This document shows, one piece after another, positions 1 to 32,000 of a stretch of DNA of 32,000 nucleotides. The translations under genes and the position numbers were made by a program. The notes under the pieces are model-generated. The model was given only the letters and a program-made list of their open reading frames with translations. It ran no database searches and was not told the DNA's origin. Every line of letters starts with the position of its first letter. The first letter of the stretch is position 1. This stretch comes from Opitutales bacterium (lineage in GTDB: Bacteria; Verrucomicrobiota; Verrucomicrobiia; Opitutales; PNEW01). The stretch covers positions 120,001-152,000 of the forward strand of contig CBDCNV010000001.1 in assembly GCA_965219535.1 (NCBI GenBank), written 5' to 3'.

Positions 1-1029
1 ACCACGGCATTATACGGGTTACAACATTTGCATTATGATCCAACGGTCCTCGGTTATGACCGCATTGTCGAAGCTCAGAAAAATGCCAGAATTATTGATG
101 GAGTCCTTTATAAATACGATGCCGGACCGACGACCCAAGCGGCGATTGAATTTTTAAATGATAAATCCCAAGAACCCTTTTTTCTAACCGTGGGTTATTT
201 TGAAACCCACCTGGACTTTCCAAAACTCGGCCCCAAAGACGATCCGCGCTATAGCCCCGTCCCGGCACCCCTCCCCGATACCCCGGGGACGAGAAAAGAG
301 ATGGCTGGTTTCAAGGCCAGCGCAAAAATATTCGACGATAATATGGGGGCTGTGATCGACGCACTCGAGACAAACGGTTTGAAAGACAACACCCTGGTAA
401 TTTGCACGACCGATCATGGCATTCCTTTTCCCGGGATGAAAAGGAGTCTGACTGGTCACGGCACGGGTGTGATGTTGATTATGCGCGGACCAGGAGGATA
501 TTCGGGAGGGCGAGTGTCAGATTCCCTGATTTCACAGGTTGATATCTATCCTACCCTGTGCGAGTTACTAGAAATCGATCCTCCTGAATGGCTGGAAGGT
601 AGATCCATGCTCCCGATTATTCGCAACGAAAAGGAAGAAATAAATGAGGAAGTATTTTATGAAGCAAACTACCAGGGAATCGACTACACGCCACAACGCG
701 CGGTGCGCACCCGGCGCTGGAATTATATACGCATTTACGATCAACAGTCGAATATTGTTCAAGAGATGCTATATGATTTGATCTTGGATCCTAACGAGAG
801 GCACAACATCGCCAATGAACCTTCCATGGGGAACACCCTTAAAGAAATGCAGGACCGCCTAAATCACTGGATGAATGAAACTGAAGACCCCTTGCTTCAG
901 GGAAGCATACCCATACCCTTGGACTCCATAGCGGTTAATCCCGAGGACAAGGATTTGCTCGGTTTGGGAAAGTACCTCTACAATACTTTAAAATCCTGGG
1001 AAAATAGAATTCTGGTAGATAACCGTTAA
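1..1029 (+). CDS. Type I sulfatase (arylsulfatase family), C-terminal ~340 aa; the 5' end lies outside the window
   Basis: Frame 1 is open from base 1, upstream of the listed ORF 28..1029. The block 'LVICTTDHGIPFPGMKRSLTGHGTGVMLIMRGPG' matches the conserved T[ST]DHG region of sulfatases. The N-terminal CxPxR motif would lie upstream of the window. Confidence 0.85.
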   Translation, partial: TTALYGLQHLHYDPTVLGYDRIVEAQKNARIIDGVLYKYDAGPTTQAAIEFLNDKSQEPFFLTVGYFETHLDFPKLGPKDDPRYSPVPAPLPDTPGTRKEMAGFKASAKIFDDNMGAVIDALETNGLKDNTLVICTTDHGIPFPGMKRSLTGHGTGVMLIMRGPGGYSGGRVSDSLISQVDIYPTLCELLEIDPPEWLEGRSMLPIIRNEKEEINEEVFYEANYQGIDYTPQRAVRTRRWNYIRIYDQQSNIVQEMLYDLILDPNERHNIANEPSMGNTLKEMQDRLNHWMNETEDPLLQGSIPIPLDSIAVNPEDKDLLGLGKYLYNTLKSWENRILVDNR

Positions 1030-1055
1030 AAAGAAAAAGAGGAGAAGAAAATATT

Positions 1056-1670
1056 ATGAAAATTATTGCAGTCGGATGTGAGTACACGGGAGTGACGAGC
1101 TTATGTGATGGTCTCATGGACTGGGGAAATAAACGCGGAATTAAATTTCATCTCGATGATCATTTTACCATCCCTGACAAACAACACCTGGCTCCTGAAG
1201 ATCAGGTAGCTGTTACAAACTTCTCTCCAGCCCTTAAGCAGAGGTGGCAGCAAATGCAAAATGTCTACCACGTTCGCCTCATAAATATACTAGATCATAT
1301 TCTTTTAGGAGGATTTCACATTGAAGAAGAAGTTTATGGTCCCCTTTACTATTACCCGGGAAAAAAAGTGAGCGGCTCACGGCAATTTGAATCGGAGATG
1401 CCTGAAGAGAGCATGGTTGTGCATTTAACAGCGCGCCCTGAGGTCATTGAATCGCGCATGGAATCCCAACCTCACGAATTTAATTTGATAAAAAAAGAGG
1501 ATATTCCGATGCTGCTCGATCGGTTCAAAGAAGAAGTCAACAATTCCTGGTTGATGAAAAAAATAGAGATCGATACTTCTGACTTGAGTCCTGATCAACT
1601 CGTTCAGACCTTCCTCGCAAAAGCTCATCCCCTAATGAGTGCGCGTGATCTTTTAATCACGGCTGAGTAG
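1056..1670 (+). CDS. Small kinase/NTPase-like protein with a degenerate P-loop (hypothetical)
   Basis: A strong RBS (aagaggag) precedes the ATG, which lies 26 nt after the sulfatase stop. The N-terminus 'KIIAVGCEYTGVTSL' has the strand-plus-glycine-loop layout of a Walker A motif (GxxxxGK[ST]), but Val replaces the Lys. At 204 aa it is in the size range of small nucleotide kinases. The family assignment is not verified. Confidence 0.6.
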   Translation: MKIIAVGCEYTGVTSLCDGLMDWGNKRGIKFHLDDHFTIPDKQHLAPEDQVAVTNFSPALKQRWQQMQNVYHVRLINILDHILLGGFHIEEEVYGPLYYYPGKKVSGSRQFESEMPEESMVVHLTARPEVIESRMESQPHEFNLIKKEDIPMLLDRFKEEVNNSWLMKKIEIDTSDLSPDQLVQTFLAKAHPLMSARDLLITAE

Positions 1671-1894
1671 TAATTTTAAAAATAATTATCCATTATTAAG
1701 TGCTATGTCTGAATTAAATCGGGTAAGGATTAATTCATGGTCACCATTAGTTGGGTCTTCATTTAATCTACTTAATCATCCAGTTAGGGCAGGCAGCCCT
1801 GGAGGGGCCGATGAAGTTATCAATGTCACGCAATAAGATGTGAGGAATATAAAATCGAACGAAGAAAGGAAGATTTTTAGAAAGCATAGATGAA

Positions 1895-2875
1895 ATGTAC
1901 GTAGGCACACAGTACTTCGGAACAGCGAAAAAAGAAATGGAATTTCTGGTCCGCCATGGGGTGACGCATTTCGACGCCGCAGTCGATGGGATGGATGTGG
2001 ATACGCTCATGCGCCATCGCGAAGAAGCAGCCACCTATGGTGTTGAATTGGAGATGGTCCACATCGCACCATTGGACAGCATACCCATGGCGAAGGACCC
2101 TCAGCGCGAAAGGGATATTGAGAAGGTGTGCAAGTACATTGAGAATGCTGGCCGAGCGGGTCTCCGCGGACTCAATTATAACTTCTGCGTTTTGCGGACC
2201 GAGGGAGGTGGTGGTCTTGTCCAGCGTACTGAACGTAAGCCAGGTCGGGGTGGGTCGACCTACAGCTCATTCGTACTATCGGATTACGACAACGAGACGT
2301 TGACCGAAGCTGGGATTGTCAGCCGCGATGAGGTGTTTGAGCGGGCGGCCTTTTTTCTCGAACGTATAATGCCCGTAGCCGATAAATACAATGTCCAGAT
2401 GGCCTGCCACTTTAATGATCCACCAGCCCCAGTAATGAACGGCGTGGAAAAGTGGAACTGGCCTGTCTTCGAGGGGCTCAAACGCTTTAGCGAGCTGGTT
2501 GACAGCCCCTACCACGGATTTAATTTCTGCTGCGGGGTAGCCGCCGAAGGATTGGAAAATCCAGCCGAGGAATTGCCTGGCATCGTACAGTACTTTGCAG
2601 AGCGCAAAAAGATCTTCAATGTTCACTTCAGGAATATCCGAGGTGGTCTACATGACTTCTACGAAACCTGGCCCGACGAAGGGGACGTAAATATGTACCA
2701 GATCGCCAAGATCCTGCACAAAGCCGGGTATCCCTATATGCTGATGCCCGATCACGCTCCGCATCATCCGGACGATGTCGCGCCCAAAGGATACTCCAAG
2801 CGCATGACTCAGGGTTGGGCATTCCAGTTCGGTTATATCATCGCGCTGATTCAAGCGTTGGAAAACGAAAGTTGA
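1895..2875 (+). CDS. uxuA: Mannonate dehydratase family protein (UxuA-like TIM barrel, short form)
   Basis: Several blocks are colinear with my recollection of E. coli UxuA. 'GLRGLNYNFCVL' matches 'GIRTVCYNFMPVL'. 'IMPVADKYNVQMACHFNDPPAPV' matches '[23 protein letters not shown]'. 'GFNFCCG' matches 'GFTMCTG'. 'IFNVHFRNI' matches 'IYFTHLRS'. 'EGDVNMYQIAKIL...MPDHAP' matches 'NGDVDMYEVVKAI...RPDHGH'. The real substrate may differ. Confidence 0.7.
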   Translation: MYVGTQYFGTAKKEMEFLVRHGVTHFDAAVDGMDVDTLMRHREEAATYGVELEMVHIAPLDSIPMAKDPQRERDIEKVCKYIENAGRAGLRGLNYNFCVLRTEGGGGLVQRTERKPGRGGSTYSSFVLSDYDNETLTEAGIVSRDEVFERAAFFLERIMPVADKYNVQMACHFNDPPAPVMNGVEKWNWPVFEGLKRFSELVDSPYHGFNFCCGVAAEGLENPAEELPGIVQYFAERKKIFNVHFRNIRGGLHDFYETWPDEGDVNMYQIAKILHKAGYPYMLMPDHAPHHPDDVAPKGYSKRMTQGWAFQFGYIIALIQALENES

Positions 2876-2931
2876 ACCGGGTGAATGGGTATTTAAAATA
2901 GCCACCAACTGCTATCATTCTATATCATTCT

Positions 2932-3705
2932 ATGATGCTAATCGATAACCCCCGGGGCAACTACCGCTTTCTAACGGGGATTGCACCCTATTCGAGTGGT
3001 GTTGTGGCGATGCCAGGTTTTGAAATTGTCCATGTCAATCTTCAGCAGCCTATAGCTTACCTCGAGGGTTTTGAGCGGATTGCCTATCTTCTGACTGCGG
3101 CCGACCGACCTTTACATGCCCTTTGCAGTATTGAACTGCGTCTGCCCGCTCCCCTCAGCTTTGAAGGTTTTGCAACATTCAACGATGAATACCAGCGGGT
3201 GCTCGCTGACAGGGATCTCATGCTCGACGGTCGCACCCCGATCGCGCGCACTAATATCGCTCCTGCGGTACAGGCACCTGAAGAACCATCGCTCTATGCT
3301 TTTGCCTACTCAGTACCCTCTACAAATGAAAACACACGCCCCACCTTTATTGTCGCCGGCGCAGGAGATCTTCAAGATCAAGGCAATCTATCACCCAACG
3401 CGATTGTGCGGCCGAACGAAACATCCGACGAAGCCCTGCGTGAAAAAGCCGCGAACGTTATGCAGGTCATGCAGACACGGCTCGACGGACTTCAGGTTAA
3501 CTGGGCCGCGGCGACAGCGATTGATGTCTATACCGTTTACGCTTTACAACCGTATCTCGCCGACACCTTGCTTGCCCGGATGGATAAAGCCGCGATCCAT
3601 GGTGTTCATTGGCAATTCAGTCATCCACCGATTGAAGGATTGGCATTTGAAATGGATCTTCGCGGGGTTAGAGAAGAAATATGGATAGATTCTGATTTAA
3701 TATAA
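2932..3705 (+). CDS. Conserved hypothetical protein, co-directional with the uxuA-like gene; possibly CnbZ-like (2-amino-5-chloromuconate deaminase family), from weak memory only
   Basis: A 257-aa ORF with normal composition and no signal peptide. The N-terminal 'GNYRFLTGIAPYSSGVVAMPGFEIVH' resembles what I recall of CnbZ-family annotations. This is unverified. Confidence 0.55.
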   Translation: MMLIDNPRGNYRFLTGIAPYSSGVVAMPGFEIVHVNLQQPIAYLEGFERIAYLLTAADRPLHALCSIELRLPAPLSFEGFATFNDEYQRVLADRDLMLDGRTPIARTNIAPAVQAPEEPSLYAFAYSVPSTNENTRPTFIVAGAGDLQDQGNLSPNAIVRPNETSDEALREKAANVMQVMQTRLDGLQVNWAAATAIDVYTVYALQPYLADTLLARMDKAAIHGVHWQFSHPPIEGLAFEMDLRGVREEIWIDSDLI

Positions 3706-3794
3706 TTTTAACTATTCAGCTACAGGAGCGACGGTTGATCGCATTGCGGACGCGACGGAGCGCGTCTCTCCATATTACATTAATTAAAATATTT

Positions 3795-3861
3795 AGGTGG
3801 AGCGGGCTGCTTGACCGCCATAGCATTAGCGACGGCTGGTTCCCAGCACGCTTCTTCAATT
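3795..3861. repeat. Palindromic intergenic repeat 'C', long form (67 nt)
   Basis: 'aggtggagcgggctg' + ~31-nt insert + 'cagcacgcttcttcaatt'. The same two arms occur at 8266..8301 with only 'tct' between them. The arms are imperfectly complementary (gagcgggctg / cagcacgctt). Confidence 0.75.
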
Positions 3862-3896
3862 TTTGATTAAAAGAAAGAACACGTTAGGGATTAACC

Positions 3897-4766
3897 TTAA
3901 TCCGCTACCCAATGATGAAAGAGAGGTTTCACATCGTCGGGTAGTTTTTCATAAACCTCGTGTTTCACGGGCGGACTATCAAAATTTTTCCCATTTGTCT
4001 CCACAATCATACGCGTATGATCCGGTGTGCCTATCATCGCGGGATTTAGATTAAACCACCAGGGAACATAGCGAATGATTAATGCAATACGTGGTTCATC
4101 GCTGTTATTTACTCCACCCGCGTGCCAGACACGGGGATCAAATAGAAGGACATCTCCTGGTTCGCCACTGATTTGCACTTCAGTTTTATGGGGAGCGTGA
4201 ATATCGATGCCATTAGCACCCTCGACCGAGGGGCCGTTGCCTATACGGTGACTTCCCGGAATAAAATAAGTGCCGCCCGTTACATCATTGAATGGCGTCA
4301 TCATCCAAATCGTTGTCATCCCCATCATAACGTCCGGATAGGGTGCGGTAATATGCATCGCATTGGATTGATTATAAGGCCAAGCATCATGCCAATAAAA
4401 ACGTTGGGTTTCCGGATCTTTTATAAGAACGGAGGTAAATACAATTCGCGCATACGGTCCCAGTAATGCTTCCGCGACACCGAGTACTTTTTCGTGTGAG
4501 AGATAGGGGGCGAAAACCTGGGTGTTATTAATTAAACCCTTGGCCTGATGTTCCCCTTGGATGCTCATTTTATGACCTTGTGCCCGGGTCTTTGCTTTTT
4601 CTTTTTCTATCTCCGCGAATGCTTCTTCACTTACATTTAAAACTTCCTCGCGAATCGCTTTGACCTTCTCCTCGGGGATTACGTCTTTCGCCACACAAAA
4701 GCCGCTCATCTTTATATCGCTGACGATATTATCGCGCGTCTGTTTATTTTCTTTCTCTTTCATCAT
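3897..4766 (-). CDS. Phytanoyl-CoA dioxygenase (PhyH) family Fe(II)/2-oxoglutarate oxygenase
   Basis: Contains 'YFIPGSHR' and 'VLLFDPRVWHAGGVNNSDEPRIALIIRY', the distal His...N.S...R block typical of PhyH-family proteins. 289 aa. Confidence 0.85.
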   Translation of the reverse strand: MMKEKENKQTRDNIVSDIKMSGFCVAKDVIPEEKVKAIREEVLNVSEEAFAEIEKEKAKTRAQGHKMSIQGEHQAKGLINNTQVFAPYLSHEKVLGVAEALLGPYARIVFTSVLIKDPETQRFYWHDAWPYNQSNAMHITAPYPDVMMGMTTIWMMTPFNDVTGGTYFIPGSHRIGNGPSVEGANGIDIHAPHKTEVQISGEPGDVLLFDPRVWHAGGVNNSDEPRIALIIRYVPWWFNLNPAMIGTPDHTRMIVETNGKNFDSPPVKHEVYEKLPDDVKPLFHHWVAD

Positions 4767-4850
4767 AGAACTTTTTTTCGACGGATAAATGGTGAGTCAA
4801 GGGAATTATACAATTGCTGATTTCGGATTTTAGATTGCCGATTGATTCCC

Positions 4851-4987
4851 ATTGTCATCGCGAGGCTGCTTGTCAGCCGTGGCGATCCAGGGGGCTGTCA
4901 ATACGTGACCGGCATCCCCCTGGAATGGAATATGTCGGACTTTGTCCTCGGTAGCCACAGTCGGCTACGCCTCCTTCTCAATGACAA
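4851..4987. repeat. MITE-like palindromic element 'D', degenerate copy (137 nt)
   Basis: Shares 'attgtcat.gcgagg', '..atccag', the core 'tgtcaatacgtgaccggc' and '...caatgacaa' with 8416..8526. The termini are partly decayed. Confidence 0.7.
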
Positions 4988-5324
4988 GAGAGAGAGAGTA
5001 TACGCGATCAGCTTTAACTAAACCAATGTGGAACGACAGCGCCTGATCACTAATTAGCCTTCTTGCATCATGTATCTTGGAACTTGCGTCGTGAATCGAT
5101 ATATTGCGTCAACTGCAGCGCCTTGTTCTGTGACTCCCTTCATCTTAGATATTCGAGCTGATTTGCAATCAATATTTCTTTTGTTGGAAGCTGACAGTAC
5201 GAAAAATAAAAAACACCCCTCATTCAAGTTACGCTAACGGATAGAATTCACTGGCGGTGCCACGCCATCGGCGCGGTACCGTCCGGTGCAAAGATTTGTT
5301 AGGCGGAAAAAGGGAGACCATTTT

Positions 5325-5618
5325 TCAACCTCCAAAAAATCGTATCACGCCGGCTGAAATGAGAATAAGCATAAAAACAAGGAATTCATTAGATATAAAA
5401 TAAGCTATCCGGAAACCCTTCATGTGTGGCGATAAACATTTGGTAAGAAGCATGGGATTTGTAAATATGAAGATAATGAAGCCGACAACGATATAAACCT
5501 TATCAGCATTGACCTTAGCCATTTGAGCGATTCTGGGACCCAAAATAGTTGCAAGGAGAACCGTAAGCAAACCGACCACGGCAATATGAATATCGATTTG
5601 TTCAATAAATTTCTTCAA
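5325..5618 (-). CDS. Small hypothetical membrane protein (97 aa, about 3 hydrophobic segments)
   Basis: An ORF with three hydrophobic stretches (IAVVGLLTVLLATILG, VYIVVGFIIFIFTNPMLL, FLVFMLILISAGVIRFF). It is bracketed by a perfect 13-bp inverted repeat. I recognise no homology. Confidence 0.45.
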   Translation of the reverse strand: MKKFIEQIDIHIAVVGLLTVLLATILGPRIAQMAKVNADKVYIVVGFIIFIFTNPMLLTKCLSPHMKGFRIAYFISNEFLVFMLILISAGVIRFFGG

Positions 5619-5648
5619 TAGAACCTCGAAATTAGAATAGCTTTCCGC

Positions 5649-5940
5649 CTAACATTAGATTAACCAACAAGCTATTGAGTTAGTCTCCGCTATCGAGGGA
5701 GAAAGTCAAAATGCAAATCGCAATGAATCGTTTTGTGTTCCGAGAGATGTGTTGGCTAGCATTATAGATGTATATGAATAATAGCCGGCAATGCAAGCGC
5801 GGGCAAGTGGCTCCCTTCAATCCCGACCCACGATGGCCAGAGGAAGATTACAAGGTTGAGGACTATATTTGATAACCGTTAGGAACAATCCGCAATCGTA
5901 ACGAGGGCAAAGCCCGACATCTCACAAACCGGCAATCGTA
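5649..5940 (+). repeat. Left copy of a ~290-nt duplicated intergenic segment (blocks A 5649..5719 and B 5858..5940)
   Basis: Colinear with 8130..8607. Shared strings are 'ctaacattagatta', 'agtctccgctat', 'gggagaaag', 'gcaagcgcg.gca', 'agagga..attac' and 'ccgttaggaacaatc'...'ccgacatc'...'gcaatcgta'. Confidence 0.75.
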
Positions 5941-6055
5941 CAGAGGGCGAAGCCCACCTGTCGTCCATTGCCTTGTAGCCCAACGCTTCAAATCAGCGGT
6001 GCGCGCAGCTTCTGCTCGATCCGCTGGTTAGCCTCCAGAGTTTTCGACATAATAT

Positions 6056-8110
6056 TCAGTTGATCGTAATCGTCACGCTTCGGCCCGGTCGTTCCAGGTT
6101 ACCGCTGTCGTCGACGGCTCGGCTCAAGATCGTGAAGGTTCCCGCCCGTGGCGGCAGCCACTGATAGTTCCAGGTCTCGCGTCCACTTGCCGGATGCCAA
6201 GTGACATTGTTATCGAGAGATACTTCGACTGCGGCGACTTGTCCGCCGCCTGTGTCCTGAGCGGTGCCACTGATCATCAAGGTGCTACGAGGCAGTGTCG
6301 CGCCTGAGCCGGGAACATGCACGGTCGAAGTTGGAGGTTCCTCGTCGGTGGACGCGATAGCCAGCGCAAGATCTTCTTGTAGCGTCGCTGGTTGCACACC
6401 CATGTCTGCAAACAGATTGATGGTCGCTTGTTGGATGTTCCTATCGGGACCGTTTGGATCGACACCCACCCGGGTCGAGTCGGGATTAGCACGCTCCGGC
6501 GGTACCCCGGTCTCGGTATCGTGGTGGGCATCCAAACCCCAACCCCACTGCACGGTGCCCGCGCCGAAGACCAAGGCACCGCTATTGTGACGATAAAGCG
6601 TCAGATGGTGGGTCGCGGTGCCCGAGTCATAAACCACGCCGTGGTCCTGAATGTAGGGAACGTTGTCGATGGTTGTCTCGGACAGGCGAAACAAACCGGG
6701 TGGGCGAAACCCGTTGTCGAGGTCCTCGTCCCACTCATGACCGAGCAGGCCCTTGAGCAAGACGGCTCTTTCGCCCGGCTCGAGATTGGCAACCTCCGTG
6801 TTGCGCCAGAACCGCAAGGCGGCGTATTCGGCGGGCACGATGAGTGGGTCGTTGCGCCATGCGTTCACCGTGAAAATGGTGCCGGTTAGGGCGTTTTCCG
6901 GCTGCGGGCCCTCCGGATTATAAGGTCGCGAGTCACGCCACGTCCCGGTCCAAACGTCGGCGACGGGGTCAGTCTTGGCGTTATCTCGCGTTTCCTTGTA
7001 GGTGACCAATGTTCGATGAGCGCTGCCGGAGGAGTCAATGCTTGGCTCCCAGCGGGTTTTCCAAAAAACTTCGTTGCCGCTGAAAAAGGCGAGGTGAACG
7101 CCCGCATCACGTGCCGCTTCGACATGTCGCCTTTGCTCAAGAGACCAGTATTCGTCGTGACCGACCGACAGAAACAGGCGGTGCTTGAGGATCTCTTCGC
7201 CGCGCCGATCGCTGTCGAGACCAGTGAAGTAGCTGACGTCGTAGCCATTGGCCTCAAGCCATCGGATGAAAGGATACTCGGCATTGAAAACCATGTTGAC
7301 GGCCCGGTAATGGCGGGTCTCGATCGGGCGGTTGTAGCTCACCTTGTAAGCGCGGGGCGGCCCGCCGTGTGCGCGTGGATTGTCGAGGTTAAGTCGGCCG
7401 TAGGTACAGTGGCCGCCATAGCGGTTGTAGGCCTGCCAGGTGGTATCCGAAGTTTGGAAGAGAATGTCAGAGCCGCCGTTGTCGTCCCGCACAACAAAAT
7501 AGATATGGCTTGCTCGCGGTTCGCGCAGCGCATTGGCAAGACGTCCATGTCCCAACGCTCCGTAGGCGTGTTGCGAGGCAGGTGGCCTCTCCGCCGGGCT
7601 TTCTCGACTATTGTCCGCACGCCAGCCCGCAGGGTCGGAATCCTGTCGTACCAGGCGCGCGAAATAGATTCCCGATGTGGTGTCTGACGGCGCTTGCCAG
7701 GAGGCCGAGACAGCCCAGTTGCCGCAATCGTAGAGGTGAGTGGCCGGGTCCGTCATACATTCCGGCTGAAGTTGGGGGAGAGAGATCGACGGCTTGATGG
7801 TGTCGACACGACGTGCGCCCAGCCCACCATAGAAACCCATTCGATAAATGTCGATCCGATAGTCGGTCGAGTCCGTTTTGATCTTGAAGAAGATCGTCTC
7901 ACCTTGATTGATGCTGATGTCGTGGCCGAAGCCTTGGATCGTCGGATCACCCCAGCCGTTAATATCCCACTCGGTTGCGGGATCGCCCGACAGGCAGTTT
8001 TCCAGGACTATGTTGTTAGCGGGTTGTGGGCCGCGATCTATCGGTTCTTGACTCATTTGTTCCCGTTCTAGTTTATGCCATGACAACGCGTGCCAAATGA
8101 CATTGTTCAT
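6056..8110 (-). CDS. N,N-dimethylformamidase large-subunit-like family protein with a C-terminal Ig-like domain; GC-rich, probably acquired
   Basis: The N-terminal region 'NIVLENCLSGDPATEWDI...IQGFGHDISINQGETIFFKIKTDSTDYRIDIYRMGFYGGLGARRV' matches the pattern I recall for DmfA2-like (DUF6605-type) proteins. A hand-counted line (6061-6120) is 62% GC. Many long alternative-frame ORFs on both strands are typical of high-GC coding DNA. The start could instead be the ATG at 8056 (M19). Confidence 0.7.
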   Translation of the reverse strand: MNNVIWHALSWHKLEREQMSQEPIDRGPQPANNIVLENCLSGDPATEWDINGWGDPTIQGFGHDISINQGETIFFKIKTDSTDYRIDIYRMGFYGGLGARRVDTIKPSISLPQLQPECMTDPATHLYDCGNWAVSASWQAPSDTTSGIYFARLVRQDSDPAGWRADNSRESPAERPPASQHAYGALGHGRLANALREPRASHIYFVVRDDNGGSDILFQTSDTTWQAYNRYGGHCTYGRLNLDNPRAHGGPPRAYKVSYNRPIETRHYRAVNMVFNAEYPFIRWLEANGYDVSYFTGLDSDRRGEEILKHRLFLSVGHDEYWSLEQRRHVEAARDAGVHLAFFSGNEVFWKTRWEPSIDSSGSAHRTLVTYKETRDNAKTDPVADVWTGTWRDSRPYNPEGPQPENALTGTIFTVNAWRNDPLIVPAEYAALRFWRNTEVANLEPGERAVLLKGLLGHEWDEDLDNGFRPPGLFRLSETTIDNVPYIQDHGVVYDSGTATHHLTLYRHNSGALVFGAGTVQWGWGLDAHHDTETGVPPERANPDSTRVGVDPNGPDRNIQQATINLFADMGVQPATLQEDLALAIASTDEEPPTSTVHVPGSGATLPRSTLMISGTAQDTGGGQVAAVEVSLDNNVTWHPASGRETWNYQWLPPRAGTFTILSRAVDDSGNLERPGRSVTITIN

Positions 8111-8265
8111 GCCTCCGAAGTAATGCAGGCTAACATTAGATTAGACAACAGGCTTTCGACCAGTCTCCGCTATTGCTGGGAGAAAGGCAATTGGCAAATC
8201 TAAAAGAGAGTCGAAGGTCCAAAGTCGAAAGCGGAGAGCGCAAGCGCGTGCACGCAATGACTATA

Positions 8266-8301
8266 AGGTGGAGCGGGCTGTCTCAGCACGCTTCTTCAAT
8301 T
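8266..8301. repeat. Palindromic intergenic repeat 'C', short form (36 nt)
   Basis: 'aggtggagcgggctg-tct-cagcacgcttcttcaatt'. The arms are identical to those of 3795..3861. Confidence 0.75.
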
Positions 8302-8415
8302 ACGACTAAATCAAACGCACTGGGGAACAACCTTCGCTGTGTATTGTTAAGCTACGGCGGTCCATCCTTCGCTTTTAGCTTCGGACGACAGGCAGGCAGC
8401 CCGCTTCACCTCCTT

Positions 8416-8526
8416 ATTGTCATTGCGAGGAGCAGCGCGACGCGGCAATCCAGTGGAATGTCAATACGTGACCGGCTTTCCCCTGGATTGCCGCGGTCGA
8501 CTGATAGCCTCCCTCGCAATGACAAT
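8416..8526. repeat. MITE-like palindromic element 'D', intact copy (111 nt)
   Basis: Perfect 15-bp terminal inverted repeat 'attgtcattgcgagg'...'cctcgcaatgacaat'. Second perfect inner pair 'cgcggcaatccag'...'ctggattgccgcg'. The central loop carries 'gtcaatacgtgaccggc', which is shared with 4851..4987. Confidence 0.8.
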
Positions 8527-8607
8527 AGAGGATTACGAAGATGAGAATTATATTCGATATCCGTTAGGAACAATCTACAATCCGACATCCCCCAATCCGC
8601 AATCGTA

Positions 8608-11600
8608 TCATTCAATCGTGATCTCATCGATTGTCACGGTGATATCCTCTCCATCCTCATTTGCGAACGTTGCATTGATGCTCTGTGTCGGTTGAGGGGT
8701 GTTATCGGACTTGAAATTGTTCTGGGTGATCAGGGTCTCGAACCCGGGGGTCGTCGATCCACTCTCCGCTACGACGATCGATGCGACGTTTGACTGTGCC
8801 AGGTCTCCACCTGTTATCCGCAACCCGGGGTTGCCCGCCGGCACGGTGAATGATCCTGTGCCAAACAATAAGTGTGGTACCGCATCGCCGCTGGCATCGA
8901 TGTCGCCTACAGTTAAGCGTACCGCGATCGGCACTCCGCGCGCGTCAACGCCAACCTTGCCTGTGCTCCCGCCGAATACAGTGTTCGATAACTGCATCCC
9001 TCCTATGCCTGAAGAGTTAATCACTTCTACCAATGACACGTCCGCTTGCGCATCATAGACCTGTCCCTCGGGGAAGAGCGCCTGGTTCACCGCGTTGATC
9101 GATCCGACGGTGAAGATACTGAAAAAGGTATTCGAATTAGCTCCATCGATGACCACACTTGGTTTACCGGTGACGTACTCCACTGCCTGATTGTAGCGCG
9201 GAGGTATAGCCGGAGGCAGGAAAGTGGCTGGGTCCAAGGTTATGGTAAAAGTCCCTGTGCCTGAAAACTCTACCTGTACTATGTCCTCGGTTTCATCCAT
9301 GAAGGAGACTCGTGTGATCTGTTCTTCCTTTGCCTGAAACTGAATGAATTCACCGGTGAGCAGGACCTGATCAAACACGTTCCCGTTAGGGTGCGCAATG
9401 TTTTCTCCCGCCACATCACCCGAGCCATCGAGAATTAATTTGGCGACCGATGATAATATAACATTATGCCGTCCACCAGCAGTTATGGATGTAACGTTTA
9501 CAACCCCCGCGGGTGCTTCGGCCTGCCCGGAATCATTGAGCCCCCACCCGATCACTTCCCCCGCAGCATCGAGCGCCAGATTGTGGTTTAATCCAGCCGC
9601 GATGGAGGTTACCGCACTCGCATTGAAGGCCACCGTTATTTCGTTTTTCGCGCTCAGGCTTGCCTGGGGCTGGGCTGCGTTAAATGGAATATCCAATTGC
9701 CCAAATGTATTATCACCCCAGGCTACCGTAACACTATCCTCGGTCAGCGCCAGGCTGTGGTTATCTCCTGCTGAGATTGCTGTCACATTCGACAGATCGG
9801 CAGGTACATCCGTCTGGCCGGAGTCATTCAGACCCCAAGCGACGACAGAGCCATCATTTTTTAAGGCCAGGTTATGAAACCCACCGGCCGCCAATGCAAA
9901 GACATCGGTCAGGTCTCCAGGGGGTGTTGCCTGGCCATGGTCATTATTACCCCAGCCGATAACAGTACCATTCGACAATAGAGCGAGGCTATGACTTCTT
10001 CCGGCAGACACTTCGATCACATCGCTTAATCCTGCAGGTACATCCGTCTGGCCGTTATCATTGTTACCCCAGGCGACTACGGTGCCATCCGCTATCACGG
10101 CTAAATTATGATCATACCCCGCATCCACATCGGTAACATTTACCACTTCATCGGGTATAGTCGATTGTCCCGCTTGGTCCCTGCCCCATCCGACTACGCT
10201 GCCGTCATTTCTCAAACCGATATTATGGTCCAGCCCGGCCGACACCTCGATCAGTTCGGGCGCGCCCTCTCCGCGAATAGCTCCCGGCACGCCACCTTGA
10301 TCAAAATCATCAGCACCATAGCCGGCTGCCGTTACCCTCGTTTCAATTTCCTCCTCCACAGGGGGATCACCATTTCCTGTTTGCCCGCCAGGTTCCTTAA
10401 AGTAGAAGCTGTTGTAAGTGAGATTTTGAAGGTCATGGTATTGCAGATCCAGGTTTGTTACGTCAGCCCAGGGAATGCTCTCACTGCTAAGGTCAAGATT
10501 TGTGATATTGCTGAGTTGATCGTTTAGTACTCGCGAAAAAGTAGGACCGCTTTGCCGCGTTATCCGGAATTGGAATCCGTTAACGGGAAAGGTAGGGGAA
10601 ATTTCATCACCGGTTGAAGGATCTCTATAGGTCCAGGAAACACTCTGGATATTATTGTTACTGTCGAGCATCACGGTAGGAAGGATAACCAAGTGATAAT
10701 CTTCAGCCATGGAAGTATCAAAATCAGTTGTAACATCCATGCCTTTATAACTTACGCTATAAGTGCCACTTGGTGGGTAAGGAGGAATACTTACACTGGG
10801 TATACCATAAAAGTTAACATCTTCACCCGGACTAAAAAAAACAGCTGGACTATTGTTGTATTGGGAGCCGTTGGGTCCGCTGAAGAACACCTGGTTCGGA
10901 TCGGGAAGTTCGGTGTCCACCACGCTAAAGTTAAGAAAATAATTTAAATTGGCAGGAAAACCTAGATCCACACCTACTAAACTTCCAGTGCGTGCTGTGA
11001 AATCACCACCGGATTGAAAAATCATACTGATAGAGGTATCGGGTGCGCTCTCACCAGTAGTACGAAATACAAGATCGGTCGTTGCGTTGAATCCCGCAAG
11101 ACCGGTAACGATTTCGACCGGGTTGCCAACGGTGTAATCTGTATCATTGATGTCGACGATATTGATAAAATTCAAAACCACTATGTAATCCGTTCCCGGT
11201 TGCAAGGTGCCCGCAGGAATGGTGACCGAGGTCGCTGTATAATCTAAACTTCCGGATTCAGGTGGAAGCGGAGTCTCAAAAACTATATCTCCATCCATAT
11301 AAGTTTCGATTTCCATGAGGATAAAATCCCCTGCATTTCCATTGGCAAAGGCATCCCAAGTAAGAGTAAAATCCTGGCTGGGATCTACTGCTTGCGTCTC
11401 CGCCAAATTAGTAATTCGAGGATCGTTCGGAAACCTTACGCCGTTAACCGGATCGGCATTTAAATTTAAAGTAGCGGATATGCTGCCATCGTTAGTGGCA
11501 ATTATATTCATGATGTATGCGCCATCGGGGTAATTAGAATCGAGATCAATGATCGAATCAAAGATTTGCACAGATTCCCACTCACCTTCAGATTCTTGGA

Positions 11601-11826
11601 CCAATGACTGAGGACTGCCGCCCGGAGGCGTTACCGTAGCGCTGATAATGGAATCAGGGGTAGTTCCAAATACTGAAACTTCGAAACTGTATTTATCAGC
11701 GGCTCGTGCATCTTTGAATATTACGTACAATTCTGCATCCGCAGCTTTAAGATTCGCTTCAAATAAAAACAGTATGGTAATTATAAGAGCAAAGATATGA
11801 GAGAGCGGTATGCGTTTAATTTTCAT
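8608..11826 (-). CDS. Large secreted protein (1072 aa): signal peptide, N-terminal beta-rich region, six RCC1-like repeats, then the conserved 275-aa C-terminal module
   Basis: Signal peptide 'MKIKRIPLSHIFALIITILFLFEANLKA'. Repeated '[GA]WG.N..GQ...P' units (GWGRDQAGQSTIP, AWGNNDNGQTDVP, GWGNNDHGQATPP, AWGLNDSGQTDVP, AWGDNTFGQLDIP, GWGLNDSGQAEAP). The C-terminus is shared with 18390..20507. Confidence 0.85.
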   Translation of the reverse strand: MKIKRIPLSHIFALIITILFLFEANLKAADAELYVIFKDARAADKYSFEVSVFGTTPDSIISATVTPPGGSPQSLVQESEGEWESVQIFDSIIDLDSNYPDGAYIMNIIATNDGSISATLNLNADPVNGVRFPNDPRITNLAETQAVDPSQDFTLTWDAFANGNAGDFILMEIETYMDGDIVFETPLPPESGSLDYTATSVTIPAGTLQPGTDYIVVLNFINIVDINDTDYTVGNPVEIVTGLAGFNATTDLVFRTTGESAPDTSISMIFQSGGDFTARTGSLVGVDLGFPANLNYFLNFSVVDTELPDPNQVFFSGPNGSQYNNSPAVFFSPGEDVNFYGIPSVSIPPYPPSGTYSVSYKGMDVTTDFDTSMAEDYHLVILPTVMLDSNNNIQSVSWTYRDPSTGDEISPTFPVNGFQFRITRQSGPTFSRVLNDQLSNITNLDLSSESIPWADVTNLDLQYHDLQNLTYNSFYFKEPGGQTGNGDPPVEEEIETRVTAAGYGADDFDQGGVPGAIRGEGAPELIEVSAGLDHNIGLRNDGSVVGWGRDQAGQSTIPDEVVNVTDVDAGYDHNLAVIADGTVVAWGNNDNGQTDVPAGLSDVIEVSAGRSHSLALLSNGTVIGWGNNDHGQATPPGDLTDVFALAAGGFHNLALKNDGSVVAWGLNDSGQTDVPADLSNVTAISAGDNHSLALTEDSVTVAWGDNTFGQLDIPFNAAQPQASLSAKNEITVAFNASAVTSIAAGLNHNLALDAAGEVIGWGLNDSGQAEAPAGVVNVTSITAGGRHNVILSSVAKLILDGSGDVAGENIAHPNGNVFDQVLLTGEFIQFQAKEEQITRVSFMDETEDIVQVEFSGTGTFTITLDPATFLPPAIPPRYNQAVEYVTGKPSVVIDGANSNTFFSIFTVGSINAVNQALFPEGQVYDAQADVSLVEVINSSGIGGMQLSNTVFGGSTGKVGVDARGVPIAVRLTVGDIDASGDAVPHLLFGTGSFTVPAGNPGLRITGGDLAQSNVASIVVAESGSTTPGFETLITQNNFKSDNTPQPTQSINATFANEDGEDITVTIDEITIE
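8611..9438 (-). other. Conserved C-terminal module, copy 1 (aa 798-1072, ends ...ATFANEDGEDITVTIDEITIE)
   Basis: My ungapped hand alignment with aa 431-705 of the 18390..20507 product gives 164/275 identical residues. Confidence 0.8.
9439..10296 (-). other. RCC1-repeat (beta-propeller) region of the 1072-aa protein (aa ~511-796)
   Basis: Six units of ~50 aa, each with 'AG..H..AL..DG.V..WG.N..GQ'. Confidence 0.8.
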
Positions 11827-12030
11827 AATCGGGAATGAATTAACTACATTTTTAAGGTGATTATCTTAATAGCCGACTGCGCGCGGTTAACCGAGTTTAT
11901 TGCTACAATAAGCCCATCCCGGCATCCCTTACATAAGGTGAATGAGTTATTCAGGTCAAGGCTCTCGACAACATAAACCCATGGCCCATGGCGTTGCCGA
12001 AAAGTGATAAGGAAACTGATCTCCATGTAA

Positions 12031-13620
12031 TCAGCTTACGCGCCTGAAACGCATAAAGAGGAAGAGACAACCCAATCCCATCAGCGCCCAGGTAGAGGGT
12101 TCGGGAACTACCTCCAGACTAAGGGAATTAGCGGCATAATGGGGATGAAAAAACAGGTTTCCGGAAAATCCGAATTCGTCGTCAATAGAACCAAATTCGC
12201 CAGACTTCAACCCCGTCCACGTGAGTACCTCAAAGCTCTGACCTAGTGTGGGGAATGTTTTCCCAAGCAATAGGATGTCCAGGTCGCCACTGCCAAAAGT
12301 CAGGTCTCCCATTATATTCAATTGGCCAAAGTCAATTCCGTCCACGATACTGATTTCTAACTTACTCCCCGCTTTAAATGTCAGGTCCCCTTCAATGTCT
12401 AAAGGGAAAACAGGATCGGGTGCGATCGTTCCAAAGTTTTCAATACTATCGATATCAAGAATCCCGTTTCCTTGAACCAGACCCAGATTAGTCAGGGTGA
12501 ACGCTTCTAATTCACTGATCAGTGATCCACTACCTGAAAGATTTAAAGTACCATTTAATCCTACCGTTACATCGTTAGTAACGATCACTTGACTACCCCC
12601 ATCGATACTCAATTGCCCCGTCCCCAGATTGGCTATAGCTAAATTGGATGCATTGATTGTCCCGCCCCCATTAACCGTTAAATTTGCATTATCCGAAGCT
12701 CCCAAGCTAAGTTGAATAGCGTTGTTTACGTCCAGTGTATTGCCAGCCATTCCAAAGGTTAGAGAATCGTTGGGAATATTTAGCCCGTCGACAGTCTGAC
12801 TAGTAACGAAGGAAACGAGATAATTGCTACCGGTCTGATTAAAATGGGCAATATCACCTGAACCGGGGGCGACACCGTCGACCCATTTAGTTCCATCGCC
12901 AAAATTTCCAGGGGCTGGACTAGCCCACAAAAAGGGAATATCGGTCAGCGCGGTTGAAATTTCGCTCGCTAGAAGCGGTCCATCCCAAATCCGGATTTCG
13001 TTAACGATACCCGCAGAAGCTTCTCCAAAACCCGTTGCAGAATCGTCCATAAAAAATGCAAATTGCGCGAATCCACTGTTGTCGAAGGCTATGGCTTGGC
13101 TGGTTGAATCAACAAAGGAGTACTCCGGTGTGGAGGAACCGTTCAGGTAAGCGGTATAAATATTATCAAGTGAGGAGCGAGTGAACACCACATTTATAAA
13201 TTCATCAGCTTGAATAATGCCCGATCCACCATTAGTGGGTGCGAAAAAACGTATATTATTGCTCCTTATATATTGACCTGAATCTGGGATGCGGTTTTTG
13301 AAATCAACAATTTTTTCCCAATCGCTTACTTCCTCAAAACTAAACTGAATCCCAATCGAATAATTATCTGCCAGGCTTAATGCGGTATCAAGAAACACGC
13401 CTTGGTTTGCGCCAAATGAGTAGCTGTTACTATTTATCGTCCCCCCATTATCGGTTAATACCGTACTGCTTAAACTGTCACTAAGATTGTTATCAAATTC
13501 AAATAAATGAACCAAGGTAACAGCTTGCACTCCACTCCATGCCAATGTGCTTATTAATAGTCCGCATCCAATTTTTTTTAGCTTATTTAAAGACATGGCG
13601 AAACAGTGAAATACATTCAT
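12031..13620 (-). CDS. PEP-CTERM-anchored secreted protein with an N-terminal LamG/concanavalin-like region and an autotransporter-like beta-helical repeat region
   Basis: C-terminus 'VVPEPSTWALMGLGCLFLFMRFRRVS' has the PEP motif, a TM helix and a basic tail. N-terminal signal 'KKIGCGLLISTLAWSGVQA'. 'NEIRIWDGPLLASEI' is typical of the end of a LamG-type domain. Repetitive 'GGGTINASNLAIANLGTGQLSIDGGSQVIV...LNLSGSGSL'. The start may instead be M9. Confidence 0.85.
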   Translation of the reverse strand: MNVFHCFAMSLNKLKKIGCGLLISTLAWSGVQAVTLVHLFEFDNNLSDSLSSTVLTDNGGTINSNSYSFGANQGVFLDTALSLADNYSIGIQFSFEEVSDWEKIVDFKNRIPDSGQYIRSNNIRFFAPTNGGSGIIQADEFINVVFTRSSLDNIYTAYLNGSSTPEYSFVDSTSQAIAFDNSGFAQFAFFMDDSATGFGEASAGIVNEIRIWDGPLLASEISTALTDIPFLWASPAPGNFGDGTKWVDGVAPGSGDIAHFNQTGSNYLVSFVTSQTVDGLNIPNDSLTFGMAGNTLDVNNAIQLSLGASDNANLTVNGGGTINASNLAIANLGTGQLSIDGGSQVIVTNDVTVGLNGTLNLSGSGSLISELEAFTLTNLGLVQGNGILDIDSIENFGTIAPDPVFPLDIEGDLTFKAGSKLEISIVDGIDFGQLNIMGDLTFGSGDLDILLLGKTFPTLGQSFEVLTWTGLKSGEFGSIDDEFGFSGNLFFHPHYAANSLSLEVVPEPSTWALMGLGCLFLFMRFRRVS

Positions 13621-13821
13621 TGAGAATCTGATTTCAAAACAGGTTAAAAATTATACTAGTAGCAAATAAACAAGATTAGGTAGTAGAAATATGATAACCT
13701 AAGACAGCCTAAGCTGTCAATGTTCATATGATTCAGGCTATGCCATTTTCGATAATAAGCGAGAGGCCAGGTTTCAGGAGAACCTTATATATTCTACTTG
13801 AGCCTGAGTAAGCGACCGGGA

Positions 13822-15054
13822 CTAAGGCTTATTCTCTTGTTGCTGGCTCAGCCAAAGCTCAGCCCCGCGTACGGATTCAGCAACTTGCGCTTCAGACATA
13901 TTCTCCTGCAGCAAGTTTAAGATTTCTTTAAATTCTGTCATACCTCCCGCGATAGCGAGGCTTATCCATTTGTAAGCTTCAATAAAATCGCGCTCCACCC
14001 CCTGGCCGTCAGCATACATCACTCCAAGGTTGTGTTGGGCTCCGGCGACTCCCCGTTCCGCTGCTTCGCGAAACCACTTGACGGCCTCTCCATAATCCTG
14101 AGTTACTCCCTCACCATCGCGATACATTACCCCAAGATTGTATTGGGCCTCTGTCATACCTTGTGCGGCCGCTTTGCGATACCAAGTTAAGGCTTCGGTA
14201 TAATCCTGAGTGACTTCCTCGCCCGTGTAATACATCGTCCCAAGGTTGTATTGGCTATCGGCGTGGCCCTGTTCGGCCGCTTTGCGATACCATGTCACCG
14301 CCTCGCTGTAATCCTGGGTTACCCCTTGAACATTATGATACATCCACCCAAGGTTGGATTGAGCTCCTGCGTCTCCCTGTTCGGCCGCTTTGCGATACCA
14401 CTTGAAAGCCTCATCATAAGACTGAGTAACCCCCAAGCCCTCTCTGTAGATCTCCCCGAGAGCAGTTTGGCCTTTGGCATTTCCCTGGTCCGCCGCTTTG
14501 CGAATCCAGGTTAAGGCTTCATCATAATCCTGGGTTATCCCCTGGCCCGCTGCGTAGATTACGCCGAGGGCAGTTTGGGCTTTGGCATCTCCCTGGTCTG
14601 CAGCCTTGCGATACCATGTGGTGGCTTCGGTGTAATCCTGCTCGACCCCTTGTCCTTTTTCATACATCGCTCCCAGTCTGTTTTGAGCTCGCATCGATCC
14701 CTGTTCTGCTGCCTTGCGTGTCCATGTGACAGCCGCGTTGTAATCCTGCTCTGCCCCTAGACCCTTTTCATACATCACCCCAAGGACGTATTGGGCTTTG
14801 ATGTAACCTTGTTCTGCGGCTTGGCGAATCCATTTTAAAGCTTCGCCAAAATCCTGAGTTACCCCCTCGCCAGCGTAATACCTCCCCCCGAGGTAATATT
14901 GCGCTTTAGCTTCACCCGTTTCTGCGCGCGTTATGATATCTGCTAATCGTTCATTCTCTACACCGACTACAGCAGAGGGCAGAATTAAGAACGCAATTAT
15001 TGAGCGCCAATATTTCACCCCTGTAAATAATTTAGCTATTTTTTCAGGCATCAT
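13822..15054 (-). CDS. Sel1-like repeat (SLR/TPR-like) protein with an N-terminal signal/anchor and nine 36-aa repeats
   Basis: Nine tandem units of the form 'AQ..LG.MY..G.GV.QDY.EA..WYRKAAEQG'. Hydrophobic N-terminus 'YWRSIIAFLILPSAVVG'. Confidence 0.9.
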   Translation of the reverse strand: MMPEKIAKLFTGVKYWRSIIAFLILPSAVVGVENERLADIITRAETGEAKAQYYLGGRYYAGEGVTQDFGEALKWIRQAAEQGYIKAQYVLGVMYEKGLGAEQDYNAAVTWTRKAAEQGSMRAQNRLGAMYEKGQGVEQDYTEATTWYRKAADQGDAKAQTALGVIYAAGQGITQDYDEALTWIRKAADQGNAKGQTALGEIYREGLGVTQSYDEAFKWYRKAAEQGDAGAQSNLGWMYHNVQGVTQDYSEAVTWYRKAAEQGHADSQYNLGTMYYTGEEVTQDYTEALTWYRKAAAQGMTEAQYNLGVMYRDGEGVTQDYGEAVKWFREAAERGVAGAQHNLGVMYADGQGVERDFIEAYKWISLAIAGGMTEFKEILNLLQENMSEAQVAESVRGAELWLSQQQENKP

Positions 15055-15268
15055 TTAGCTTGCTCAGCTTAAGGTGTTAAATAGGTGACTATGAAAGTGC
15101 AAGTTTGCAGCGCATCACCCAAATAAAATAAATCTTGAATTTATTAAACAGATTAAATGGCATTCTTAATGCCAAGTGATTTTAACTGGACAGGAAGTCA
15201 GCTACGGTCGAAGTTCCGGTTCGAAGATAACTTCCTCAACTTCCACCTAATTAGAGAAACAGAATAAC

Positions 15269-17257
15269 ATGACCAGCAACATTGATGGTAAGCTCGTATA
15301 CAAATCGGATAGTGAACTGCTCATTATCGAGCCATGGGGGCATGATGGATTAAGGGTCCGTGTAACCCCTAACTCTGAGGTCGCCGACAACGCCTGGGCG
15401 TTGACCGAACCGGTTACCCAACCAGCGGATTCGACGATTACGATCAATGATGACGAAGCGGTTATCCGAAACGGAAAGATCTCCGCATCGATAAGCGATA
15501 TATATACGCAACCTGGCTATCTCCAGTTTTTCCGCCACACGGGAGAGGGTCAGAAAACCTGCATCCTGAGTGAGCACGACTATGTCGTCCACGCGCACAA
15601 CCCGGGCACACGCACTTTCCAGGCTCGTGATGACGGGCTTTTTCATGCCGAAACAGATTTTACGGCGAGGGATGGGGAACGGCTTTACGGCATGGGGTTG
15701 AATGCGACGGGACGAGTGAATCTGAAAGGCAGCGTTATCGATCTTTACCAACGCCACGTGAAACACGTTGTGCCTTTTCTCGTTTCAAGTGAAGGCTACG
15801 GATTTCTCTGGAACAACCCCTCGCTCGGGCGCGCTGAATTTGGAAATAACAGAACCCGCTGGGTCGCTCGCGGCTGCAAGCAGATCGATTACTACATAAC
15901 GACCGGTGATTCTAACGCCGAGATCATGGAGCACTATGCCGACGCAACGGGTCACGCTCCGGTATTACCCTACTGGGCATCGGGATTCTGGCAGTGCAAG
16001 AACCGCTACAAAACCCAGGAGGAGTTTCTGGGGATTGCGCGGGAATTTAAGCGACTCAACCTTCCCCTCTCTGTTCTTGTCATCGACTTTTGCCACTGGA
16101 AAACGACGGGCGATTGGAGACTCGATCCGGAATTATGGCCGGATCCGGAAGCAATGGTTCGAGAGCTCGATGAGATGGGTGTTCGAATAATGATATCACC
16201 CTGGATCGTCGTAGACAAAACGAGTGAAAATTTCGAGCCGATGAAAAAGCAGGGACTGTTCACCGGCTCCATCGACGGGGAAAAGGACACCGTCAGGTTC
16301 GGCGGTATACCAGGTGAAGATCCTGAGAAGTACACCTACGATCCGACAAATCCGGCAGCGGCGGCTTATCTCTGGAGCAAGTGGAAAGAAAACTATTTCG
16401 ATATCGGAATCAAAACATTCTGGCTTGATCCCTCTGATGATTTTCACGCCATAGAAGACTACGATCAAGTGCTCTATCATATAGGACCAGCAGTTGAATC
16501 ACACTGCTACTTTCCCATTGCCCATCAGAAAAACATCTGCGAGGGATTGCATGCAGCTGGGGAACCTGAAGTCGTCACGATCTGCCGCAGTTCCTGGGCG
16601 GGTTCGCAACGCTATGGCGCCTCGCCGGCGGCACATGATATCATGGCATCTTTCGAACATCTTCACGAGTACATGTTGGCGGGGCTTAATTTATCGATGA
16701 GCGGTATTCCCTGGGGAGCGGCGGAAATCGGAGGATTTGTCAGCCTCGACAATACGAGCGACAAATTCCATGAACTGATGGTCCGCTGGTATCAGTACGG
16801 CGTTTTCACACCCATCTTTCGTACGCATAGTGTGCGTCCTAACAACGAAGCCTGGACTGTAGGAGGCGACACTTATCGGCACATCCGGGCGGCAATATTT
16901 CTCAGAGAACGACTGCGCCCCTACGTGATGGAACAAATGAAGTTGGCATCGGAGCGGGGAATCCCACCGATGCGTCCACTGTTCTTTGACTTTGAAAAGG
17001 ATTCCGTGGCTGTAGAGATTGAAGACCAGTTTCTCTTTGGTCCCGATCTCCTCGTGGCGCCCGTTACCCAGTATGAGCTACGCAGCCGTGAAGTGTATCT
17101 CCCGACCGGGTCCGAGTGGACCGATGCCTGGACAGGTGAGACGCAAAAAGGTGGTCAGAAAATCGAAGCGGACGCACCAATTGAAAAAATCCCCGTGTTC
17201 GTGCGCGGTAACAATGCCGAATTGGTCCGCTTATTTGACAATCTGTACGCAGAGTAA
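15269..17257 (+). CDS. Glycoside hydrolase family 31 (alpha-xylosidase/alpha-glucosidase type)
   Basis: 662 aa. 'GIKTFWLDPSDDF' is a W.D nucleophile-region analogue, and 'RWYQYGVFTPIFRTHS' and 'PLFFDF...QFLFGPDLLVAPV' are characteristic GH31 blocks. Confidence 0.8.
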   Translation: MTSNIDGKLVYKSDSELLIIEPWGHDGLRVRVTPNSEVADNAWALTEPVTQPADSTITINDDEAVIRNGKISASISDIYTQPGYLQFFRHTGEGQKTCILSEHDYVVHAHNPGTRTFQARDDGLFHAETDFTARDGERLYGMGLNATGRVNLKGSVIDLYQRHVKHVVPFLVSSEGYGFLWNNPSLGRAEFGNNRTRWVARGCKQIDYYITTGDSNAEIMEHYADATGHAPVLPYWASGFWQCKNRYKTQEEFLGIAREFKRLNLPLSVLVIDFCHWKTTGDWRLDPELWPDPEAMVRELDEMGVRIMISPWIVVDKTSENFEPMKKQGLFTGSIDGEKDTVRFGGIPGEDPEKYTYDPTNPAAAAYLWSKWKENYFDIGIKTFWLDPSDDFHAIEDYDQVLYHIGPAVESHCYFPIAHQKNICEGLHAAGEPEVVTICRSSWAGSQRYGASPAAHDIMASFEHLHEYMLAGLNLSMSGIPWGAAEIGGFVSLDNTSDKFHELMVRWYQYGVFTPIFRTHSVRPNNEAWTVGGDTYRHIRAAIFLRERLRPYVMEQMKLASERGIPPMRPLFFDFEKDSVAVEIEDQFLFGPDLLVAPVTQYELRSREVYLPTGSEWTDAWTGETQKGGQKIEADAPIEKIPVFVRGNNAELVRLFDNLYAE

Positions 17258-17519
17258 CGTGGTAGTCAAATGCGGTATCCGGCTAAACTGATATGATGTC
17301 ACTATAGATCGGGTATGTTGCCTCCCTCGTGTAAATAACTGGAGTCGGATATATAGATTATTCTTTAGCTGGTTTTCAGAAAAGTTGAATGCACCCGAAA
17401 TTCACTCATAAATTATTATTATAGTGTTATAGCTTTTAAATATGCTACCTTCGCCCCAGATCTGCGATTATCACAGTGTGGCATCGTTATTATGAATTGC
17501 ACCCCCTGTCCTACAAACA

Positions 17520-17756
17520 TCATTCGCTGATCTTATTTATTTCCTCGGTAATTTCTTCCAGCGATGGATTCAAATTATCTGTCATAAATATAATTTCTAC
17601 CACTTTTTCAGCGTACTCTTCCGGAATACCGCTATTCGAAAATTTTTTACTCAGCCAGGACAGAGGTGTTTTATATACACTGCCATAAATATTCTTACCA
17701 TCTCTAAAAACATCTACGATTGCTGGTATCAGGTTACTGGGTATCTTTTCATCCAT
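17520..17756 (-). CDS. Small hypothetical protein (78 aa) in an AT-rich gene-poor region
   Basis: This is the only ORF of 60 aa or more between 17258 and 18232. Its composition is plausible (acidic, helical-looking) and I recognise no homology. Confidence 0.35.
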   Translation of the reverse strand: MDEKIPSNLIPAIVDVFRDGKNIYGSVYKTPLSWLSKKFSNSGIPEEYAEKVVEIIFMTDNLNPSLEEITEEINKISE

Positions 17757-18232
17757 CTGAAATAAAACCTATCTGATAACACAGTTGGACATCAGCATTA
17801 CTCTCTCAATATTTGTTTTTAAATCTGATAATTGGTCATTCAATGTTCCGCATAAAGTGCTAAAGAGCAAGTGAACCGTGATATTTTAAAGTCAATGTCT
17901 CACTGTTGAGATTAATTTATCTTATGTTCTTAACCATTAGTAAGAGCGAATGTCACAAGGAATATAATAGATGATAACAGAGTTCAAGTTTGCATTGCTA
18001 AACTCTCATGGAATAAACGTAACCTCCGCTAAAACCGACAGGGCAATACCATAGGGGAACAATGACGATCCTCCCCCACCTATCCCAATTTGGAAGAGCA
18101 GATGACTTTTAAACCGCGGATTGGTCGCAAATGCGATATGACGTTAACTTCAATCGGTTAGTGATAGAAGAAAGTTCCTTTGACCACGTTATATCCCGAA
18201 TGAGGTCGTAAACTGTGCTTAAGGAAAATCAC

Positions 18233-18298
18233 TTACTCGATCGTCACTTCTTCAGTCAGCACTGTTACCTCTGCATCATCCTCGTTGATGAAGATTGC
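18233..18298 (-). pseudogene. Orphan 3'-terminal relic (21 codons plus stop) of a third gene carrying the conserved C-terminal module
   Basis: The reverse-strand translation 'AIFINEDDAEVTVLTEEVTIE*' aligns with 'ATFANEDGEDITVTIDEITIE*' (11/21 identical, and the same terminal 'TIE-stop'). The frame is closed three codons further upstream by a stop at 18305..18307. Confidence 0.7.
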
Positions 18299-18325
18299 GG
18301 GCGCTTACGCGCGTGTTATGTTTTA

Positions 18326-18379
18326 AGTTTTAGGTGTTAAGCAATTTTATCTAAAACCTAACACTTAACACCTAAAACT
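18326..18379 (-). terminator. Perfect 16-bp-stem hairpin directly downstream of the 18390..20507 gene (candidate terminator)
   Basis: 'agttttaggtgttaag' (18326..18341) and 'cttaacacctaaaact' (18364..18379) are exact reverse complements separated by a 22-nt loop. The hairpin begins 10 nt after the stop codon. The U-tract on the minus strand is weak (ttaaaac). Confidence 0.45.
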
Positions 18380-18389
18380 GATCGTTAGA

Positions 18390-20507
18390 TCATTCAATCG
18401 TGATCTCATCAGTCGCCACGTTGACGTCATCACCGTCTTCGTTGGCAAAAGTGGCAATTATGCTTTGTGTTGGCTGAAGTTCCCCATCCGACTTAACATT
18501 GTTCTGAGAAGTTAACATTTCAAATCCAGGGTTTGAAGACTCACCCTGGGCAATAACAATAGAGGCACCATTACTCTGCAGAAGATCACCTCCAGTAATT
18601 CTTAAGCCGGGGATTGGCGCATCCACCGTGAAAGAATTATCTCCAAACAATAGATGTGGTACCGCATCACCACGGGCATTGATATCTCCAATCAATACGC
18701 GAACAGAAATTGAAACTCCCGGTGCTTTTAAACCCACGTCACCTGAGGATGCACTAAAGTGTGTATTCGCGCAGAGAATTCCCCCAAATTCTGATGAATT
18801 AGTAATTTCTAATAGCGCTATGTCCGCTATCGCGTCGTAAGTCTCACCACCGGGGAACAAAGCTTGATTTATTGCATTAGCTCTACCCACGGTAAATATA
18901 CTCAAGAAAGTACTAGCGTCAGCCTCCTCTACTTTAATTCTGGCACTCCCCTTTACATAATTGATATCCTGATTGTATTTCTTTGGCCGGTTGGGAAGCT
19001 CATAAGAACTCGGATCTATAATGATCGTTAGCTTCCCCGCTCCAAAAAATTCTACTTGTACAATATCATCGTCTTCGTCGATAAAAGACACCCTGGATAT
19101 TTGCTCTGGGTCTGCTATTAATTCAACGCTTGGTCCAGTTAATAATACCTGGTCAATCACATTGCCATTGGGATGCTCTATATTTGACCCGACTTGTGAT
19201 CCGTTTCCCTGCAATAGAACATTTTCGTCGGAGTCTGGATCATCGGAATCGACAACTCCATCGCCATCTGTGTCTTTCACACGGATATCGCTTATTTCGC
19301 TTTCATTCTCGTCTCTATTATCATTGTCATCTATGTTGTCTTCTTTATCGAGTATTTCATCGCTGTCTGAAACCACAAATGCAAACTCCCCGTCCAGCCC
19401 AATTAAAGCTGCATATTCGTTATCACCAATGATGAGATTGAAGCGTATAGGATTGGCCGTCTCAGACAGATCGATTCCCCAAGCCTCGACAATAAATTTG
19501 AACGACTCATCATCTCGCTCTAATAATTCAAAAAATATCCCGGCACCATTTAATTCTCCTTCAAAAGCGAAATATCCAGGTTCCACCTCCGTAAATGCAC
19601 CCGCGGGAATCTCAATAACCGAGGTCCCGAATGCAACCCTCACTCCATCATTAATCGGATCAATTCCGTCATTTGTCGCGCCTTGGAGAATTTTACCACT
19701 GACCGCGTATCCATCAACAATAGATGGGAAAGATTCATATCTAATCTCCAGGTCATTGATTGTAAATATCGATACTGGAAAATTATCATCCTCATTCTCG
19801 TGAACTTCGTCGTCAAATTCATCAAAGTCATGGCCATCTTCTTCAAATTCATTTTCCTCTTCGTGAAAGTACTCCTCGTCCTCCCACGCGAAGTCGCCCT
19901 CTTCATCAATGTCGTTGTCTCCTGTAAAGCCATCATCGTTGTCGCTTAACTCAAAATGCAGCTCATCATCTATACGAATCATTGCTTCTCCCTCATCATT
20001 GCCTATCCTGATCGCAATTGTTATAGGATTGAGCGTACCTGTCAGATCAACTCCCTCGGCTCTTACTTCAGCTACATAGATTTCATCATCTCGTTCTATT
20101 AGTTCAAAAATAATTCCACCACCATTTATTTCTTCCTCAACCACATAATATCCAGGTTCCACCTCTGTAAACGAGCCCGGTGGAAGTTCTATAACAAAGG
20201 CACCGACTGATAATCTCAGATCTTCATTAACCGGGTCAATTCCTTCACTTGTTATATTAACTGAAAATTCGCCCCTGAACTCAAAGGCATCATTAACGAC
20301 AGGGAATGATTCAAAAATAATTACAGCTCTTGTAATTGTGAATTCTTGAAAAAGATCCCCTTTTACAAGCAAGGGAGTTACTAAACACGATAATGTTAAT
20401 AACAATTGGCGAACAAACAGCGATTCAGCAAATGACTGCCAAAGAACGAAGTTAGTAAGATACCGGCGTGAATTAATTTCAGATTTTTGATTATTTAAAG
20501 CTTTCAT
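18390..20507 (-). CDS. Secreted, highly acidic protein (705 aa): internally duplicated ~135-aa domain x2, D/E-rich linkers, a Ca-binding-like 'DTDGDGVVDSDDPDSDE' segment, then the conserved 275-aa C-terminal module
   Basis: Hydrophobic signal-like segment 'LLLTLSCLVTPLLV'. Repeat 1 (aa 56-189) and repeat 2 (aa 246-383) share 'ESFP...GIDP.N...R...G..VIE.P.G.FTEVEPGY......NG.GI.FEL.ERDDE'. The C-terminus is shared with 8608..11826. Confidence 0.8.
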   Translation of the reverse strand: MKALNNQKSEINSRRYLTNFVLWQSFAESLFVRQLLLTLSCLVTPLLVKGDLFQEFTITRAVIIFESFPVVNDAFEFRGEFSVNITSEGIDPVNEDLRLSVGAFVIELPPGSFTEVEPGYYVVEEEINGGGIIFELIERDDEIYVAEVRAEGVDLTGTLNPITIAIRIGNDEGEAMIRIDDELHFELSDNDDGFTGDNDIDEEGDFAWEDEEYFHEEENEFEEDGHDFDEFDDEVHENEDDNFPVSIFTINDLEIRYESFPSIVDGYAVSGKILQGATNDGIDPINDGVRVAFGTSVIEIPAGAFTEVEPGYFAFEGELNGAGIFFELLERDDESFKFIVEAWGIDLSETANPIRFNLIIGDNEYAALIGLDGEFAFVVSDSDEILDKEDNIDDNDNRDENESEISDIRVKDTDGDGVVDSDDPDSDENVLLQGNGSQVGSNIEHPNGNVIDQVLLTGPSVELIADPEQISRVSFIDEDDDIVQVEFFGAGKLTIIIDPSSYELPNRPKKYNQDINYVKGSARIKVEEADASTFLSIFTVGRANAINQALFPGGETYDAIADIALLEITNSSEFGGILCANTHFSASSGDVGLKAPGVSISVRVLIGDINARGDAVPHLLFGDNSFTVDAPIPGLRITGGDLLQSNGASIVIAQGESSNPGFEMLTSQNNVKSDGELQPTQSIIATFANEDGDDVNVATDEITIE
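18393..19220 (-). other. Conserved C-terminal module, copy 2 (aa 431-705, ends ...ATFANEDGDDVNVATDEITIE)
   Basis: See copy 1. In addition, a 22-nt run spanning the stop codon is identical in both genes ('atcattcaatcgtgatctcatc' at 8607..8628 and 18389..18410). Confidence 0.8.
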
Positions 20508-20564
20508 TTTTTATATATCTCCAGGTAGAAGTATGTTAATTAGCTCTACTATTCTAATCCTTGG

Positions 20565-20591
20565 CTCTTATAATTTTAAAAATTATAAGAG
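20565..20591. promoter_or_regulatory. Perfect 27-bp palindrome (13+1+13) in the upstream region of the 18390..20507 gene; candidate operator
   Basis: 'ctcttataatttt a aaaattataagag'. It lies 58-84 nt upstream of the ATG at 20507 and contains tataat-like hexamers on both strands. Confidence 0.4.
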
Positions 20592-21033
20592 TACGACACA
20601 GTCGTGATTATTGATAAACCCAAGTTAGCAAAACATAGCAGTAAACGAAAAACCAATAATAACGTCTCACTTTTAAAAGACAAAACTAATGGTAATATCA
20701 GCTATAGATTTATATTTTTTTAACAGGGTAGTATAATTATAATTTTGATAATTCAAAAAGCAGCTAACCCGATTAATATATTTTGAATCACCGTATAAAT
20801 TTAACGACTCCACTCTAACGAACTATTTAAGGAATAATAATTAGAACGTTATTTTTATTCTTTATCTAGCATTTCAGAATTTTTAAAATGCTCCAGATAT
20901 TCACGGGTAGAATTTATAATTCATAATTTCAAATCAGGGTTTGAGTATGTTAACGACGCGTATAAAATAGACTTTAACGTTTGGGATGATCCCTACGGTA
21001 AATCTGGAATTATGAGCTTCGGATAACTCCACG

Positions 21034-21849
21034 ATGAATACACCTCCTTTATCTGTTCTCAGTGCGTTCGAGTGTGATTGTGATCCCATACCTTTAGACA
21101 TTAACGCAAACCGAGTTTTTCGTTGCGGCGAAAGCGTCCTCAAACGAATAGACAGTTATGTGGAATCTGAAGGCACCGCTATTCTGCAGGTTCAAATTTC
21201 AAGCGATGAATTTCGTATGCCGCGTCCGATTCAATCTTGTGAAGGCACCTACGTCTACGAGGGATGGACCGCCTTTGAATATCTCGATGGGAAGTTCGAA
21301 CGTGGTAGATCGGAGGATGTGATTGACCTGTGTATCACCTTTCATGATGCCGTATTCGGCTTCCTTCGACCGGCTTTTCTGGACGATAACGAGAATCCAT
21401 GGACGATAGCGGATCACGTTGTTTGGGATGAGCAGCCCTATACACCAGATCCGAAGATTGCGTCATCCGTGGAGAAACTACAGTCCATTCTAAGGGCGAT
21501 AGATCAGCCAAGTCAGTTAATCCATGGAGATTTTTCAGAAAATGTCCTTTTCTCAGAGAATCATCCACCGGTGGTCATCGATTTCTCACCGTATTGGCGA
21601 CCGGCCGGCTTCGCCCTGGGTATCGTGGTTGCAGATGCATTGGTTTGGGGTGGAGCGGATGATTCGATTTTTGAGAAGATTCCGCCGCTACCTGATTTCG
21701 ACCAACTGTTGGCTCGAGCAGAACTCCGTCGGATCATCGAACTTGATACAAACGCGAGAATAGGTCTGAACAACAAGCTTGATGAAATTGTCGCCCATCA
21801 GCCGACGATCGATCTAATATGTGAAAGGATTCGTCAGACGTCTTCTTGA
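21034..21849 (+). CDS. Aminoglycoside/choline-kinase-like phosphotransferase (APH family fold)
   Basis: 'LIHGDFSENVLFSENHPPVVIDFS' matches the catalytic-loop and Mg-binding pattern HGD....N......IDF of APH/ChoK-type kinases. 271 aa. Confidence 0.65.
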   Translation: MNTPPLSVLSAFECDCDPIPLDINANRVFRCGESVLKRIDSYVESEGTAILQVQISSDEFRMPRPIQSCEGTYVYEGWTAFEYLDGKFERGRSEDVIDLCITFHDAVFGFLRPAFLDDNENPWTIADHVVWDEQPYTPDPKIASSVEKLQSILRAIDQPSQLIHGDFSENVLFSENHPPVVIDFSPYWRPAGFALGIVVADALVWGGADDSIFEKIPPLPDFDQLLARAELRRIIELDTNARIGLNNKLDEIVAHQPTIDLICERIRQTSS

Positions 21850-21971
21850 AAGTGCTATTCGGAACTTTCTGGACGTGGATAGGCTAATAATTCACCTAGG
21901 AACATAACAGAACCAACCACGATCACCTGCACTTGTAACCTTAAACGGCGTCGCGTGGCACGCTACCATGA

Positions 21972-23159
21972 TTACTCGACTTTTGCTTCCAGCGTGATGG
22001 ACGCGGTCCGCTTGGGCTTGGTGAGGGAATTCAGAACCTCGAACTCAAGCTCGATCTTTTCGACCTTATTGCCGGTCCTGACCCGGAGTCGTTCTGTTGA
22101 ATGTTGCGGAACTACGATAATGTTCGTATGATCGTTAAAGCTGTAATCGCTTTTGTTCCTTAAGTGAAAGTCTGCGTCTGAGAAGTTTGTAAGGTTGACG
22201 CTCAGGATTTCCCCGTCTCCGTAGCTGGCGCCATGCAGCGATAGACAAGCTTCGAGTAGAGGACCCAGATGTTCGACCCGCCCTATCAGCATATCTCCGA
22301 ACCAGACCACGGTGCGTCGCTTAAACATGGCTTCCCTGATAGATTCCATCGTCCTTTCCTCGGCAAAAACCAGGGTCACCGGGCGGTGGCCGCCCTTGTG
22401 TGGCTCGTAATCCCAGTCGATCAGGCCGTGAATGTCGGACGTGCCGACGAGTGTCAGATCGTATTTAAGCGCGATCTGAAATGACTCCTCTGAATAACTG
22501 CCCCCATTTGCTATTTCGATCCCATGAAGCAGCTCCGCTTTCGCGTTCTTTCTATGAAAGTCGGGCATGATGGTTATCCCGTTCGGAAAATGGGGGCTCC
22601 ACCAGCTGTGGTTCCAGAATACGAAAGCACCTTGTGCGTTGGCGGCTTCGACTGCTTCCTGGGCAGGCCACTCATGCGCCTTGGCGCTGAAAGTTTTTGG
22701 ATCCTGCTGTTCGTTTGGATCCGGAACGCTGACTAACGCGTTCGCATCCTCAATAAAGATAGCGTTCATATGGCTCGCTGGCGCCCTGCGTGTGATCTCC
22801 ACTCCGGGTACGACAATAAGATCGGATTTCTCCGCCGCACTGACGGCATCTTCAAAAGATCGATTGCGGTCAGGATGAGGAATGTCTTCGAGGTGCGGCT
22901 GGTATTCCAGATGCTCGGTGATAGCCATCGCATCCAGTCCGTCTCGCAGAGCTTCAGCCACCCGTATGCGGGGCCAGACATGACCGTCGGAGAAGACCGA
23001 GTGCGTATGAGGATCAAAAATAATTGTCAAGTACTGGGACGTGTCGGGAAAAGTGATCCTTCGGGCTTCGTCCTCGGGCGGGATACTCGCGCGACCGTGC
23101 CCGAATAACACGCTCGTCACCGTCATTGAGAATATTAGAAATATGATCGCTGTTTTCAT
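21972..23159 (-). CDS. Secreted PHP-domain metal-dependent phosphoesterase
   Basis: Signal peptide 'MKTAIIFLIFSMTVTSVLFG'. 'DPHTHSVFSDGH' is the H.H...SDG motif of PHP domains, followed by 'AITEH' and further His/Asp ligand-like positions. Confidence 0.7.
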   Translation of the reverse strand: MKTAIIFLIFSMTVTSVLFGHGRASIPPEDEARRITFPDTSQYLTIIFDPHTHSVFSDGHVWPRIRVAEALRDGLDAMAITEHLEYQPHLEDIPHPDRNRSFEDAVSAAEKSDLIVVPGVEITRRAPASHMNAIFIEDANALVSVPDPNEQQDPKTFSAKAHEWPAQEAVEAANAQGAFVFWNHSWWSPHFPNGITIMPDFHRKNAKAELLHGIEIANGGSYSEESFQIALKYDLTLVGTSDIHGLIDWDYEPHKGGHRPVTLVFAEERTMESIREAMFKRRTVVWFGDMLIGRVEHLGPLLEACLSLHGASYGDGEILSVNLTNFSDADFHLRNKSDYSFNDHTNIIVVPQHSTERLRVRTGNKVEKIELEFEVLNSLTKPKRTASITLEAKVE

Positions 23160-23234
23160 AGTCGTCTCCTAACTGGGTTCAGATTATTTGTTTGATGTCA
23201 GGGCGATCGCGGGCTTATGAAATCAGCAACAGGC

Positions 23235-25754
23235 CTAAACCGCCAGGATATCGCGCTGGCGTGCCAGACGGTTGTCGCGATCTTTGGCGAAATGTTTAAT
23301 CCCGGTAAAGATCGAATCGGCATCCAGATGGGCCTCGGCGATCACATCTGCTTCGGTGCCACCAGTAAGCCACTGGTTGTCCCAGTCCGAGGTCAGCGAA
23401 TATTCGTCCGTTAACGGCCCGACGTCACGCACCGGCCACATCCGTCGCGTTCCTGTGCTCACCACCATCATGTCGTATCGCGCTTCAGGCGGAAACACTG
23501 CGCTGCGGTAGTCACTGGATTGCAAATCGAAAAGTTCCTCACTTATGGCAGCAATGATTTTCAAGTTGAGCCCTTCGTTCTCCAGGCGCTGCAAAACGCT
23601 AACAAGGTTAACTGTGGAGTTTGACCCCTGCACGACCACATAGCCGTGTTTGGGTTTGCCCTGATCAAAATCACGAATGACATAGAACCCTTTAGCTGCG
23701 GCTTTGAGATCAGGATGGGCAAATGTGCTGCGATCCGCCACCGGAAAATCAGGACGTGCCACTTCGATAATAATTATGTTAACCTTGGGATCTCTTGCAG
23801 CGACTTCTGCAGCAGCGAAATAGCCGGGTGCAACATCGTTGTAATCCCAGAAACTGAGATGAATCGTTTGACCGCGCGGAAAAAGTTTCCATACCTGGGG
23901 CGCAAAAATACCAAAATGAGTACGGGCATCGGCCGCGGTCTCCGGCCCCGAATGGCCAGCCAGAATATGCAGCACGCCCATCCGGAAACAACTGTCCTGG
24001 CTCTGCTGAGCCCAAACCCGGGCAGGCGTGTACATTAGTGGGGTAAAAGAGCCATAAGTACCACTCAAAGCCCAAACCCCGGCGAATTTTTCTGAATCTA
24101 GCGACGCGCTCTGACTTATTAGTCCAATGGCGCTCGATACGTTCCCTGCTTCCTGGATAGCCGCTTTGACCCGCGTACCGGCCGGATTGTTGACCGGATT
24201 ATAATGGCCCCACAAGCTGCCTTTTTCAACGTTAATGGAACCCGAAAGATCAGCCGCAAGGGTAAAAAACCTGTTGTCAGTCACATAATTCATCCATTTT
24301 ATAATTTCTGAAATACACTGGCGTGTCCCGGCCATTGCTCCCGCCTTCTTGAAAAGGGTGATGTTAACTTCCTTTTCTTCGTCAGATATTGGATTCTTTA
24401 TAGTAGGCGTTTGCGGTTCGATCGGGAGATTCTTCACCAGAAGGCGGTCATCCAGAAAGGGATCGCGCGTTACGTCCATCTTCAACGGTGGATCGTCCTG
24501 GACAGAATCGCCGATTTCCAAAAGACGGCCAGCCAGCCAATCCCCAAGTCCGTTTCGTTCGAGAAGCGACATGACGATGTCGATGTTGGTTTTAAACTGT
24601 ATTAGACGTTCACGTGTATCAGTCACCACTCCCTCACGAATACCTTCGAATTCTATTCCATAATGCTTCTCAAATGTCTCTGCGAGGGCGACAAAATACT
24701 CCGAGTTCATTTTAAATGCATAGGGATGACTTGGGTAGCTGATCACCTGATCTCCGTAGCCAGGAATTTTTCCATCGACGGCGGTGGGCCAATAGCCCTT
24801 TACCGTGTTGCCGATCACGATCATCGGGCGGCGGTCGTTTGGATCCCAGTCCTCCATGGTTTTGAGGGCGGCAATAACCTGATCATAATCATTGCCATTC
24901 TCCAGAGCAAAGACATTCCATCCATAGGAAGTCCATTGATCCTCAATCTTGTAACGGTCAAACTTTGTATCGACCACGCCACCTATCAGTGTATCATCGA
25001 TGCCCGCATTATTATAAGAAAGCAGAAGACGCAGGCGTTTGCCTACCTGGGTCGCCATAGCCTGGGTTTTTAACTCCTGGGCATGTCCCTCGGTCATAGC
25101 AAATTCACCTTCCAGAGCGAGCACTTTAAGTGAATCGGGGGCACCTAAAATATTCCAGAATGTCGCTTTTCCCGCGGAGGAAGCAATACCAAGGCCCGAT
25201 GGCCCGCCGTTGACATCGTTAGTCATATCGGTTGATTCAGCATGACCTGCTAAAGAACGGATACCGCGCAATTTTGCTTGTGCAAAGAGTGGATGGTCTT
25301 CCAGGCCGTGCTCTTTCAACAAGGTTTTTAGAGGGCCTGCACCGCGTCGAAAGCCCAACGCGTCGATAGGTAAAAAGGTAACTTCCGGTGCAACATGGTA
25401 ACGCGAATCACCTGTAGCCAAATGCTTGCGCGCCAGGGTCTCGCCCATAATCATCCACAGGGCATAGGCGGTAGGAATGTTGTGCCCACCGGCAAGCATG
25501 AATTTGTCGCAAAACGGATGCTTAGGCCTGCGGTAGTCGTAACGTAGACCTCCGAGCTGGGGACCGGCTAAATGGATCGCCACATTGTAAGGCGTGTACG
25601 CTAACGGCCCGCCAAAATGGCCCGTCTGAGAATAATTACAAAAAAGCACCATCGTCATACAAGTCATGTAACCGATGTCCTCTAATCGTTCACGATCATA
25701 AGCTACTGTTAGTGGCTCAACAGCCGACAATAAAGTGTCCGTATTCATGGTCAT
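23235..25754 (-). CDS. Transketolase-family thiamine-diphosphate enzyme, long fused form (839 aa)
   Basis: 'SQTGHFGGPLAYTPY', 'DKFMLAGGHNIPTAYAL', 'GGPSGLGIASSAGKA' and 'ALEGEFAMTEGHAQE...LLSYNNAGIDD' parallel the transketolase blocks SGH.G..LS, DRF.LS.GH, TGPLGQG and GDG..MEG...E...DN.I.IDG. Confidence 0.65.
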   Translation of the reverse strand: MTMNTDTLLSAVEPLTVAYDRERLEDIGYMTCMTMVLFCNYSQTGHFGGPLAYTPYNVAIHLAGPQLGGLRYDYRRPKHPFCDKFMLAGGHNIPTAYALWMIMGETLARKHLATGDSRYHVAPEVTFLPIDALGFRRGAGPLKTLLKEHGLEDHPLFAQAKLRGIRSLAGHAESTDMTNDVNGGPSGLGIASSAGKATFWNILGAPDSLKVLALEGEFAMTEGHAQELKTQAMATQVGKRLRLLLSYNNAGIDDTLIGGVVDTKFDRYKIEDQWTSYGWNVFALENGNDYDQVIAALKTMEDWDPNDRRPMIVIGNTVKGYWPTAVDGKIPGYGDQVISYPSHPYAFKMNSEYFVALAETFEKHYGIEFEGIREGVVTDTRERLIQFKTNIDIVMSLLERNGLGDWLAGRLLEIGDSVQDDPPLKMDVTRDPFLDDRLLVKNLPIEPQTPTIKNPISDEEKEVNITLFKKAGAMAGTRQCISEIIKWMNYVTDNRFFTLAADLSGSINVEKGSLWGHYNPVNNPAGTRVKAAIQEAGNVSSAIGLISQSASLDSEKFAGVWALSGTYGSFTPLMYTPARVWAQQSQDSCFRMGVLHILAGHSGPETAADARTHFGIFAPQVWKLFPRGQTIHLSFWDYNDVAPGYFAAAEVAARDPKVNIIIIEVARPDFPVADRSTFAHPDLKAAAKGFYVIRDFDQGKPKHGYVVVQGSNSTVNLVSVLQRLENEGLNLKIIAAISEELFDLQSSDYRSAVFPPEARYDMMVVSTGTRRMWPVRDVGPLTDEYSLTSDWDNQWLTGGTEADVIAEAHLDADSIFTGIKHFAKDRDNRLARQRDILAV

Positions 25755-26110
25755 CGCAATACCTCGTCAGTTTGGTTTAGATATTAGGTTTTGGTAAATT
25801 TGAGATGCTGAGTTATTTCACTAAAGAGTGCCTCTGTCAAAATTGTTGTATCCGCACTTATTGAGATACCGTTTTTCGTACCAATTTTTAAGTGAGTAAG
25901 TTACCGGGTGTTAATGGTTTTAGGATTGATGACTATGAGAGATCTTGGCGAAGTGAGGGCATAGCACAACCACGGCCAAGTTCTGAAGGAATCTGACAAA
26001 CTTTTGTAGGCTTTTAAAGCCTAATAGACTGTGGGGATGTTTATTGTTATAGGTATGACTCCATTGTTCGATTACTATTTGCGCTTCAGCTGTAGCGCCA
26101 ACTTAATAAC

Positions 26111-28039
26111 TTATGGCGTAGGACGAAAGCGAAAAGAATAGAGGTCCGCGTCTTTGCAAACAAAACGTAAACGGACGGGTTGTCCTGACAGTTTGCCAAG
26201 ACTGGAAGAATCCAACCAGTTTACCTTGCGCTCGATGGAGTCGCCGAATACAGCGTGACAATCCGCCAAAGTAAATCCTTCTATCGGTTTACCCGATTCA
26301 TTCTGTATTTCGACCTGAACGCCACCCGCTGCGGAGCTCGAGAAATTGATGACCATCTCGTCGCCATCGAAAACAAGCGGCTTGGTAACCAGTTCACCGC
26401 CGCTGAGAGGAGCGTTGACCGAAACGAATCCATCGATGCGCATCGTGTAGCGGCGGAGTTGACTGCTGGTGCCAGTCCAGTAACCTTCGGTTGCATAGAG
26501 CGACAACTCGTTCGGAGCGTCTTCATATTTAGATTTTGTTTCGACCAGTTGCCAGGCAATGAACTGGTTACCATAGGCCCAACTGTGCTTTCGCTCGATA
26601 CCCGGTCGCAGAAACGCATCATCCCATCGTTTGAAAGTATGTCCGTCTCGGCTGGTCATGAACAAGGCTTCGGTGACCGCAGTGCCGAAACGGGGTTCCA
26701 ACTTATCGTGACCTTCGTAAACAACAAGCTCTGGATCAGAGCCGGCTCGTTGAAGGCGCTCGGATAATTCCGGCAGCGCACGTGTTGAATCCGACCATCC
26801 ACGGTTGATATAGCGGGTAGGAAAGCCAATGAGAATATGCGGCGCTCGGTAATACGGTTTGATTTGGTTGGTGTATAAATGATCGGGCCGCGCGCCAGGG
26901 TATTTTAGACGGATGGGATCGACCCAGTTCACAAAGTCACTCGAGGTCATTGTCATAATATCGCGGCGATCATCCGGCCAGGAACGAAAGTAGAGGCGGT
27001 AAAGTCCATTGGCAGAATCCCAAAATGCCAGGTTTTGCGAATCGAAATAAATACTTTTTACGGTTGGTTCAAAGATCTTCATTTCGCTTTCTGAAATGAT
27101 CTTTTTGTCACTCATTGCTGTCCAATGAATGCCGTCAGCCGACTTGAATACCCTTAATCCTTCAAAATCACCGGACACACGAATAGCTTTGTAACGTGCA
27201 TCCGGTGGTGCTTCAGGGTTTGTGTCTTTAAACACCGCGGAATGTACGGCGTCGACAGCATTGAGTAAAATCGGACCTAACACCTTCCCGTTAGGACCTT
27301 GCATCTCTTTTACGGCAGTACCGTCCAAATCTTCAATAACCGGAGTGACGGGGGGAGCTGTAACAGTGATGATCGAAGTATCACTGTTAATATAAACTCC
27401 AGCTTTTGTTGTTATCTGGACCCAGAAGTTTGTGCTCTCATTTAGAGGGCCGGTATTCAAGGTGTTGCTGGTTGCACCTGCGATGGGCTTAGAAGTGTCA
27501 CCAGGTTTGCCGATATACCATTGATATTTCAGATCGTCACCTTTTACTTCAATGGAAATAACTACCGCGGTACCGGACTGCACTTCCCTGTCAGTCTGGT
27601 TGTCGGCCCACATGATATTATTTTTCTTTGATCCGTTGAAATCAATGAGTCCCAGTTCGGGTTTTCGCCAGTGAATACCGTCGTCACTTTCGGCGTAACA
27701 GTAGTATAGCGGGTGCGTCCAGTCGAGATTACCTTCGGTGGTAGTATACTGGCTCGCCTTGTAATACAAACGAAAGAGATCGCCATCTTTAAAGATACTG
27801 TGATAGTTAGTGGCATTGCCTTCCCAGGGTTCATCATGGACAATTGCCACATCCTGCGGAGTGGGATGGTGTAAAGTCTGCCGGGCCCCGCCGGACAACT
27901 CGTCGATCAGATAATCATCGACAAAAAGCTCCCAACGCGAACCAATGTCGATCGGCTCCTGAGAATGGTTGGAAATGTCAGCACAAGCGAGAAGGAGTAC
28001 TATTGATATTAAAATAAATACTGTTGATAATAATTTCAT
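26111..28039 (-). CDS. Lipoprotein with a putative beta-propeller glycoside-hydrolase-like fold and an inserted Ig-like domain
   Basis: Lipobox 'VLLLAC' (Cys19). 'YYCYAESDDGIHWRKPELGLIDFNGSKKNNIMW' and later 'SADGIHWT' resemble GH32/43/sialidase-like propeller proteins of PVC and Bacteroidota. An Ig-like segment 'KYQWYIGKPGDTSKPIAGATSNTLNTGPL' lies between them. The function is unverified. Confidence 0.6.
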   Translation of the reverse strand: MKLLSTVFILISIVLLLACADISNHSQEPIDIGSRWELFVDDYLIDELSGGARQTLHHPTPQDVAIVHDEPWEGNATNYHSIFKDGDLFRLYYKASQYTTTEGNLDWTHPLYYCYAESDDGIHWRKPELGLIDFNGSKKNNIMWADNQTDREVQSGTAVVISIEVKGDDLKYQWYIGKPGDTSKPIAGATSNTLNTGPLNESTNFWVQITTKAGVYINSDTSIITVTAPPVTPVIEDLDGTAVKEMQGPNGKVLGPILLNAVDAVHSAVFKDTNPEAPPDARYKAIRVSGDFEGLRVFKSADGIHWTAMSDKKIISESEMKIFEPTVKSIYFDSQNLAFWDSANGLYRLYFRSWPDDRRDIMTMTSSDFVNWVDPIRLKYPGARPDHLYTNQIKPYYRAPHILIGFPTRYINRGWSDSTRALPELSERLQRAGSDPELVVYEGHDKLEPRFGTAVTEALFMTSRDGHTFKRWDDAFLRPGIERKHSWAYGNQFIAWQLVETKSKYEDAPNELSLYATEGYWTGTSSQLRRYTMRIDGFVSVNAPLSGGELVTKPLVFDGDEMVINFSSSAAGGVQVEIQNESGKPIEGFTLADCHAVFGDSIERKVNWLDSSSLGKLSGQPVRLRFVCKDADLYSFRFRPTP

Positions 28040-28248
28040 AGCGGAGAATTTCGGTTACAGATTGTGTATTTGCAATTGTAATGAATAGCATAGATAGATA
28101 ATGAACTACCTGAGTGCAGCCAACCCTATCAAAACATCAAGAGAGAGCAAAAGAAAACATAGGGATTGTCATCTTTTCCTTTTCATTCACGCGATGCCAT
28201 GAACTCGGATTATCTGCCAAATTTTCGGATTCTTAGCCGCTCGGGTCG

Positions 28249-29247
28249 TCAAGCCCCGAAGCACTTCTCTACCCACTCCATCGGTTGGAACGGTTCCCCG
28301 AAAAGTGCTTGCATCAACTCGCCCCAAAGTCGTTCTGCGTTGTCGCTGTTGCCCATGAAGACCGCGCCGGTACGGGAATCGGGAAAACCGATAACGAACG
28401 ATCGTGTGCAAGGTCTTGCGCCCCACTGCCACACAGCGAGCTGGTCGTCGTCGCGATGGATGCCCCAGCCCAAACCCCAATGGATCGTGTCGTTGACCTG
28501 GATCTGCGGCGTGAACATCGCGCGATGCAGATCATCCGAAAGTCGAAGCGGATGGTCGCGAGGCTGTGTCAGCACGAAGCGCAGGAAGCGGGCATAATCC
28601 AGCGCGCTGCAGTGAAGACTAGCAGCGGCATTCATCTCGGGCAGAGTTGCCTTCGGCTTGGCTTTACCTTCCGCATCGTGCGGATGCGCAACGGACAGGT
28701 CCTCGTTCCCTGTCCACACGAACGTAGCACCTTGCATCTCAAGGGGTGTCATCACCTCCCGCGCGATATAGGCGTGCACCGGTTCGTCGACTAGCGCATC
28801 CACAACATGCTGCAGGTAAAGGAAGCCTTCGCCCGAATAGGAGAATTGGCGGCCGGGGTCAAAGTGCGTGCGCAGCACGTCTTCACCTCGCATGTTCGGA
28901 AATCCCGACGTGTGGCTCAGCACATGGCGGGTGGTGATCGCGTTGACGCGCTCGTCCTCCACGTAGTCGTTGTCGAGATATGCGCAAAGGGGTCGATCAA
29001 GGTTCAGAAGTTCCTCTTCGCAGAGCTTCAGGACGGCATACGCGAACACCTGCTTACTGAGCGAAGCCGCTTCGAAGACCGACGTCGATGTCACCGGTTC
29101 ATTCGTGTCGGTGCACAGCACGCCAAAGCCCTGGTTCCAGGCGATTTCACCGTCTACCACAACGCAAACACAGAGACCGGGCACCGTCTCGCGCGCCATC
29201 CACTCGGGGATGGCTTCAGCGAGAGAGTGAAAGTCAATGTTCATCAT
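28249..29247 (-). CDS. Serine hydrolase, beta-lactamase class C / esterase (EstB-like) family, cytoplasmic; GC-rich
   Basis: 'ASLSKQVFAYAV' is the S-x-x-K motif, 'YSGEGF' is a Y-x-N-like motif, and the C-terminal part has 'HWGLGWG'. There is no signal peptide. A hand-counted line (28861-28920) is 58% GC. Confidence 0.85.
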   Translation of the reverse strand: MMNIDFHSLAEAIPEWMARETVPGLCVCVVVDGEIAWNQGFGVLCTDTNEPVTSTSVFEAASLSKQVFAYAVLKLCEEELLNLDRPLCAYLDNDYVEDERVNAITTRHVLSHTSGFPNMRGEDVLRTHFDPGRQFSYSGEGFLYLQHVVDALVDEPVHAYIAREVMTPLEMQGATFVWTGNEDLSVAHPHDAEGKAKPKATLPEMNAAASLHCSALDYARFLRFVLTQPRDHPLRLSDDLHRAMFTPQIQVNDTIHWGLGWGIHRDDDQLAVWQWGARPCTRSFVIGFPDSRTGAVFMGNSDNAERLWGELMQALFGEPFQPMEWVEKCFGA

Positions 29248-29433
29248 TCAGATAAGAAATCGCTGTAGATTATACATCAACTGATTAAATTACTACAAAA
29301 CATAATTAAAACCGAATGCCGTATTTACCGTGAAAGTACCGGTTCGTTTTGCTAAACAAAATCCGCTCTCCTTTATATGCTGAACTCGATATTGAACATA
29401 AATTTTAATCTTTAACTAATTTATGAGAATGTT

Positions 29434-29460
29434 TTGAATGCACCGGTGAGAATTTATAAT
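29434..29460 (+). promoter_or_regulatory. Possible sigma70-type promoter for the tRNA-Lys gene
   Basis: 'ttgaat' (29434..29439), a 15-nt spacer, then 'tataat' (29455..29460), 48 nt upstream of the mature tRNA 5' end. The spacer is shorter than the 16-18 nt optimum. Confidence 0.3.
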
Positions 29461-29507
29461 GGTGTCACAATTCATCATTCATCATTCTTCATTCATCTTT
29501 TAATAGC

Positions 29508-29584
<77 letters not shown>

Positions 29585-29735
29585 TTCGGCTTCGCTCATG
29601 GCAGGCAATTCGACTCCGACCTGCTGGCCGTCGCTCATGGCAGGCAATTCGATTCGGCCATCTTGGCCTCATTCATGACAGGTCAATTTTCGAATCGGCT
29701 TTGCTTGCTTCACTCATGGCAGGTCATTTATTATT
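29585..29735 (+). repeat. Four tandem 38-41 bp repeats starting immediately after the tRNA 3' end
   Basis: Cores are 'tcgctcatggcaggcaattcga' at 29592 and 29631 (identical), 'tcattcatgacaggtcaattttcga' at 29669 and 'tcactcatggcaggtcattta' at 29710. A fifth partial core 'ggcaggtcattttcg' lies at ~30772..30786. Confidence 0.8.
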
Positions 29736-29755
29736 GATTACTTATGCATCCTACC

Positions 29756-29887
29756 ATGACGGAACACGAACACTATCTCTTTGATTTACGTGACTATATT
29801 GTTATCCCCAATGCATTGTCCCCAGAGCCGATGCCGATGATCGACAAGGAATGGCTCGCAGAGGAAGAACGAAAGCTGGGCAGCTAA
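29756..29887 (+). pseudogene. Truncated 5' duplicate of the PhyH-family gene at 30977 (43 codons, then stop)
   Basis: 55 of the first 62 nt from the ATG are identical to 30977..31038. 'MTEHEHYLFDLRDYIVIPNALSPE' aligns with 'MTEHERYLFDLRGYIVIPDALTPE'. The sequence diverges afterwards and stops at 29885..29887. Confidence 0.7.
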
Positions 29888-29911
29888 ACTCAGCGCAACC
29901 TGGAGAAGACG

Positions 29912-30757
29912 ATGAGTAGACTGACCGACGCACATATCGAGGAGCTCGACCGCGAGGGCTTTTTTATCGTCCCGGACTTTATCAGCGGTGACCAACTCAC
30001 AACCCTGCAGGCGGCACAGCGGCGAGCCCTGCCGACCTACGAGCAGGTCAAGGACGACCCCCCGCAGGACCAGGCCGGCCATAGCCTGCTGAAGTGTTTT
30101 CCGTACGAGGAGATCGAGCTCTACCGAGCAACGATGGACGAGGAGAGCATCGCCTTCGCCCGCAAATGGCTCAAGACGGACGACATTCACATGCGGGTGG
30201 GCTGCCTGATCGCCCGCTATCCCGGCCACACCAGCGGCGGCACGGGTTTCGACGATTCGGGCTTGCACATCGACAATGGCAACAACTCGCTTTTGCCCAA
30301 AAGCGAAGACCGGCGCGAATTCGGTCAGATCGGTTTCTGGGTTCACCTCGAGGAGGTGGAGGAAGACCAGGCGCCGCTGCGGCTAGTCCCCAAGCAGCAC
30401 GGCAGGGACATGACAAAATGCTTCCCGCTCGTGTGCAAGAGCGGCACCCTGTGCGTCTTCACCAACTACAGCTGGCACAGCGCCAGCGCCTACACCGGCC
30501 AAGACGGCCAGCGTTTCACCTGGGGTTATGGCTTCGGCCGCGCCGACCACTACTGGGAGGGCTTCAGGCACTATACCCACCTGGGCAAGGGCGCGGCGGT
30601 ATTCCAGGAGTTTATCGGTGGCCTGACCGCCGCCCAGCGCCAGCTCTGGCGCTTCCCCCCGGCGGGACACTCCTACTATACGGAACAGACCCTGGCGCTA
30701 TTGGAAGAACAGTACCCGGGTTGGGACTCGAACGAATACCGCCGGGCGATGCCATAG
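29912..30757 (+). CDS. PhyH-family Fe(II)/2-oxoglutarate dioxygenase, strongly GC-rich (probably acquired)
   Basis: RBS 'ggag' 8 nt upstream. 'REGFFIVPDFIS', 'LHIDNGNN' (H.D) and 'NYSWHSASAYTGQDGQR' (distal His block). A hand-counted line (30181-30240) is 70% GC, against 47% in the neighbouring paralogue. Long overlapping alternative-frame ORFs are consistent with this. Confidence 0.8.
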   Translation: MSRLTDAHIEELDREGFFIVPDFISGDQLTTLQAAQRRALPTYEQVKDDPPQDQAGHSLLKCFPYEEIELYRATMDEESIAFARKWLKTDDIHMRVGCLIARYPGHTSGGTGFDDSGLHIDNGNNSLLPKSEDRREFGQIGFWVHLEEVEEDQAPLRLVPKQHGRDMTKCFPLVCKSGTLCVFTNYSWHSASAYTGQDGQRFTWGYGFGRADHYWEGFRHYTHLGKGAAVFQEFIGGLTAAQRQLWRFPPAGHSYYTEQTLALLEEQYPGWDSNEYRRAMP

Positions 30758-30811
30758 CCGCCTCTGCCGGCAGGTCATTTTCGCTCTATAGAGCTAGGCA
30801 AGTTATTACTT

Positions 30812-30836
30812 GGCCACGACGACGCGTGGCCCTCCA
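30812..30836. repeat. REP-like hairpin 'E', short form
   Basis: 'ggccacg-acgacg-cgtggcc' followed by 'ctcca'. The same arms and tail occur at 31752..31817. Confidence 0.65.
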
Positions 30837-30976
30837 ACATGCACTTGTATCCTGCATCGTGCATCATAATCTCCTCAATCGATAATCCTTACCAAGGGCG
30901 AACCTCGACATCATCAAAATCGGTAATACCATACCTGATACGACACCACATTAATTGACTCCATAAACATCCTGTC

Positions 30977-31750
30977 ATGACTGAACACGAACGGTATCTC
31001 TTTGATTTACGCGGCTATATTGTTATCCCCGACGCATTAACCCCTGAACAGATTACAGATCTGAACGCTCTTATGGACGAACAGGTTGAAAAAGAATGTG
31101 AGCCGGATGAGAGATTGCACCGCTTTGTTCACCTTTTGCACTGGGGACAAGCTTGTCGCAGCCTGATCGACAACCCGGTTATCGTCCCGTATTTAGTCGA
31201 GCTGCTGGGCGAACAGTTTCGCCTCGACCATGATTACGCGGAGATAATCAGAACAGGTTCAGGGAATCTCCCGAGAACGTTTCATGGCGGTGCCCATCCC
31301 TTCAACCCCGTTATGTATTATAACTATCATTCGGGGAGCATGTATAATGGACTGACTGTCGTCGCTTTTAATTTAAAAGATATACACCCCGGTGACGGTG
31401 GATTTGGTTGTGTACCCGGAAGCCATAAAAGCAATCTTTCGTTTCCGGAGGATTGGCGCGATATTAATAAAGCTCCTTCAATTATCGAAAAGATCACGGG
31501 GCAGGCAGGGACTGCGATCATTTTCACTGAAGCGCTCACTCACGGGACATTACCCTGGCTCGGGAAAGATGACCGGCGGACAATATTTTATAAATACAGT
31601 CCACACACCCTCTCATGGGCAGCACAATATTATGATGCTGATGATTATACCGATTTGACGGAACGGCAACGGGAGATTCTCGAGGCGCCCAATGCACGCT
31701 ATAAGGAGAGGAAAGAGTTTTACCTGAACTATCCCAATAAAAAGCAATAG
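30977..31750 (+). CDS. PhyH-family Fe(II)/2-oxoglutarate dioxygenase
   Basis: 'YLFDLRGYIVIPDAL', 'GFGCVPGSHKSN' and 'IIFTEALTHGTLPW...RRTIFYKY' are typical PhyH-family blocks. 257 aa. Confidence 0.85.
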   Translation: MTEHERYLFDLRGYIVIPDALTPEQITDLNALMDEQVEKECEPDERLHRFVHLLHWGQACRSLIDNPVIVPYLVELLGEQFRLDHDYAEIIRTGSGNLPRTFHGGAHPFNPVMYYNYHSGSMYNGLTVVAFNLKDIHPGDGGFGCVPGSHKSNLSFPEDWRDINKAPSIIEKITGQAGTAIIFTEALTHGTLPWLGKDDRRTIFYKYSPHTLSWAAQYYDADDYTDLTERQREILEAPNARYKERKEFYLNYPNKKQ

Positions 31751-31751
31751 C

Positions 31752-31817
31752 GGCCACGATCAGCCGTCGTCCCGCGGACGCGGGACTATGTCCGACAGGC
31801 AAAGGCGTGGCCCTCCA
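31752..31817. repeat. REP-like hairpin 'E', long form with a nested inner hairpin; possible terminator of the 30977..31750 gene
   Basis: 'ggccacg' + 45-nt insert + 'cgtggcc' + 'ctcca'. The insert contains 'gtcccgc-ggac-gcgggac' (31769..31786, 7-bp stem). The element starts 2 nt after the stop codon and has no U-tract. Confidence 0.55.
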
Positions 31818-32000
31818 GAAAAGAAATGATGTAAATTCATGCGTTGACTGGTAAATAAATAAGTTTAAGGGAATATATGAGAAATTTCTTTTGAAATCGT
31901 TGAACAATTTTTATGGATTAGCGACGGAAGGTGAATGCATGACTGTTCGGCAAAGAAAAAAAACTGAAAAATCTACGTTTTTCGTTGAACTCATCAAGCC

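Follow-up and report, generated by a model that had tools for sequence, protein, structure and literature searches.

A DMFA2_C-family gene in the window (the whole 32,000-nt stretch of DNA analysed here) was acquired horizontally from another bacterial lineage. The repeats on either side of it, A and B, belong to short intergenic repeat families of wider distribution, and their two local copies are roughly as distant from each other as from copies elsewhere. The reading that best joins these observations, held with a confidence just below even, is that the gene was acquired singly into a hypervariable slot and has on each side an old and diverged copy of a composite spacer made from separable repeat families. 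That the flanking repeats are insertion scars of the DMFA2_C gene cannot be shown. A repeat-cargo-repeat geometry in one genome can mislead, and this locus, with its flanks drawn from wider repeat families and its hypervariable slot, is a case in point. Table 1 lists the features.

Table 1. Features in and around the slot, in window coordinates
Feature	Position	Strand	Remarks
PhyH-family dioxygenase gene	3897..4766	-	Assigned by Pfam; conserved downstream border of the slot; DNA 89-95% identical in L010, L011 and L016
ORF97	5325..5618	-	Hydrophobic, low GC (37%), not called by ENA
A-left	5649..5726	-	Repeat A copy; 30 nt separate its end from the TTG start codon of ORF97
Left-spacer middle	5727..5842	-	Unalignable to the right spacer except for a 13-mer at 5793-5805
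B-left	5843..5940	-	Repeat B copy, 115 nt past the DMFA2_C stop
97-nt stretch between the end of foreign homology and B-left	5941..6037	-	Unlike relatives and unlike the RCC1 gene 3' end
DMFA2_C/Big_7 gene, foreign-origin DNA	6038..8100	-	CDS 6056-8056 with a further 18 nt downstream and 44 nt upstream; ORF open to 8110
A-right	8130..8207	-	Pre-start repeat A; its end, TAATCTAATGTTAG, lies 20 nt ahead of ATG 8110 and 74 nt ahead of the probable start at 8056
Element C, MITE-like	8253..8427	.	Inverted ends of ~19-31 nt, AGGTGGAGCGGGCTG...
Element D, palindromic hairpin, dispersed	8415..8527	.	16-nt perfect outer arms, 18-nt inner arms; of the two spacers, in the right only
B-right	8528..8607	-	Post-stop repeat B; begins at the base following the RCC1 stop codon; GATTG units abundant
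RCC1-repeat protein, 1072 aa	8608..11826	-	Pfam RCC1_2/WD40_RLD; upstream neighbour of the slot

Foreign Origin of the DMFA2_C Gene

The minus-strand ORF at 6056-8110 matches 372 of the 374 model positions of Pfam DMFA2_C (E 3.7e-103) and also matches Big_7. Its family membership makes the product a candidate N,N-dimethylformamidase, and a phmmer comparison with PDB sequences matched sulfite-oxidase Ig-like domains only, over residues 569-655. Homologues are 666-685 aa long and the closest are 666-aa genes in ENA calls, so that the true start is probably ATG 8056. The structure of the locus recurs in an independent ENA contig at 99.99% identity.

The gene stands out in composition, as the first-pass annotation had noted. 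Its GC content is 59.3%, compared with 48.4% for the whole window, and its GC3 is 0.67, compared with 0.36-0.61 in 16 of the 19 window genes examined. Atypical as it is, this composition is common to two other genes of the 19, a beta-lactamase gene at 28249-29247 (GC3 0.69) and a PhyH gene at 29912-30757 (0.82). The gene is absent from the syntenic loci of all three relatives, L010, L011 and L016. Elsewhere, genes at six loci in genomes of 53-65% GC match its DNA at 81-86% identity; the one at L003 aligns at 86% without gaps. The protein is 77-88% identical to proteins labelled as coming from Poribacteria, Caldilineaceae, Gammaproteobacteria and Immundisolibacterales MAGs. The atypical composition, the absence from close relatives and the close homologues in unrelated lineages together establish the horizontal acquisition.

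DNA homology is confined to the ORF, and the gene neighbourhoods differ at all six loci. The gene is in this sense bare, a single ORF whose DNA homology is cut exactly at the ORF ends in every case, and it is shared by several phyla, apparently in sponge-type microbial communities. The earlier remark that no recombinase gene lies nearby agrees with two surveys: neither a Pfam scan of the 18 largest window ORFs nor the precomputed Pfam annotations of the window genes and ~14 kb flanks (~46 kb in total) showed an integrase or transposase domain.

Architecture of the Flanking Spacers

The segments on either side of the gene are colinear direct paralogues, as first described, and all the ordered strings that had been listed for them are present. 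A-left and A-right are 79% identical in direct orientation. Gapless comparison and BLAST delimit block A at 5649-5719 and 8130-8200 (79% over 72 nt) and block B at 5843-5897 and 8528-8582 (82% over 55 nt), with BLAST E values of about 8e-10 to 2e-8 each. Extension of block B to 5940 and 8607 with one 17-nt indel gives 84% over 82 aligned nt. A short hairpin, GGGCTTTGCCC, is inserted within B-left; the L018 copy has it too and B-right does not. Across a 34-nt core, B-left matches L005 at 97% identity. In the window, the 14-mer and 15-mer cores of the repeats have exactly two occurrences each; with 2-3 mismatches allowed, 0.2-0.8 would be expected. Neither A nor B has convincing inverted ends, and no target duplications are clear.

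The spacers are 290-480 nt long, and their middles share one colinear 13-mer, gcaagcgcgNgca, and are otherwise unalignable. The observed alignment score of the middles was reached by 8 of 1000 shuffles against 8208-8252 and by 45 of 1000 against 8208-8527. Because it is colinear in middles that otherwise cannot be aligned, the 13-mer favours duplication of the whole spacer. The additional DNA of the right spacer (8253-8527), designated elements C and D in the first-pass annotation, indeed consists of two inverted-repeat elements. Element C is orthologous to the L016 copy located past the RCC1 stop, and its copies lie at 3797-3861, in L010 at 15465-15497 and in L016 at 10735-10796 (90%). Copies of element D lie at 4851-4992, in L001 at 20520-20684, in L005 at 1602-1679, in L010 at 14222-14374 and 18496-18627, and in L016 at 13159-13412. 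A second arrangement of repeat, GC-rich gene and repeat is found at 29733-31053, where the GC-rich PhyH gene lies between 100-nt repeats of 81% identity, beside tRNA-Lys.

ORF97, missing from relatives, has a GAGG 5 nt ahead of its TTG start and a terminator-like hairpin overlapping its stop. The last 276 aa of the RCC1 protein (8608-9438) form a conserved C-terminal domain common to a small paralogue family; it is 59% identical to that of a 705-aa protein encoded at 18390-20507 and 85% identical to an L005 gene, and it has 210 database relatives.

Searches for signals within the spacers returned little. Rfam gave no match on the spacers at gathering thresholds or at a permissive E-value, and RNAalifold, applied to three A copies and five B copies, gave weak energies, no useful covariation and no conserved hairpin. 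A sigma-70 consensus scan found no site inside A and one sigma-70-like match in the left-spacer middle (5806 to 5778). Since neither a promoter consensus nor a conserved RNA structure was found, it is position that suggests what A and B may do.

Repeats A and B at Other Loci

Copies of A and B occur next to other genes in other genomes. One copy of A, at L011 2774-2869, lies 18 nt ahead of a glyoxalase gene; in L010, a 163-aa gene has the core of A upstream of it, at 14755-14780. With the DMFA2_C gene and ORF97, this makes four unrelated, lineage-specific genes that A precedes, always in one orientation, and its copies in every case cease to be similar at ...TAATGTTA(G/A/T). B lies 2 nt past a stop codon in L005, 6 nt past the stop of an unrelated 230-aa gene in L018/L019, and in L010 (two copies) and L016, with copies upstream of PhyH in both. 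Such dispersal next to other genes is, in qualitative terms, what the first-pass annotation had said would speak against its account of the duplication. Both repeats are rare, with a few copies in ~150 kb of sampled DNA. When species-representative genomes were scanned for exact matches to the B core, one real match emerged, in the Opitutales MAG OY829953.1 (L005); a Syntrophales match is probably due to chance. Three JGI metagenome matches to the A core, of 21-29 nt, came from an exact-pattern scan and are all compatible with chance; one is within a coding ORF, and that in L009 lies ~30 nt upstream of a gene, with 6 nt beyond the pattern.

The local copies do not appear to be each other's clear closest relatives. 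For A, identity is 0.79 between the local copies and 0.76-0.77 to L011; for B, it is 0.84-0.85 locally, 0.89 to L005 and 0.83 to L018, all values from short sequences of limited resolution.

The constant end of A and its single orientation ahead of four unrelated genes, together with the position of B past the stop codons of several genes, bring to mind exchangeable A - gene - B units delimited by A at the 5' end and B at the 3' end and moved by a putative recombinase or by recombination between modules. The cargo, A-right - gene - B-left, would be one such unit. Moreover, the end of A resembles the integron core GTTRRRY, read from the sequence as GTTAGGC in A-left and GTTAAGC in L011. However, A and B mostly occur singly and are not paired around one gene, they lack clear terminal inverted repeats and target duplications, and they were not found beside homologues of the DMFA2_C gene elsewhere. 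The ~46 kb contain no integrase or transposase, and the spacers far exceed the length of attC and have no conserved hairpin. Cassettes of this kind, which would bear a loose resemblance to those of integrons or to composite units flanked by MITEs, are thus an improbable source of the arrangement.

The Slot in Syntenic Relatives

The position between the RCC1 and PhyH genes is occupied by different genes in the relatives. L010 and L016 have the order RCC1 - X2 - PhyH, in which X2 is a 754-aa paralogous gene and the flanking DNA is 87-98% identical. In L011, the slot contains other genes. L010 has direct duplications of its own, of 551 nt (91%) and 231 nt (87%), which flank the 163-aa gene and X2. 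An IS481 element lies near the slot in L010. D and B have the opposite orientation in L010 and L016, and a simple inversion is rejected as the explanation because element C keeps its syntenic orientation. A third indel between the window and L010, comprising a UxuA-like gene (1662-2931), has a clean junction without flanking repeats, so that repeats are not tied to every indel here.

This occupancy bears directly on the origin of the duplicated spacer. The first-pass annotation attributed the duplication to single-crossover integration of a circle, an event whose empty site would carry a single A-B segment. The direct-repeat geometry agrees with that account, but no such site exists among the three syntenic relatives, where X2 or other genes fill the slot, and the local copies are not clearly sisters. 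In a broader form, the ~290-nt RCC1-ORF97 spacer was duplicated upon insertion, either by Campbell-type integration of a circle that would carry a homologous or homeologous spacer copy or by tandem duplication that captured foreign DNA at the junction. The cargo (5941-8129) exactly fills the interval from where one copy ends to where the next begins. Furthermore, the two spacers are colinear in A, the 13-mer and B and contain the sole copies of A and B in ~46 kb, and the GC-rich gene at 29733-31053 has a similar setting. The repeat identity of ~80% is similar to the neutral identity between the window and L010 near the locus (0.75-0.81 at 4-fold sites), and so the duplication need not be older than their divergence.

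Nevertheless, several observations make an insertion-linked duplication unlikely, if still worth serious weight. The local copies are as far from each other as from copies at unrelated loci or in other genomes. Their middles cannot be aligned, yet orthologous intergenic DNA can be, at 84-91%, between the window and L010. The edge of the repeat coincides exactly with the RCC1 stop codon, as predicted for a post-stop module and not for a random endpoint. Finally, flanking repeats are absent around the DMFA2_C gene at four independent loci in other genomes, and there is no known source of a circle with the host spacer.

X2 raises a further possibility, in which a C-terminal-domain gene and its spacer were duplicated to give RCC1 - spacer - X2 - spacer, and the foreign gene then replaced the X2 coding sequence exactly. 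Tandem genes of the family occupy the same position in L010, L016 and L005, the DNA downstream of two family genes in L010 is 87-91% identical, and B follows family-gene stops in the window and L005. This relic would require a replacement precise at both gene ends, however, and a tblastn search of the slot in the window found nothing left of X2. On either side of X2, both L016 and L010 are without A and have only a 21-nt B-like stub, and in L018 B also follows an unrelated gene. The idea that A-right is the native upstream region of X2 was dropped, as its similarity to the DNA upstream of X2 was not significant for either L016 (70 of 500 shuffles) or L010 (358 of 500). An origin from tandem paralogues is accordingly rather improbable.

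A Model for Acquisition

The preferred reading, acquisition of one gene into a hypervariable slot with pre-existing repeats, can be put as follows. In an Opitutales-like genome, the slot is bounded by the RCC1-repeat and PhyH genes and is rich in short repeats and MITE-like elements. Its composite intergenic spacer would be built from two separable short-repeat families. A would serve as a pre-start element of ~80 nt, ending 18-75 nt ahead of the start codons of unrelated accessory genes, and B as a post-stop element, found 0-6 nt past stop codons in three other cases. Genes may then enter and leave the slot through recombination among such repeated modules in the flanks and elements C and D, which are MITE-like, and the repeats would be the setting for acquisition, or its homology arms, rather than a scar left by it.

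Some features count against this reading. The sole copies of A and B in ~46 kb, two of each, sit as adjacent pairs around the DMFA2_C gene, and by a rough estimate two such spacers placed at random among ~25 would adjoin ~8% of the time. The colinear 13-mer in the spacer middles and the lack of A upstream of X2 in L016 and L010 point the same way.

A more ambitious proposal, and a decidedly speculative one, is that A and B are the ends of a gene-exchange system in probably sponge-associated Opitutales, where they would bracket accessory genes as recombination sites or homology arms. If so, single foreign ORFs would slot in without a nearby integrase or transposase, sometimes duplicating the spacer, and the repeat - GC-rich gene - repeat at 29733-31053 would be another product. 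If genes turned out to land or be exchanged at the A and B modules repeatedly, these modules would offer a concrete way to approach the integration of such bare genes.

Comparison with Known Systems

A comparison with known repeat-associated systems shows partial likenesses to several of them. Integron attC sites have a conserved R''/L''-L'/R' hairpin and are 57-141 nt long. Like integron cassettes and attC arrays, the locus has co-oriented genes, related spacers and an A end similar to GTTRRRY; unlike them, it has no integrase and no attC-like hairpin, its genes are 2-3 kb long, and just two of its spacers are related. Campbell-type products share with the locus the order of direct repeat, foreign insert and direct repeat. 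They differ in that the repeats here are ~80% identical and not clear sisters, their middles are unalignable, and no single-copy empty site was found in the three relatives. Touzain et al. (2010, PMC2884548) report that repeats flank 10-18% of variable segments.

Elements B, C and D resemble REP/BIME, ERIC and Correia-type repeats and MITEs in being short, non-coding and intergenic, and C and D also have inverted ends. REP-type elements often sit just past stop codons, as B does. A and B nonetheless depart from these classes in having no clear terminal inverted repeats, in their rarity and in the lack of an Rfam match.

Block A is a putative promoter when set beside mobile promoters and promoter reuse, for which the published sets were built from sequences of high similarity (Nijveen, Matus-Garcia and van Passel 2012, PMC3575422). 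Its copies differ from those sets in being more diverged and in having no detected sigma-70 consensus. They are alike in that ~80-nt sequences, here 76-79% identical, precede non-homologous genes near the start codon and in the same orientation.

Flexible genomic islets, or slots, offer the remaining comparison. No tRNA, integrase or transposase is present here, and the unit is a single ORF with homology ending at the ORF ends. The likeness lies in an atypical gene present in one lineage, in the other genes that take the same position between conserved flanks, and in the IS and MITE-like elements nearby, such as the IS481 of L010.

Repeat blocks around the DMFA2_C gene

Every gene of the RCC1-PhyH region lies on the minus strand, and the spacers on either side of the DMFA2_C gene carry the same two repeat blocks, A and B, in the same order and orientation. 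The local A and B pairs give BLAST E values of ~1e-9 to 2e-8, and each of their core 14- and 15-mers is present exactly two times in 32 kb, where 0.2-0.8 occurrences would be expected (2-3 mismatches allowed). Between A and B, the spacer middles are unalignable except for the 13-mer gcaagcgcgNgca. The additional DNA of the right spacer consists of the inverted-repeat elements C and D, which recur elsewhere in the window and also in relatives. Over 18.1 kb, both repeats included, an independent ENA contig (L001) matches the window at 99.99% identity, which rules out an assembly artefact; the repeat-gene-repeat layout described in the first-pass annotation is accurate. The true start of the DMFA2_C gene is probably 8056, giving 666 aa and matching its homologues.

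A 1-nt indel between the window (8608-11826) and the ENA contig (6284-9503) breaks the RCC1 gene, as annotated by ENA, into two calls of 657 and 392 aa. Split calls occur in L016 and L006 too, and either homopolymer errors or true frameshifts may be the cause.

Coordinates and context of genes, repeat blocks and slot contents (window positions unless a contig is named)
Feature	Location	Strand	Remarks
RCC1-repeat gene	11826 to 8608	-	First in transcription order
Spacer, RCC1 to DMFA2_C			497-551 nt
DMFA2_C/Big_7 gene	ORF 8110 to 6056	-	
Spacer, DMFA2_C to ORF97			437 nt
ORF97	5618 to 5325	-	
Spacer, ORF97 to PhyH			558 nt
PhyH-family gene	4766 to 3897	-	
Block A, local pair	5649-5726 vs 8130-8207		79% identity
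Block B, local pair	5843-5940 vs 8528-8607		82% over gapless 55 nt; 84% over 82 nt with one 17-nt indel
Block A, full length	L011 2774-2869		Ends 18 nt before glyoxalase gene start, within another variable segment
A core GGCTAATCTAATGTTATGCGG	L010		75 nt before 163-aa gene
Block B	L005		Begins 2 nt past stop codon of C-terminal-domain gene
Block B	L018/L019		Begins 6 nt past stop of unrelated 230-aa membrane-protein gene
Block B	L010 (two copies), L016		Beside element D, just upstream of PhyH, opposite orientation
Element C	8253-8427, 3797-3861; L010 15465-15497; L016 10728-10797		MITE-like, inverted ends AGGTGGAGCGGGCTG
Element D	8415-8527, 4851-4992; L001 20520-20684; L005 1602-1679; L010 14222-14374, 18496-18627; L016 13159-13412		Palindromic hairpin TTGTCATTGCGAGG ... 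CCTCGCAATGACAA, ~110-150 nt
Slot	L016		RCC1, C element, X2, short B-like stub, D, B, PhyH
Slot	L010		As L016, plus IS481 copy, 163-aa gene, own direct duplications
Slot	L011		PEP-CTERM and Sel1-like genes

Foreign origin of the DMFA2_C gene

The GC content of the DMFA2_C gene (59.3%, GC3 0.67) is far above that of the window (48.4%), as first reported, but two of the 18 other genes compared are at least as GC-rich, a beta-lactamase gene (GC3 0.69) and the PhyH gene at 29912-30757 (GC3 0.82), and the composition is therefore not unique in the window. The label 'DMFase-like' derives from a Pfam domain alone (E 3.7e-103), and the sole match of the protein in a phmmer search against PDB sequences was Ig-like (sulfite oxidase). 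Its relatives number thousands; the best 120 of these are 76-88% identical and, where the source is named, belong to MAGs of Poribacteria, Caldilineaceae, Gammaproteobacteria and Immundisolibacterales.

Six homologue loci (L002, L003, L012-L015), whose encoded proteins are 83-88% identical to that of the window, have a local GC of 53-65% and gene neighbourhoods that all differ. At the DNA level they match the window gene with 81-86% identity, and the homology stops 0-44 nt from the ORF ends; A and B were found at none of the six. These DNA matches, the atypical GC and GC3, and the gene's absence from syntenic relatives confirm horizontal acquisition, and 6038-8100 is foreign DNA. Four-fold-site identity to the nearest homologue, L003, is just 0.68, placing the actual donor outside the sampled genomes. 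The DMFA2_C/Big_7 protein (6056-8056) is 77-88% identical across MAGs named from several phyla, and the combination of differing neighbourhoods with ORF-confined DNA homology suggests that the gene has been transferred on its own repeatedly. In L002 a PhyH gene is located 2.5 kb downstream of the homologue, and in L003 one is located ~8 kb upstream.

A hypervariable slot in syntenic relatives

Searches with the RCC1 N-terminal part and with the RCC1 C-terminal domain found three syntenic contigs. L010 and L016 belong to close relatives, with flanking-gene DNA 87-98% identical and GH31 four-fold identity of 0.87, and L011 to a more distant one (DNA identity 78-92%). The RCC1-to-PhyH interval is a hypervariable slot, since these three contigs and the window hold differing contents. 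The DMFA2_C gene and ORF97 occupy the position held in the closest relatives by X2, a 754-aa gene that joins Ig_7 to the same 276-aa C-terminal domain as the RCC1 gene; no remnant of X2 was found in the window slot. The DMFA2_C gene, ORF97 and a single B..A spacer are all missing at this site in L010, L016 and L011, and the empty site sought there, one A-B segment with no gene, was not found.

The direct duplications of L010, around the 163-aa gene and X2, measure 551 nt (91%) and 231 nt (87%). L010 also holds two IS481-family copies, one full and the other degraded (12770-14150 and 17960-18420), at equivalent positions past the RCC1 and X2 stop codons. Both lie within duplicated flanks of 87-91% identity; the first of the duplicates takes in PhyH codons 1-9. 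Elsewhere, a UxuA-like or xylose-isomerase-like gene (window 1662-2931, GC3 0.61) is missing in L010, where its two neighbours abut.

The 276-aa domain, ending ...DEITIE, occurs in the window (8608-9438, 18390-19220) and in L005, L010, L016 and L018. It has no Pfam match and only 210 relatives in 5.8 billion proteins. Its N-terminal fusion partners vary (RCC1 repeats, Ig_7 and others), and tandem genes are frequent.

A and B at other loci

Profile HMMs of A and B were run over all the DNA analysed. A keeps a constant orientation relative to the downstream gene in all cases, its similarity ending at ...TAATGTTA(G/A/T). A precedes start codons and B follows stop codons, and the two are shown to be separable repeat families. 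The B copy of L005 (Opitutales MAG OY829953.1) has a 34-nt core 97% identical to B-left, although the neighbouring gene has a four-fold-site identity of just 0.44; the B core is constrained or else mobile. The L018/L019 copy has the internal hairpin insert of B-left. Pairwise identities of A are 0.79 for the local pair and 0.77 and 0.76 to L011, and those of B are 0.84-0.85 for the local pair, 0.89 for B-left/L005, 0.83 for B-right/L018 and 0.77 for B-left/L018. These values are nearly flat, so the local copies are not demonstrably sisters.

The first-pass annotation had allowed for a dispersed repeat arranged by coincidence. A/B-type segments do occur elsewhere, at L011, L010, L005, L018/L019 and L016, yet ~46 kb of the source genome (the window, 4 kb from L001 and 9.75 kb from L017) holds none besides the two local pairs, and the families are therefore sparse. 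It is unlikely that both pairs lie beside the one foreign gene by pure chance; a rough estimate gives an 8% chance that two such spacers among ~25 are adjacent.

How the gene may have entered the slot

The slot is a setting of abundant MITE-like elements, with an IS in the same slot of one relative, and a search of the 46 kb for a recombinase gene found none, in keeping with the initial remark that no integrase or transposase is present. Gene entry, or replacement of X2, may have proceeded by recombination in or beside repeated flank modules. The two spacers would then be old paralogues, each derived from a composite 'post-stop B plus pre-start A' spacer, and not the scar of the single-crossover integration of a circle first proposed. 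This reading is favoured over a Campbell-type event because B-right starts exactly at the RCC1 stop codon, like B after stops in L005 and L018, because the copies are about equidistant from one another, and because the spacer middles are unalignable, whereas orthologous intergenic DNA of the window and L010 aligns at 84-91%. With the empty site missing as well, the single-crossover mechanism is unsupported.

That Campbell integration or duplication with capture generated both spacers is doubtful, even with an exact geometry, colinear spacers that have a 13-mer in common, and a repeat identity of ~0.8, a divergence not above the neutral window-L010 divergence near the locus. A second like structure in the window (29733-31053) also speaks for it. 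The UxuA-like gene indel between the window and L010 has clean junctions with no flanking repeats, and other genomes acquired a DMFA2_C gene without them, so no general duplication-generating mechanism is evident. A further reading, in which A and B serve as modules through which bare accessory genes recombine or are exchanged, is quite improbable.

In the second structure, repeats at 29733-29832 and 30954-31053 (81% identity over 100 nt) bracket a very GC-rich PhyH-like gene (29912-30757, GC 62%) beside a tRNA-Lys. The repeated sequence spans the region upstream of the PhyH gene at 30977-31750 and that gene's first 25 codons; the left copy begins a truncated ORF of 44 codons. Downstream of the tRNA-Lys(CTT) (29508-29728 region) come three direct repeats of 22-38 nt, at 29589-29728. 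A 38-nt fragment at 18075-18112, downstream of a 705-aa gene, is 84% identical to the tRNA-Lys 5' half, and L010 3093-3251 holds a 172-nt match to the tRNA region in syntenic position. Integration at a tRNA may have left these repeats, the fragment and the L010 match as relics.

Comparison with known systems

Element D is dispersed in intergenic DNA, both in the source lineage and in a more distant Opitutales genome, and element C ranges from ~65 to 175 nt. A short hairpin repeat, GGACGCRACGGAGYGCGTCYCTCC, likewise recurs in intergenic DNA (window 3740-3772; L005 1868-1893; L011 17243-17281), and a very AT-rich intergenic stretch of the window (20508-21033, GC 29%) contains a 27-nt palindrome at 20565-20591. 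B, C and D resemble REP-type or MITE-type intergenic repeats; an Rfam search gave no family match for them, and no conserved RNA structure was found. The locus does not belong to the integrons, as it has no integrase within the ~46 kb and no attC-like hairpin, and its spacers are too long.

By its position, A is a candidate promoter akin to the 'putative mobile promoters' of Nijveen, Matus-Garcia and van Passel (PMC3575422), and a sigma-70 consensus was not found inside it. The locus as a whole resembles a flexible genomic islet carrying one horizontally acquired gene. Variable segments with direct repeats on both sides are common in bacterial genomes, at 10-18% of such segments (PMC2884548).

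What the first reader, a model, noticed from the sequence alone, without database searches (positions are those of the whole stretch)
5649..31038. The same insertion architecture occurs twice: GC-rich single-gene cargo flanked by direct duplications of local sequence, without any recombinase gene
The DMFase-like gene (6056..8110) and the GC-rich PhyH gene (29912..30757) are both single, intact, strongly GC-shifted genes. Each is bracketed by direct repeats that are copies of the neighbouring native DNA (about 290 nt and about 80-110 nt). In both cases the right-hand copy has since accumulated extra palindromic elements. The repeats are not element-specific termini, which argues against a classical transposon or integron. 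They point instead to homology-driven capture, such as Campbell-type insertion of circular intermediates or an unrecognised gene-capture mechanism. A third GC-rich gene (28249..29247) lies on the other side of the tRNA, but I could not find flanking duplications for it.
Basis: inference. Interest (0 to 1): 0.7.

Follow-up and report, generated by a model that had tools for sequence, protein, structure and literature searches.

The report
Foreign genes inserted with long target duplications
Two GC-rich genes acquired from other bacteria sit in this sponge-associated Opitutales genome between diverged duplicate copies of the local DNA. This is the known "insertion with long target duplication" pattern, best explained by the host's own recombination machinery, here seen for ordinary metabolic genes rather than restriction-modification systems.

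Summary
The DMFase-like gene (6056..8056/8110, GC 59%) and the GC-rich PhyH gene (29912..30757, GC 62%) are each bracketed by direct repeats of non-dispersed local sequence. Pair 1 is 5649-5940 vs 8130-8607 (77-85% in collinear blocks). Pair 2 is 29733-29832 vs 30954-31053 (81%). No other gene tested in the window has such repeats.

Related genomes carry the same cargoes between different local duplications:
- A sister species has DMFase inside a 325/354-nt, 96-97% identical repeat that includes the last 26 codons of uxuA.
- Another has the PhyH cargo between tRNA-Lys 3'-end repeats.
- A pelagic relative has the empty PhyH site, with an integrase island at the same tRNA.

The cargoes diverge 3-10 times less at synonymous sites than their neighbours. 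The PhyH insert also carries the 3' end of a donor oxidoreductase gene, and one junction sits on a microhomology.

The best explanation is host recombination: one illegitimate joint plus homologous exchange, either homology-facilitated illegitimate recombination (HFIR) or a Campbell-type single crossover. This produces the known "insertion with long target duplication". It is a new member of a known kind, in a new lineage and with non-RM cargo. Interest is moderate.

The parts
5325..5618 (-). Small AT-rich ORF (97 aa, membrane-like). It is the native gene whose upstream region is the left b1 copy.
   Evidence: ORF. Terminator-like hairpin directly after its stop (5313-5333). GC 0.37. Not called as a gene in the source record.
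5649..5726 (.). b1, left copy of pair 1 (78 nt)
   Evidence: 77-79% identical to 8130-8207. This second b1 copy exists only in this genome; species B and C have a single b1, upstream of DMFase.
5727..5842 (.). Spacer 'm' between b1 and b2 in the left copy. It has no counterpart elsewhere.
   Evidence: No match in the window or in related loci.
5843..5940 (.). b2+b3, left copy of pair 1
   Evidence: 82% (55 nt) and 85% (27 nt) identical to 8528-8607. b3 is 95% identical to species B and b2 is 83%. Contains a 40-nt internal tandem duplication, 5887-5915/5927-5955.
5941..6055 (-). 3' flank X that travels with the DMFase gene among the Opitutales species
   Evidence: 91% identical to species B. 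The module shared with species C ends at 5982. Its weak hairpin is not attC-like.
6056..8110 (-). DMFase-like cargo gene (DMFA2_C + Big_7). The start shared with homologues is 8056; the ORF runs to 8110 through an 18-codon extension.
   Evidence: Pfam E 4e-103. GC 0.59. Homologues are 74-88% aa identical in seven or more phyla. Nucleotide homology to high-GC genomes is confined to 6050-8065.
8130..8207 (.). b1, right copy: the native-composition leader directly upstream of DMFase
   Evidence: 87% identical to the single b1 of species B.
8208..8256 (.). Outer end of the DMFase module shared by species W, B and C. It includes 8236-8252, which resembles the uxuA 3' sequence at the junction in species B.
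   Evidence: 98% identical to B, and homology to both B and C stops at 8255/8256. In B the next bases are a uxuA 3' fragment.
8253..8527 (.). Nested MITE-like palindromic elements inserted in the right copy
   Evidence: Inverted repeats I2-I5. Copies at 3797-3861 and 4848-4990, and 15 terminal-repeat hits in 165 kb of related loci.
8528..8607 (.). b2+b3, right copy, abutting the stop codon of the RCC1-repeat gene
   Evidence: Orthologous b2 lies next to the homologous gene's stop in species B.
28187..29289 (-). Third GC-rich single-gene module (beta-lactamase-family, CDS 28249..29247). It has no flanking duplication and sits at a different place in species B.
   Evidence: 91.5% identical to L006 1314-2416, but among different neighbours. 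Homology to species C stops at 28190. Four-fold-site divergence 0.13. No flanking repeat.
29508..29584 (+). tRNA-Lys(CTT), an integration hotspot in this clade
   Evidence: ARAGORN and Rfam. Integrase island plus a tRNA 3' fragment in pelagic relatives, and att-like tRNA repeats around the cargo in L014.
29585..29732 (.). Four ~39-nt tandem units downstream of the tRNA (native)
   Evidence: Homologous units follow the tRNA or tRNA fragment in L009 and L014.
29733..29832 (+). Left copy of pair 2: native upstream region plus the first ~25 codons of PhyH, now a dead-end fragment. The last ~9 nt are donor-like.
   Evidence: 81% identical to 30954-31053. Collinear with the tRNA, units and upstream region of the empty site in L009. 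Site patterns at positions 78-83.
29824..29887 (+). E3: the last ~20 codons and stop of a donor GFO/IDH/MocA oxidoreductase gene, fused in frame to the PhyH 5' fragment
   Evidence: The peptide is 82% identical to the C-terminus of the gene upstream of the PhyH homologue in the 62%-GC contig L114 (E 6e-17).
29889..30757 (+). GC-rich PhyH cargo: 23 nt with the ribosome-binding site, then CDS 29912..30757
   Evidence: Pfam PhyH. This exact stretch is shared at 93.5% with a pelagic contig at an unrelated locus. 94.7-96.5% identical to species B and C. Only ~25% aa identical to the native PhyH.
30758..30953 (.). Spacer between cargo and right copy. It contains unit fragments of the species-C type (30768-30800) and a hairpin (30812-30831).
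   Evidence: Absent from species B. 16/16 and 19/21 nt matches to L014 units that follow its tRNA fragment.
30954..31053 (+). Right copy of pair 2, the 5' end of the intact native PhyH gene (30977..31750)
   Evidence: 90-91% identical to the single or right copies of species B and C.

Best explanation
The host is a sponge-associated Opitutales (Verrucomicrobiota). The two GC-rich genes are foreign coding sequences that circulate among co-resident sponge and marine bacteria. The most likely route of integration is host recombination, not an element-encoded enzyme.

**Proposed steps (inferred).** A DNA fragment carrying the foreign gene next to a stretch of Opitutales sequence entered the cell. 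One end recombined homologously with the resident copy of that stretch. The other end was joined illegitimately at a few bases of microhomology, at a point inside the region the fragment also carried. Formally this is HFIR of a linear fragment, or equivalently a Campbell-type single crossover of a circularised fragment. Either way, the foreign gene ends up between two copies of the local sequence, a long target duplication.

**Consequences.**
- The interrupted native gene survives intact on one side: native PhyH here, uxuA in the sister species. A dead gene fragment is left on the other side.
- The cargo sits behind a copy of a native upstream region.

**Two additions.**
- The cargo PhyH probably first reached this locus on a tRNA-Lys-targeting integrase island, now decayed.
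- After establishment, the cargo modules kept being exchanged between related species by homologous recombination.

**Shown:** the anatomy, the comparative structures, the empty site, the foreign origin, and the low synonymous divergence.

**Inferred:** the order of events, and linear versus circular intermediate.
For: 1. The repeats are real, local and not dispersed. Only the cargo genes have them.
2. The same DMFase cargo in sister species B lies between a 325/354-nt, 96-97% identical duplication. That repeat consists of an intergenic block, a MITE and the last 26 codons plus stop of uxuA, and leaves uxuA intact. The structure is seen in three independent assemblies.
3. The PhyH cargo has an empty site in pelagic relatives: one copy of the upstream + 5' region and no cargo. 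The left copy in the window is collinear with that native arrangement.
4. The cargo is a random donor fragment, not a cassette. It carries the 3' end of the donor's upstream oxidoreductase gene, matched in a 62%-GC contig.
5. Junctions lie on microhomology. ACAGAT is shared by PhyH codon ~26 and the element in species B. In the window, CCCC(N)GA is shared at the join.
6. The spacer right of the cargo carries unit fragments of the species-C type, not of the window's own left side. This fits the right copy having arrived with the cargo.
7. Four-fold-site divergence between species is 0.04-0.13 for the three GC-rich genes, against 0.29-0.49 for most native neighbours. The cargoes therefore moved after speciation.
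8. Repeat lengths vary (34-354 nt), and the repeats span a start or a stop codon. Both are described for insertion with long target duplication (PMC2853133).
9. Single crossovers of truncated circles gave 109-950-bp duplications in an E. coli HFIR assay (PMC3240628).
Against: - No circular or linear intermediate is observed, and the host's competence, RecA and end-joining genes were not examined.
- The window's repeats are only 77-85% identical. Either they are old, or the two copies come from different species. RecA-type exchange at that identity would be inefficient.
- Pair 1 is composite. b2 is duplicated in two species, but the second b1 copy is private to this genome, and the gene order around DMFase differs among the three species. 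Later rearrangements, rather than the insertion itself, could have produced part of the pattern.
- No empty site was found for the DMFase insertion.
- The low synonymous divergence could reflect allelic replacement of an already resident gene rather than new insertion.
- The third GC-rich gene has no duplication.
Confidence: 0.6

Rival explanations
1. Site-specific integration: the repeats are attL/attR of integrative elements whose tyrosine integrase has been lost or acts in trans. The element-borne copy of the target reconstitutes the interrupted gene.
For: - Pelagic relatives have a 472-aa Phage_integrase plus an HTH_17 island abutting a 48-nt tRNA-Lys 3' fragment, right upstream of the native PhyH.
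- In L014 the PhyH cargo (1.26 kb, no integrase) lies between the intact tRNA-Lys and a 34-45-nt copy of its 3' end.
Against: - In the window the tRNA 3' end occurs once.
- The repeats here are a PhyH 5' region and an intergenic region. They are 100-290 nt long, share no sequence between the two sites, and differ again in species B, where the repeat includes the uxuA 3' end.
- The left PhyH copy is contiguous with native upstream DNA.
- No integrase lies near DMFase in any of the three species.
Confidence: 0.15
2. The duplications are unrelated to insertion. Local segmental or tandem duplications, and rearrangements mediated by the abundant MITE-like elements, happened to bracket genes that were already there.
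For: - Gene order around DMFase differs among species W, B and C.
- A b2+MITE unit sits at several block boundaries, once inverted.
- The second b1 copy is private to the window genome.
- A tandem duplication followed by loss of one cargo copy gives the same end product as a Campbell insertion.
Against: - Within the window only the foreign genes are bracketed.
- In three separate cases the duplication boundary coincides exactly with the cargo boundary and cuts a native gene, while leaving an intact copy of that gene.
- The empty site for PhyH has a single copy.
Confidence: 0.15
3. A dedicated, so far unrecognised gene-capture system acting in trans inserts single promoterless genes with long target duplications.
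For: - The cargo modules are strikingly tight: PhyH is 23 nt + CDS at a fourth locus, and DMFase foreign DNA is about equal to the CDS.
- Three single-gene GC-rich modules lie in one 32-kb window, and a fourth (Transglut_core) lies next to DMFase in species C.
Against: - The junctions share no sequence or structure.
- One cargo drags along a fragment of the donor's neighbouring gene.
- The same genes in 52 other genomes or contigs have no flanking repeats.
- Known host pathways suffice.
Confidence: 0.05
4. The flanking similarities are chance, or copies of dispersed intergenic repeats.
For: The extra pieces inside the right copy of pair 1 are indeed dispersed elements.
Against: - BLAST E values are 1e-11 to 2e-24 in kilobase-sized search spaces.
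- b1, b2/b3 and the PhyH 5' block have no further copies in the window or in about 250 kb of related loci.
- Pair 2 is coding sequence of the adjacent gene.
Confidence: 0.02

Closest known systems
Insertion with long target duplication (Nobusato et al. 2000, Gene 259:99; Furuta et al. 2010, NAR, PMC2853133)
   Same: - A short insert without mobility genes, flanked by long, variable-length direct repeats (46-423 bp in the paper; 100-354 nt here).
- The repeats are single-copy in an empty-site genome.
- The repeats often span a start or stop codon, so the target gene stays intact.
- The inserts differ in GC content from the host genome.
   Different: - All published cases are restriction-modification genes, and the authors suggested the mechanism depends on RM-induced DNA breaks. 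Here the cargo is metabolic: DMFase-like, PhyH dioxygenase.
- The window's repeats are far more diverged (77-85%) than most published ones.
- The host is an uncultured sponge-associated Opitutales.
Homology-facilitated illegitimate recombination in natural transformation (de Vries & Wackernagel 2002; Prudhomme et al. 2002; Meier & Wackernagel 2003; cited from PMC3240628 and PMC5361080)
   Same: A one-sided homologous anchor plus an illegitimate joint at a 3-8-nt microhomology brings in foreign DNA. The donor fragment has arbitrary ends; here it includes a piece of the donor's neighbouring gene.
   Different: - Classical events usually delete recipient DNA. Here the illegitimate joint lies inside the recipient's copy of the anchor, so a duplication results.
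- Competence of this host is unknown.
Campbell-type single crossover of a circular molecule carrying partial homology (e.g. 109-950-bp lacZ duplications in E. coli, PMC3240628)
   Same: The insert is bracketed by direct duplications of the homologous segment. Repeat length is set by the homology carried, and no dedicated recombinase is needed.
   Different: No circle is observed here. The molecule would have to arise by circularisation of a chromosomal fragment, not from a plasmid.
tRNA-targeting genomic islands with tyrosine integrases
   Same: The same tRNA-Lys locus carries an integrase island in pelagic relatives, and an integrase-less cargo between tRNA 3'-end repeats in species C.
   Different: In the window the repeats are not tRNA sequence, and no integrase is present.

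Membership tests
Insertion with long target duplication (criteria of Furuta et al. 2010) | Insert flanked by direct repeats longer than 30 bp | tested here: met
   100 nt at 81% for PhyH. Blocks of 78+55+27 nt within 292/478-nt spans for DMFase. 325/354 nt at 96-97% in species B.
Insertion with long target duplication (criteria of Furuta et al. 2010) | A related genome has the empty site, with the repeat sequence in single copy | tested here: met
   Met for the PhyH site: L008-L013 have one copy of the upstream + 5' region and no cargo. No empty site was found for the DMFase site.
Insertion with long target duplication (criteria of Furuta et al. 2010) | Insert under 20 kb, with no transposase or integrase in or beside it | tested here: met
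   The inserts are about 0.9 and 2.2 kb, each a single gene. Pfam scans of the window ORFs found no mobility genes.
Insertion with long target duplication (criteria of Furuta et al. 2010) | Repeat sequence otherwise unique in the genome | tested here: inconclusive
   Unique in the 32-kb window and in about 250 kb of related loci. The complete genome could not be scanned.
Insertion with long target duplication (criteria of Furuta et al. 2010) | Cargo is a restriction-modification system (true of all published cases; not a mechanistic criterion) | tested here: not met
   The cargoes are DMFA2_C/Big_7 and PhyH proteins.
Homology-facilitated illegitimate recombination | One junction at a short microhomology, the other within extended homology | tested here: met
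   ACAGAT is shared at the PhyH-fragment/element joint in species B. CCCC(N)GA is shared at the joint in the window. The other side runs into the homologous native gene. About 14 nt of similarity lies at the uxuA joint.
Homology-facilitated illegitimate recombination | Host takes up DNA (natural competence) and has RecA-dependent recombination | not testable with these tools
The mosaic low-divergence tracts between species are only indirect evidence.
tRNA-integrating genomic island | Direct repeat of the tRNA 3' end at the far side of the insert | tested here: not met
   The tRNA 3' sequence occurs once in the window (via L002, which is 100% identical to window 19912-32000). The feature is met in relative L014.
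tRNA-integrating genomic island | Tyrosine integrase in the island | tested here: not met
   None in the window. Present at the same tRNA in pelagic relatives.
Integron gene cassette | attC recombination site at the 3' end of each cassette, and an IntI integrase or cassette array | tested here: not met
   The PhyH module ends at its stop codon. The DMFase 3' flank folds weakly (z = -1.9) and asymmetrically. There is no integrase and no array.
Transposon / insertion sequence | Terminal inverted repeats, a short fixed-length target duplication, and a transposase | tested here: not met
   No inverted termini bound the cargoes. The duplications are long and variable. No transposase is present.

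The most novel reading that the evidence does not exclude
Insertion with long target duplication may be a general, RM-independent route of single-gene gain in (presumably competent) uncultured symbionts. In this sponge-associated Opitutales clade it would act repeatedly on a pool of GC-rich metabolic genes shared across at least seven phyla. Each time it would supply the incoming coding sequence with a duplicated native upstream region, while preserving the interrupted host gene. The resulting repeat-flanked modules would then behave as translocatable units, excising and re-inserting by host recombination in sister species.
Probability: 0.25. Interest if true: 0.6.

Novelty: new member of a known kind. 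Interest (0 to 1): 0.42.

Why it matters
- Insertion with long target duplication has been documented only for restriction-modification genes, and was proposed to depend on their DNA-cutting activity. Clear cases with ordinary metabolic genes argue that the host's recombination machinery is sufficient.
- The case gives a concrete mechanistic footprint for how genes shared across phyla in a sponge microbiome become fixed in a recipient chromosome without disrupting the target gene.
- It yields a simple, scannable signature for other metagenome-assembled genomes: a GC3-outlier gene, a truncated native gene fragment, and a diverged direct repeat.

Tried and rejected
- **Dispersed-repeat explanation.** Rejected for b1, b2/b3 and the PhyH 5' block. 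It is accepted for the extra MITE-like pieces.
- **Tandem paralogues.** Cargo and native PhyH share only ~25% identity over short stretches.
- **Integron cassette / attC.** The DMFase 3' flank has weak core-like motifs, but the fold is poor and asymmetric, and the PhyH module has no 3' flank at all.
- **Rfam scan of the window.** Only the tRNA was found.
- **Promoter/terminator consensus scans of the repeats.** Uninformative.
- **Does the architecture travel with the cargo?** No flanking repeats around the DMFase gene in 22 other genomes, or around PhyH homologues in 30 metagenome loci.
- **Flanking duplication for the beta-lactamase-like module.** Only a 16-nt match of doubtful significance in species B.
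- **Recombination breakpoint inside native PhyH.** The identity profile is patchy with no clear break, so linear (HFIR) and circular (Campbell) intermediates could not be told apart.
- **Donor sequence for the DMFase flanks (X, leader).** None found.
- **Empty site for the DMFase insertion, via uxuA homologues.** One hit was species C with the gene present; the other was an unrelated context.
- **Assembly artefact.** Rejected. The window differs from the ENA contig by one indel only, and the structures of species B recur in three independent assemblies.

Full report
**Source and host.** The window matches an ENA long-read metagenome contig (ERZ25072670, 362 kb) apart from one indel. Its genes are sulfatases, PhyH dioxygenases, PEP-CTERM, Sel1 and RCC1 repeat proteins. 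The closest species-representative genome is titled 'Opitutales bacterium', and its locus L016 is identical to L015. I call the window's organism species W. Relatives are species B (L006, L015, L016, L096), species C (L014, L180), and a pelagic group (L008-L013).

**Observation.** Both repeat pairs exist.
- Pair 2: 29733-29832 and 30954-31053 are 81% identical over 100 ungapped nt. The repeat is the upstream region and first ~25 codons of the native PhyH gene 30977..31750. The left copy is a truncated fragment that runs into the cargo.
- Pair 1: three collinear blocks (5649-5726/8130-8207, 5843-5897/8528-8582, 5914-5940/8582-8607; 77-85%) lie within 292-nt and 478-nt spans. The right span runs exactly from the stop codon of the RCC1-repeat gene to about 20 nt before the DMFase ORF.
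- The surplus in the right copy of pair 1 (8253-8527) is nested MITE-like elements that recur in the window and in related loci.
- The repeat blocks themselves are not dispersed.
- Of the 17 window genes tested, only the two cargo genes have flanking direct repeats.
- The GC shift is strong: GC3 is 0.67, 0.82 and 0.69 for the three GC-rich genes, against about 0.36-0.61 for the neighbours.
- The third GC-rich gene has no duplication.

**The cargoes are foreign and mobile.**
- DMFase homologues at 74-88% aa identity occur in Poribacteria, Myxococcota, Gamma- and Alphaproteobacteria, Caldilineaceae and Ardenticatenaceae MAGs.
- Nucleotide homology to 56-60%-GC genomes is confined to 6050-8065, roughly the CDS.
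- The PhyH cargo has 73-93% homologues in many marine contigs whose own GC matches the gene.
- The 64 nt in front of its ribosome-binding site (29824-29887) encode the C-terminus of a GFO/IDH/MocA oxidoreductase. That protein is encoded immediately upstream of the PhyH homologue in the 62%-GC contig L114, with 82% identity at E 6e-17. The insert is therefore an arbitrary piece of a donor chromosome, not a cassette with defined ends.
- Four-fold-degenerate site divergence between species W, B and C is 0.04-0.13 for DMFase, cargo PhyH and the beta-lactamase-like gene. It is 0.29-0.49 for most native neighbours. One sulfatase gene is also low (0.07, W-C), so interspecies recombination tracts are not confined to the cargoes.

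**Same cargo, different local duplications.**
- In species B the DMFase module sits between an Ig_7 gene and uxuA, a different neighbourhood from W. It is bracketed by a 325/354-nt repeat at 96-97% identity.
- That repeat consists of block b2, a MITE and the last 26 codons plus stop of uxuA. The intact uxuA continues from the right copy. The structure recurs in three assemblies.
- In species B the PhyH locus has the same layout as W. The left copy ends at the same PhyH codon, but about 70 more nt of element sequence follow it, and the cargo abuts the native gene directly.
- In species C the PhyH cargo lies immediately after the intact tRNA-Lys. It is followed by a 34-45-nt copy of the tRNA 3' end, and there is no PhyH 5' duplicate.
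- Pelagic relatives have no cargo and a single PhyH 5' region, which is the empty site. They also carry a tyrosine-integrase island abutting a tRNA-Lys 3' fragment.
- A further pelagic contig has the PhyH module (exactly 29889-30756) at an unrelated locus.

**Junctions.**
- In B, the PhyH fragment (...GAACAGAT) joins element sequence that in C reads ...GTACAGATAATGG. That is a 6-nt microhomology.
- In W, the last 9 nt of the 'left copy' carry the donor states, so the join is at CCCC(N)GA. This is explicable by a later deletion between two similar 13-mers.
- The outer end of the DMFase module is the same in W, B and C (8255/8256). In B it abuts uxuA where about 14 nt are similar.
- Right of the PhyH cargo, W carries fragments of the post-tRNA repeat units in the species-C form, not the form on W's own left side.

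**Mechanism.** The data fit host recombination. A fragment carrying the foreign gene plus adjacent Opitutales sequence recombines homologously on one side. On the other side it is joined illegitimately, at a microhomology inside the recipient's copy of that same sequence. Equivalently, a circularised fragment integrates by a single crossover. Both routes give a foreign gene between two copies of local DNA, a truncated native fragment on one side and an intact native gene on the other. I could not distinguish the linear from the circular version.
- The tRNA-flanked form in species C and the integrase islands in the pelagic relatives suggest the PhyH cargo first entered the locus by site-specific integration and was then re-placed by such an event.
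- Pair 1 in W is composite. The b2 duplication is shared with B, while the second b1 copy (in front of the small ORF 5325..5618) is private to W. C has yet another GC-rich gene (Transglut_core) at that place. Later rearrangements have therefore overprinted the DMFase site.

**Comparison with the known.**
- The architecture is 'insertion with long target duplication', defined by genome comparison for restriction-modification genes. In that work the repeats are 46-423 bp, variable, often span start or stop codons, are unique in the genome, and align to an empty site (PMC2853133).
- Those criteria are met here for the PhyH site. They are met for the DMFase site except for the empty site.
- The published authors linked the process to DNA breakage by RM systems. 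The present cargoes are metabolic genes.
- Experimental precedent for the recombination route exists. Single crossovers of truncated circles gave 109-950-bp duplications in E. coli (PMC3240628). HFIR has been invoked for similar displaced gene fragments in Vibrio T6SS arrays (PMC5361080).

**Verdict.** This is a new member of a known kind, of moderate interest.

Noticed in passing
window 3797-3861, 4848-4990, 8253-8527; L015 3203, 9548, 12215, 20922, 21169; L014 9760; L180 13231: A family of MITE-like palindromic elements with terminal repeat TATTGTCATTGCGAGG and an internal hairpin. They are nested in one another and scattered through intergenic regions of these Opitutales genomes. A b2+MITE unit sits at several rearrangement boundaries.
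   Followed up: partly
L008-L013 (e.g. L009 193-1800): Pelagic relatives carry an island with a 472-aa tyrosine integrase and an HTH_17 protein, abutting a 48-nt tRNA-Lys 3' fragment just upstream of the native PhyH gene. No complete tRNA-Lys was found in the 4.5 kb available on the other side.
   Followed up: partly
window 28187-29289; L006 1314-2416: The GC-rich beta-lactamase-family gene is a tight 1.1-kb module. It occupies different positions relative to its neighbours in species W and B, and is absent from the corresponding place in species C. Its synonymous divergence is low (0.13).
   Followed up: partly
L180 13553-14101: In species C, another GC-rich single gene (Transglut_core, GC 0.59) sits directly downstream of DMFase, where this window has the left repeat and the small ORF. 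This site seems to be a hotspot for foreign genes.
   Followed up: no
window 29585-29732 and 30768-30800; L014 9547-9690: Tandem ~39-nt units (core CATGGCAGGYMATT) follow the tRNA-Lys. Their number and form differ between species. Function is unknown.
   Followed up: partly
window 6056-8056 and loci L017-L035, L085: The DMFase-like protein is 74-88% identical across MAGs of at least seven phyla, many from sponges, then drops to about 55-65% in soil and freshwater bacteria. This suggests a recent cross-phylum sweep of one allele family.
   Followed up: partly
window 28-1029 vs L180 7651-8961: The sulfatase gene has a four-fold-site divergence of only 0.07 between species W and C, while adjacent genes show 0.25-0.40. 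This looks like an interspecies recombination tract in a native gene.
   Followed up: no
window 13997-14873: The Sel1-repeat gene contains seven 108-nt tandem units at 60-70% identity.
   Followed up: no
window 19507-19676 / 20083-20252 and 20501-21000: The 705-aa ORF without Pfam hits has an internal 170-nt repeat 576 nt apart (75%). The region just upstream of it falls to 28% GC.
   Followed up: no
window 8608-11826 vs L001: The ENA contig differs from the window by a single-base indel. That indel splits the RCC1-repeat gene into two called genes, and is probably a long-read homopolymer error.
   Followed up: partly

What the first reader, a model, noticed from the sequence alone, without database searches (positions are those of the whole stretch)
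8608..9438. Unassigned 275-aa C-terminal module with an invariant '...DEITIE' end, shared by two unrelated secreted proteins (second copy 18393..19220)
The last 275 residues of the RCC1 protein and of the acidic duplicated-domain protein align without any gap. By my hand count 164/275 residues are identical (~60%). Highly conserved blocks include 'HPNGNV.DQVLLTG', 'RVSF.DE.DDIVQVEF', 'F.SIFTVG..NA.NQALFP', 'GDAVPHLLFG', 'PGLRITGGDL.QSN.ASIV' and 'QPTQSI.ATFANEDG.D'. Both proteins end in 'DEITIE' directly at the stop. The N-terminal parts are unrelated. A 22-nt run across the stop codon is identical in the two genes. A strictly C-terminal, constant-length module on variable passenger regions is how sorting, anchoring and export domains behave (PEP-CTERM, T9SS CTD, LPXTG, S-layer anchors). 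This one is about three times longer than those and has no TM helix. I cannot place it in a named family, so it may define an undescribed surface-display or secretion-recognition system in a PEP-CTERM-bearing lineage.
Basis: partly seen in the sequence, partly recalled or inferred. Interest (0 to 1): 0.8.

Follow-up and report, generated by a model that had tools for sequence, protein, structure and literature searches.

The report
Unannotated constant domain on secreted proteins
Two unrelated secreted proteins in this window share a ~276-residue C-terminal domain from a large, unannotated family with no detectable structural relative, which marine Opitutales bacteria attach to 50 or more secreted proteins per genome, most likely as a common surface-docking module and not as a cleavable sorting signal.

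Summary
Two minus-strand genes (8608..11826, 1072 aa; 18390..20507, 705 aa) share a gapless 276-aa C-terminal module (164/276 identical, E=2e-100) on unrelated N-terminal parts.

The module matches nothing in Pfam, NCBIfam or PDB sequences. It folds confidently (pLDDT 94, all-beta) and has no Foldseek neighbour in PDB or BFVD.

It is not confined to this window. There are 708 clusters in a 1.84-billion-protein library, and at least 51 copies in each of two Opitutales genomes. In those genomes, hypervariable heads with a carbohydrate-binding-module (CBM)-like fold sit on a constant module held by purifying selection.

- Only 76% of family representatives carry the module C-terminally; 16% have it N-terminal and 8% internal.
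- The '…TIE' end is lineage-specific.
- The last ~55 residues are the least conserved part.
- The 22-nt identity is not a conserved DNA signal.
- No processing gene is linked.

Cargo is heterogeneous (proteases, beta-propellers, Ig-like and CBM-like domains). My best reading is a non-cleaved docking or retention domain with a conserved polar binding site (confidence ~0.4). The main rival is an autonomous ligand-binding or catalytic domain.

A side finding is orphan 21-codon 'tail' cassettes behind a structured spacer downstream of some family genes, including the window's second gene.

The parts
8608..11826 (-). Gene 1: 1072-aa secreted protein = signal peptide + ~490 aa unassigned + RCC1 beta-propeller + module
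   Evidence: ORF and translation. Pfam finds RCC1_2, WD40_RLD and RCC1 only in aa ~519-770. The ortholog L001 is 96% identical in the module.
11743..11826 (-). Predicted Sec signal peptide of gene 1 (MKIKRIPLSHIFALIITILFLFEANLKA|AD)
   Evidence: Read directly from the translation: a basic n-region, a hydrophobic core and an AxA-like site. This is an inference; no predictor was run.
9517..10272 (-). RCC1-like beta-propeller repeats of gene 1 (aa 519-770)
   Evidence: Pfam PF13540 E=3.5e-56, PF25390 E=2.1e-51, PF00415 E=5.9e-12.
8611..9438 (-). Module copy 1 (aa 797-1072 of gene 1); stop codon at 8608-8610
   Evidence: Gapless 276-aa alignment to copy 2. AF2 model has pLDDT 94.1 and pTM 0.91. 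708 related clusters.
18390..20507 (-). Gene 2: 705-aa acidic protein with a duplicated N-terminal domain + acidic linker + module
   Evidence: ORF and translation. No Pfam or NCBIfam hit. Orthologs P0143 and P0279 lie in syntenic loci L079 and L080.
18393..19220 (-). Module copy 2 (aa 430-705 of gene 2); stop codon at 18390-18392
18299..18389 (-). Structured spacer element directly after the gene 2 stop: heptamer-repeat hairpin (18326..18379) plus GCGC-GUAA-GCGC mini-hairpin inside the conserved box ACACGCGCGTAAGCGC (18301..18316)
   Evidence: RNA fold -32.9 kcal/mol, z=-5.4, 0 of 200 shuffles as stable. The same right half and box abut orphan tails in L006, L011, L012 and L026 (twice). No Rfam match. 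Not a canonical terminator. Unrelated to module coding sequence.
18233..18298 (-). Orphan 'tail cassette': 21 codons homologous to module residues 256-276 (AIFINEDDAEVTVLTEEVTIE) plus a TAA stop, with no upstream ORF
   Evidence: tblastn hit, sequence, systematic survey. Conserved in the same-species loci L079 and L080.
27263..27589 (-). Segment inside an otherwise unrelated 642-aa protein (aa 151-259) homologous to the PF19081 Ig-like domain plus the first ~27 residues of the module
   Evidence: BLASTP to family member L002: 54/109 identical, E=7e-27, running across the Ig-to-module junction. Pfam Ig_7 hit.

Best explanation
The module is an autonomously folding, soluble, acidic all-beta extracytoplasmic domain of ~250-276 residues. 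It defines a large unannotated family. I propose that it is a shared, non-cleaved docking or retention domain. Proteins carrying it are exported by Sec. The constant module then binds one common envelope component, either a glycan or a protein receptor, through a conserved polar and possibly Ca2+-dependent site. This would tether very different 'heads' to the cell surface or to a common scaffold. The heads include tandem CBM-like jelly rolls, RCC1, NHL and FG-GAP propellers, subtilases, and LRR and Ig arrays. What is shown: the existence of the domain, its fold confidence, its lack of relatives, its distribution, its positional statistics, its cargo diversity and purifying selection. What is inferred: surface location, the existence of a common ligand, and retention as the function.
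For: (1) Extracytoplasmic context. Signal peptides are readable in both window proteins and in the paralogs, and the partner domains are typical of secreted or surface proteins. (2) Terminal placement in 92% of representatives: 101 C-terminal and 21 directly after the signal peptide, of 133. From my own knowledge, this is how non-covalent anchoring and docking modules such as SLH and dockerin behave. (3) At least 51 distinct copies in each of two Opitutales genomes. Heads are hypervariable (pairwise identity 0.2-0.6, with indels) and the module is constant (~0.9). Within the module, codon positions 1+2 are 93% identical and position 3 is 57% identical. This indicates purifying selection, as expected if all copies must fit one partner, and not recent gene conversion. 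(4) Cargo heterogeneity argues for an accessory role. The dominant heads are tandem CBM-like jelly rolls (Foldseek hit to 4xup CBM22-1/-2 at E=1.8e-8, 83 hits at E<1e-3). Other members carry Peptidase_S8 (6 of 48), trypsin-like+PPC, beta-lactamase-type hydrolase, propellers and LRR. (5) An Ig-like spacer lies directly upstream of the module in about half of members (24 of 48). This includes PF19081, 'Ig-like domain CHU_C associated', giving a head-spacer-terminal-module order like that of surface-anchored proteins. (6) Conserved polar residues (H16, D23, Q24, R43, D48, D52, Q55, E57, Y82, Q84, Y88, N118, Y128, D129, D133, N152, Q215, N217) persist across 118 modules down to 32% identity, consistent with one conserved ligand site.
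Against: There is no localisation or binding data, and no candidate receptor. No neighbour gene is conserved. A stand-alone signal-peptide+module protein (P0099, 302 aa) is conserved in several genomes, which fits an autonomous activity better than a pure tether. So many invariant polar residues would also suit an enzyme or a substrate-binding site. In 8% of representatives the module is internal. The 'choice-of-anchor' test was uninformative: the dominant head was never found with an alternative known anchor. The taxonomy of the divergent subfamily could not be established.
Confidence: 0.4

Rival explanations
1. The module is itself the functional part: an autonomous ligand-binding domain (for example glycan-binding) or a catalytic domain of a new family. 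The variable N-terminal domains would then target it or add to it.
For: There are many invariant polar residues of types typical of active or binding sites (H, D, E, R, Y, Q, N). At ~250-276 aa it has the size of a catalytic domain. A stand-alone secreted version is conserved. The best structural match for the dominant head is the N-terminal CBM22 tandem of a xylanase, where the tandem precedes a catalytic domain. The genomic surroundings are rich in sulfatases and glycoside hydrolases.
Against: The module is fused to proteins that already carry unrelated catalytic domains (subtilases, trypsin-like protease, beta-lactamase-type hydrolase) and to purely adhesin-like arrays. More than 50 near-identical copies of one enzyme per genome, differing only in their heads, would be unusual. 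It has no similarity to any CAZyme or CBM fold, although Foldseek readily found CBM folds for the head.
Confidence: 0.3
2. One reading: a dedicated C-terminal secretion or sorting domain, recognised and possibly removed by specific outer-membrane export or processing machinery. This would be a verrucomicrobial counterpart of the T9SS CTD or of a T5SS translocator.
For: 76% of representatives are strictly C-terminal. The cargo spectrum (proteases, propellers, Ig arrays, CBM-like binders) resembles T9SS and PEP-CTERM cargo. There are dozens of carriers per genome. A PF19081 Ig-like spacer precedes the module as it precedes CHU_C sorting domains in Bacteroidota (the comparison rests on the Pfam family description and my own knowledge). 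The terminal segment is an amphipathic beta-strand (ITVTIDEITIE).
Against: 24% of representatives have the module N-terminal or internal, with unrelated domains after it. The extreme C-terminus is the least conserved part and differs between subfamilies (TIE vs VNP, PGP and others). No linked machinery gene was found. There is no hydrophobic, barrel-like or TM character and no fold similarity to CTDs or barrels. A stand-alone form exists.
Confidence: 0.13
3. The module is a self-associating domain for oligomerisation or lattice formation. It would assemble carriers into a coat or multimer and display variable heads outward.
For: A constant module with variable heads in >50 paralogs. Strong purifying selection over the whole domain surface. 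A terminal amphipathic strand that could take part in beta-augmentation.
Against: There is no direct evidence, and no multimer modelling was possible with the tools. There is no resemblance to known S-layer or trimerisation folds. The occurrence of the module in single-copy, enzyme-bearing proteins of distant lineages does not call for a lattice.
Confidence: 0.07

Closest known systems
Non-covalent terminal anchoring/docking modules (SLH domains, type I dockerins)
   Same: A discrete, folded, constant module attached to many different secreted proteins of one organism. It is usually at a terminus but can sit at either end. It is not cleaved. There are many carriers per genome and no need for an adjacent processing gene.
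   Different: No sequence or fold similarity. The module is 3-5 times larger. The organism is diderm, and no cohesin-like or cell-wall polymer partner is known. Binding has not been shown.
T9SS C-terminal domains (type A/B CTD, e.g. CHU_C) of Bacteroidota
   Same: C-terminal bias, a heterogeneous cargo set, dozens of carriers per genome, and a PF19081-type Ig-like spacer directly upstream.
   Different: From my own knowledge, CTDs are ~70-100 aa Ig-like sandwiches, strictly C-terminal, and cleaved. Here the module is 276 aa, has no fold or HMM match, is N-terminal or internal in 24% of representatives, and has a poorly conserved end.
PEP-CTERM/exosortase and related short C-terminal sorting signals
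   Same: Found in the same lineage: a PEP-CTERM protein lies between the two genes at 12031..13620. There are many carriers with varied passengers.
   Different: Those signals are short tripartite tags consisting of a motif, a TM helix and a basic cluster (abstracts listed: PMC1569441, PMC11980579). The module has no TM segment and no such motif.
Type V secretion translocator domains (classical and inverse autotransporters)
   Same: A terminal domain of ~270 aa on variable passengers. In T5SS the domain is C-terminal in Va and N-terminal in Ve, which echoes the two positional classes seen here.
   Different: The module is not a membrane beta-barrel. It is acidic and soluble, has no aromatic C-terminal residue, no Pfam autotransporter hit and no Foldseek barrel hit.
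Carbohydrate-binding modules (CBMs)
   Same: A modular, beta-rich, extracellular accessory domain that can be N-terminal, C-terminal or stand-alone. The organism degrades polysaccharides.
   Different: No CBM fold or sequence match for the module, although the heads of the dominant family are themselves CBM-like. Partners are mostly not glycoside hydrolases.

Membership tests
Any Pfam-A / NCBIfam family | Significant HMM match to the module region | tested here: not met
   hmmscan at E<=1 returned only RCC1 families for protein 1 and nothing for protein 2. Divergent members likewise have no hit over the module.
Any solved structure (PDB) or viral predicted structure (BFVD) | Sequence-profile or fold similarity | tested here: not met
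   The profile search against PDB sequences gave 0 hits at E<=10. Foldseek with the pLDDT-94 model gave best E=1.4 and TM<=0.11 in PDB, and best E=0.8 and TM<=0.18 in BFVD. AlphaFold DB was not available.
PEP-CTERM / exosortase-type sorting signals | Short C-terminal tag: signature motif + hydrophobic TM helix + basic cluster | tested here: not met
   No PEP-like motif and no TM or basic tail in any of ~280 family proteins. The longest hydrophobic run in the module is 5 residues. The Pfam PEP-CTERM model hits the neighbouring gene at 12031..13620 but neither of these two.
PEP-CTERM / exosortase-type sorting signals | Strictly C-terminal position | tested here: not met
   32 of 133 representatives have the module N-terminal or internal.
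T9SS C-terminal domain | ~70-100-aa Ig-like beta-sandwich matching the CTD HMMs (own knowledge) | tested here: not met
   The module is 276 aa, with no Pfam or NCBIfam CTD hit and no fold match.
T9SS C-terminal domain | Presence of T9SS machinery (PorK/L/M/N, SprA, PorU/V) in the genome | not testable with these tools
   Whole genomes could not be scanned. Nothing of the kind occurs in the window.
Autotransporter (T5SS) translocator | 12-16-stranded outer-membrane beta-barrel with an aromatic C-terminal residue | tested here: not met
   The domain is acidic and soluble (pI 4.05) and ends in Glu. No barrel hit by Foldseek and no Pfam autotransporter hit.
Dockerin / SLH-type non-covalent anchors | Sequence membership (Pfam dockerin or SLH HMMs) | tested here: not met
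   No hit. The resemblance is in behaviour only.
Dockerin / SLH-type non-covalent anchors | Binding to a defined partner (cohesin or cell-wall polymer) | not testable with these tools
   Requires experiments. No conserved neighbour suggests a partner.
Carbohydrate-binding module | CBM fold or family match, and usual attachment to carbohydrate-active catalytic domains | tested here: not met
   No fold match for the module, while the head of the same proteins matches CBM22 and CBM32-type folds. Partners are mostly Ig domains, propellers and proteases.
Diversity-generating or cassette-switching system (for the orphan tails) | Linked reverse transcriptase or recombinase, and a template repeat nearly identical to the expressed region | tested here: not met
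   No such gene lies near 18233..18389. The orphan tail is only ~52% identical to the expressed tail. Same-species loci show no switching.

The most novel reading that the evidence does not exclude
The module is the docking element of an undescribed surface-display system centred on Verrucomicrobiota. A novel-fold ~270-aa domain would tether more than 50 different Sec-exported proteins per cell to one common envelope receptor. The cargo would include a hypervariable repertoire of CBM-like glycan binders as well as proteases and beta-propeller proteins. The system would be functionally analogous to cohesin-dockerin or to T9SS-CTD anchoring but evolutionarily unrelated. The orphan 21-codon tail cassettes behind a conserved structured spacer would record, or perhaps enable, replacement of the module's last beta-strands.
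Probability: 0.25. Interest if true: 0.8.

Novelty: new variant of a known kind. Interest (0 to 1): 0.6.

Why it matters
Marine Verrucomicrobiota are important degraders of sulfated algal polysaccharides. They lack the SusC/D-type surface machinery of Bacteroidota, and how they display glycan-binding proteins and enzymes on the cell is poorly understood. A constant domain carried by more than 1% of the genes in some Opitutales genomes, fused to hypervariable CBM-like heads, is a strong candidate for that missing display or organising principle. At minimum it is a large domain family (708 clusters at 50% identity) that curated libraries have not captured and that has no structural relative in the PDB. 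Defining it would improve the annotation of thousands of 'hypothetical' secreted proteins. It would also give a concrete handle, as a fusion tag or pull-down bait, for finding its partner.

Tried and rejected
1. Known-family assignment. Pfam, NCBIfam, a PDB sequence profile, Foldseek against PDB and Foldseek against BFVD were all negative.

2. A third full copy in the window. There is none, only an orphan tail and an Ig+module-start fragment.

3. The 22-nt identity as a conserved DNA or RNA signal. Rejected: synonymous sites of the last 7 codons are below the module average across 68 copies. A local micro-conversion remains possible (my rough estimate is p~0.02 by chance) but could not be tested, because the orthologous loci are near-identical.

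4. Recent gene conversion as the cause of module constancy. Rejected by the contrast between codon positions.

5. A linked processing or export gene. No neighbour is conserved.

6. The 230-aa ORFs as silent cassettes. Rejected: they are copies with single nonsense or frameshift lesions, or with non-ATG starts. Many short database hits also reflect a hit-length cap of ~1.75x the query in the search for homologous proteins.

7. The 'choice-of-anchor' test. The dominant head was never found with another anchor, so the test is uninformative.

8. The spacer element as decayed module coding sequence. Rejected. As a known RNA family: no Rfam match. As an intrinsic terminator: not by the consensus scan.

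9. Internal duplication within the module. None found by hhalign.

10. Carriage on plasmids or phages. None.

11. Literature. Three full-text searches found no description of the domain or of the expanded family.

12. Taxonomy of the divergent '...QIVVNP' subfamily. It could not be established, because the sources carry no names.
Full report
**Observation.** The two genes are on the minus strand: 8608..11826 (1072 aa) and 18390..20507 (705 aa).
- BLASTP aligns their last 276 residues without a gap: 164/276 identical, 204/276 similar, E=2e-100. The next-best HSP has E=0.6, so the N-terminal parts are unrelated.
- Both proteins end ...DEITIE followed by TGA. The 22-nt run GATGAGATCACGATTGAATGAT is identical in both genes.
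- The module is acidic (pI ~4.05) with 0-1 Cys, no Trp and no hydrophobic run longer than 5 residues.
- Codon positions 1, 2 and 3 are 69%, 78% and 29% identical between the two copies. Synonymous sites are saturated, so the similarity is maintained by selection on the protein.

**What the module is.**
- It has no match in Pfam or NCBIfam at E<=1 and none to any PDB sequence with a 45-sequence profile.
- AlphaFold2 with that alignment gives a very confident all-beta model: pLDDT 94.1, pTM 0.91, about 20 strands, beginning with a hairpin of two 14-residue strands.
- Foldseek finds nothing in the PDB (best E=1.4, TM<=0.11) or in BFVD (best E=0.8).
- This is not a blind spot for beta folds. The same tool gave 83 hits at E<1e-3 for the head domain of a family member.
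- There is no internal duplication.
- AlphaFold DB could not be searched. 'Novel fold' therefore means no relative in the PDB or BFVD by Foldseek.

**Distribution.**
- A search of 1.84 billion representative proteins finds 708 clusters at E<=1e-3 and 345 at E<=1e-30.
- In one-genome-per-species contigs, 206 stretches encode a relative. The best 80 all come from two Opitutales MAGs: OY829953.1, a 4.49-Mb chromosome, and CBDANS01. Each holds at least 51 distinct copies.
- L001 is the ortholog of the window's RCC1 gene, 96% identical in the module. L080 is a near-identical syntenic copy of the second gene's locus. The window therefore comes from a marine Opitutales.
- This fits its gene content of sulfatase, GH31, PhyH, Sel1 and PEP-CTERM genes.
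- No copy is found on plasmids or phages.

**Architecture of the family.** In those genomes the dominant protein is ~740 aa. It consists of a Sec signal peptide (...ALPQDLEVFTDFE...), ~370 variable residues, a PF19081 Ig-like domain and the module. It always ends [DE][EV]xTIE, with nothing after the module.
- Among 54 paralogs, pairwise identity is 0.2-0.6 with indels in the head, ~0.75 in the Ig domain and ~0.9 in the module.
- Within the module, positions 1+2 are 93% identical and position 3 is 57% identical. Constancy therefore reflects purifying selection and not recent conversion.
- A model of a complete member (P0291) shows a confidently predicted head (pLDDT >90). Its best PDB matches are the CBM22-1/CBM22-2 tandem of Xyn10C (E=1.8e-8), reelin repeats, MAM domains and Vip3 and EngBF CBM domains. 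The heads are tandem CBM-like jelly rolls.

In 48 divergent representatives the partner domains are:
- Ig_3/I-set in 24
- Peptidase_S8 in 6
- He_PIG, CARDB, fn3 and PKD domains
- NHL, RCC1, SBBP and FG-GAP propellers
- a trypsin-like protease with PPC

Elsewhere the module is found with LRR, beta-lactamase+Golvesin_C, CHRD+DUF1800 and TonB_C domains.

- *Position.* Of 133 representative clusters with a near-complete module, 101 (76%) are C-terminal, 21 (16%) lie directly after the signal peptide and 11 (8%) are internal, followed by unrelated domains.
- *The terminus.* Only 15 of the 101 C-terminal representatives end in TIE. A large subfamily ends ...NG.DVT.QIVVNP.
- *Conservation.* Across 118 modules (32-88% identity to copy 1), positions conserved at >=90% lie between residues 5 and 217, plus S244. 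Many are polar: H16, D23, Q24, R43, D48, D52, Q55, E57, Y82, Q84, Y88, N118, Y128, D129, D133, N152, Q215, N217. The last ~55 residues are the least conserved.
- *The 22-nt run.* Synonymous sites of the last 7 codons are less conserved than the module average across 68 copies (0.44 vs 0.556). The run is not a nucleotide-level signal.
- *Linked genes.* No neighbour is conserved. The best non-family cluster occurs in 16 of 73 loci, and an IS-type transposase sits directly downstream in 14.
- *Stand-alone form.* A signal-peptide+module protein (P0099, 302 aa) is conserved in several genomes.
- *Short ORFs.* The many 230-aa ORFs are copies with single nonsense or frameshift lesions, or with non-ATG starts. 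The absence of long proteins reflects a hit-length cap of ~1.75x the query.

**Interpretation.** The behaviour is that of an accessory terminal domain shared by a heterogeneous set of exported proteins. Five points lead me to favour a non-cleaved docking or retention domain that binds one common envelope component through a conserved polar site (confidence ~0.4):
1. Fusion to proteins that already have catalytic domains, and to purely adhesin-like arrays.
2. The head-Ig spacer-module order.
3. A terminal position in 92% of representatives.
4. More than 50 carriers per genome.
5. Strong constraint on the module beside diversifying heads.

The steps from 'constant accessory domain' to 'surface retention' are inferred, not shown.

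The rivals are as follows:
- *Autonomous ligand-binding or catalytic domain (~0.3).* It is supported by the invariant polar residues, the conserved stand-alone form and the CBM-tandem-then-catalytic-domain analogy.
- *Self-association or coat-forming role (~0.07).* It cannot be excluded.

**Membership.** The module fails every tested defining feature of PEP-CTERM-type tags, T9SS CTDs, autotransporter barrels, dockerin and SLH domains, and CBMs. It therefore works like an anchoring or docking module at most by analogy. It should be treated as a new domain family.

**An unexplained side finding bearing on the C-terminus.** Directly after the stop of gene 2 lies a ~91-nt structured spacer (18299..18389).
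- It contains a 17-bp hairpin built from GT[GT]TTA[AG]-type heptamers and the box ACACGCGCGTAAGCGC, which includes a GCGC-GUAA-GCGC mini-hairpin. The fold energy is -32.9 kcal/mol, z=-5.4.
- It is followed at once by an orphan copy of the module's last 21 codons plus a stop (18233..18298, AIFINEDDAEVTVLTEEVTIE*).
- The same unit, with the junction at the same module codon (~256), follows family genes in L006, L011 and L012, and occurs twice in tandem in L026. In total there are 7 junction-associated orphan tails against ~102 complete tails. All keep an intact frame and a stop.
- The spacer is unrelated to module coding sequence. It matches no Rfam family and is not a canonical terminator.
- The arrangement is conserved in same-species loci, which are too similar to test selection.
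- It looks like displacement of a 3' end by an incoming [tail + stop + spacer] unit. This is reminiscent of orphan 3' modules in polymorphic-toxin loci, but neither the mechanism nor any function is established.

**A third trace in the window.** Residues 151-259 of an unrelated 642-aa protein (27263..27589, minus strand) are 50% identical (E=7e-27) to the Ig domain plus the first ~27 module residues of a family member. This shows that pieces of this architecture recombine into other genes.

**Verdict.** The finding is real and more substantial than a two-gene curiosity. It is a large, unannotated domain family without structural relatives, greatly expanded in some marine Opitutales on hypervariable CBM-like heads. 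The specific claims of strict C-terminality, an invariant end and a sorting-signal nature are only partly borne out.

Noticed in passing
window 18233..18389 (-); also L006 ~6829..6985, L012 ~9335..9510, L026 ~6829..7145 (two tandem units), L011 (- strand): Downstream of some module genes there are one or two units of [~90-nt structured spacer ending in ACACGCGCxTAAGCGC] + [orphan 21-codon module tail + stop]. The junction always falls at module codon ~256, and all orphans keep an intact frame. It looks like 3'-end displacement. The mechanism is unknown.
   Followed up: partly
window 8558..8607 (-) and the 120 nt after the stop codons in 74 family loci: Two recurrent motif types follow the stop codons of family genes. 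Type A is (GTGATC)TATCGATCAGT[GT]TTAGGTGTTAAGT heptamer repeats, found in 28 of 74. Type B is CGATTGCGGAT...GTCGGATTG, found in 17 of 74; gene 1 has type B. The same boxes also occur elsewhere in these genomes (152 and 222 hits in 1.8 Mb of both strands), so they appear to be a dispersed REP/MITE-like repeat family.
   Followed up: partly
window 27263..27589 (-), inside the 642-aa ORF 26111..28039: An otherwise unrelated protein contains a segment 50% identical (E=7e-27) to the PF19081 Ig-like domain plus the first ~27 residues of the module of the ~740-aa family. This is an inserted fragment spanning the Ig-to-module junction.
   Followed up: partly
L001 6984..8174 (-) and 13 other family loci: An IS-type transposase (HTH + rve-like; 'MMSWKETKKMDQRYQFALEAM...') sits directly downstream of module genes in 14 of 73 loci, including the ortholog of the window's gene 1. 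The window itself has a DMFA2_C-like gene there instead. The downstream repeat elements may be its insertion target.
   Followed up: no
window 12031..13620 (-): A 529-aa PEP-CTERM protein (PF07589, E=1.1e-5) with a weak LamG-like match lies between the two module genes. The lineage therefore uses PEP-CTERM in parallel, and none of ~280 module proteins carries such a tail.
   Followed up: partly
window 13822..15054 (-) and 8608..11826 (-): Eukaryote-like repeat proteins sit side by side: a 410-aa protein with 9 Sel1 repeats (E=2.4e-98) and the RCC1 propeller protein. The related genomes are ENA MAGs of unknown host or habitat.
   Followed up: no
window 3897..4766 (-), 29912..30757 (+), 30977..31750 (+); also L073/L074: Three PhyH-family (phytanoyl-CoA dioxygenase-like) genes lie in 32 kb, recurring next to sulfatase genes in related loci. 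This looks like a lineage-specific expansion, possibly tied to sulfated-glycan metabolism.
   Followed up: no
window 29508..29581 (+): A single tRNA gene (Rfam RF00005, 62.6 bits) is the only Rfam match at gathering threshold in the window.
   Followed up: no
P0054, P0060, P0063, P0071, P0072, P0082, P0100, P0112, P0153, P0154, P0197: A recurrent small architecture: signal peptide + module + an unassigned ~145-aa C-terminal domain ending ...G[TS]F[EKR][EQ][LV]. Other sets end ...GQW[QR] or ...PLALPSGG. These are further unannotated domains that pair with the module when it is N-terminal.
   Followed up: no
tool behaviour: the search for homologous proteins returned no hit longer than ~1.75x the query (482 aa for a 276-aa query, 651 aa for 372 aa). 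Domain queries therefore preferentially recover fragments and short proteins, and full-length carriers appeared only in the representative search.
   Followed up: yes

What the first reader, a model, noticed from the sequence alone, without database searches (positions are those of the whole stretch)
29720..31038. GC-rich PhyH gene inserted between a truncated and an intact copy of the resident PhyH gene's 5' region
The resident gene (30977..31750, ~47% GC) has a duplicate of its start at 29756. Of the first 62 nt from the ATG, 55 are identical, and the upstream strings 'catcct..catgac', 'attactt' and 'ggcaggtcattt' are also shared. The duplicate decays into a 43-codon dead end. A complete PhyH-family gene of ~70% GC (29912..30757) with its own RBS follows 24 nt later. 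Beyond it lies a short form of the hairpin repeat E that also follows the resident gene. The order is: truncated 5' copy, foreign gene, then intact gene with its upstream region. This is the product expected from single-crossover integration through a short homology spanning the gene start. The cargo also belongs to the same enzyme family as the target.
Basis: partly seen in the sequence, partly recalled or inferred. Interest (0 to 1): 0.7.

Follow-up and report, generated by a model that had tools for sequence, protein, structure and literature searches.

The report
Foreign dioxygenase gene at tRNA-Lys hotspot
A marine Opitutales bacterium carries about 950 bp of DNA from a high-GC bacterium (a complete dioxygenase gene plus the tail of the donor's neighbouring gene) next to its tRNA-Lys gene, spliced onto a duplicated start of its own dioxygenase gene; this is a well-resolved but ordinary case of horizontal gene transfer at a tRNA hotspot.

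Summary
The inserted gene is 62% GC (GC3 82%), not about 70%. The "43-codon dead end" has not decayed. It is an in-frame chimera of 21 codons of the resident PhyH start joined to the last 21 codons of a foreign Gfo/Idh/MocA oxidoreductase gene. The join lies at a CCCC microhomology (29820-29823).

The foreign block is 29820-30768. Its closest non-Opitutales relatives are Trueperaceae copies (86% nt identity, including the oxidoreductase tail).

Relatives give a series of alleles:
- Free-living relatives have a single resident PhyH beside the tRNA-Lys site, which an integrase island occupies.
- One relative (L098) has the foreign gene in a 1.3-kb integrase-less islet flanked by direct repeats of the tRNA-Lys 3' end, with no duplicated PhyH start.
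- The window, L012 and L106 have the rearranged form.
- L003, L013 and L108 have lost the resident gene.

I conclude that the gene first entered through the tRNA-Lys attachment site. A later illegitimate join produced the duplication.

The foreign gene is under purifying selection and has moved between Opitutales species. This is a new member of a known kind, of moderate to low interest.

The parts
29508..29584 (+). tRNA-Lys (anticodon CTT); its 3' half is the attachment site used by islands in relatives
   Evidence: ARAGORN and Rfam RF00005 at 62.6 bits. Partial 3' copies (attR) occur in L098, L092 and L108.
29585..29730 (+). Four tandem repeats of about 40 nt (R), each ending in ..TCATGGCAGG(C/T)(A/C)ATT..; left copy of the duplicated block
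   Evidence: TRF periods 39 and 41; the repeat finder D2, D3; motif search 5 vs 0.25 expected. Read from the sequences, copy number is about 1 in L003, 2 in L012, 5-6 in L013 and 2 in L106.
29731..29755 (+). Short upstream region U' of the left copy (ATTATTGATTACTTATGCATCCTACC)
   Evidence: Matches the resident upstream region (30954-30976) and is shared at 89-95% with L003, L013 and L012. It equals the L092 upstream region minus about 62 nt.
29756..29819 (+). Truncated duplicate of the first 21 codons of the resident PhyH gene
   Evidence: 55/62 nt identical to 30977-31038. Homology ends at 29819.
29820..29832 (+). Recombination junction: CCCCAGAGCCGAT, a microhomology between the resident gene (CCCCTGAACAGAT, 31041-31053) and the donor oxidoreductase tail (CCCCGGAGCCGAT in L098)
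   Evidence: Sequences. BLAST homology to L015 and L098 starts at 29820.
29820..29887 (+). Last ~21 codons and stop codon of a foreign Gfo/Idh/MocA oxidoreductase gene, fused in frame to the PhyH 5' fragment (chimeric ORF 29744/29756-29887)
   Evidence: tblastn: PEPMPMIDKEWLAEEERKLGS* matches the C-terminus of the intact 390-aa gene of Gemmatimonadetes L019 (8677-9849; Pfam GFO_IDH_MocA E = 6e-20) and remnants in L015 and L098. ORF dN/dS is 0.3-1.0, and L106 has an in-frame stop.
29888..29911 (+). Donor-derived intergenic spacer with a Shine-Dalgarno-like GGAG
   Evidence: Conserved with Trueperaceae L015 and with L099.
29912..30757 (+). Foreign PhyH-family Fe(II)/2-oxoglutarate dioxygenase gene (281 aa), 62.3% GC, GC3 82%
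   Evidence: Pfam PF05721. PDB 8xp6 2OG-Fe(II) oxygenase, E = 2e-20, with HxD and the distal His aligned. Composition; tree; dN/dS 0.13-0.28.
30758..30768 (+). Remnant of the donor-derived 3' flank (ccgcctctgcc); the flank is cut short here, and attR, which follows the cargo in L098, is absent
   Evidence: Compare L015, L013 and L003 (ccgcctg.gcctttggcg...) and L098 (ccgcc...attR). Homology to relatives ends at 30763-30768.
30769..30811 (+). About 1.5 units of the 40-nt repeat plus ATTACTT; right copy of the duplicated block
   Evidence: GGCAGGTCATTT is exact (D7). It resembles the repeats that follow attR in L098.
30812..30836 (+). Short hairpin GGCCACGAcgacgCGTGGCC + CTCCA
   Evidence: -14.7 kcal/mol, z = -2.2.
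30837..30976 (+). Upstream region of the resident gene, hypervariable among relatives
   Evidence: No BLAST match in relatives other than L106. It includes 30954-30976, which is homologous to U'.
30977..31750 (+). Resident PhyH-family dioxygenase gene (257 aa), 47% GC
   Evidence: Pfam PF05721, E = 1e-9. It is the only PhyH at this site in L092-L097. It is frameshifted in L106 and L107 and absent in L003, L013 and L108.
31752..31817 (+). Long form of the hairpin repeat after the resident gene
   Evidence: -34.4 kcal/mol, z = -3.2. A similar hairpin follows the radical-SAM gene just beyond the window (L001 13886-13930).

Best explanation
The segment 29585-30976 is a rearranged remnant of a small, integrase-less genomic islet at tRNA-Lys(CTT).

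Shown:
- The cargo, 29820-30768, is DNA of high-GC origin. It holds the last 21 codons of a Gfo/Idh/MocA oxidoreductase gene, the 24-nt spacer with its ribosome-binding site, a complete PhyH-family Fe(II)/2-oxoglutarate dioxygenase gene, and 11 nt of 3' flank.
- In relative L098 the same cargo lies in a 1.3-kb islet between the intact tRNA-Lys and a direct repeat of the tRNA 3' end. This is the signature of site-specific integration.
- Tyrosine-integrase islands occupy the same site in other relatives.

Inferred:
- An illegitimate join at CCCC (10 of 13 nt) connected codon 22 of a copy of the resident PhyH gene to the oxidoreductase tail. That copy came with its upstream region and the tRNA-proximal 40-nt repeats.
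- The join removed the islet's AT-rich left arm and left the intact resident gene downstream.
- The order tRNA / repeats / upstream / PhyH 5' / cargo / repeats / upstream / PhyH can arise in three ways: homology-facilitated illegitimate recombination into a single-PhyH chromosome; a circle integrating by single crossover; or unequal exchange followed by att x att deletion.
- attR was later deleted at the 30768/30769 boundary.
- The foreign gene is probably transcribed from the duplicated resident promoter and translated from its own ribosome-binding site.

Shown from comparisons:
- The foreign gene is kept under purifying selection and has moved between Opitutales species.
- The resident copy is frameshifted or deleted in several genomes that carry the foreign gene.
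For: 1. Composition. The foreign block is 62.1% GC and its flanks are 46%. The 281-aa gene matches its host's GC in almost every other genome, but exceeds it by 13-15 points in the window, L098, L003, L012 and L013.
2. Phylogeny. The Opitutales copies form one clade (95% bootstrap), sister to Deinococcota copies (89%). Trueperaceae L015 aligns at 86.4% nt across 29820-30763, including the oxidoreductase tail and spacer.
3. The tail of the small ORF is the C-terminus of an intact Gfo/Idh/MocA gene that lies upstream of the PhyH homologue in Gemmatimonadetes L019.
4. L098 has the order tRNA-Lys / AT-rich arm / oxidoreductase tail / PhyH / 23 nt / a 34-nt exact repeat of the tRNA 3' end followed by a longer G run and TACCA / 40-nt repeats / resident PhyH, with no integrase.
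5. L092-L097 have an integrase island, attR, repeats and a single resident PhyH.
6. Left junctions differ between alleles. The window, L003, L013 and L106 join at CCCC. L012 joins at ACAGAT and retains 75 nt more of the islet. L108 joins inside the upstream region and retains the islet's left arm.
7. For the foreign gene, dS between the window and L098 or L012 is 0.08-0.13, against 0.37-0.41 for the adjacent resident gene. Its dN/dS is 0.13-0.28.
8. The same foreign gene (93.5% nt) sits in an unrelated locus in L099-L101 and L111-L115.
Against: - The window itself has no attR and no integrase, so the islet origin rests on relatives.
- L098's right end differs from the 3' flank shared by L015, L013 and L003, so L098 is not a pristine ancestor.
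- The direction of transfer between Trueperaceae and Opitutales is unresolved. L015 also carries a tRNA-Lys 3' fragment and the AT-rich arm.
- A partly AT-shifted copy (52% GC) sits at the syntenic locus in free-living L014 and L102-L105. The first acquisition may therefore be old, which fits poorly with the unameliorated GC3 in the window.
- The tree is neighbour-joining on about 280 columns.
- Expression from the duplicated promoter is untested.
Confidence: 0.75

Rival explanations
1. A circular foreign molecule that carried a short copy of the PhyH gene start integrated by one homologous crossover at the resident gene. This delivered the GC-rich gene directly and duplicated the target.
For: The order truncated 5' copy / cargo / intact gene with its upstream region is the Campbell product. 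The duplicated block also includes the repeat and upstream strings. A circle cut out of an L098-like chromosome would have this structure.
Against: - L098 shows the cargo at the tRNA att site with no duplicated PhyH start.
- The cargo has no nucleotide homology to the resident gene.
- The left boundary is a microhomology join to a foreign oxidoreductase tail.
- Three different left junctions exist among alleles.
- This route needs an illegitimate circle-forming step anyway, so it is not simpler than the alternatives.
Confidence: 0.15
2. An ancient tandem duplication of the resident PhyH gene. The left copy decayed and most of it was later overwritten by the GC-rich gene.
For: PhyH genes are numerous and clustered in these genomes: three in this window and six in 13 kb in L099.
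Against: No sampled relative has a full-length left copy. The single-PhyH allele exists. The left copy ends at a sharp junction rather than fading. In L012 the left copy is as close to intact resident genes (67-68 of 75 nt) as those are to each other.
Confidence: 0.04
3. The GC-rich gene is native to Opitutales at this locus, and its composition is a local peculiarity. Alternatively, the arrangement is a metagenomic assembly chimera.
For: A 283-aa orthologue sits at the syntenic position in free-living Opitutales (L014, L102-L105). The Opitutales copies are monophyletic.
Against: - GC3 is 82%, against about 48% in the flanks.
- The block begins inside a foreign gene remnant that is shared with Trueperaceae and Gemmatimonadetes.
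- Even the L014-type copy is 9 GC points above its genome.
- The same junctions recur in independent assemblies from different samples and assemblers.
Confidence: 0.05

Closest known systems
tRNA-gene-associated genomic islands and integrative elements with tyrosine recombinases (P4-like, ICE/IME type)
   Same: They insert at the 3' end of a tRNA gene, are bounded by a direct repeat of the tRNA 3' end, have atypical composition, and carry accessory cargo. Integrase-bearing islands use the same tRNA-Lys site in relatives.
   Different: The islet is only about 1.3 kb in L098 and has no integrase. In the window the right repeat is gone and the left arm has been replaced by a duplicate of the neighbouring gene's start.
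CIMEs (cis-mobilizable elements: att-flanked, recombinase-less derivatives of ICEs, described for the ICESt1/ICESt3 family of Streptococcus thermophilus; recalled from my own knowledge)
   Same: They are att-flanked elements without recombination genes, sitting at a site that related integrase-bearing elements also use. In L108 an integrase island lies in tandem with the cargo.
   Different: Mobilization by accretion has not been shown here. The element family and the host phyla are unrelated.
Homology-facilitated illegitimate recombination (Acinetobacter baylyi, Streptococcus pneumoniae; recalled from my own knowledge)
   Same: Foreign DNA is fixed with one end in a homologous anchor and the other joined at a 3-10-nt microhomology. 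Here the joins are at CCCC, ACAGAT and TA(T)AA.
   Different: This is inferred from end products only. The homologous anchor cannot be mapped, because the region to the right of the cargo is hypervariable.
Campbell-type insertion-duplication
   Same: A direct duplication of the target's 5' segment flanks the insert, and only the downstream copy is intact.
   Different: The homology is not part of the foreign gene. It would have to come from an excised piece of a related chromosome. The primary insertion was at the tRNA site.
PhyH (phytanoyl-CoA dioxygenase) family Fe(II)/2-oxoglutarate dioxygenases, PF05721
   Same: Both genes pass the Pfam threshold. The foreign protein aligns with PDB 8xp6 (2OG-Fe(II) oxygenase), with HxD and the distal His conserved.
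   Different: The substrates are unknown. The two proteins are only 27% identical over 49 aa, so they belong to different subfamilies.

Membership tests
PhyH family (PF05721) Fe(II)/2OG dioxygenase | Profile match above the Pfam gathering score | tested here: met
   The GC-rich gene scores 28.6 bits and the resident gene 39.5 bits, against a cut-off of 22.
PhyH family (PF05721) Fe(II)/2OG dioxygenase | HxD...H iron-binding triad | tested here: met
   For the GC-rich protein, LHIDN aligns with LHNDA, and WHSAS with VHRGS, of PDB 8xp6. For the resident protein only the distal His (THGT vs MHGT of 4xc9) is clearly aligned.
tRNA-integrated genomic island | Lies immediately 3' of a tRNA gene | tested here: met
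   tRNA-Lys is at 29508-29584 and the variable region starts at 29585.
tRNA-integrated genomic island | Bounded by a direct repeat of the tRNA 3' end (attL/attR) | tested here: not met
   The window has no second tRNA 3' copy. The feature is met in relative L098 (5500-5546 vs 4205-4243) and for the integrase islands of L092 and L108.
tRNA-integrated genomic island | Encodes its own integrase | tested here: not met
   There is no integrase between the tRNA and the resident gene in the window or in L098. Integrases of 470-472 aa (PF00589) sit at the same site in L092-L097 and L108-L110.
tRNA-integrated genomic island | Composition and phylogeny discordant with the host | tested here: met
CIME (att-flanked, recombinase-less mobilizable element) | att sites on both sides with no recombination module | tested here: inconclusive
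   True of L098. Not true of the window allele, which has lost attR.
CIME (att-flanked, recombinase-less mobilizable element) | Excision and transfer when an integrase element integrates in tandem | not testable with these tools
   The evidence is only circumstantial. There is a tandem integrase island in L108. The same cargo occurs in several Opitutales species with low dS and in a Trueperaceae genome with a tRNA-Lys 3' fragment.
Campbell-type insertion-duplication | Direct duplication of the target segment on both sides of the insert | tested here: met
   29733-29832 vs 30954-31053 (81%), plus the GGCAGGTCATTT and ATTACTT strings.
Campbell-type insertion-duplication | A circular donor carrying the homologous segment | not testable with these tools
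   No reads are available. Pattern scans of the metagenome and viral collections for the islet arm and for the oxidoreductase tail found nothing.
Homology-facilitated illegitimate recombination | An illegitimate joint at a short microhomology | tested here: met
   CCCC is exact, and 10 of 13 nt match, between resident 31041-31053 and the donor tail. L012 joins at ACAGAT.
Homology-facilitated illegitimate recombination | A homologous anchor on the other side of the insert | tested here: inconclusive
   The region to the right of the cargo is hypervariable. The resident gene is no closer to the putative donor type L098 (90.5%) than to L092 (89.1%).

The most novel reading that the evidence does not exclude
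An integrase-less, att-flanked islet carrying a dioxygenase gene shuttles between phyla (Trueperaceae and Opitutales) and between Opitutales species in marine or host-associated communities. It is mobilized in trans by the tyrosine-integrase islands that use the same tRNA-Lys site. Its cargo was originally captured by imprecise excision from a high-GC chromosome. After arrival it is repeatedly rewired behind host promoters by microhomology joins, while the native neighbour gene decays.
Probability: 0.2. Interest if true: 0.55.

Novelty: new member of a known kind. Interest (0 to 1): 0.35.

Why it matters
Public assemblies here preserve several stages of one gene acquisition:
- the empty site;
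- the att-flanked islet;
- a rearranged form with a duplicated host gene start;
- forms in which the native gene is frameshifted or deleted.

Together they show how DNA that enters through a tRNA attachment site can lose all marks of its vehicle and end up looking like a homology-driven insertion. The series is a caution for inferring mechanism from a single genome. It also gives a concrete case of cross-phylum and cross-species gene flow among co-occurring uncultured marine bacteria. It does not reveal a new kind of element or mechanism.

Tried and rejected
- I looked for similarity between the ~95 nt after the tRNA fragment in Trueperaceae L015 and the truncated PhyH 5' copy. Alignment scores were at shuffle level. 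That stretch instead matches the islet's left arm in L098.
- I asked whether the 273-aa PhyH upstream of the homologue in L008 was the source of the truncated ORF. Its N-terminus is unrelated.
- I asked whether the 280-aa PhyH downstream of the homologue in Trueperaceae L005 is an orthologue of the resident gene, which would imply a conserved gene pair. It is only 28% identical.
- Exact-pattern scans for the islet arm and for the oxidoreductase tail in metagenome contigs and viral contigs found nothing.
- Rfam found only the tRNA, so the 40-nt repeats are not a described RNA family.
- Promoter and terminator scans were at shuffle level.
- The inverted match between the tRNA 3' end and 30707-30733 (I1) lies in a conserved protein motif and is at the level expected by chance for an all-against-all comparison.
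- I could not assign L099-type contigs to a taxon. They share only the foreign gene with the other loci.
Full report
**What is in the window**

tRNA-Lys(CTT) lies at 29508-29584. It is followed by these features, in order:
- Four tandem ~40-nt repeats, 29585-29730.
- A 25-nt stretch, then an ATG at 29756 that opens a 43-codon ORF ending at 29887.
- A 24-nt spacer.
- A 281-codon PhyH-family gene, 29912-30757 (Pfam PF05721).
- 11 nt, then another GGCAGGTCATTT with about 1.5 repeat units, 30769-30811.
- A short hairpin, 30812-30836.
- 140 nt of upstream region.
- The resident PhyH gene, 30977-31750, followed by a long form of the hairpin.

55 of the first 62 nt from the two ATGs are identical, and 100 nt align at 81%. 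The GC figure does not hold: the inserted gene is 62.3% GC (GC3 81.9%), against 47.2% for the resident gene and 48.4% for the window.

**The "dead end" is a chimera**

Similarity between the left copy and the resident gene stops at 29819. From 29820 to 30763 the window aligns at 86.4% with a Trueperaceae MAG (L015). The same stretch aligns at 94-96.5% with the Opitutales relatives L003, L012, L013 and L098.

The part upstream of the PhyH start codon encodes PEPMPMIDKEWLAEEERKLGS*. This is the C-terminus of a 390-aa Gfo/Idh/MocA oxidoreductase. That gene is intact directly upstream of the PhyH homologue in a Gemmatimonadetes MAG, L019.

The small ORF is therefore 21 codons of the resident PhyH fused in frame to the last 21 codons of a foreign gene. 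The join sits at CCCC. The resident reads CCCCTGAACAGAT and the donor reads CCCCGGAGCCGAT, a match of 10 in 13.

The ORF shows no clear constraint. Its dN/dS is 0.3-1.0 on few changes, and L106 has an in-frame stop.

**The gene is foreign**

The 281-aa gene has the GC content of its host in almost every genome sampled: 62 vs 62.5% in Trueperaceae, 65 vs 62% in Gemmatimonadetes, and 48 vs 48% in a low-GC Deinococcales MAG. In the window, L098, L003, L012 and L013 it exceeds the flanks by 13-15 points.

In a neighbour-joining tree the Opitutales copies form one clade (95% bootstrap). That clade is sister to Deinococcota copies (89%), and the three Trueperaceae copies are monophyletic (100%).

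The foreign and resident proteins share only 27% identity over 49 residues. "Same family" is therefore true only at Pfam level. PhyH genes are also common in these genomes. There are three in this window and six in 13 kb of L099.

**Source organism**

The window matches a 362-kb contig of ENA assembly ERZ25072670. Its closest named relatives are Opitutales MAGs. A sponge or other host-associated habitat is my inference from the co-occurring taxa; I did not test it.

**Alleles in relatives**

| Allele | Core nt identity to window | Arrangement | Calls |
|---|---|---|---|
| L092-L097, free-living marine | ~89% | Tyrosine-integrase island, partial tRNA-Lys (attR), 1-2 repeats, upstream region, a single resident PhyH, then 2-hydroxyacid dehydrogenase.
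| L098 | ~82% | Intact tRNA-Lys, a ~380-nt AT-rich arm, ~110 nt of oxidoreductase tail, the GC-rich PhyH, 23 nt, a second copy of the tRNA 3' end (34 nt exact, then a longer G run and TACCA), 40-nt repeats, ~300 nt, resident PhyH. No integrase and no duplicated PhyH start. | 45, 50, 51, 54, 81 |
| L012 | ~82% | tRNA, two repeats, the same short upstream region, a resident 5' copy running to ...GAACAGAT. It joins the islet at ACAGAT, so 75 nt of the AT-rich arm are retained. The resident gene starts 22 nt after the foreign gene. | 30, 31, 43 |
| Window, L106, L107 | L106 97% | The form described above. In L106 and L107 the resident gene carries the same +1 frameshift (184 aa). | 86, 89-91 |
| L003, L013 | ~95% | Same left side as the window, but the resident gene and the radical-SAM gene are absent. 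| 16, 21, 22, 29, 32, 33 |
| L108-L110 | 98% to L003 on the right side | Integrase island, attR, one repeat, the start of the upstream region joined to the islet's left arm, a longer oxidoreductase tail, the foreign gene. No resident gene. | 87, 88, 91 |
| L014, L102-L105, free-living | ~81-85% | A tRNA-3'-like fragment and the islet arm lead directly into a 283-aa orthologue of 52% GC in a 43% GC genome. | 56, 71, 72 |
| L099-L101, L111-L115 | not assignable | The same gene (93.5% nt, 61% GC) with only the 23-nt spacer, in an unrelated PhyH-rich cluster. | 70, 72, 73, 92 |

**Interpretation**

The att-flanked form in L098, together with integrase islands at the same site, shows that the cargo reached this locus through the tRNA-Lys attachment site. 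It arrived as part of an island that is now reduced to an islet.

The Trueperaceae locus L015 carries the same unit in a 44-49% GC patch of a 60-70% GC genome. That unit consists of an 18-nt tRNA-Lys 3' fragment, the left arm (alignment score 66 against a shuffle maximum of 16), the arm/oxidoreductase junction, and 37 nt of shared 3' flank. The chimeric unit has therefore crossed phyla. The direction is unresolved. L015's PhyH groups with its Trueperaceae paralogue (92% aa), which favours assembly of the chimera in a Trueperaceae-like genome.

The window form has the tRNA followed directly by the repeats, as in the empty site. The islet's left arm is replaced by the block [repeat - short upstream region - PhyH 5']. 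That left block is shared with L003, L013 and L012 at 81-95%. This level is consistent with neutral divergence at the same rate as the foreign gene's dS.

One illegitimate join plus one homologous or site-specific exchange is enough to produce this form. Three routes give the same order:
- Homology-facilitated illegitimate recombination of L098-type DNA into a single-PhyH chromosome.
- Unequal sister exchange followed by attL x attR deletion.

I cannot separate these routes. The window junction may also derive from an L012-type junction by deletion between CCCCTGAACAGAT and CCCCGGAGCCGAT. attR was lost at the 30768/30769 boundary.

**Selection and spread**

The foreign gene has dN/dS of 0.13-0.28 among Opitutales copies. 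Its dS between the window and L098 or L012 is 0.08-0.13. The neighbouring resident gene has dS of 0.37-0.41 for the same pairs. The window's copy is also closer to L098's (dS 0.08) than to that of its near relative L003 (0.14). The segment has therefore been exchanged among species after they diverged.

The iron-binding HxD and distal His align with PDB 8xp6, so the enzyme looks intact. Several carriers have a frameshifted or deleted resident gene. This could mean functional replacement, but the two proteins are too different for me to assert it.

**Open points**
- The unameliorated GC3 in the window clade sits awkwardly with the AT-shifted orthologue in L014-type genomes, given that they form one clade.
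- L098's right end differs from the flank shared by L015, L013 and L003.
- Expression has not been tested.

**Verdict**

The foreign origin is supported. The proposed mechanism is only one formal route to a secondary rearrangement, not the way the gene entered. The case is a new member of a known kind: a tRNA-associated islet with horizontally acquired cargo, remodelled by microhomology joins.

Noticed in passing
window 26091-29362: A 3.3-kb block just upstream of the tRNA-Lys is replaced by 94 nt in the close relatives L003 and L013. It holds a 642-aa Ig-like-domain protein (26111-28039, minus strand) and a beta-lactamase-family serine hydrolase (28249-29247, minus strand; 58.7% GC, GC3 65%). 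It is present in L106 and rearranged or duplicated in L012. This may be a second foreign insertion beside the same tRNA.
   Followed up: partly
window 29585-29730; L003, L012, L013, L098, L092, L106, L108: The ~40-nt tandem repeat after tRNA-Lys varies in copy number between relatives. Read from the sequences, it is about 1 in L003 and L108, 2 in L012, L092 and L106, 4 in the window, and 5-6 in L013. In L098 it follows attR rather than the tRNA. It matches no Rfam family. Its function is unknown.
   Followed up: partly
window 31752-31817 and beyond the window (L001 11989-13930): A 614-aa radical-SAM gene lies between the resident PhyH and the 2-hydroxyacid dehydrogenase gene only in the window, L106 and L107. 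L012 and L098 have a 279-aa PhyH on the minus strand there, and L092 has nothing. The radical-SAM gene is bracketed by two copies of the GGCCACGATCAGC... hairpin.
   Followed up: no
L106 5066-5620 and L107 1459-2013: In strains 97% identical to the window, the resident PhyH has a 1-nt insertion (T after nt 497) that truncates it to 184 aa. The insertion is identical in two assemblies from different samples. It could be real pseudogenisation or a recurrent homopolymer error.
   Followed up: partly
L099-L101, L111-L115 (gene at L099 6196-7041): The same GC-rich dioxygenase gene (93.5% nt, 61% GC) is also inserted, with only its 23-nt upstream spacer, in a PhyH-, epimerase- and aldo-keto-reductase-rich cluster of an unidentified 47% GC marine bacterium. 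These contigs come from some of the same sample series as the single-PhyH allele.
   Followed up: partly
L015 8900-9900 (Trueperaceae OY759346.1): A 44-49% GC patch in a 60-70% GC genome holds a GNAT acetyltransferase gene (8946-9593, minus strand), an 18-nt fragment of the Opitutales-type tRNA-Lys 3' end (9714-9731) and the islet's left arm. It lies directly upstream of the PhyH homologue.
   Followed up: partly
window 13822-15054 (minus strand): A 410-aa Sel1-repeat protein is encoded by 108-nt tandem DNA repeats (14014-14833). Nearby are an RCC1-repeat protein (8608-11826) and a PEP-CTERM protein (12031-13620). Eukaryote-like repeat proteins of this kind are often reported in host-associated bacteria.
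   Followed up: no
window 3897-4766 (minus strand): This is a third PhyH-family gene in the window (Pfam E = 8e-24). PhyH genes are so frequent in this genome that a PhyH landing next to a PhyH is not remarkable.
   Followed up: no
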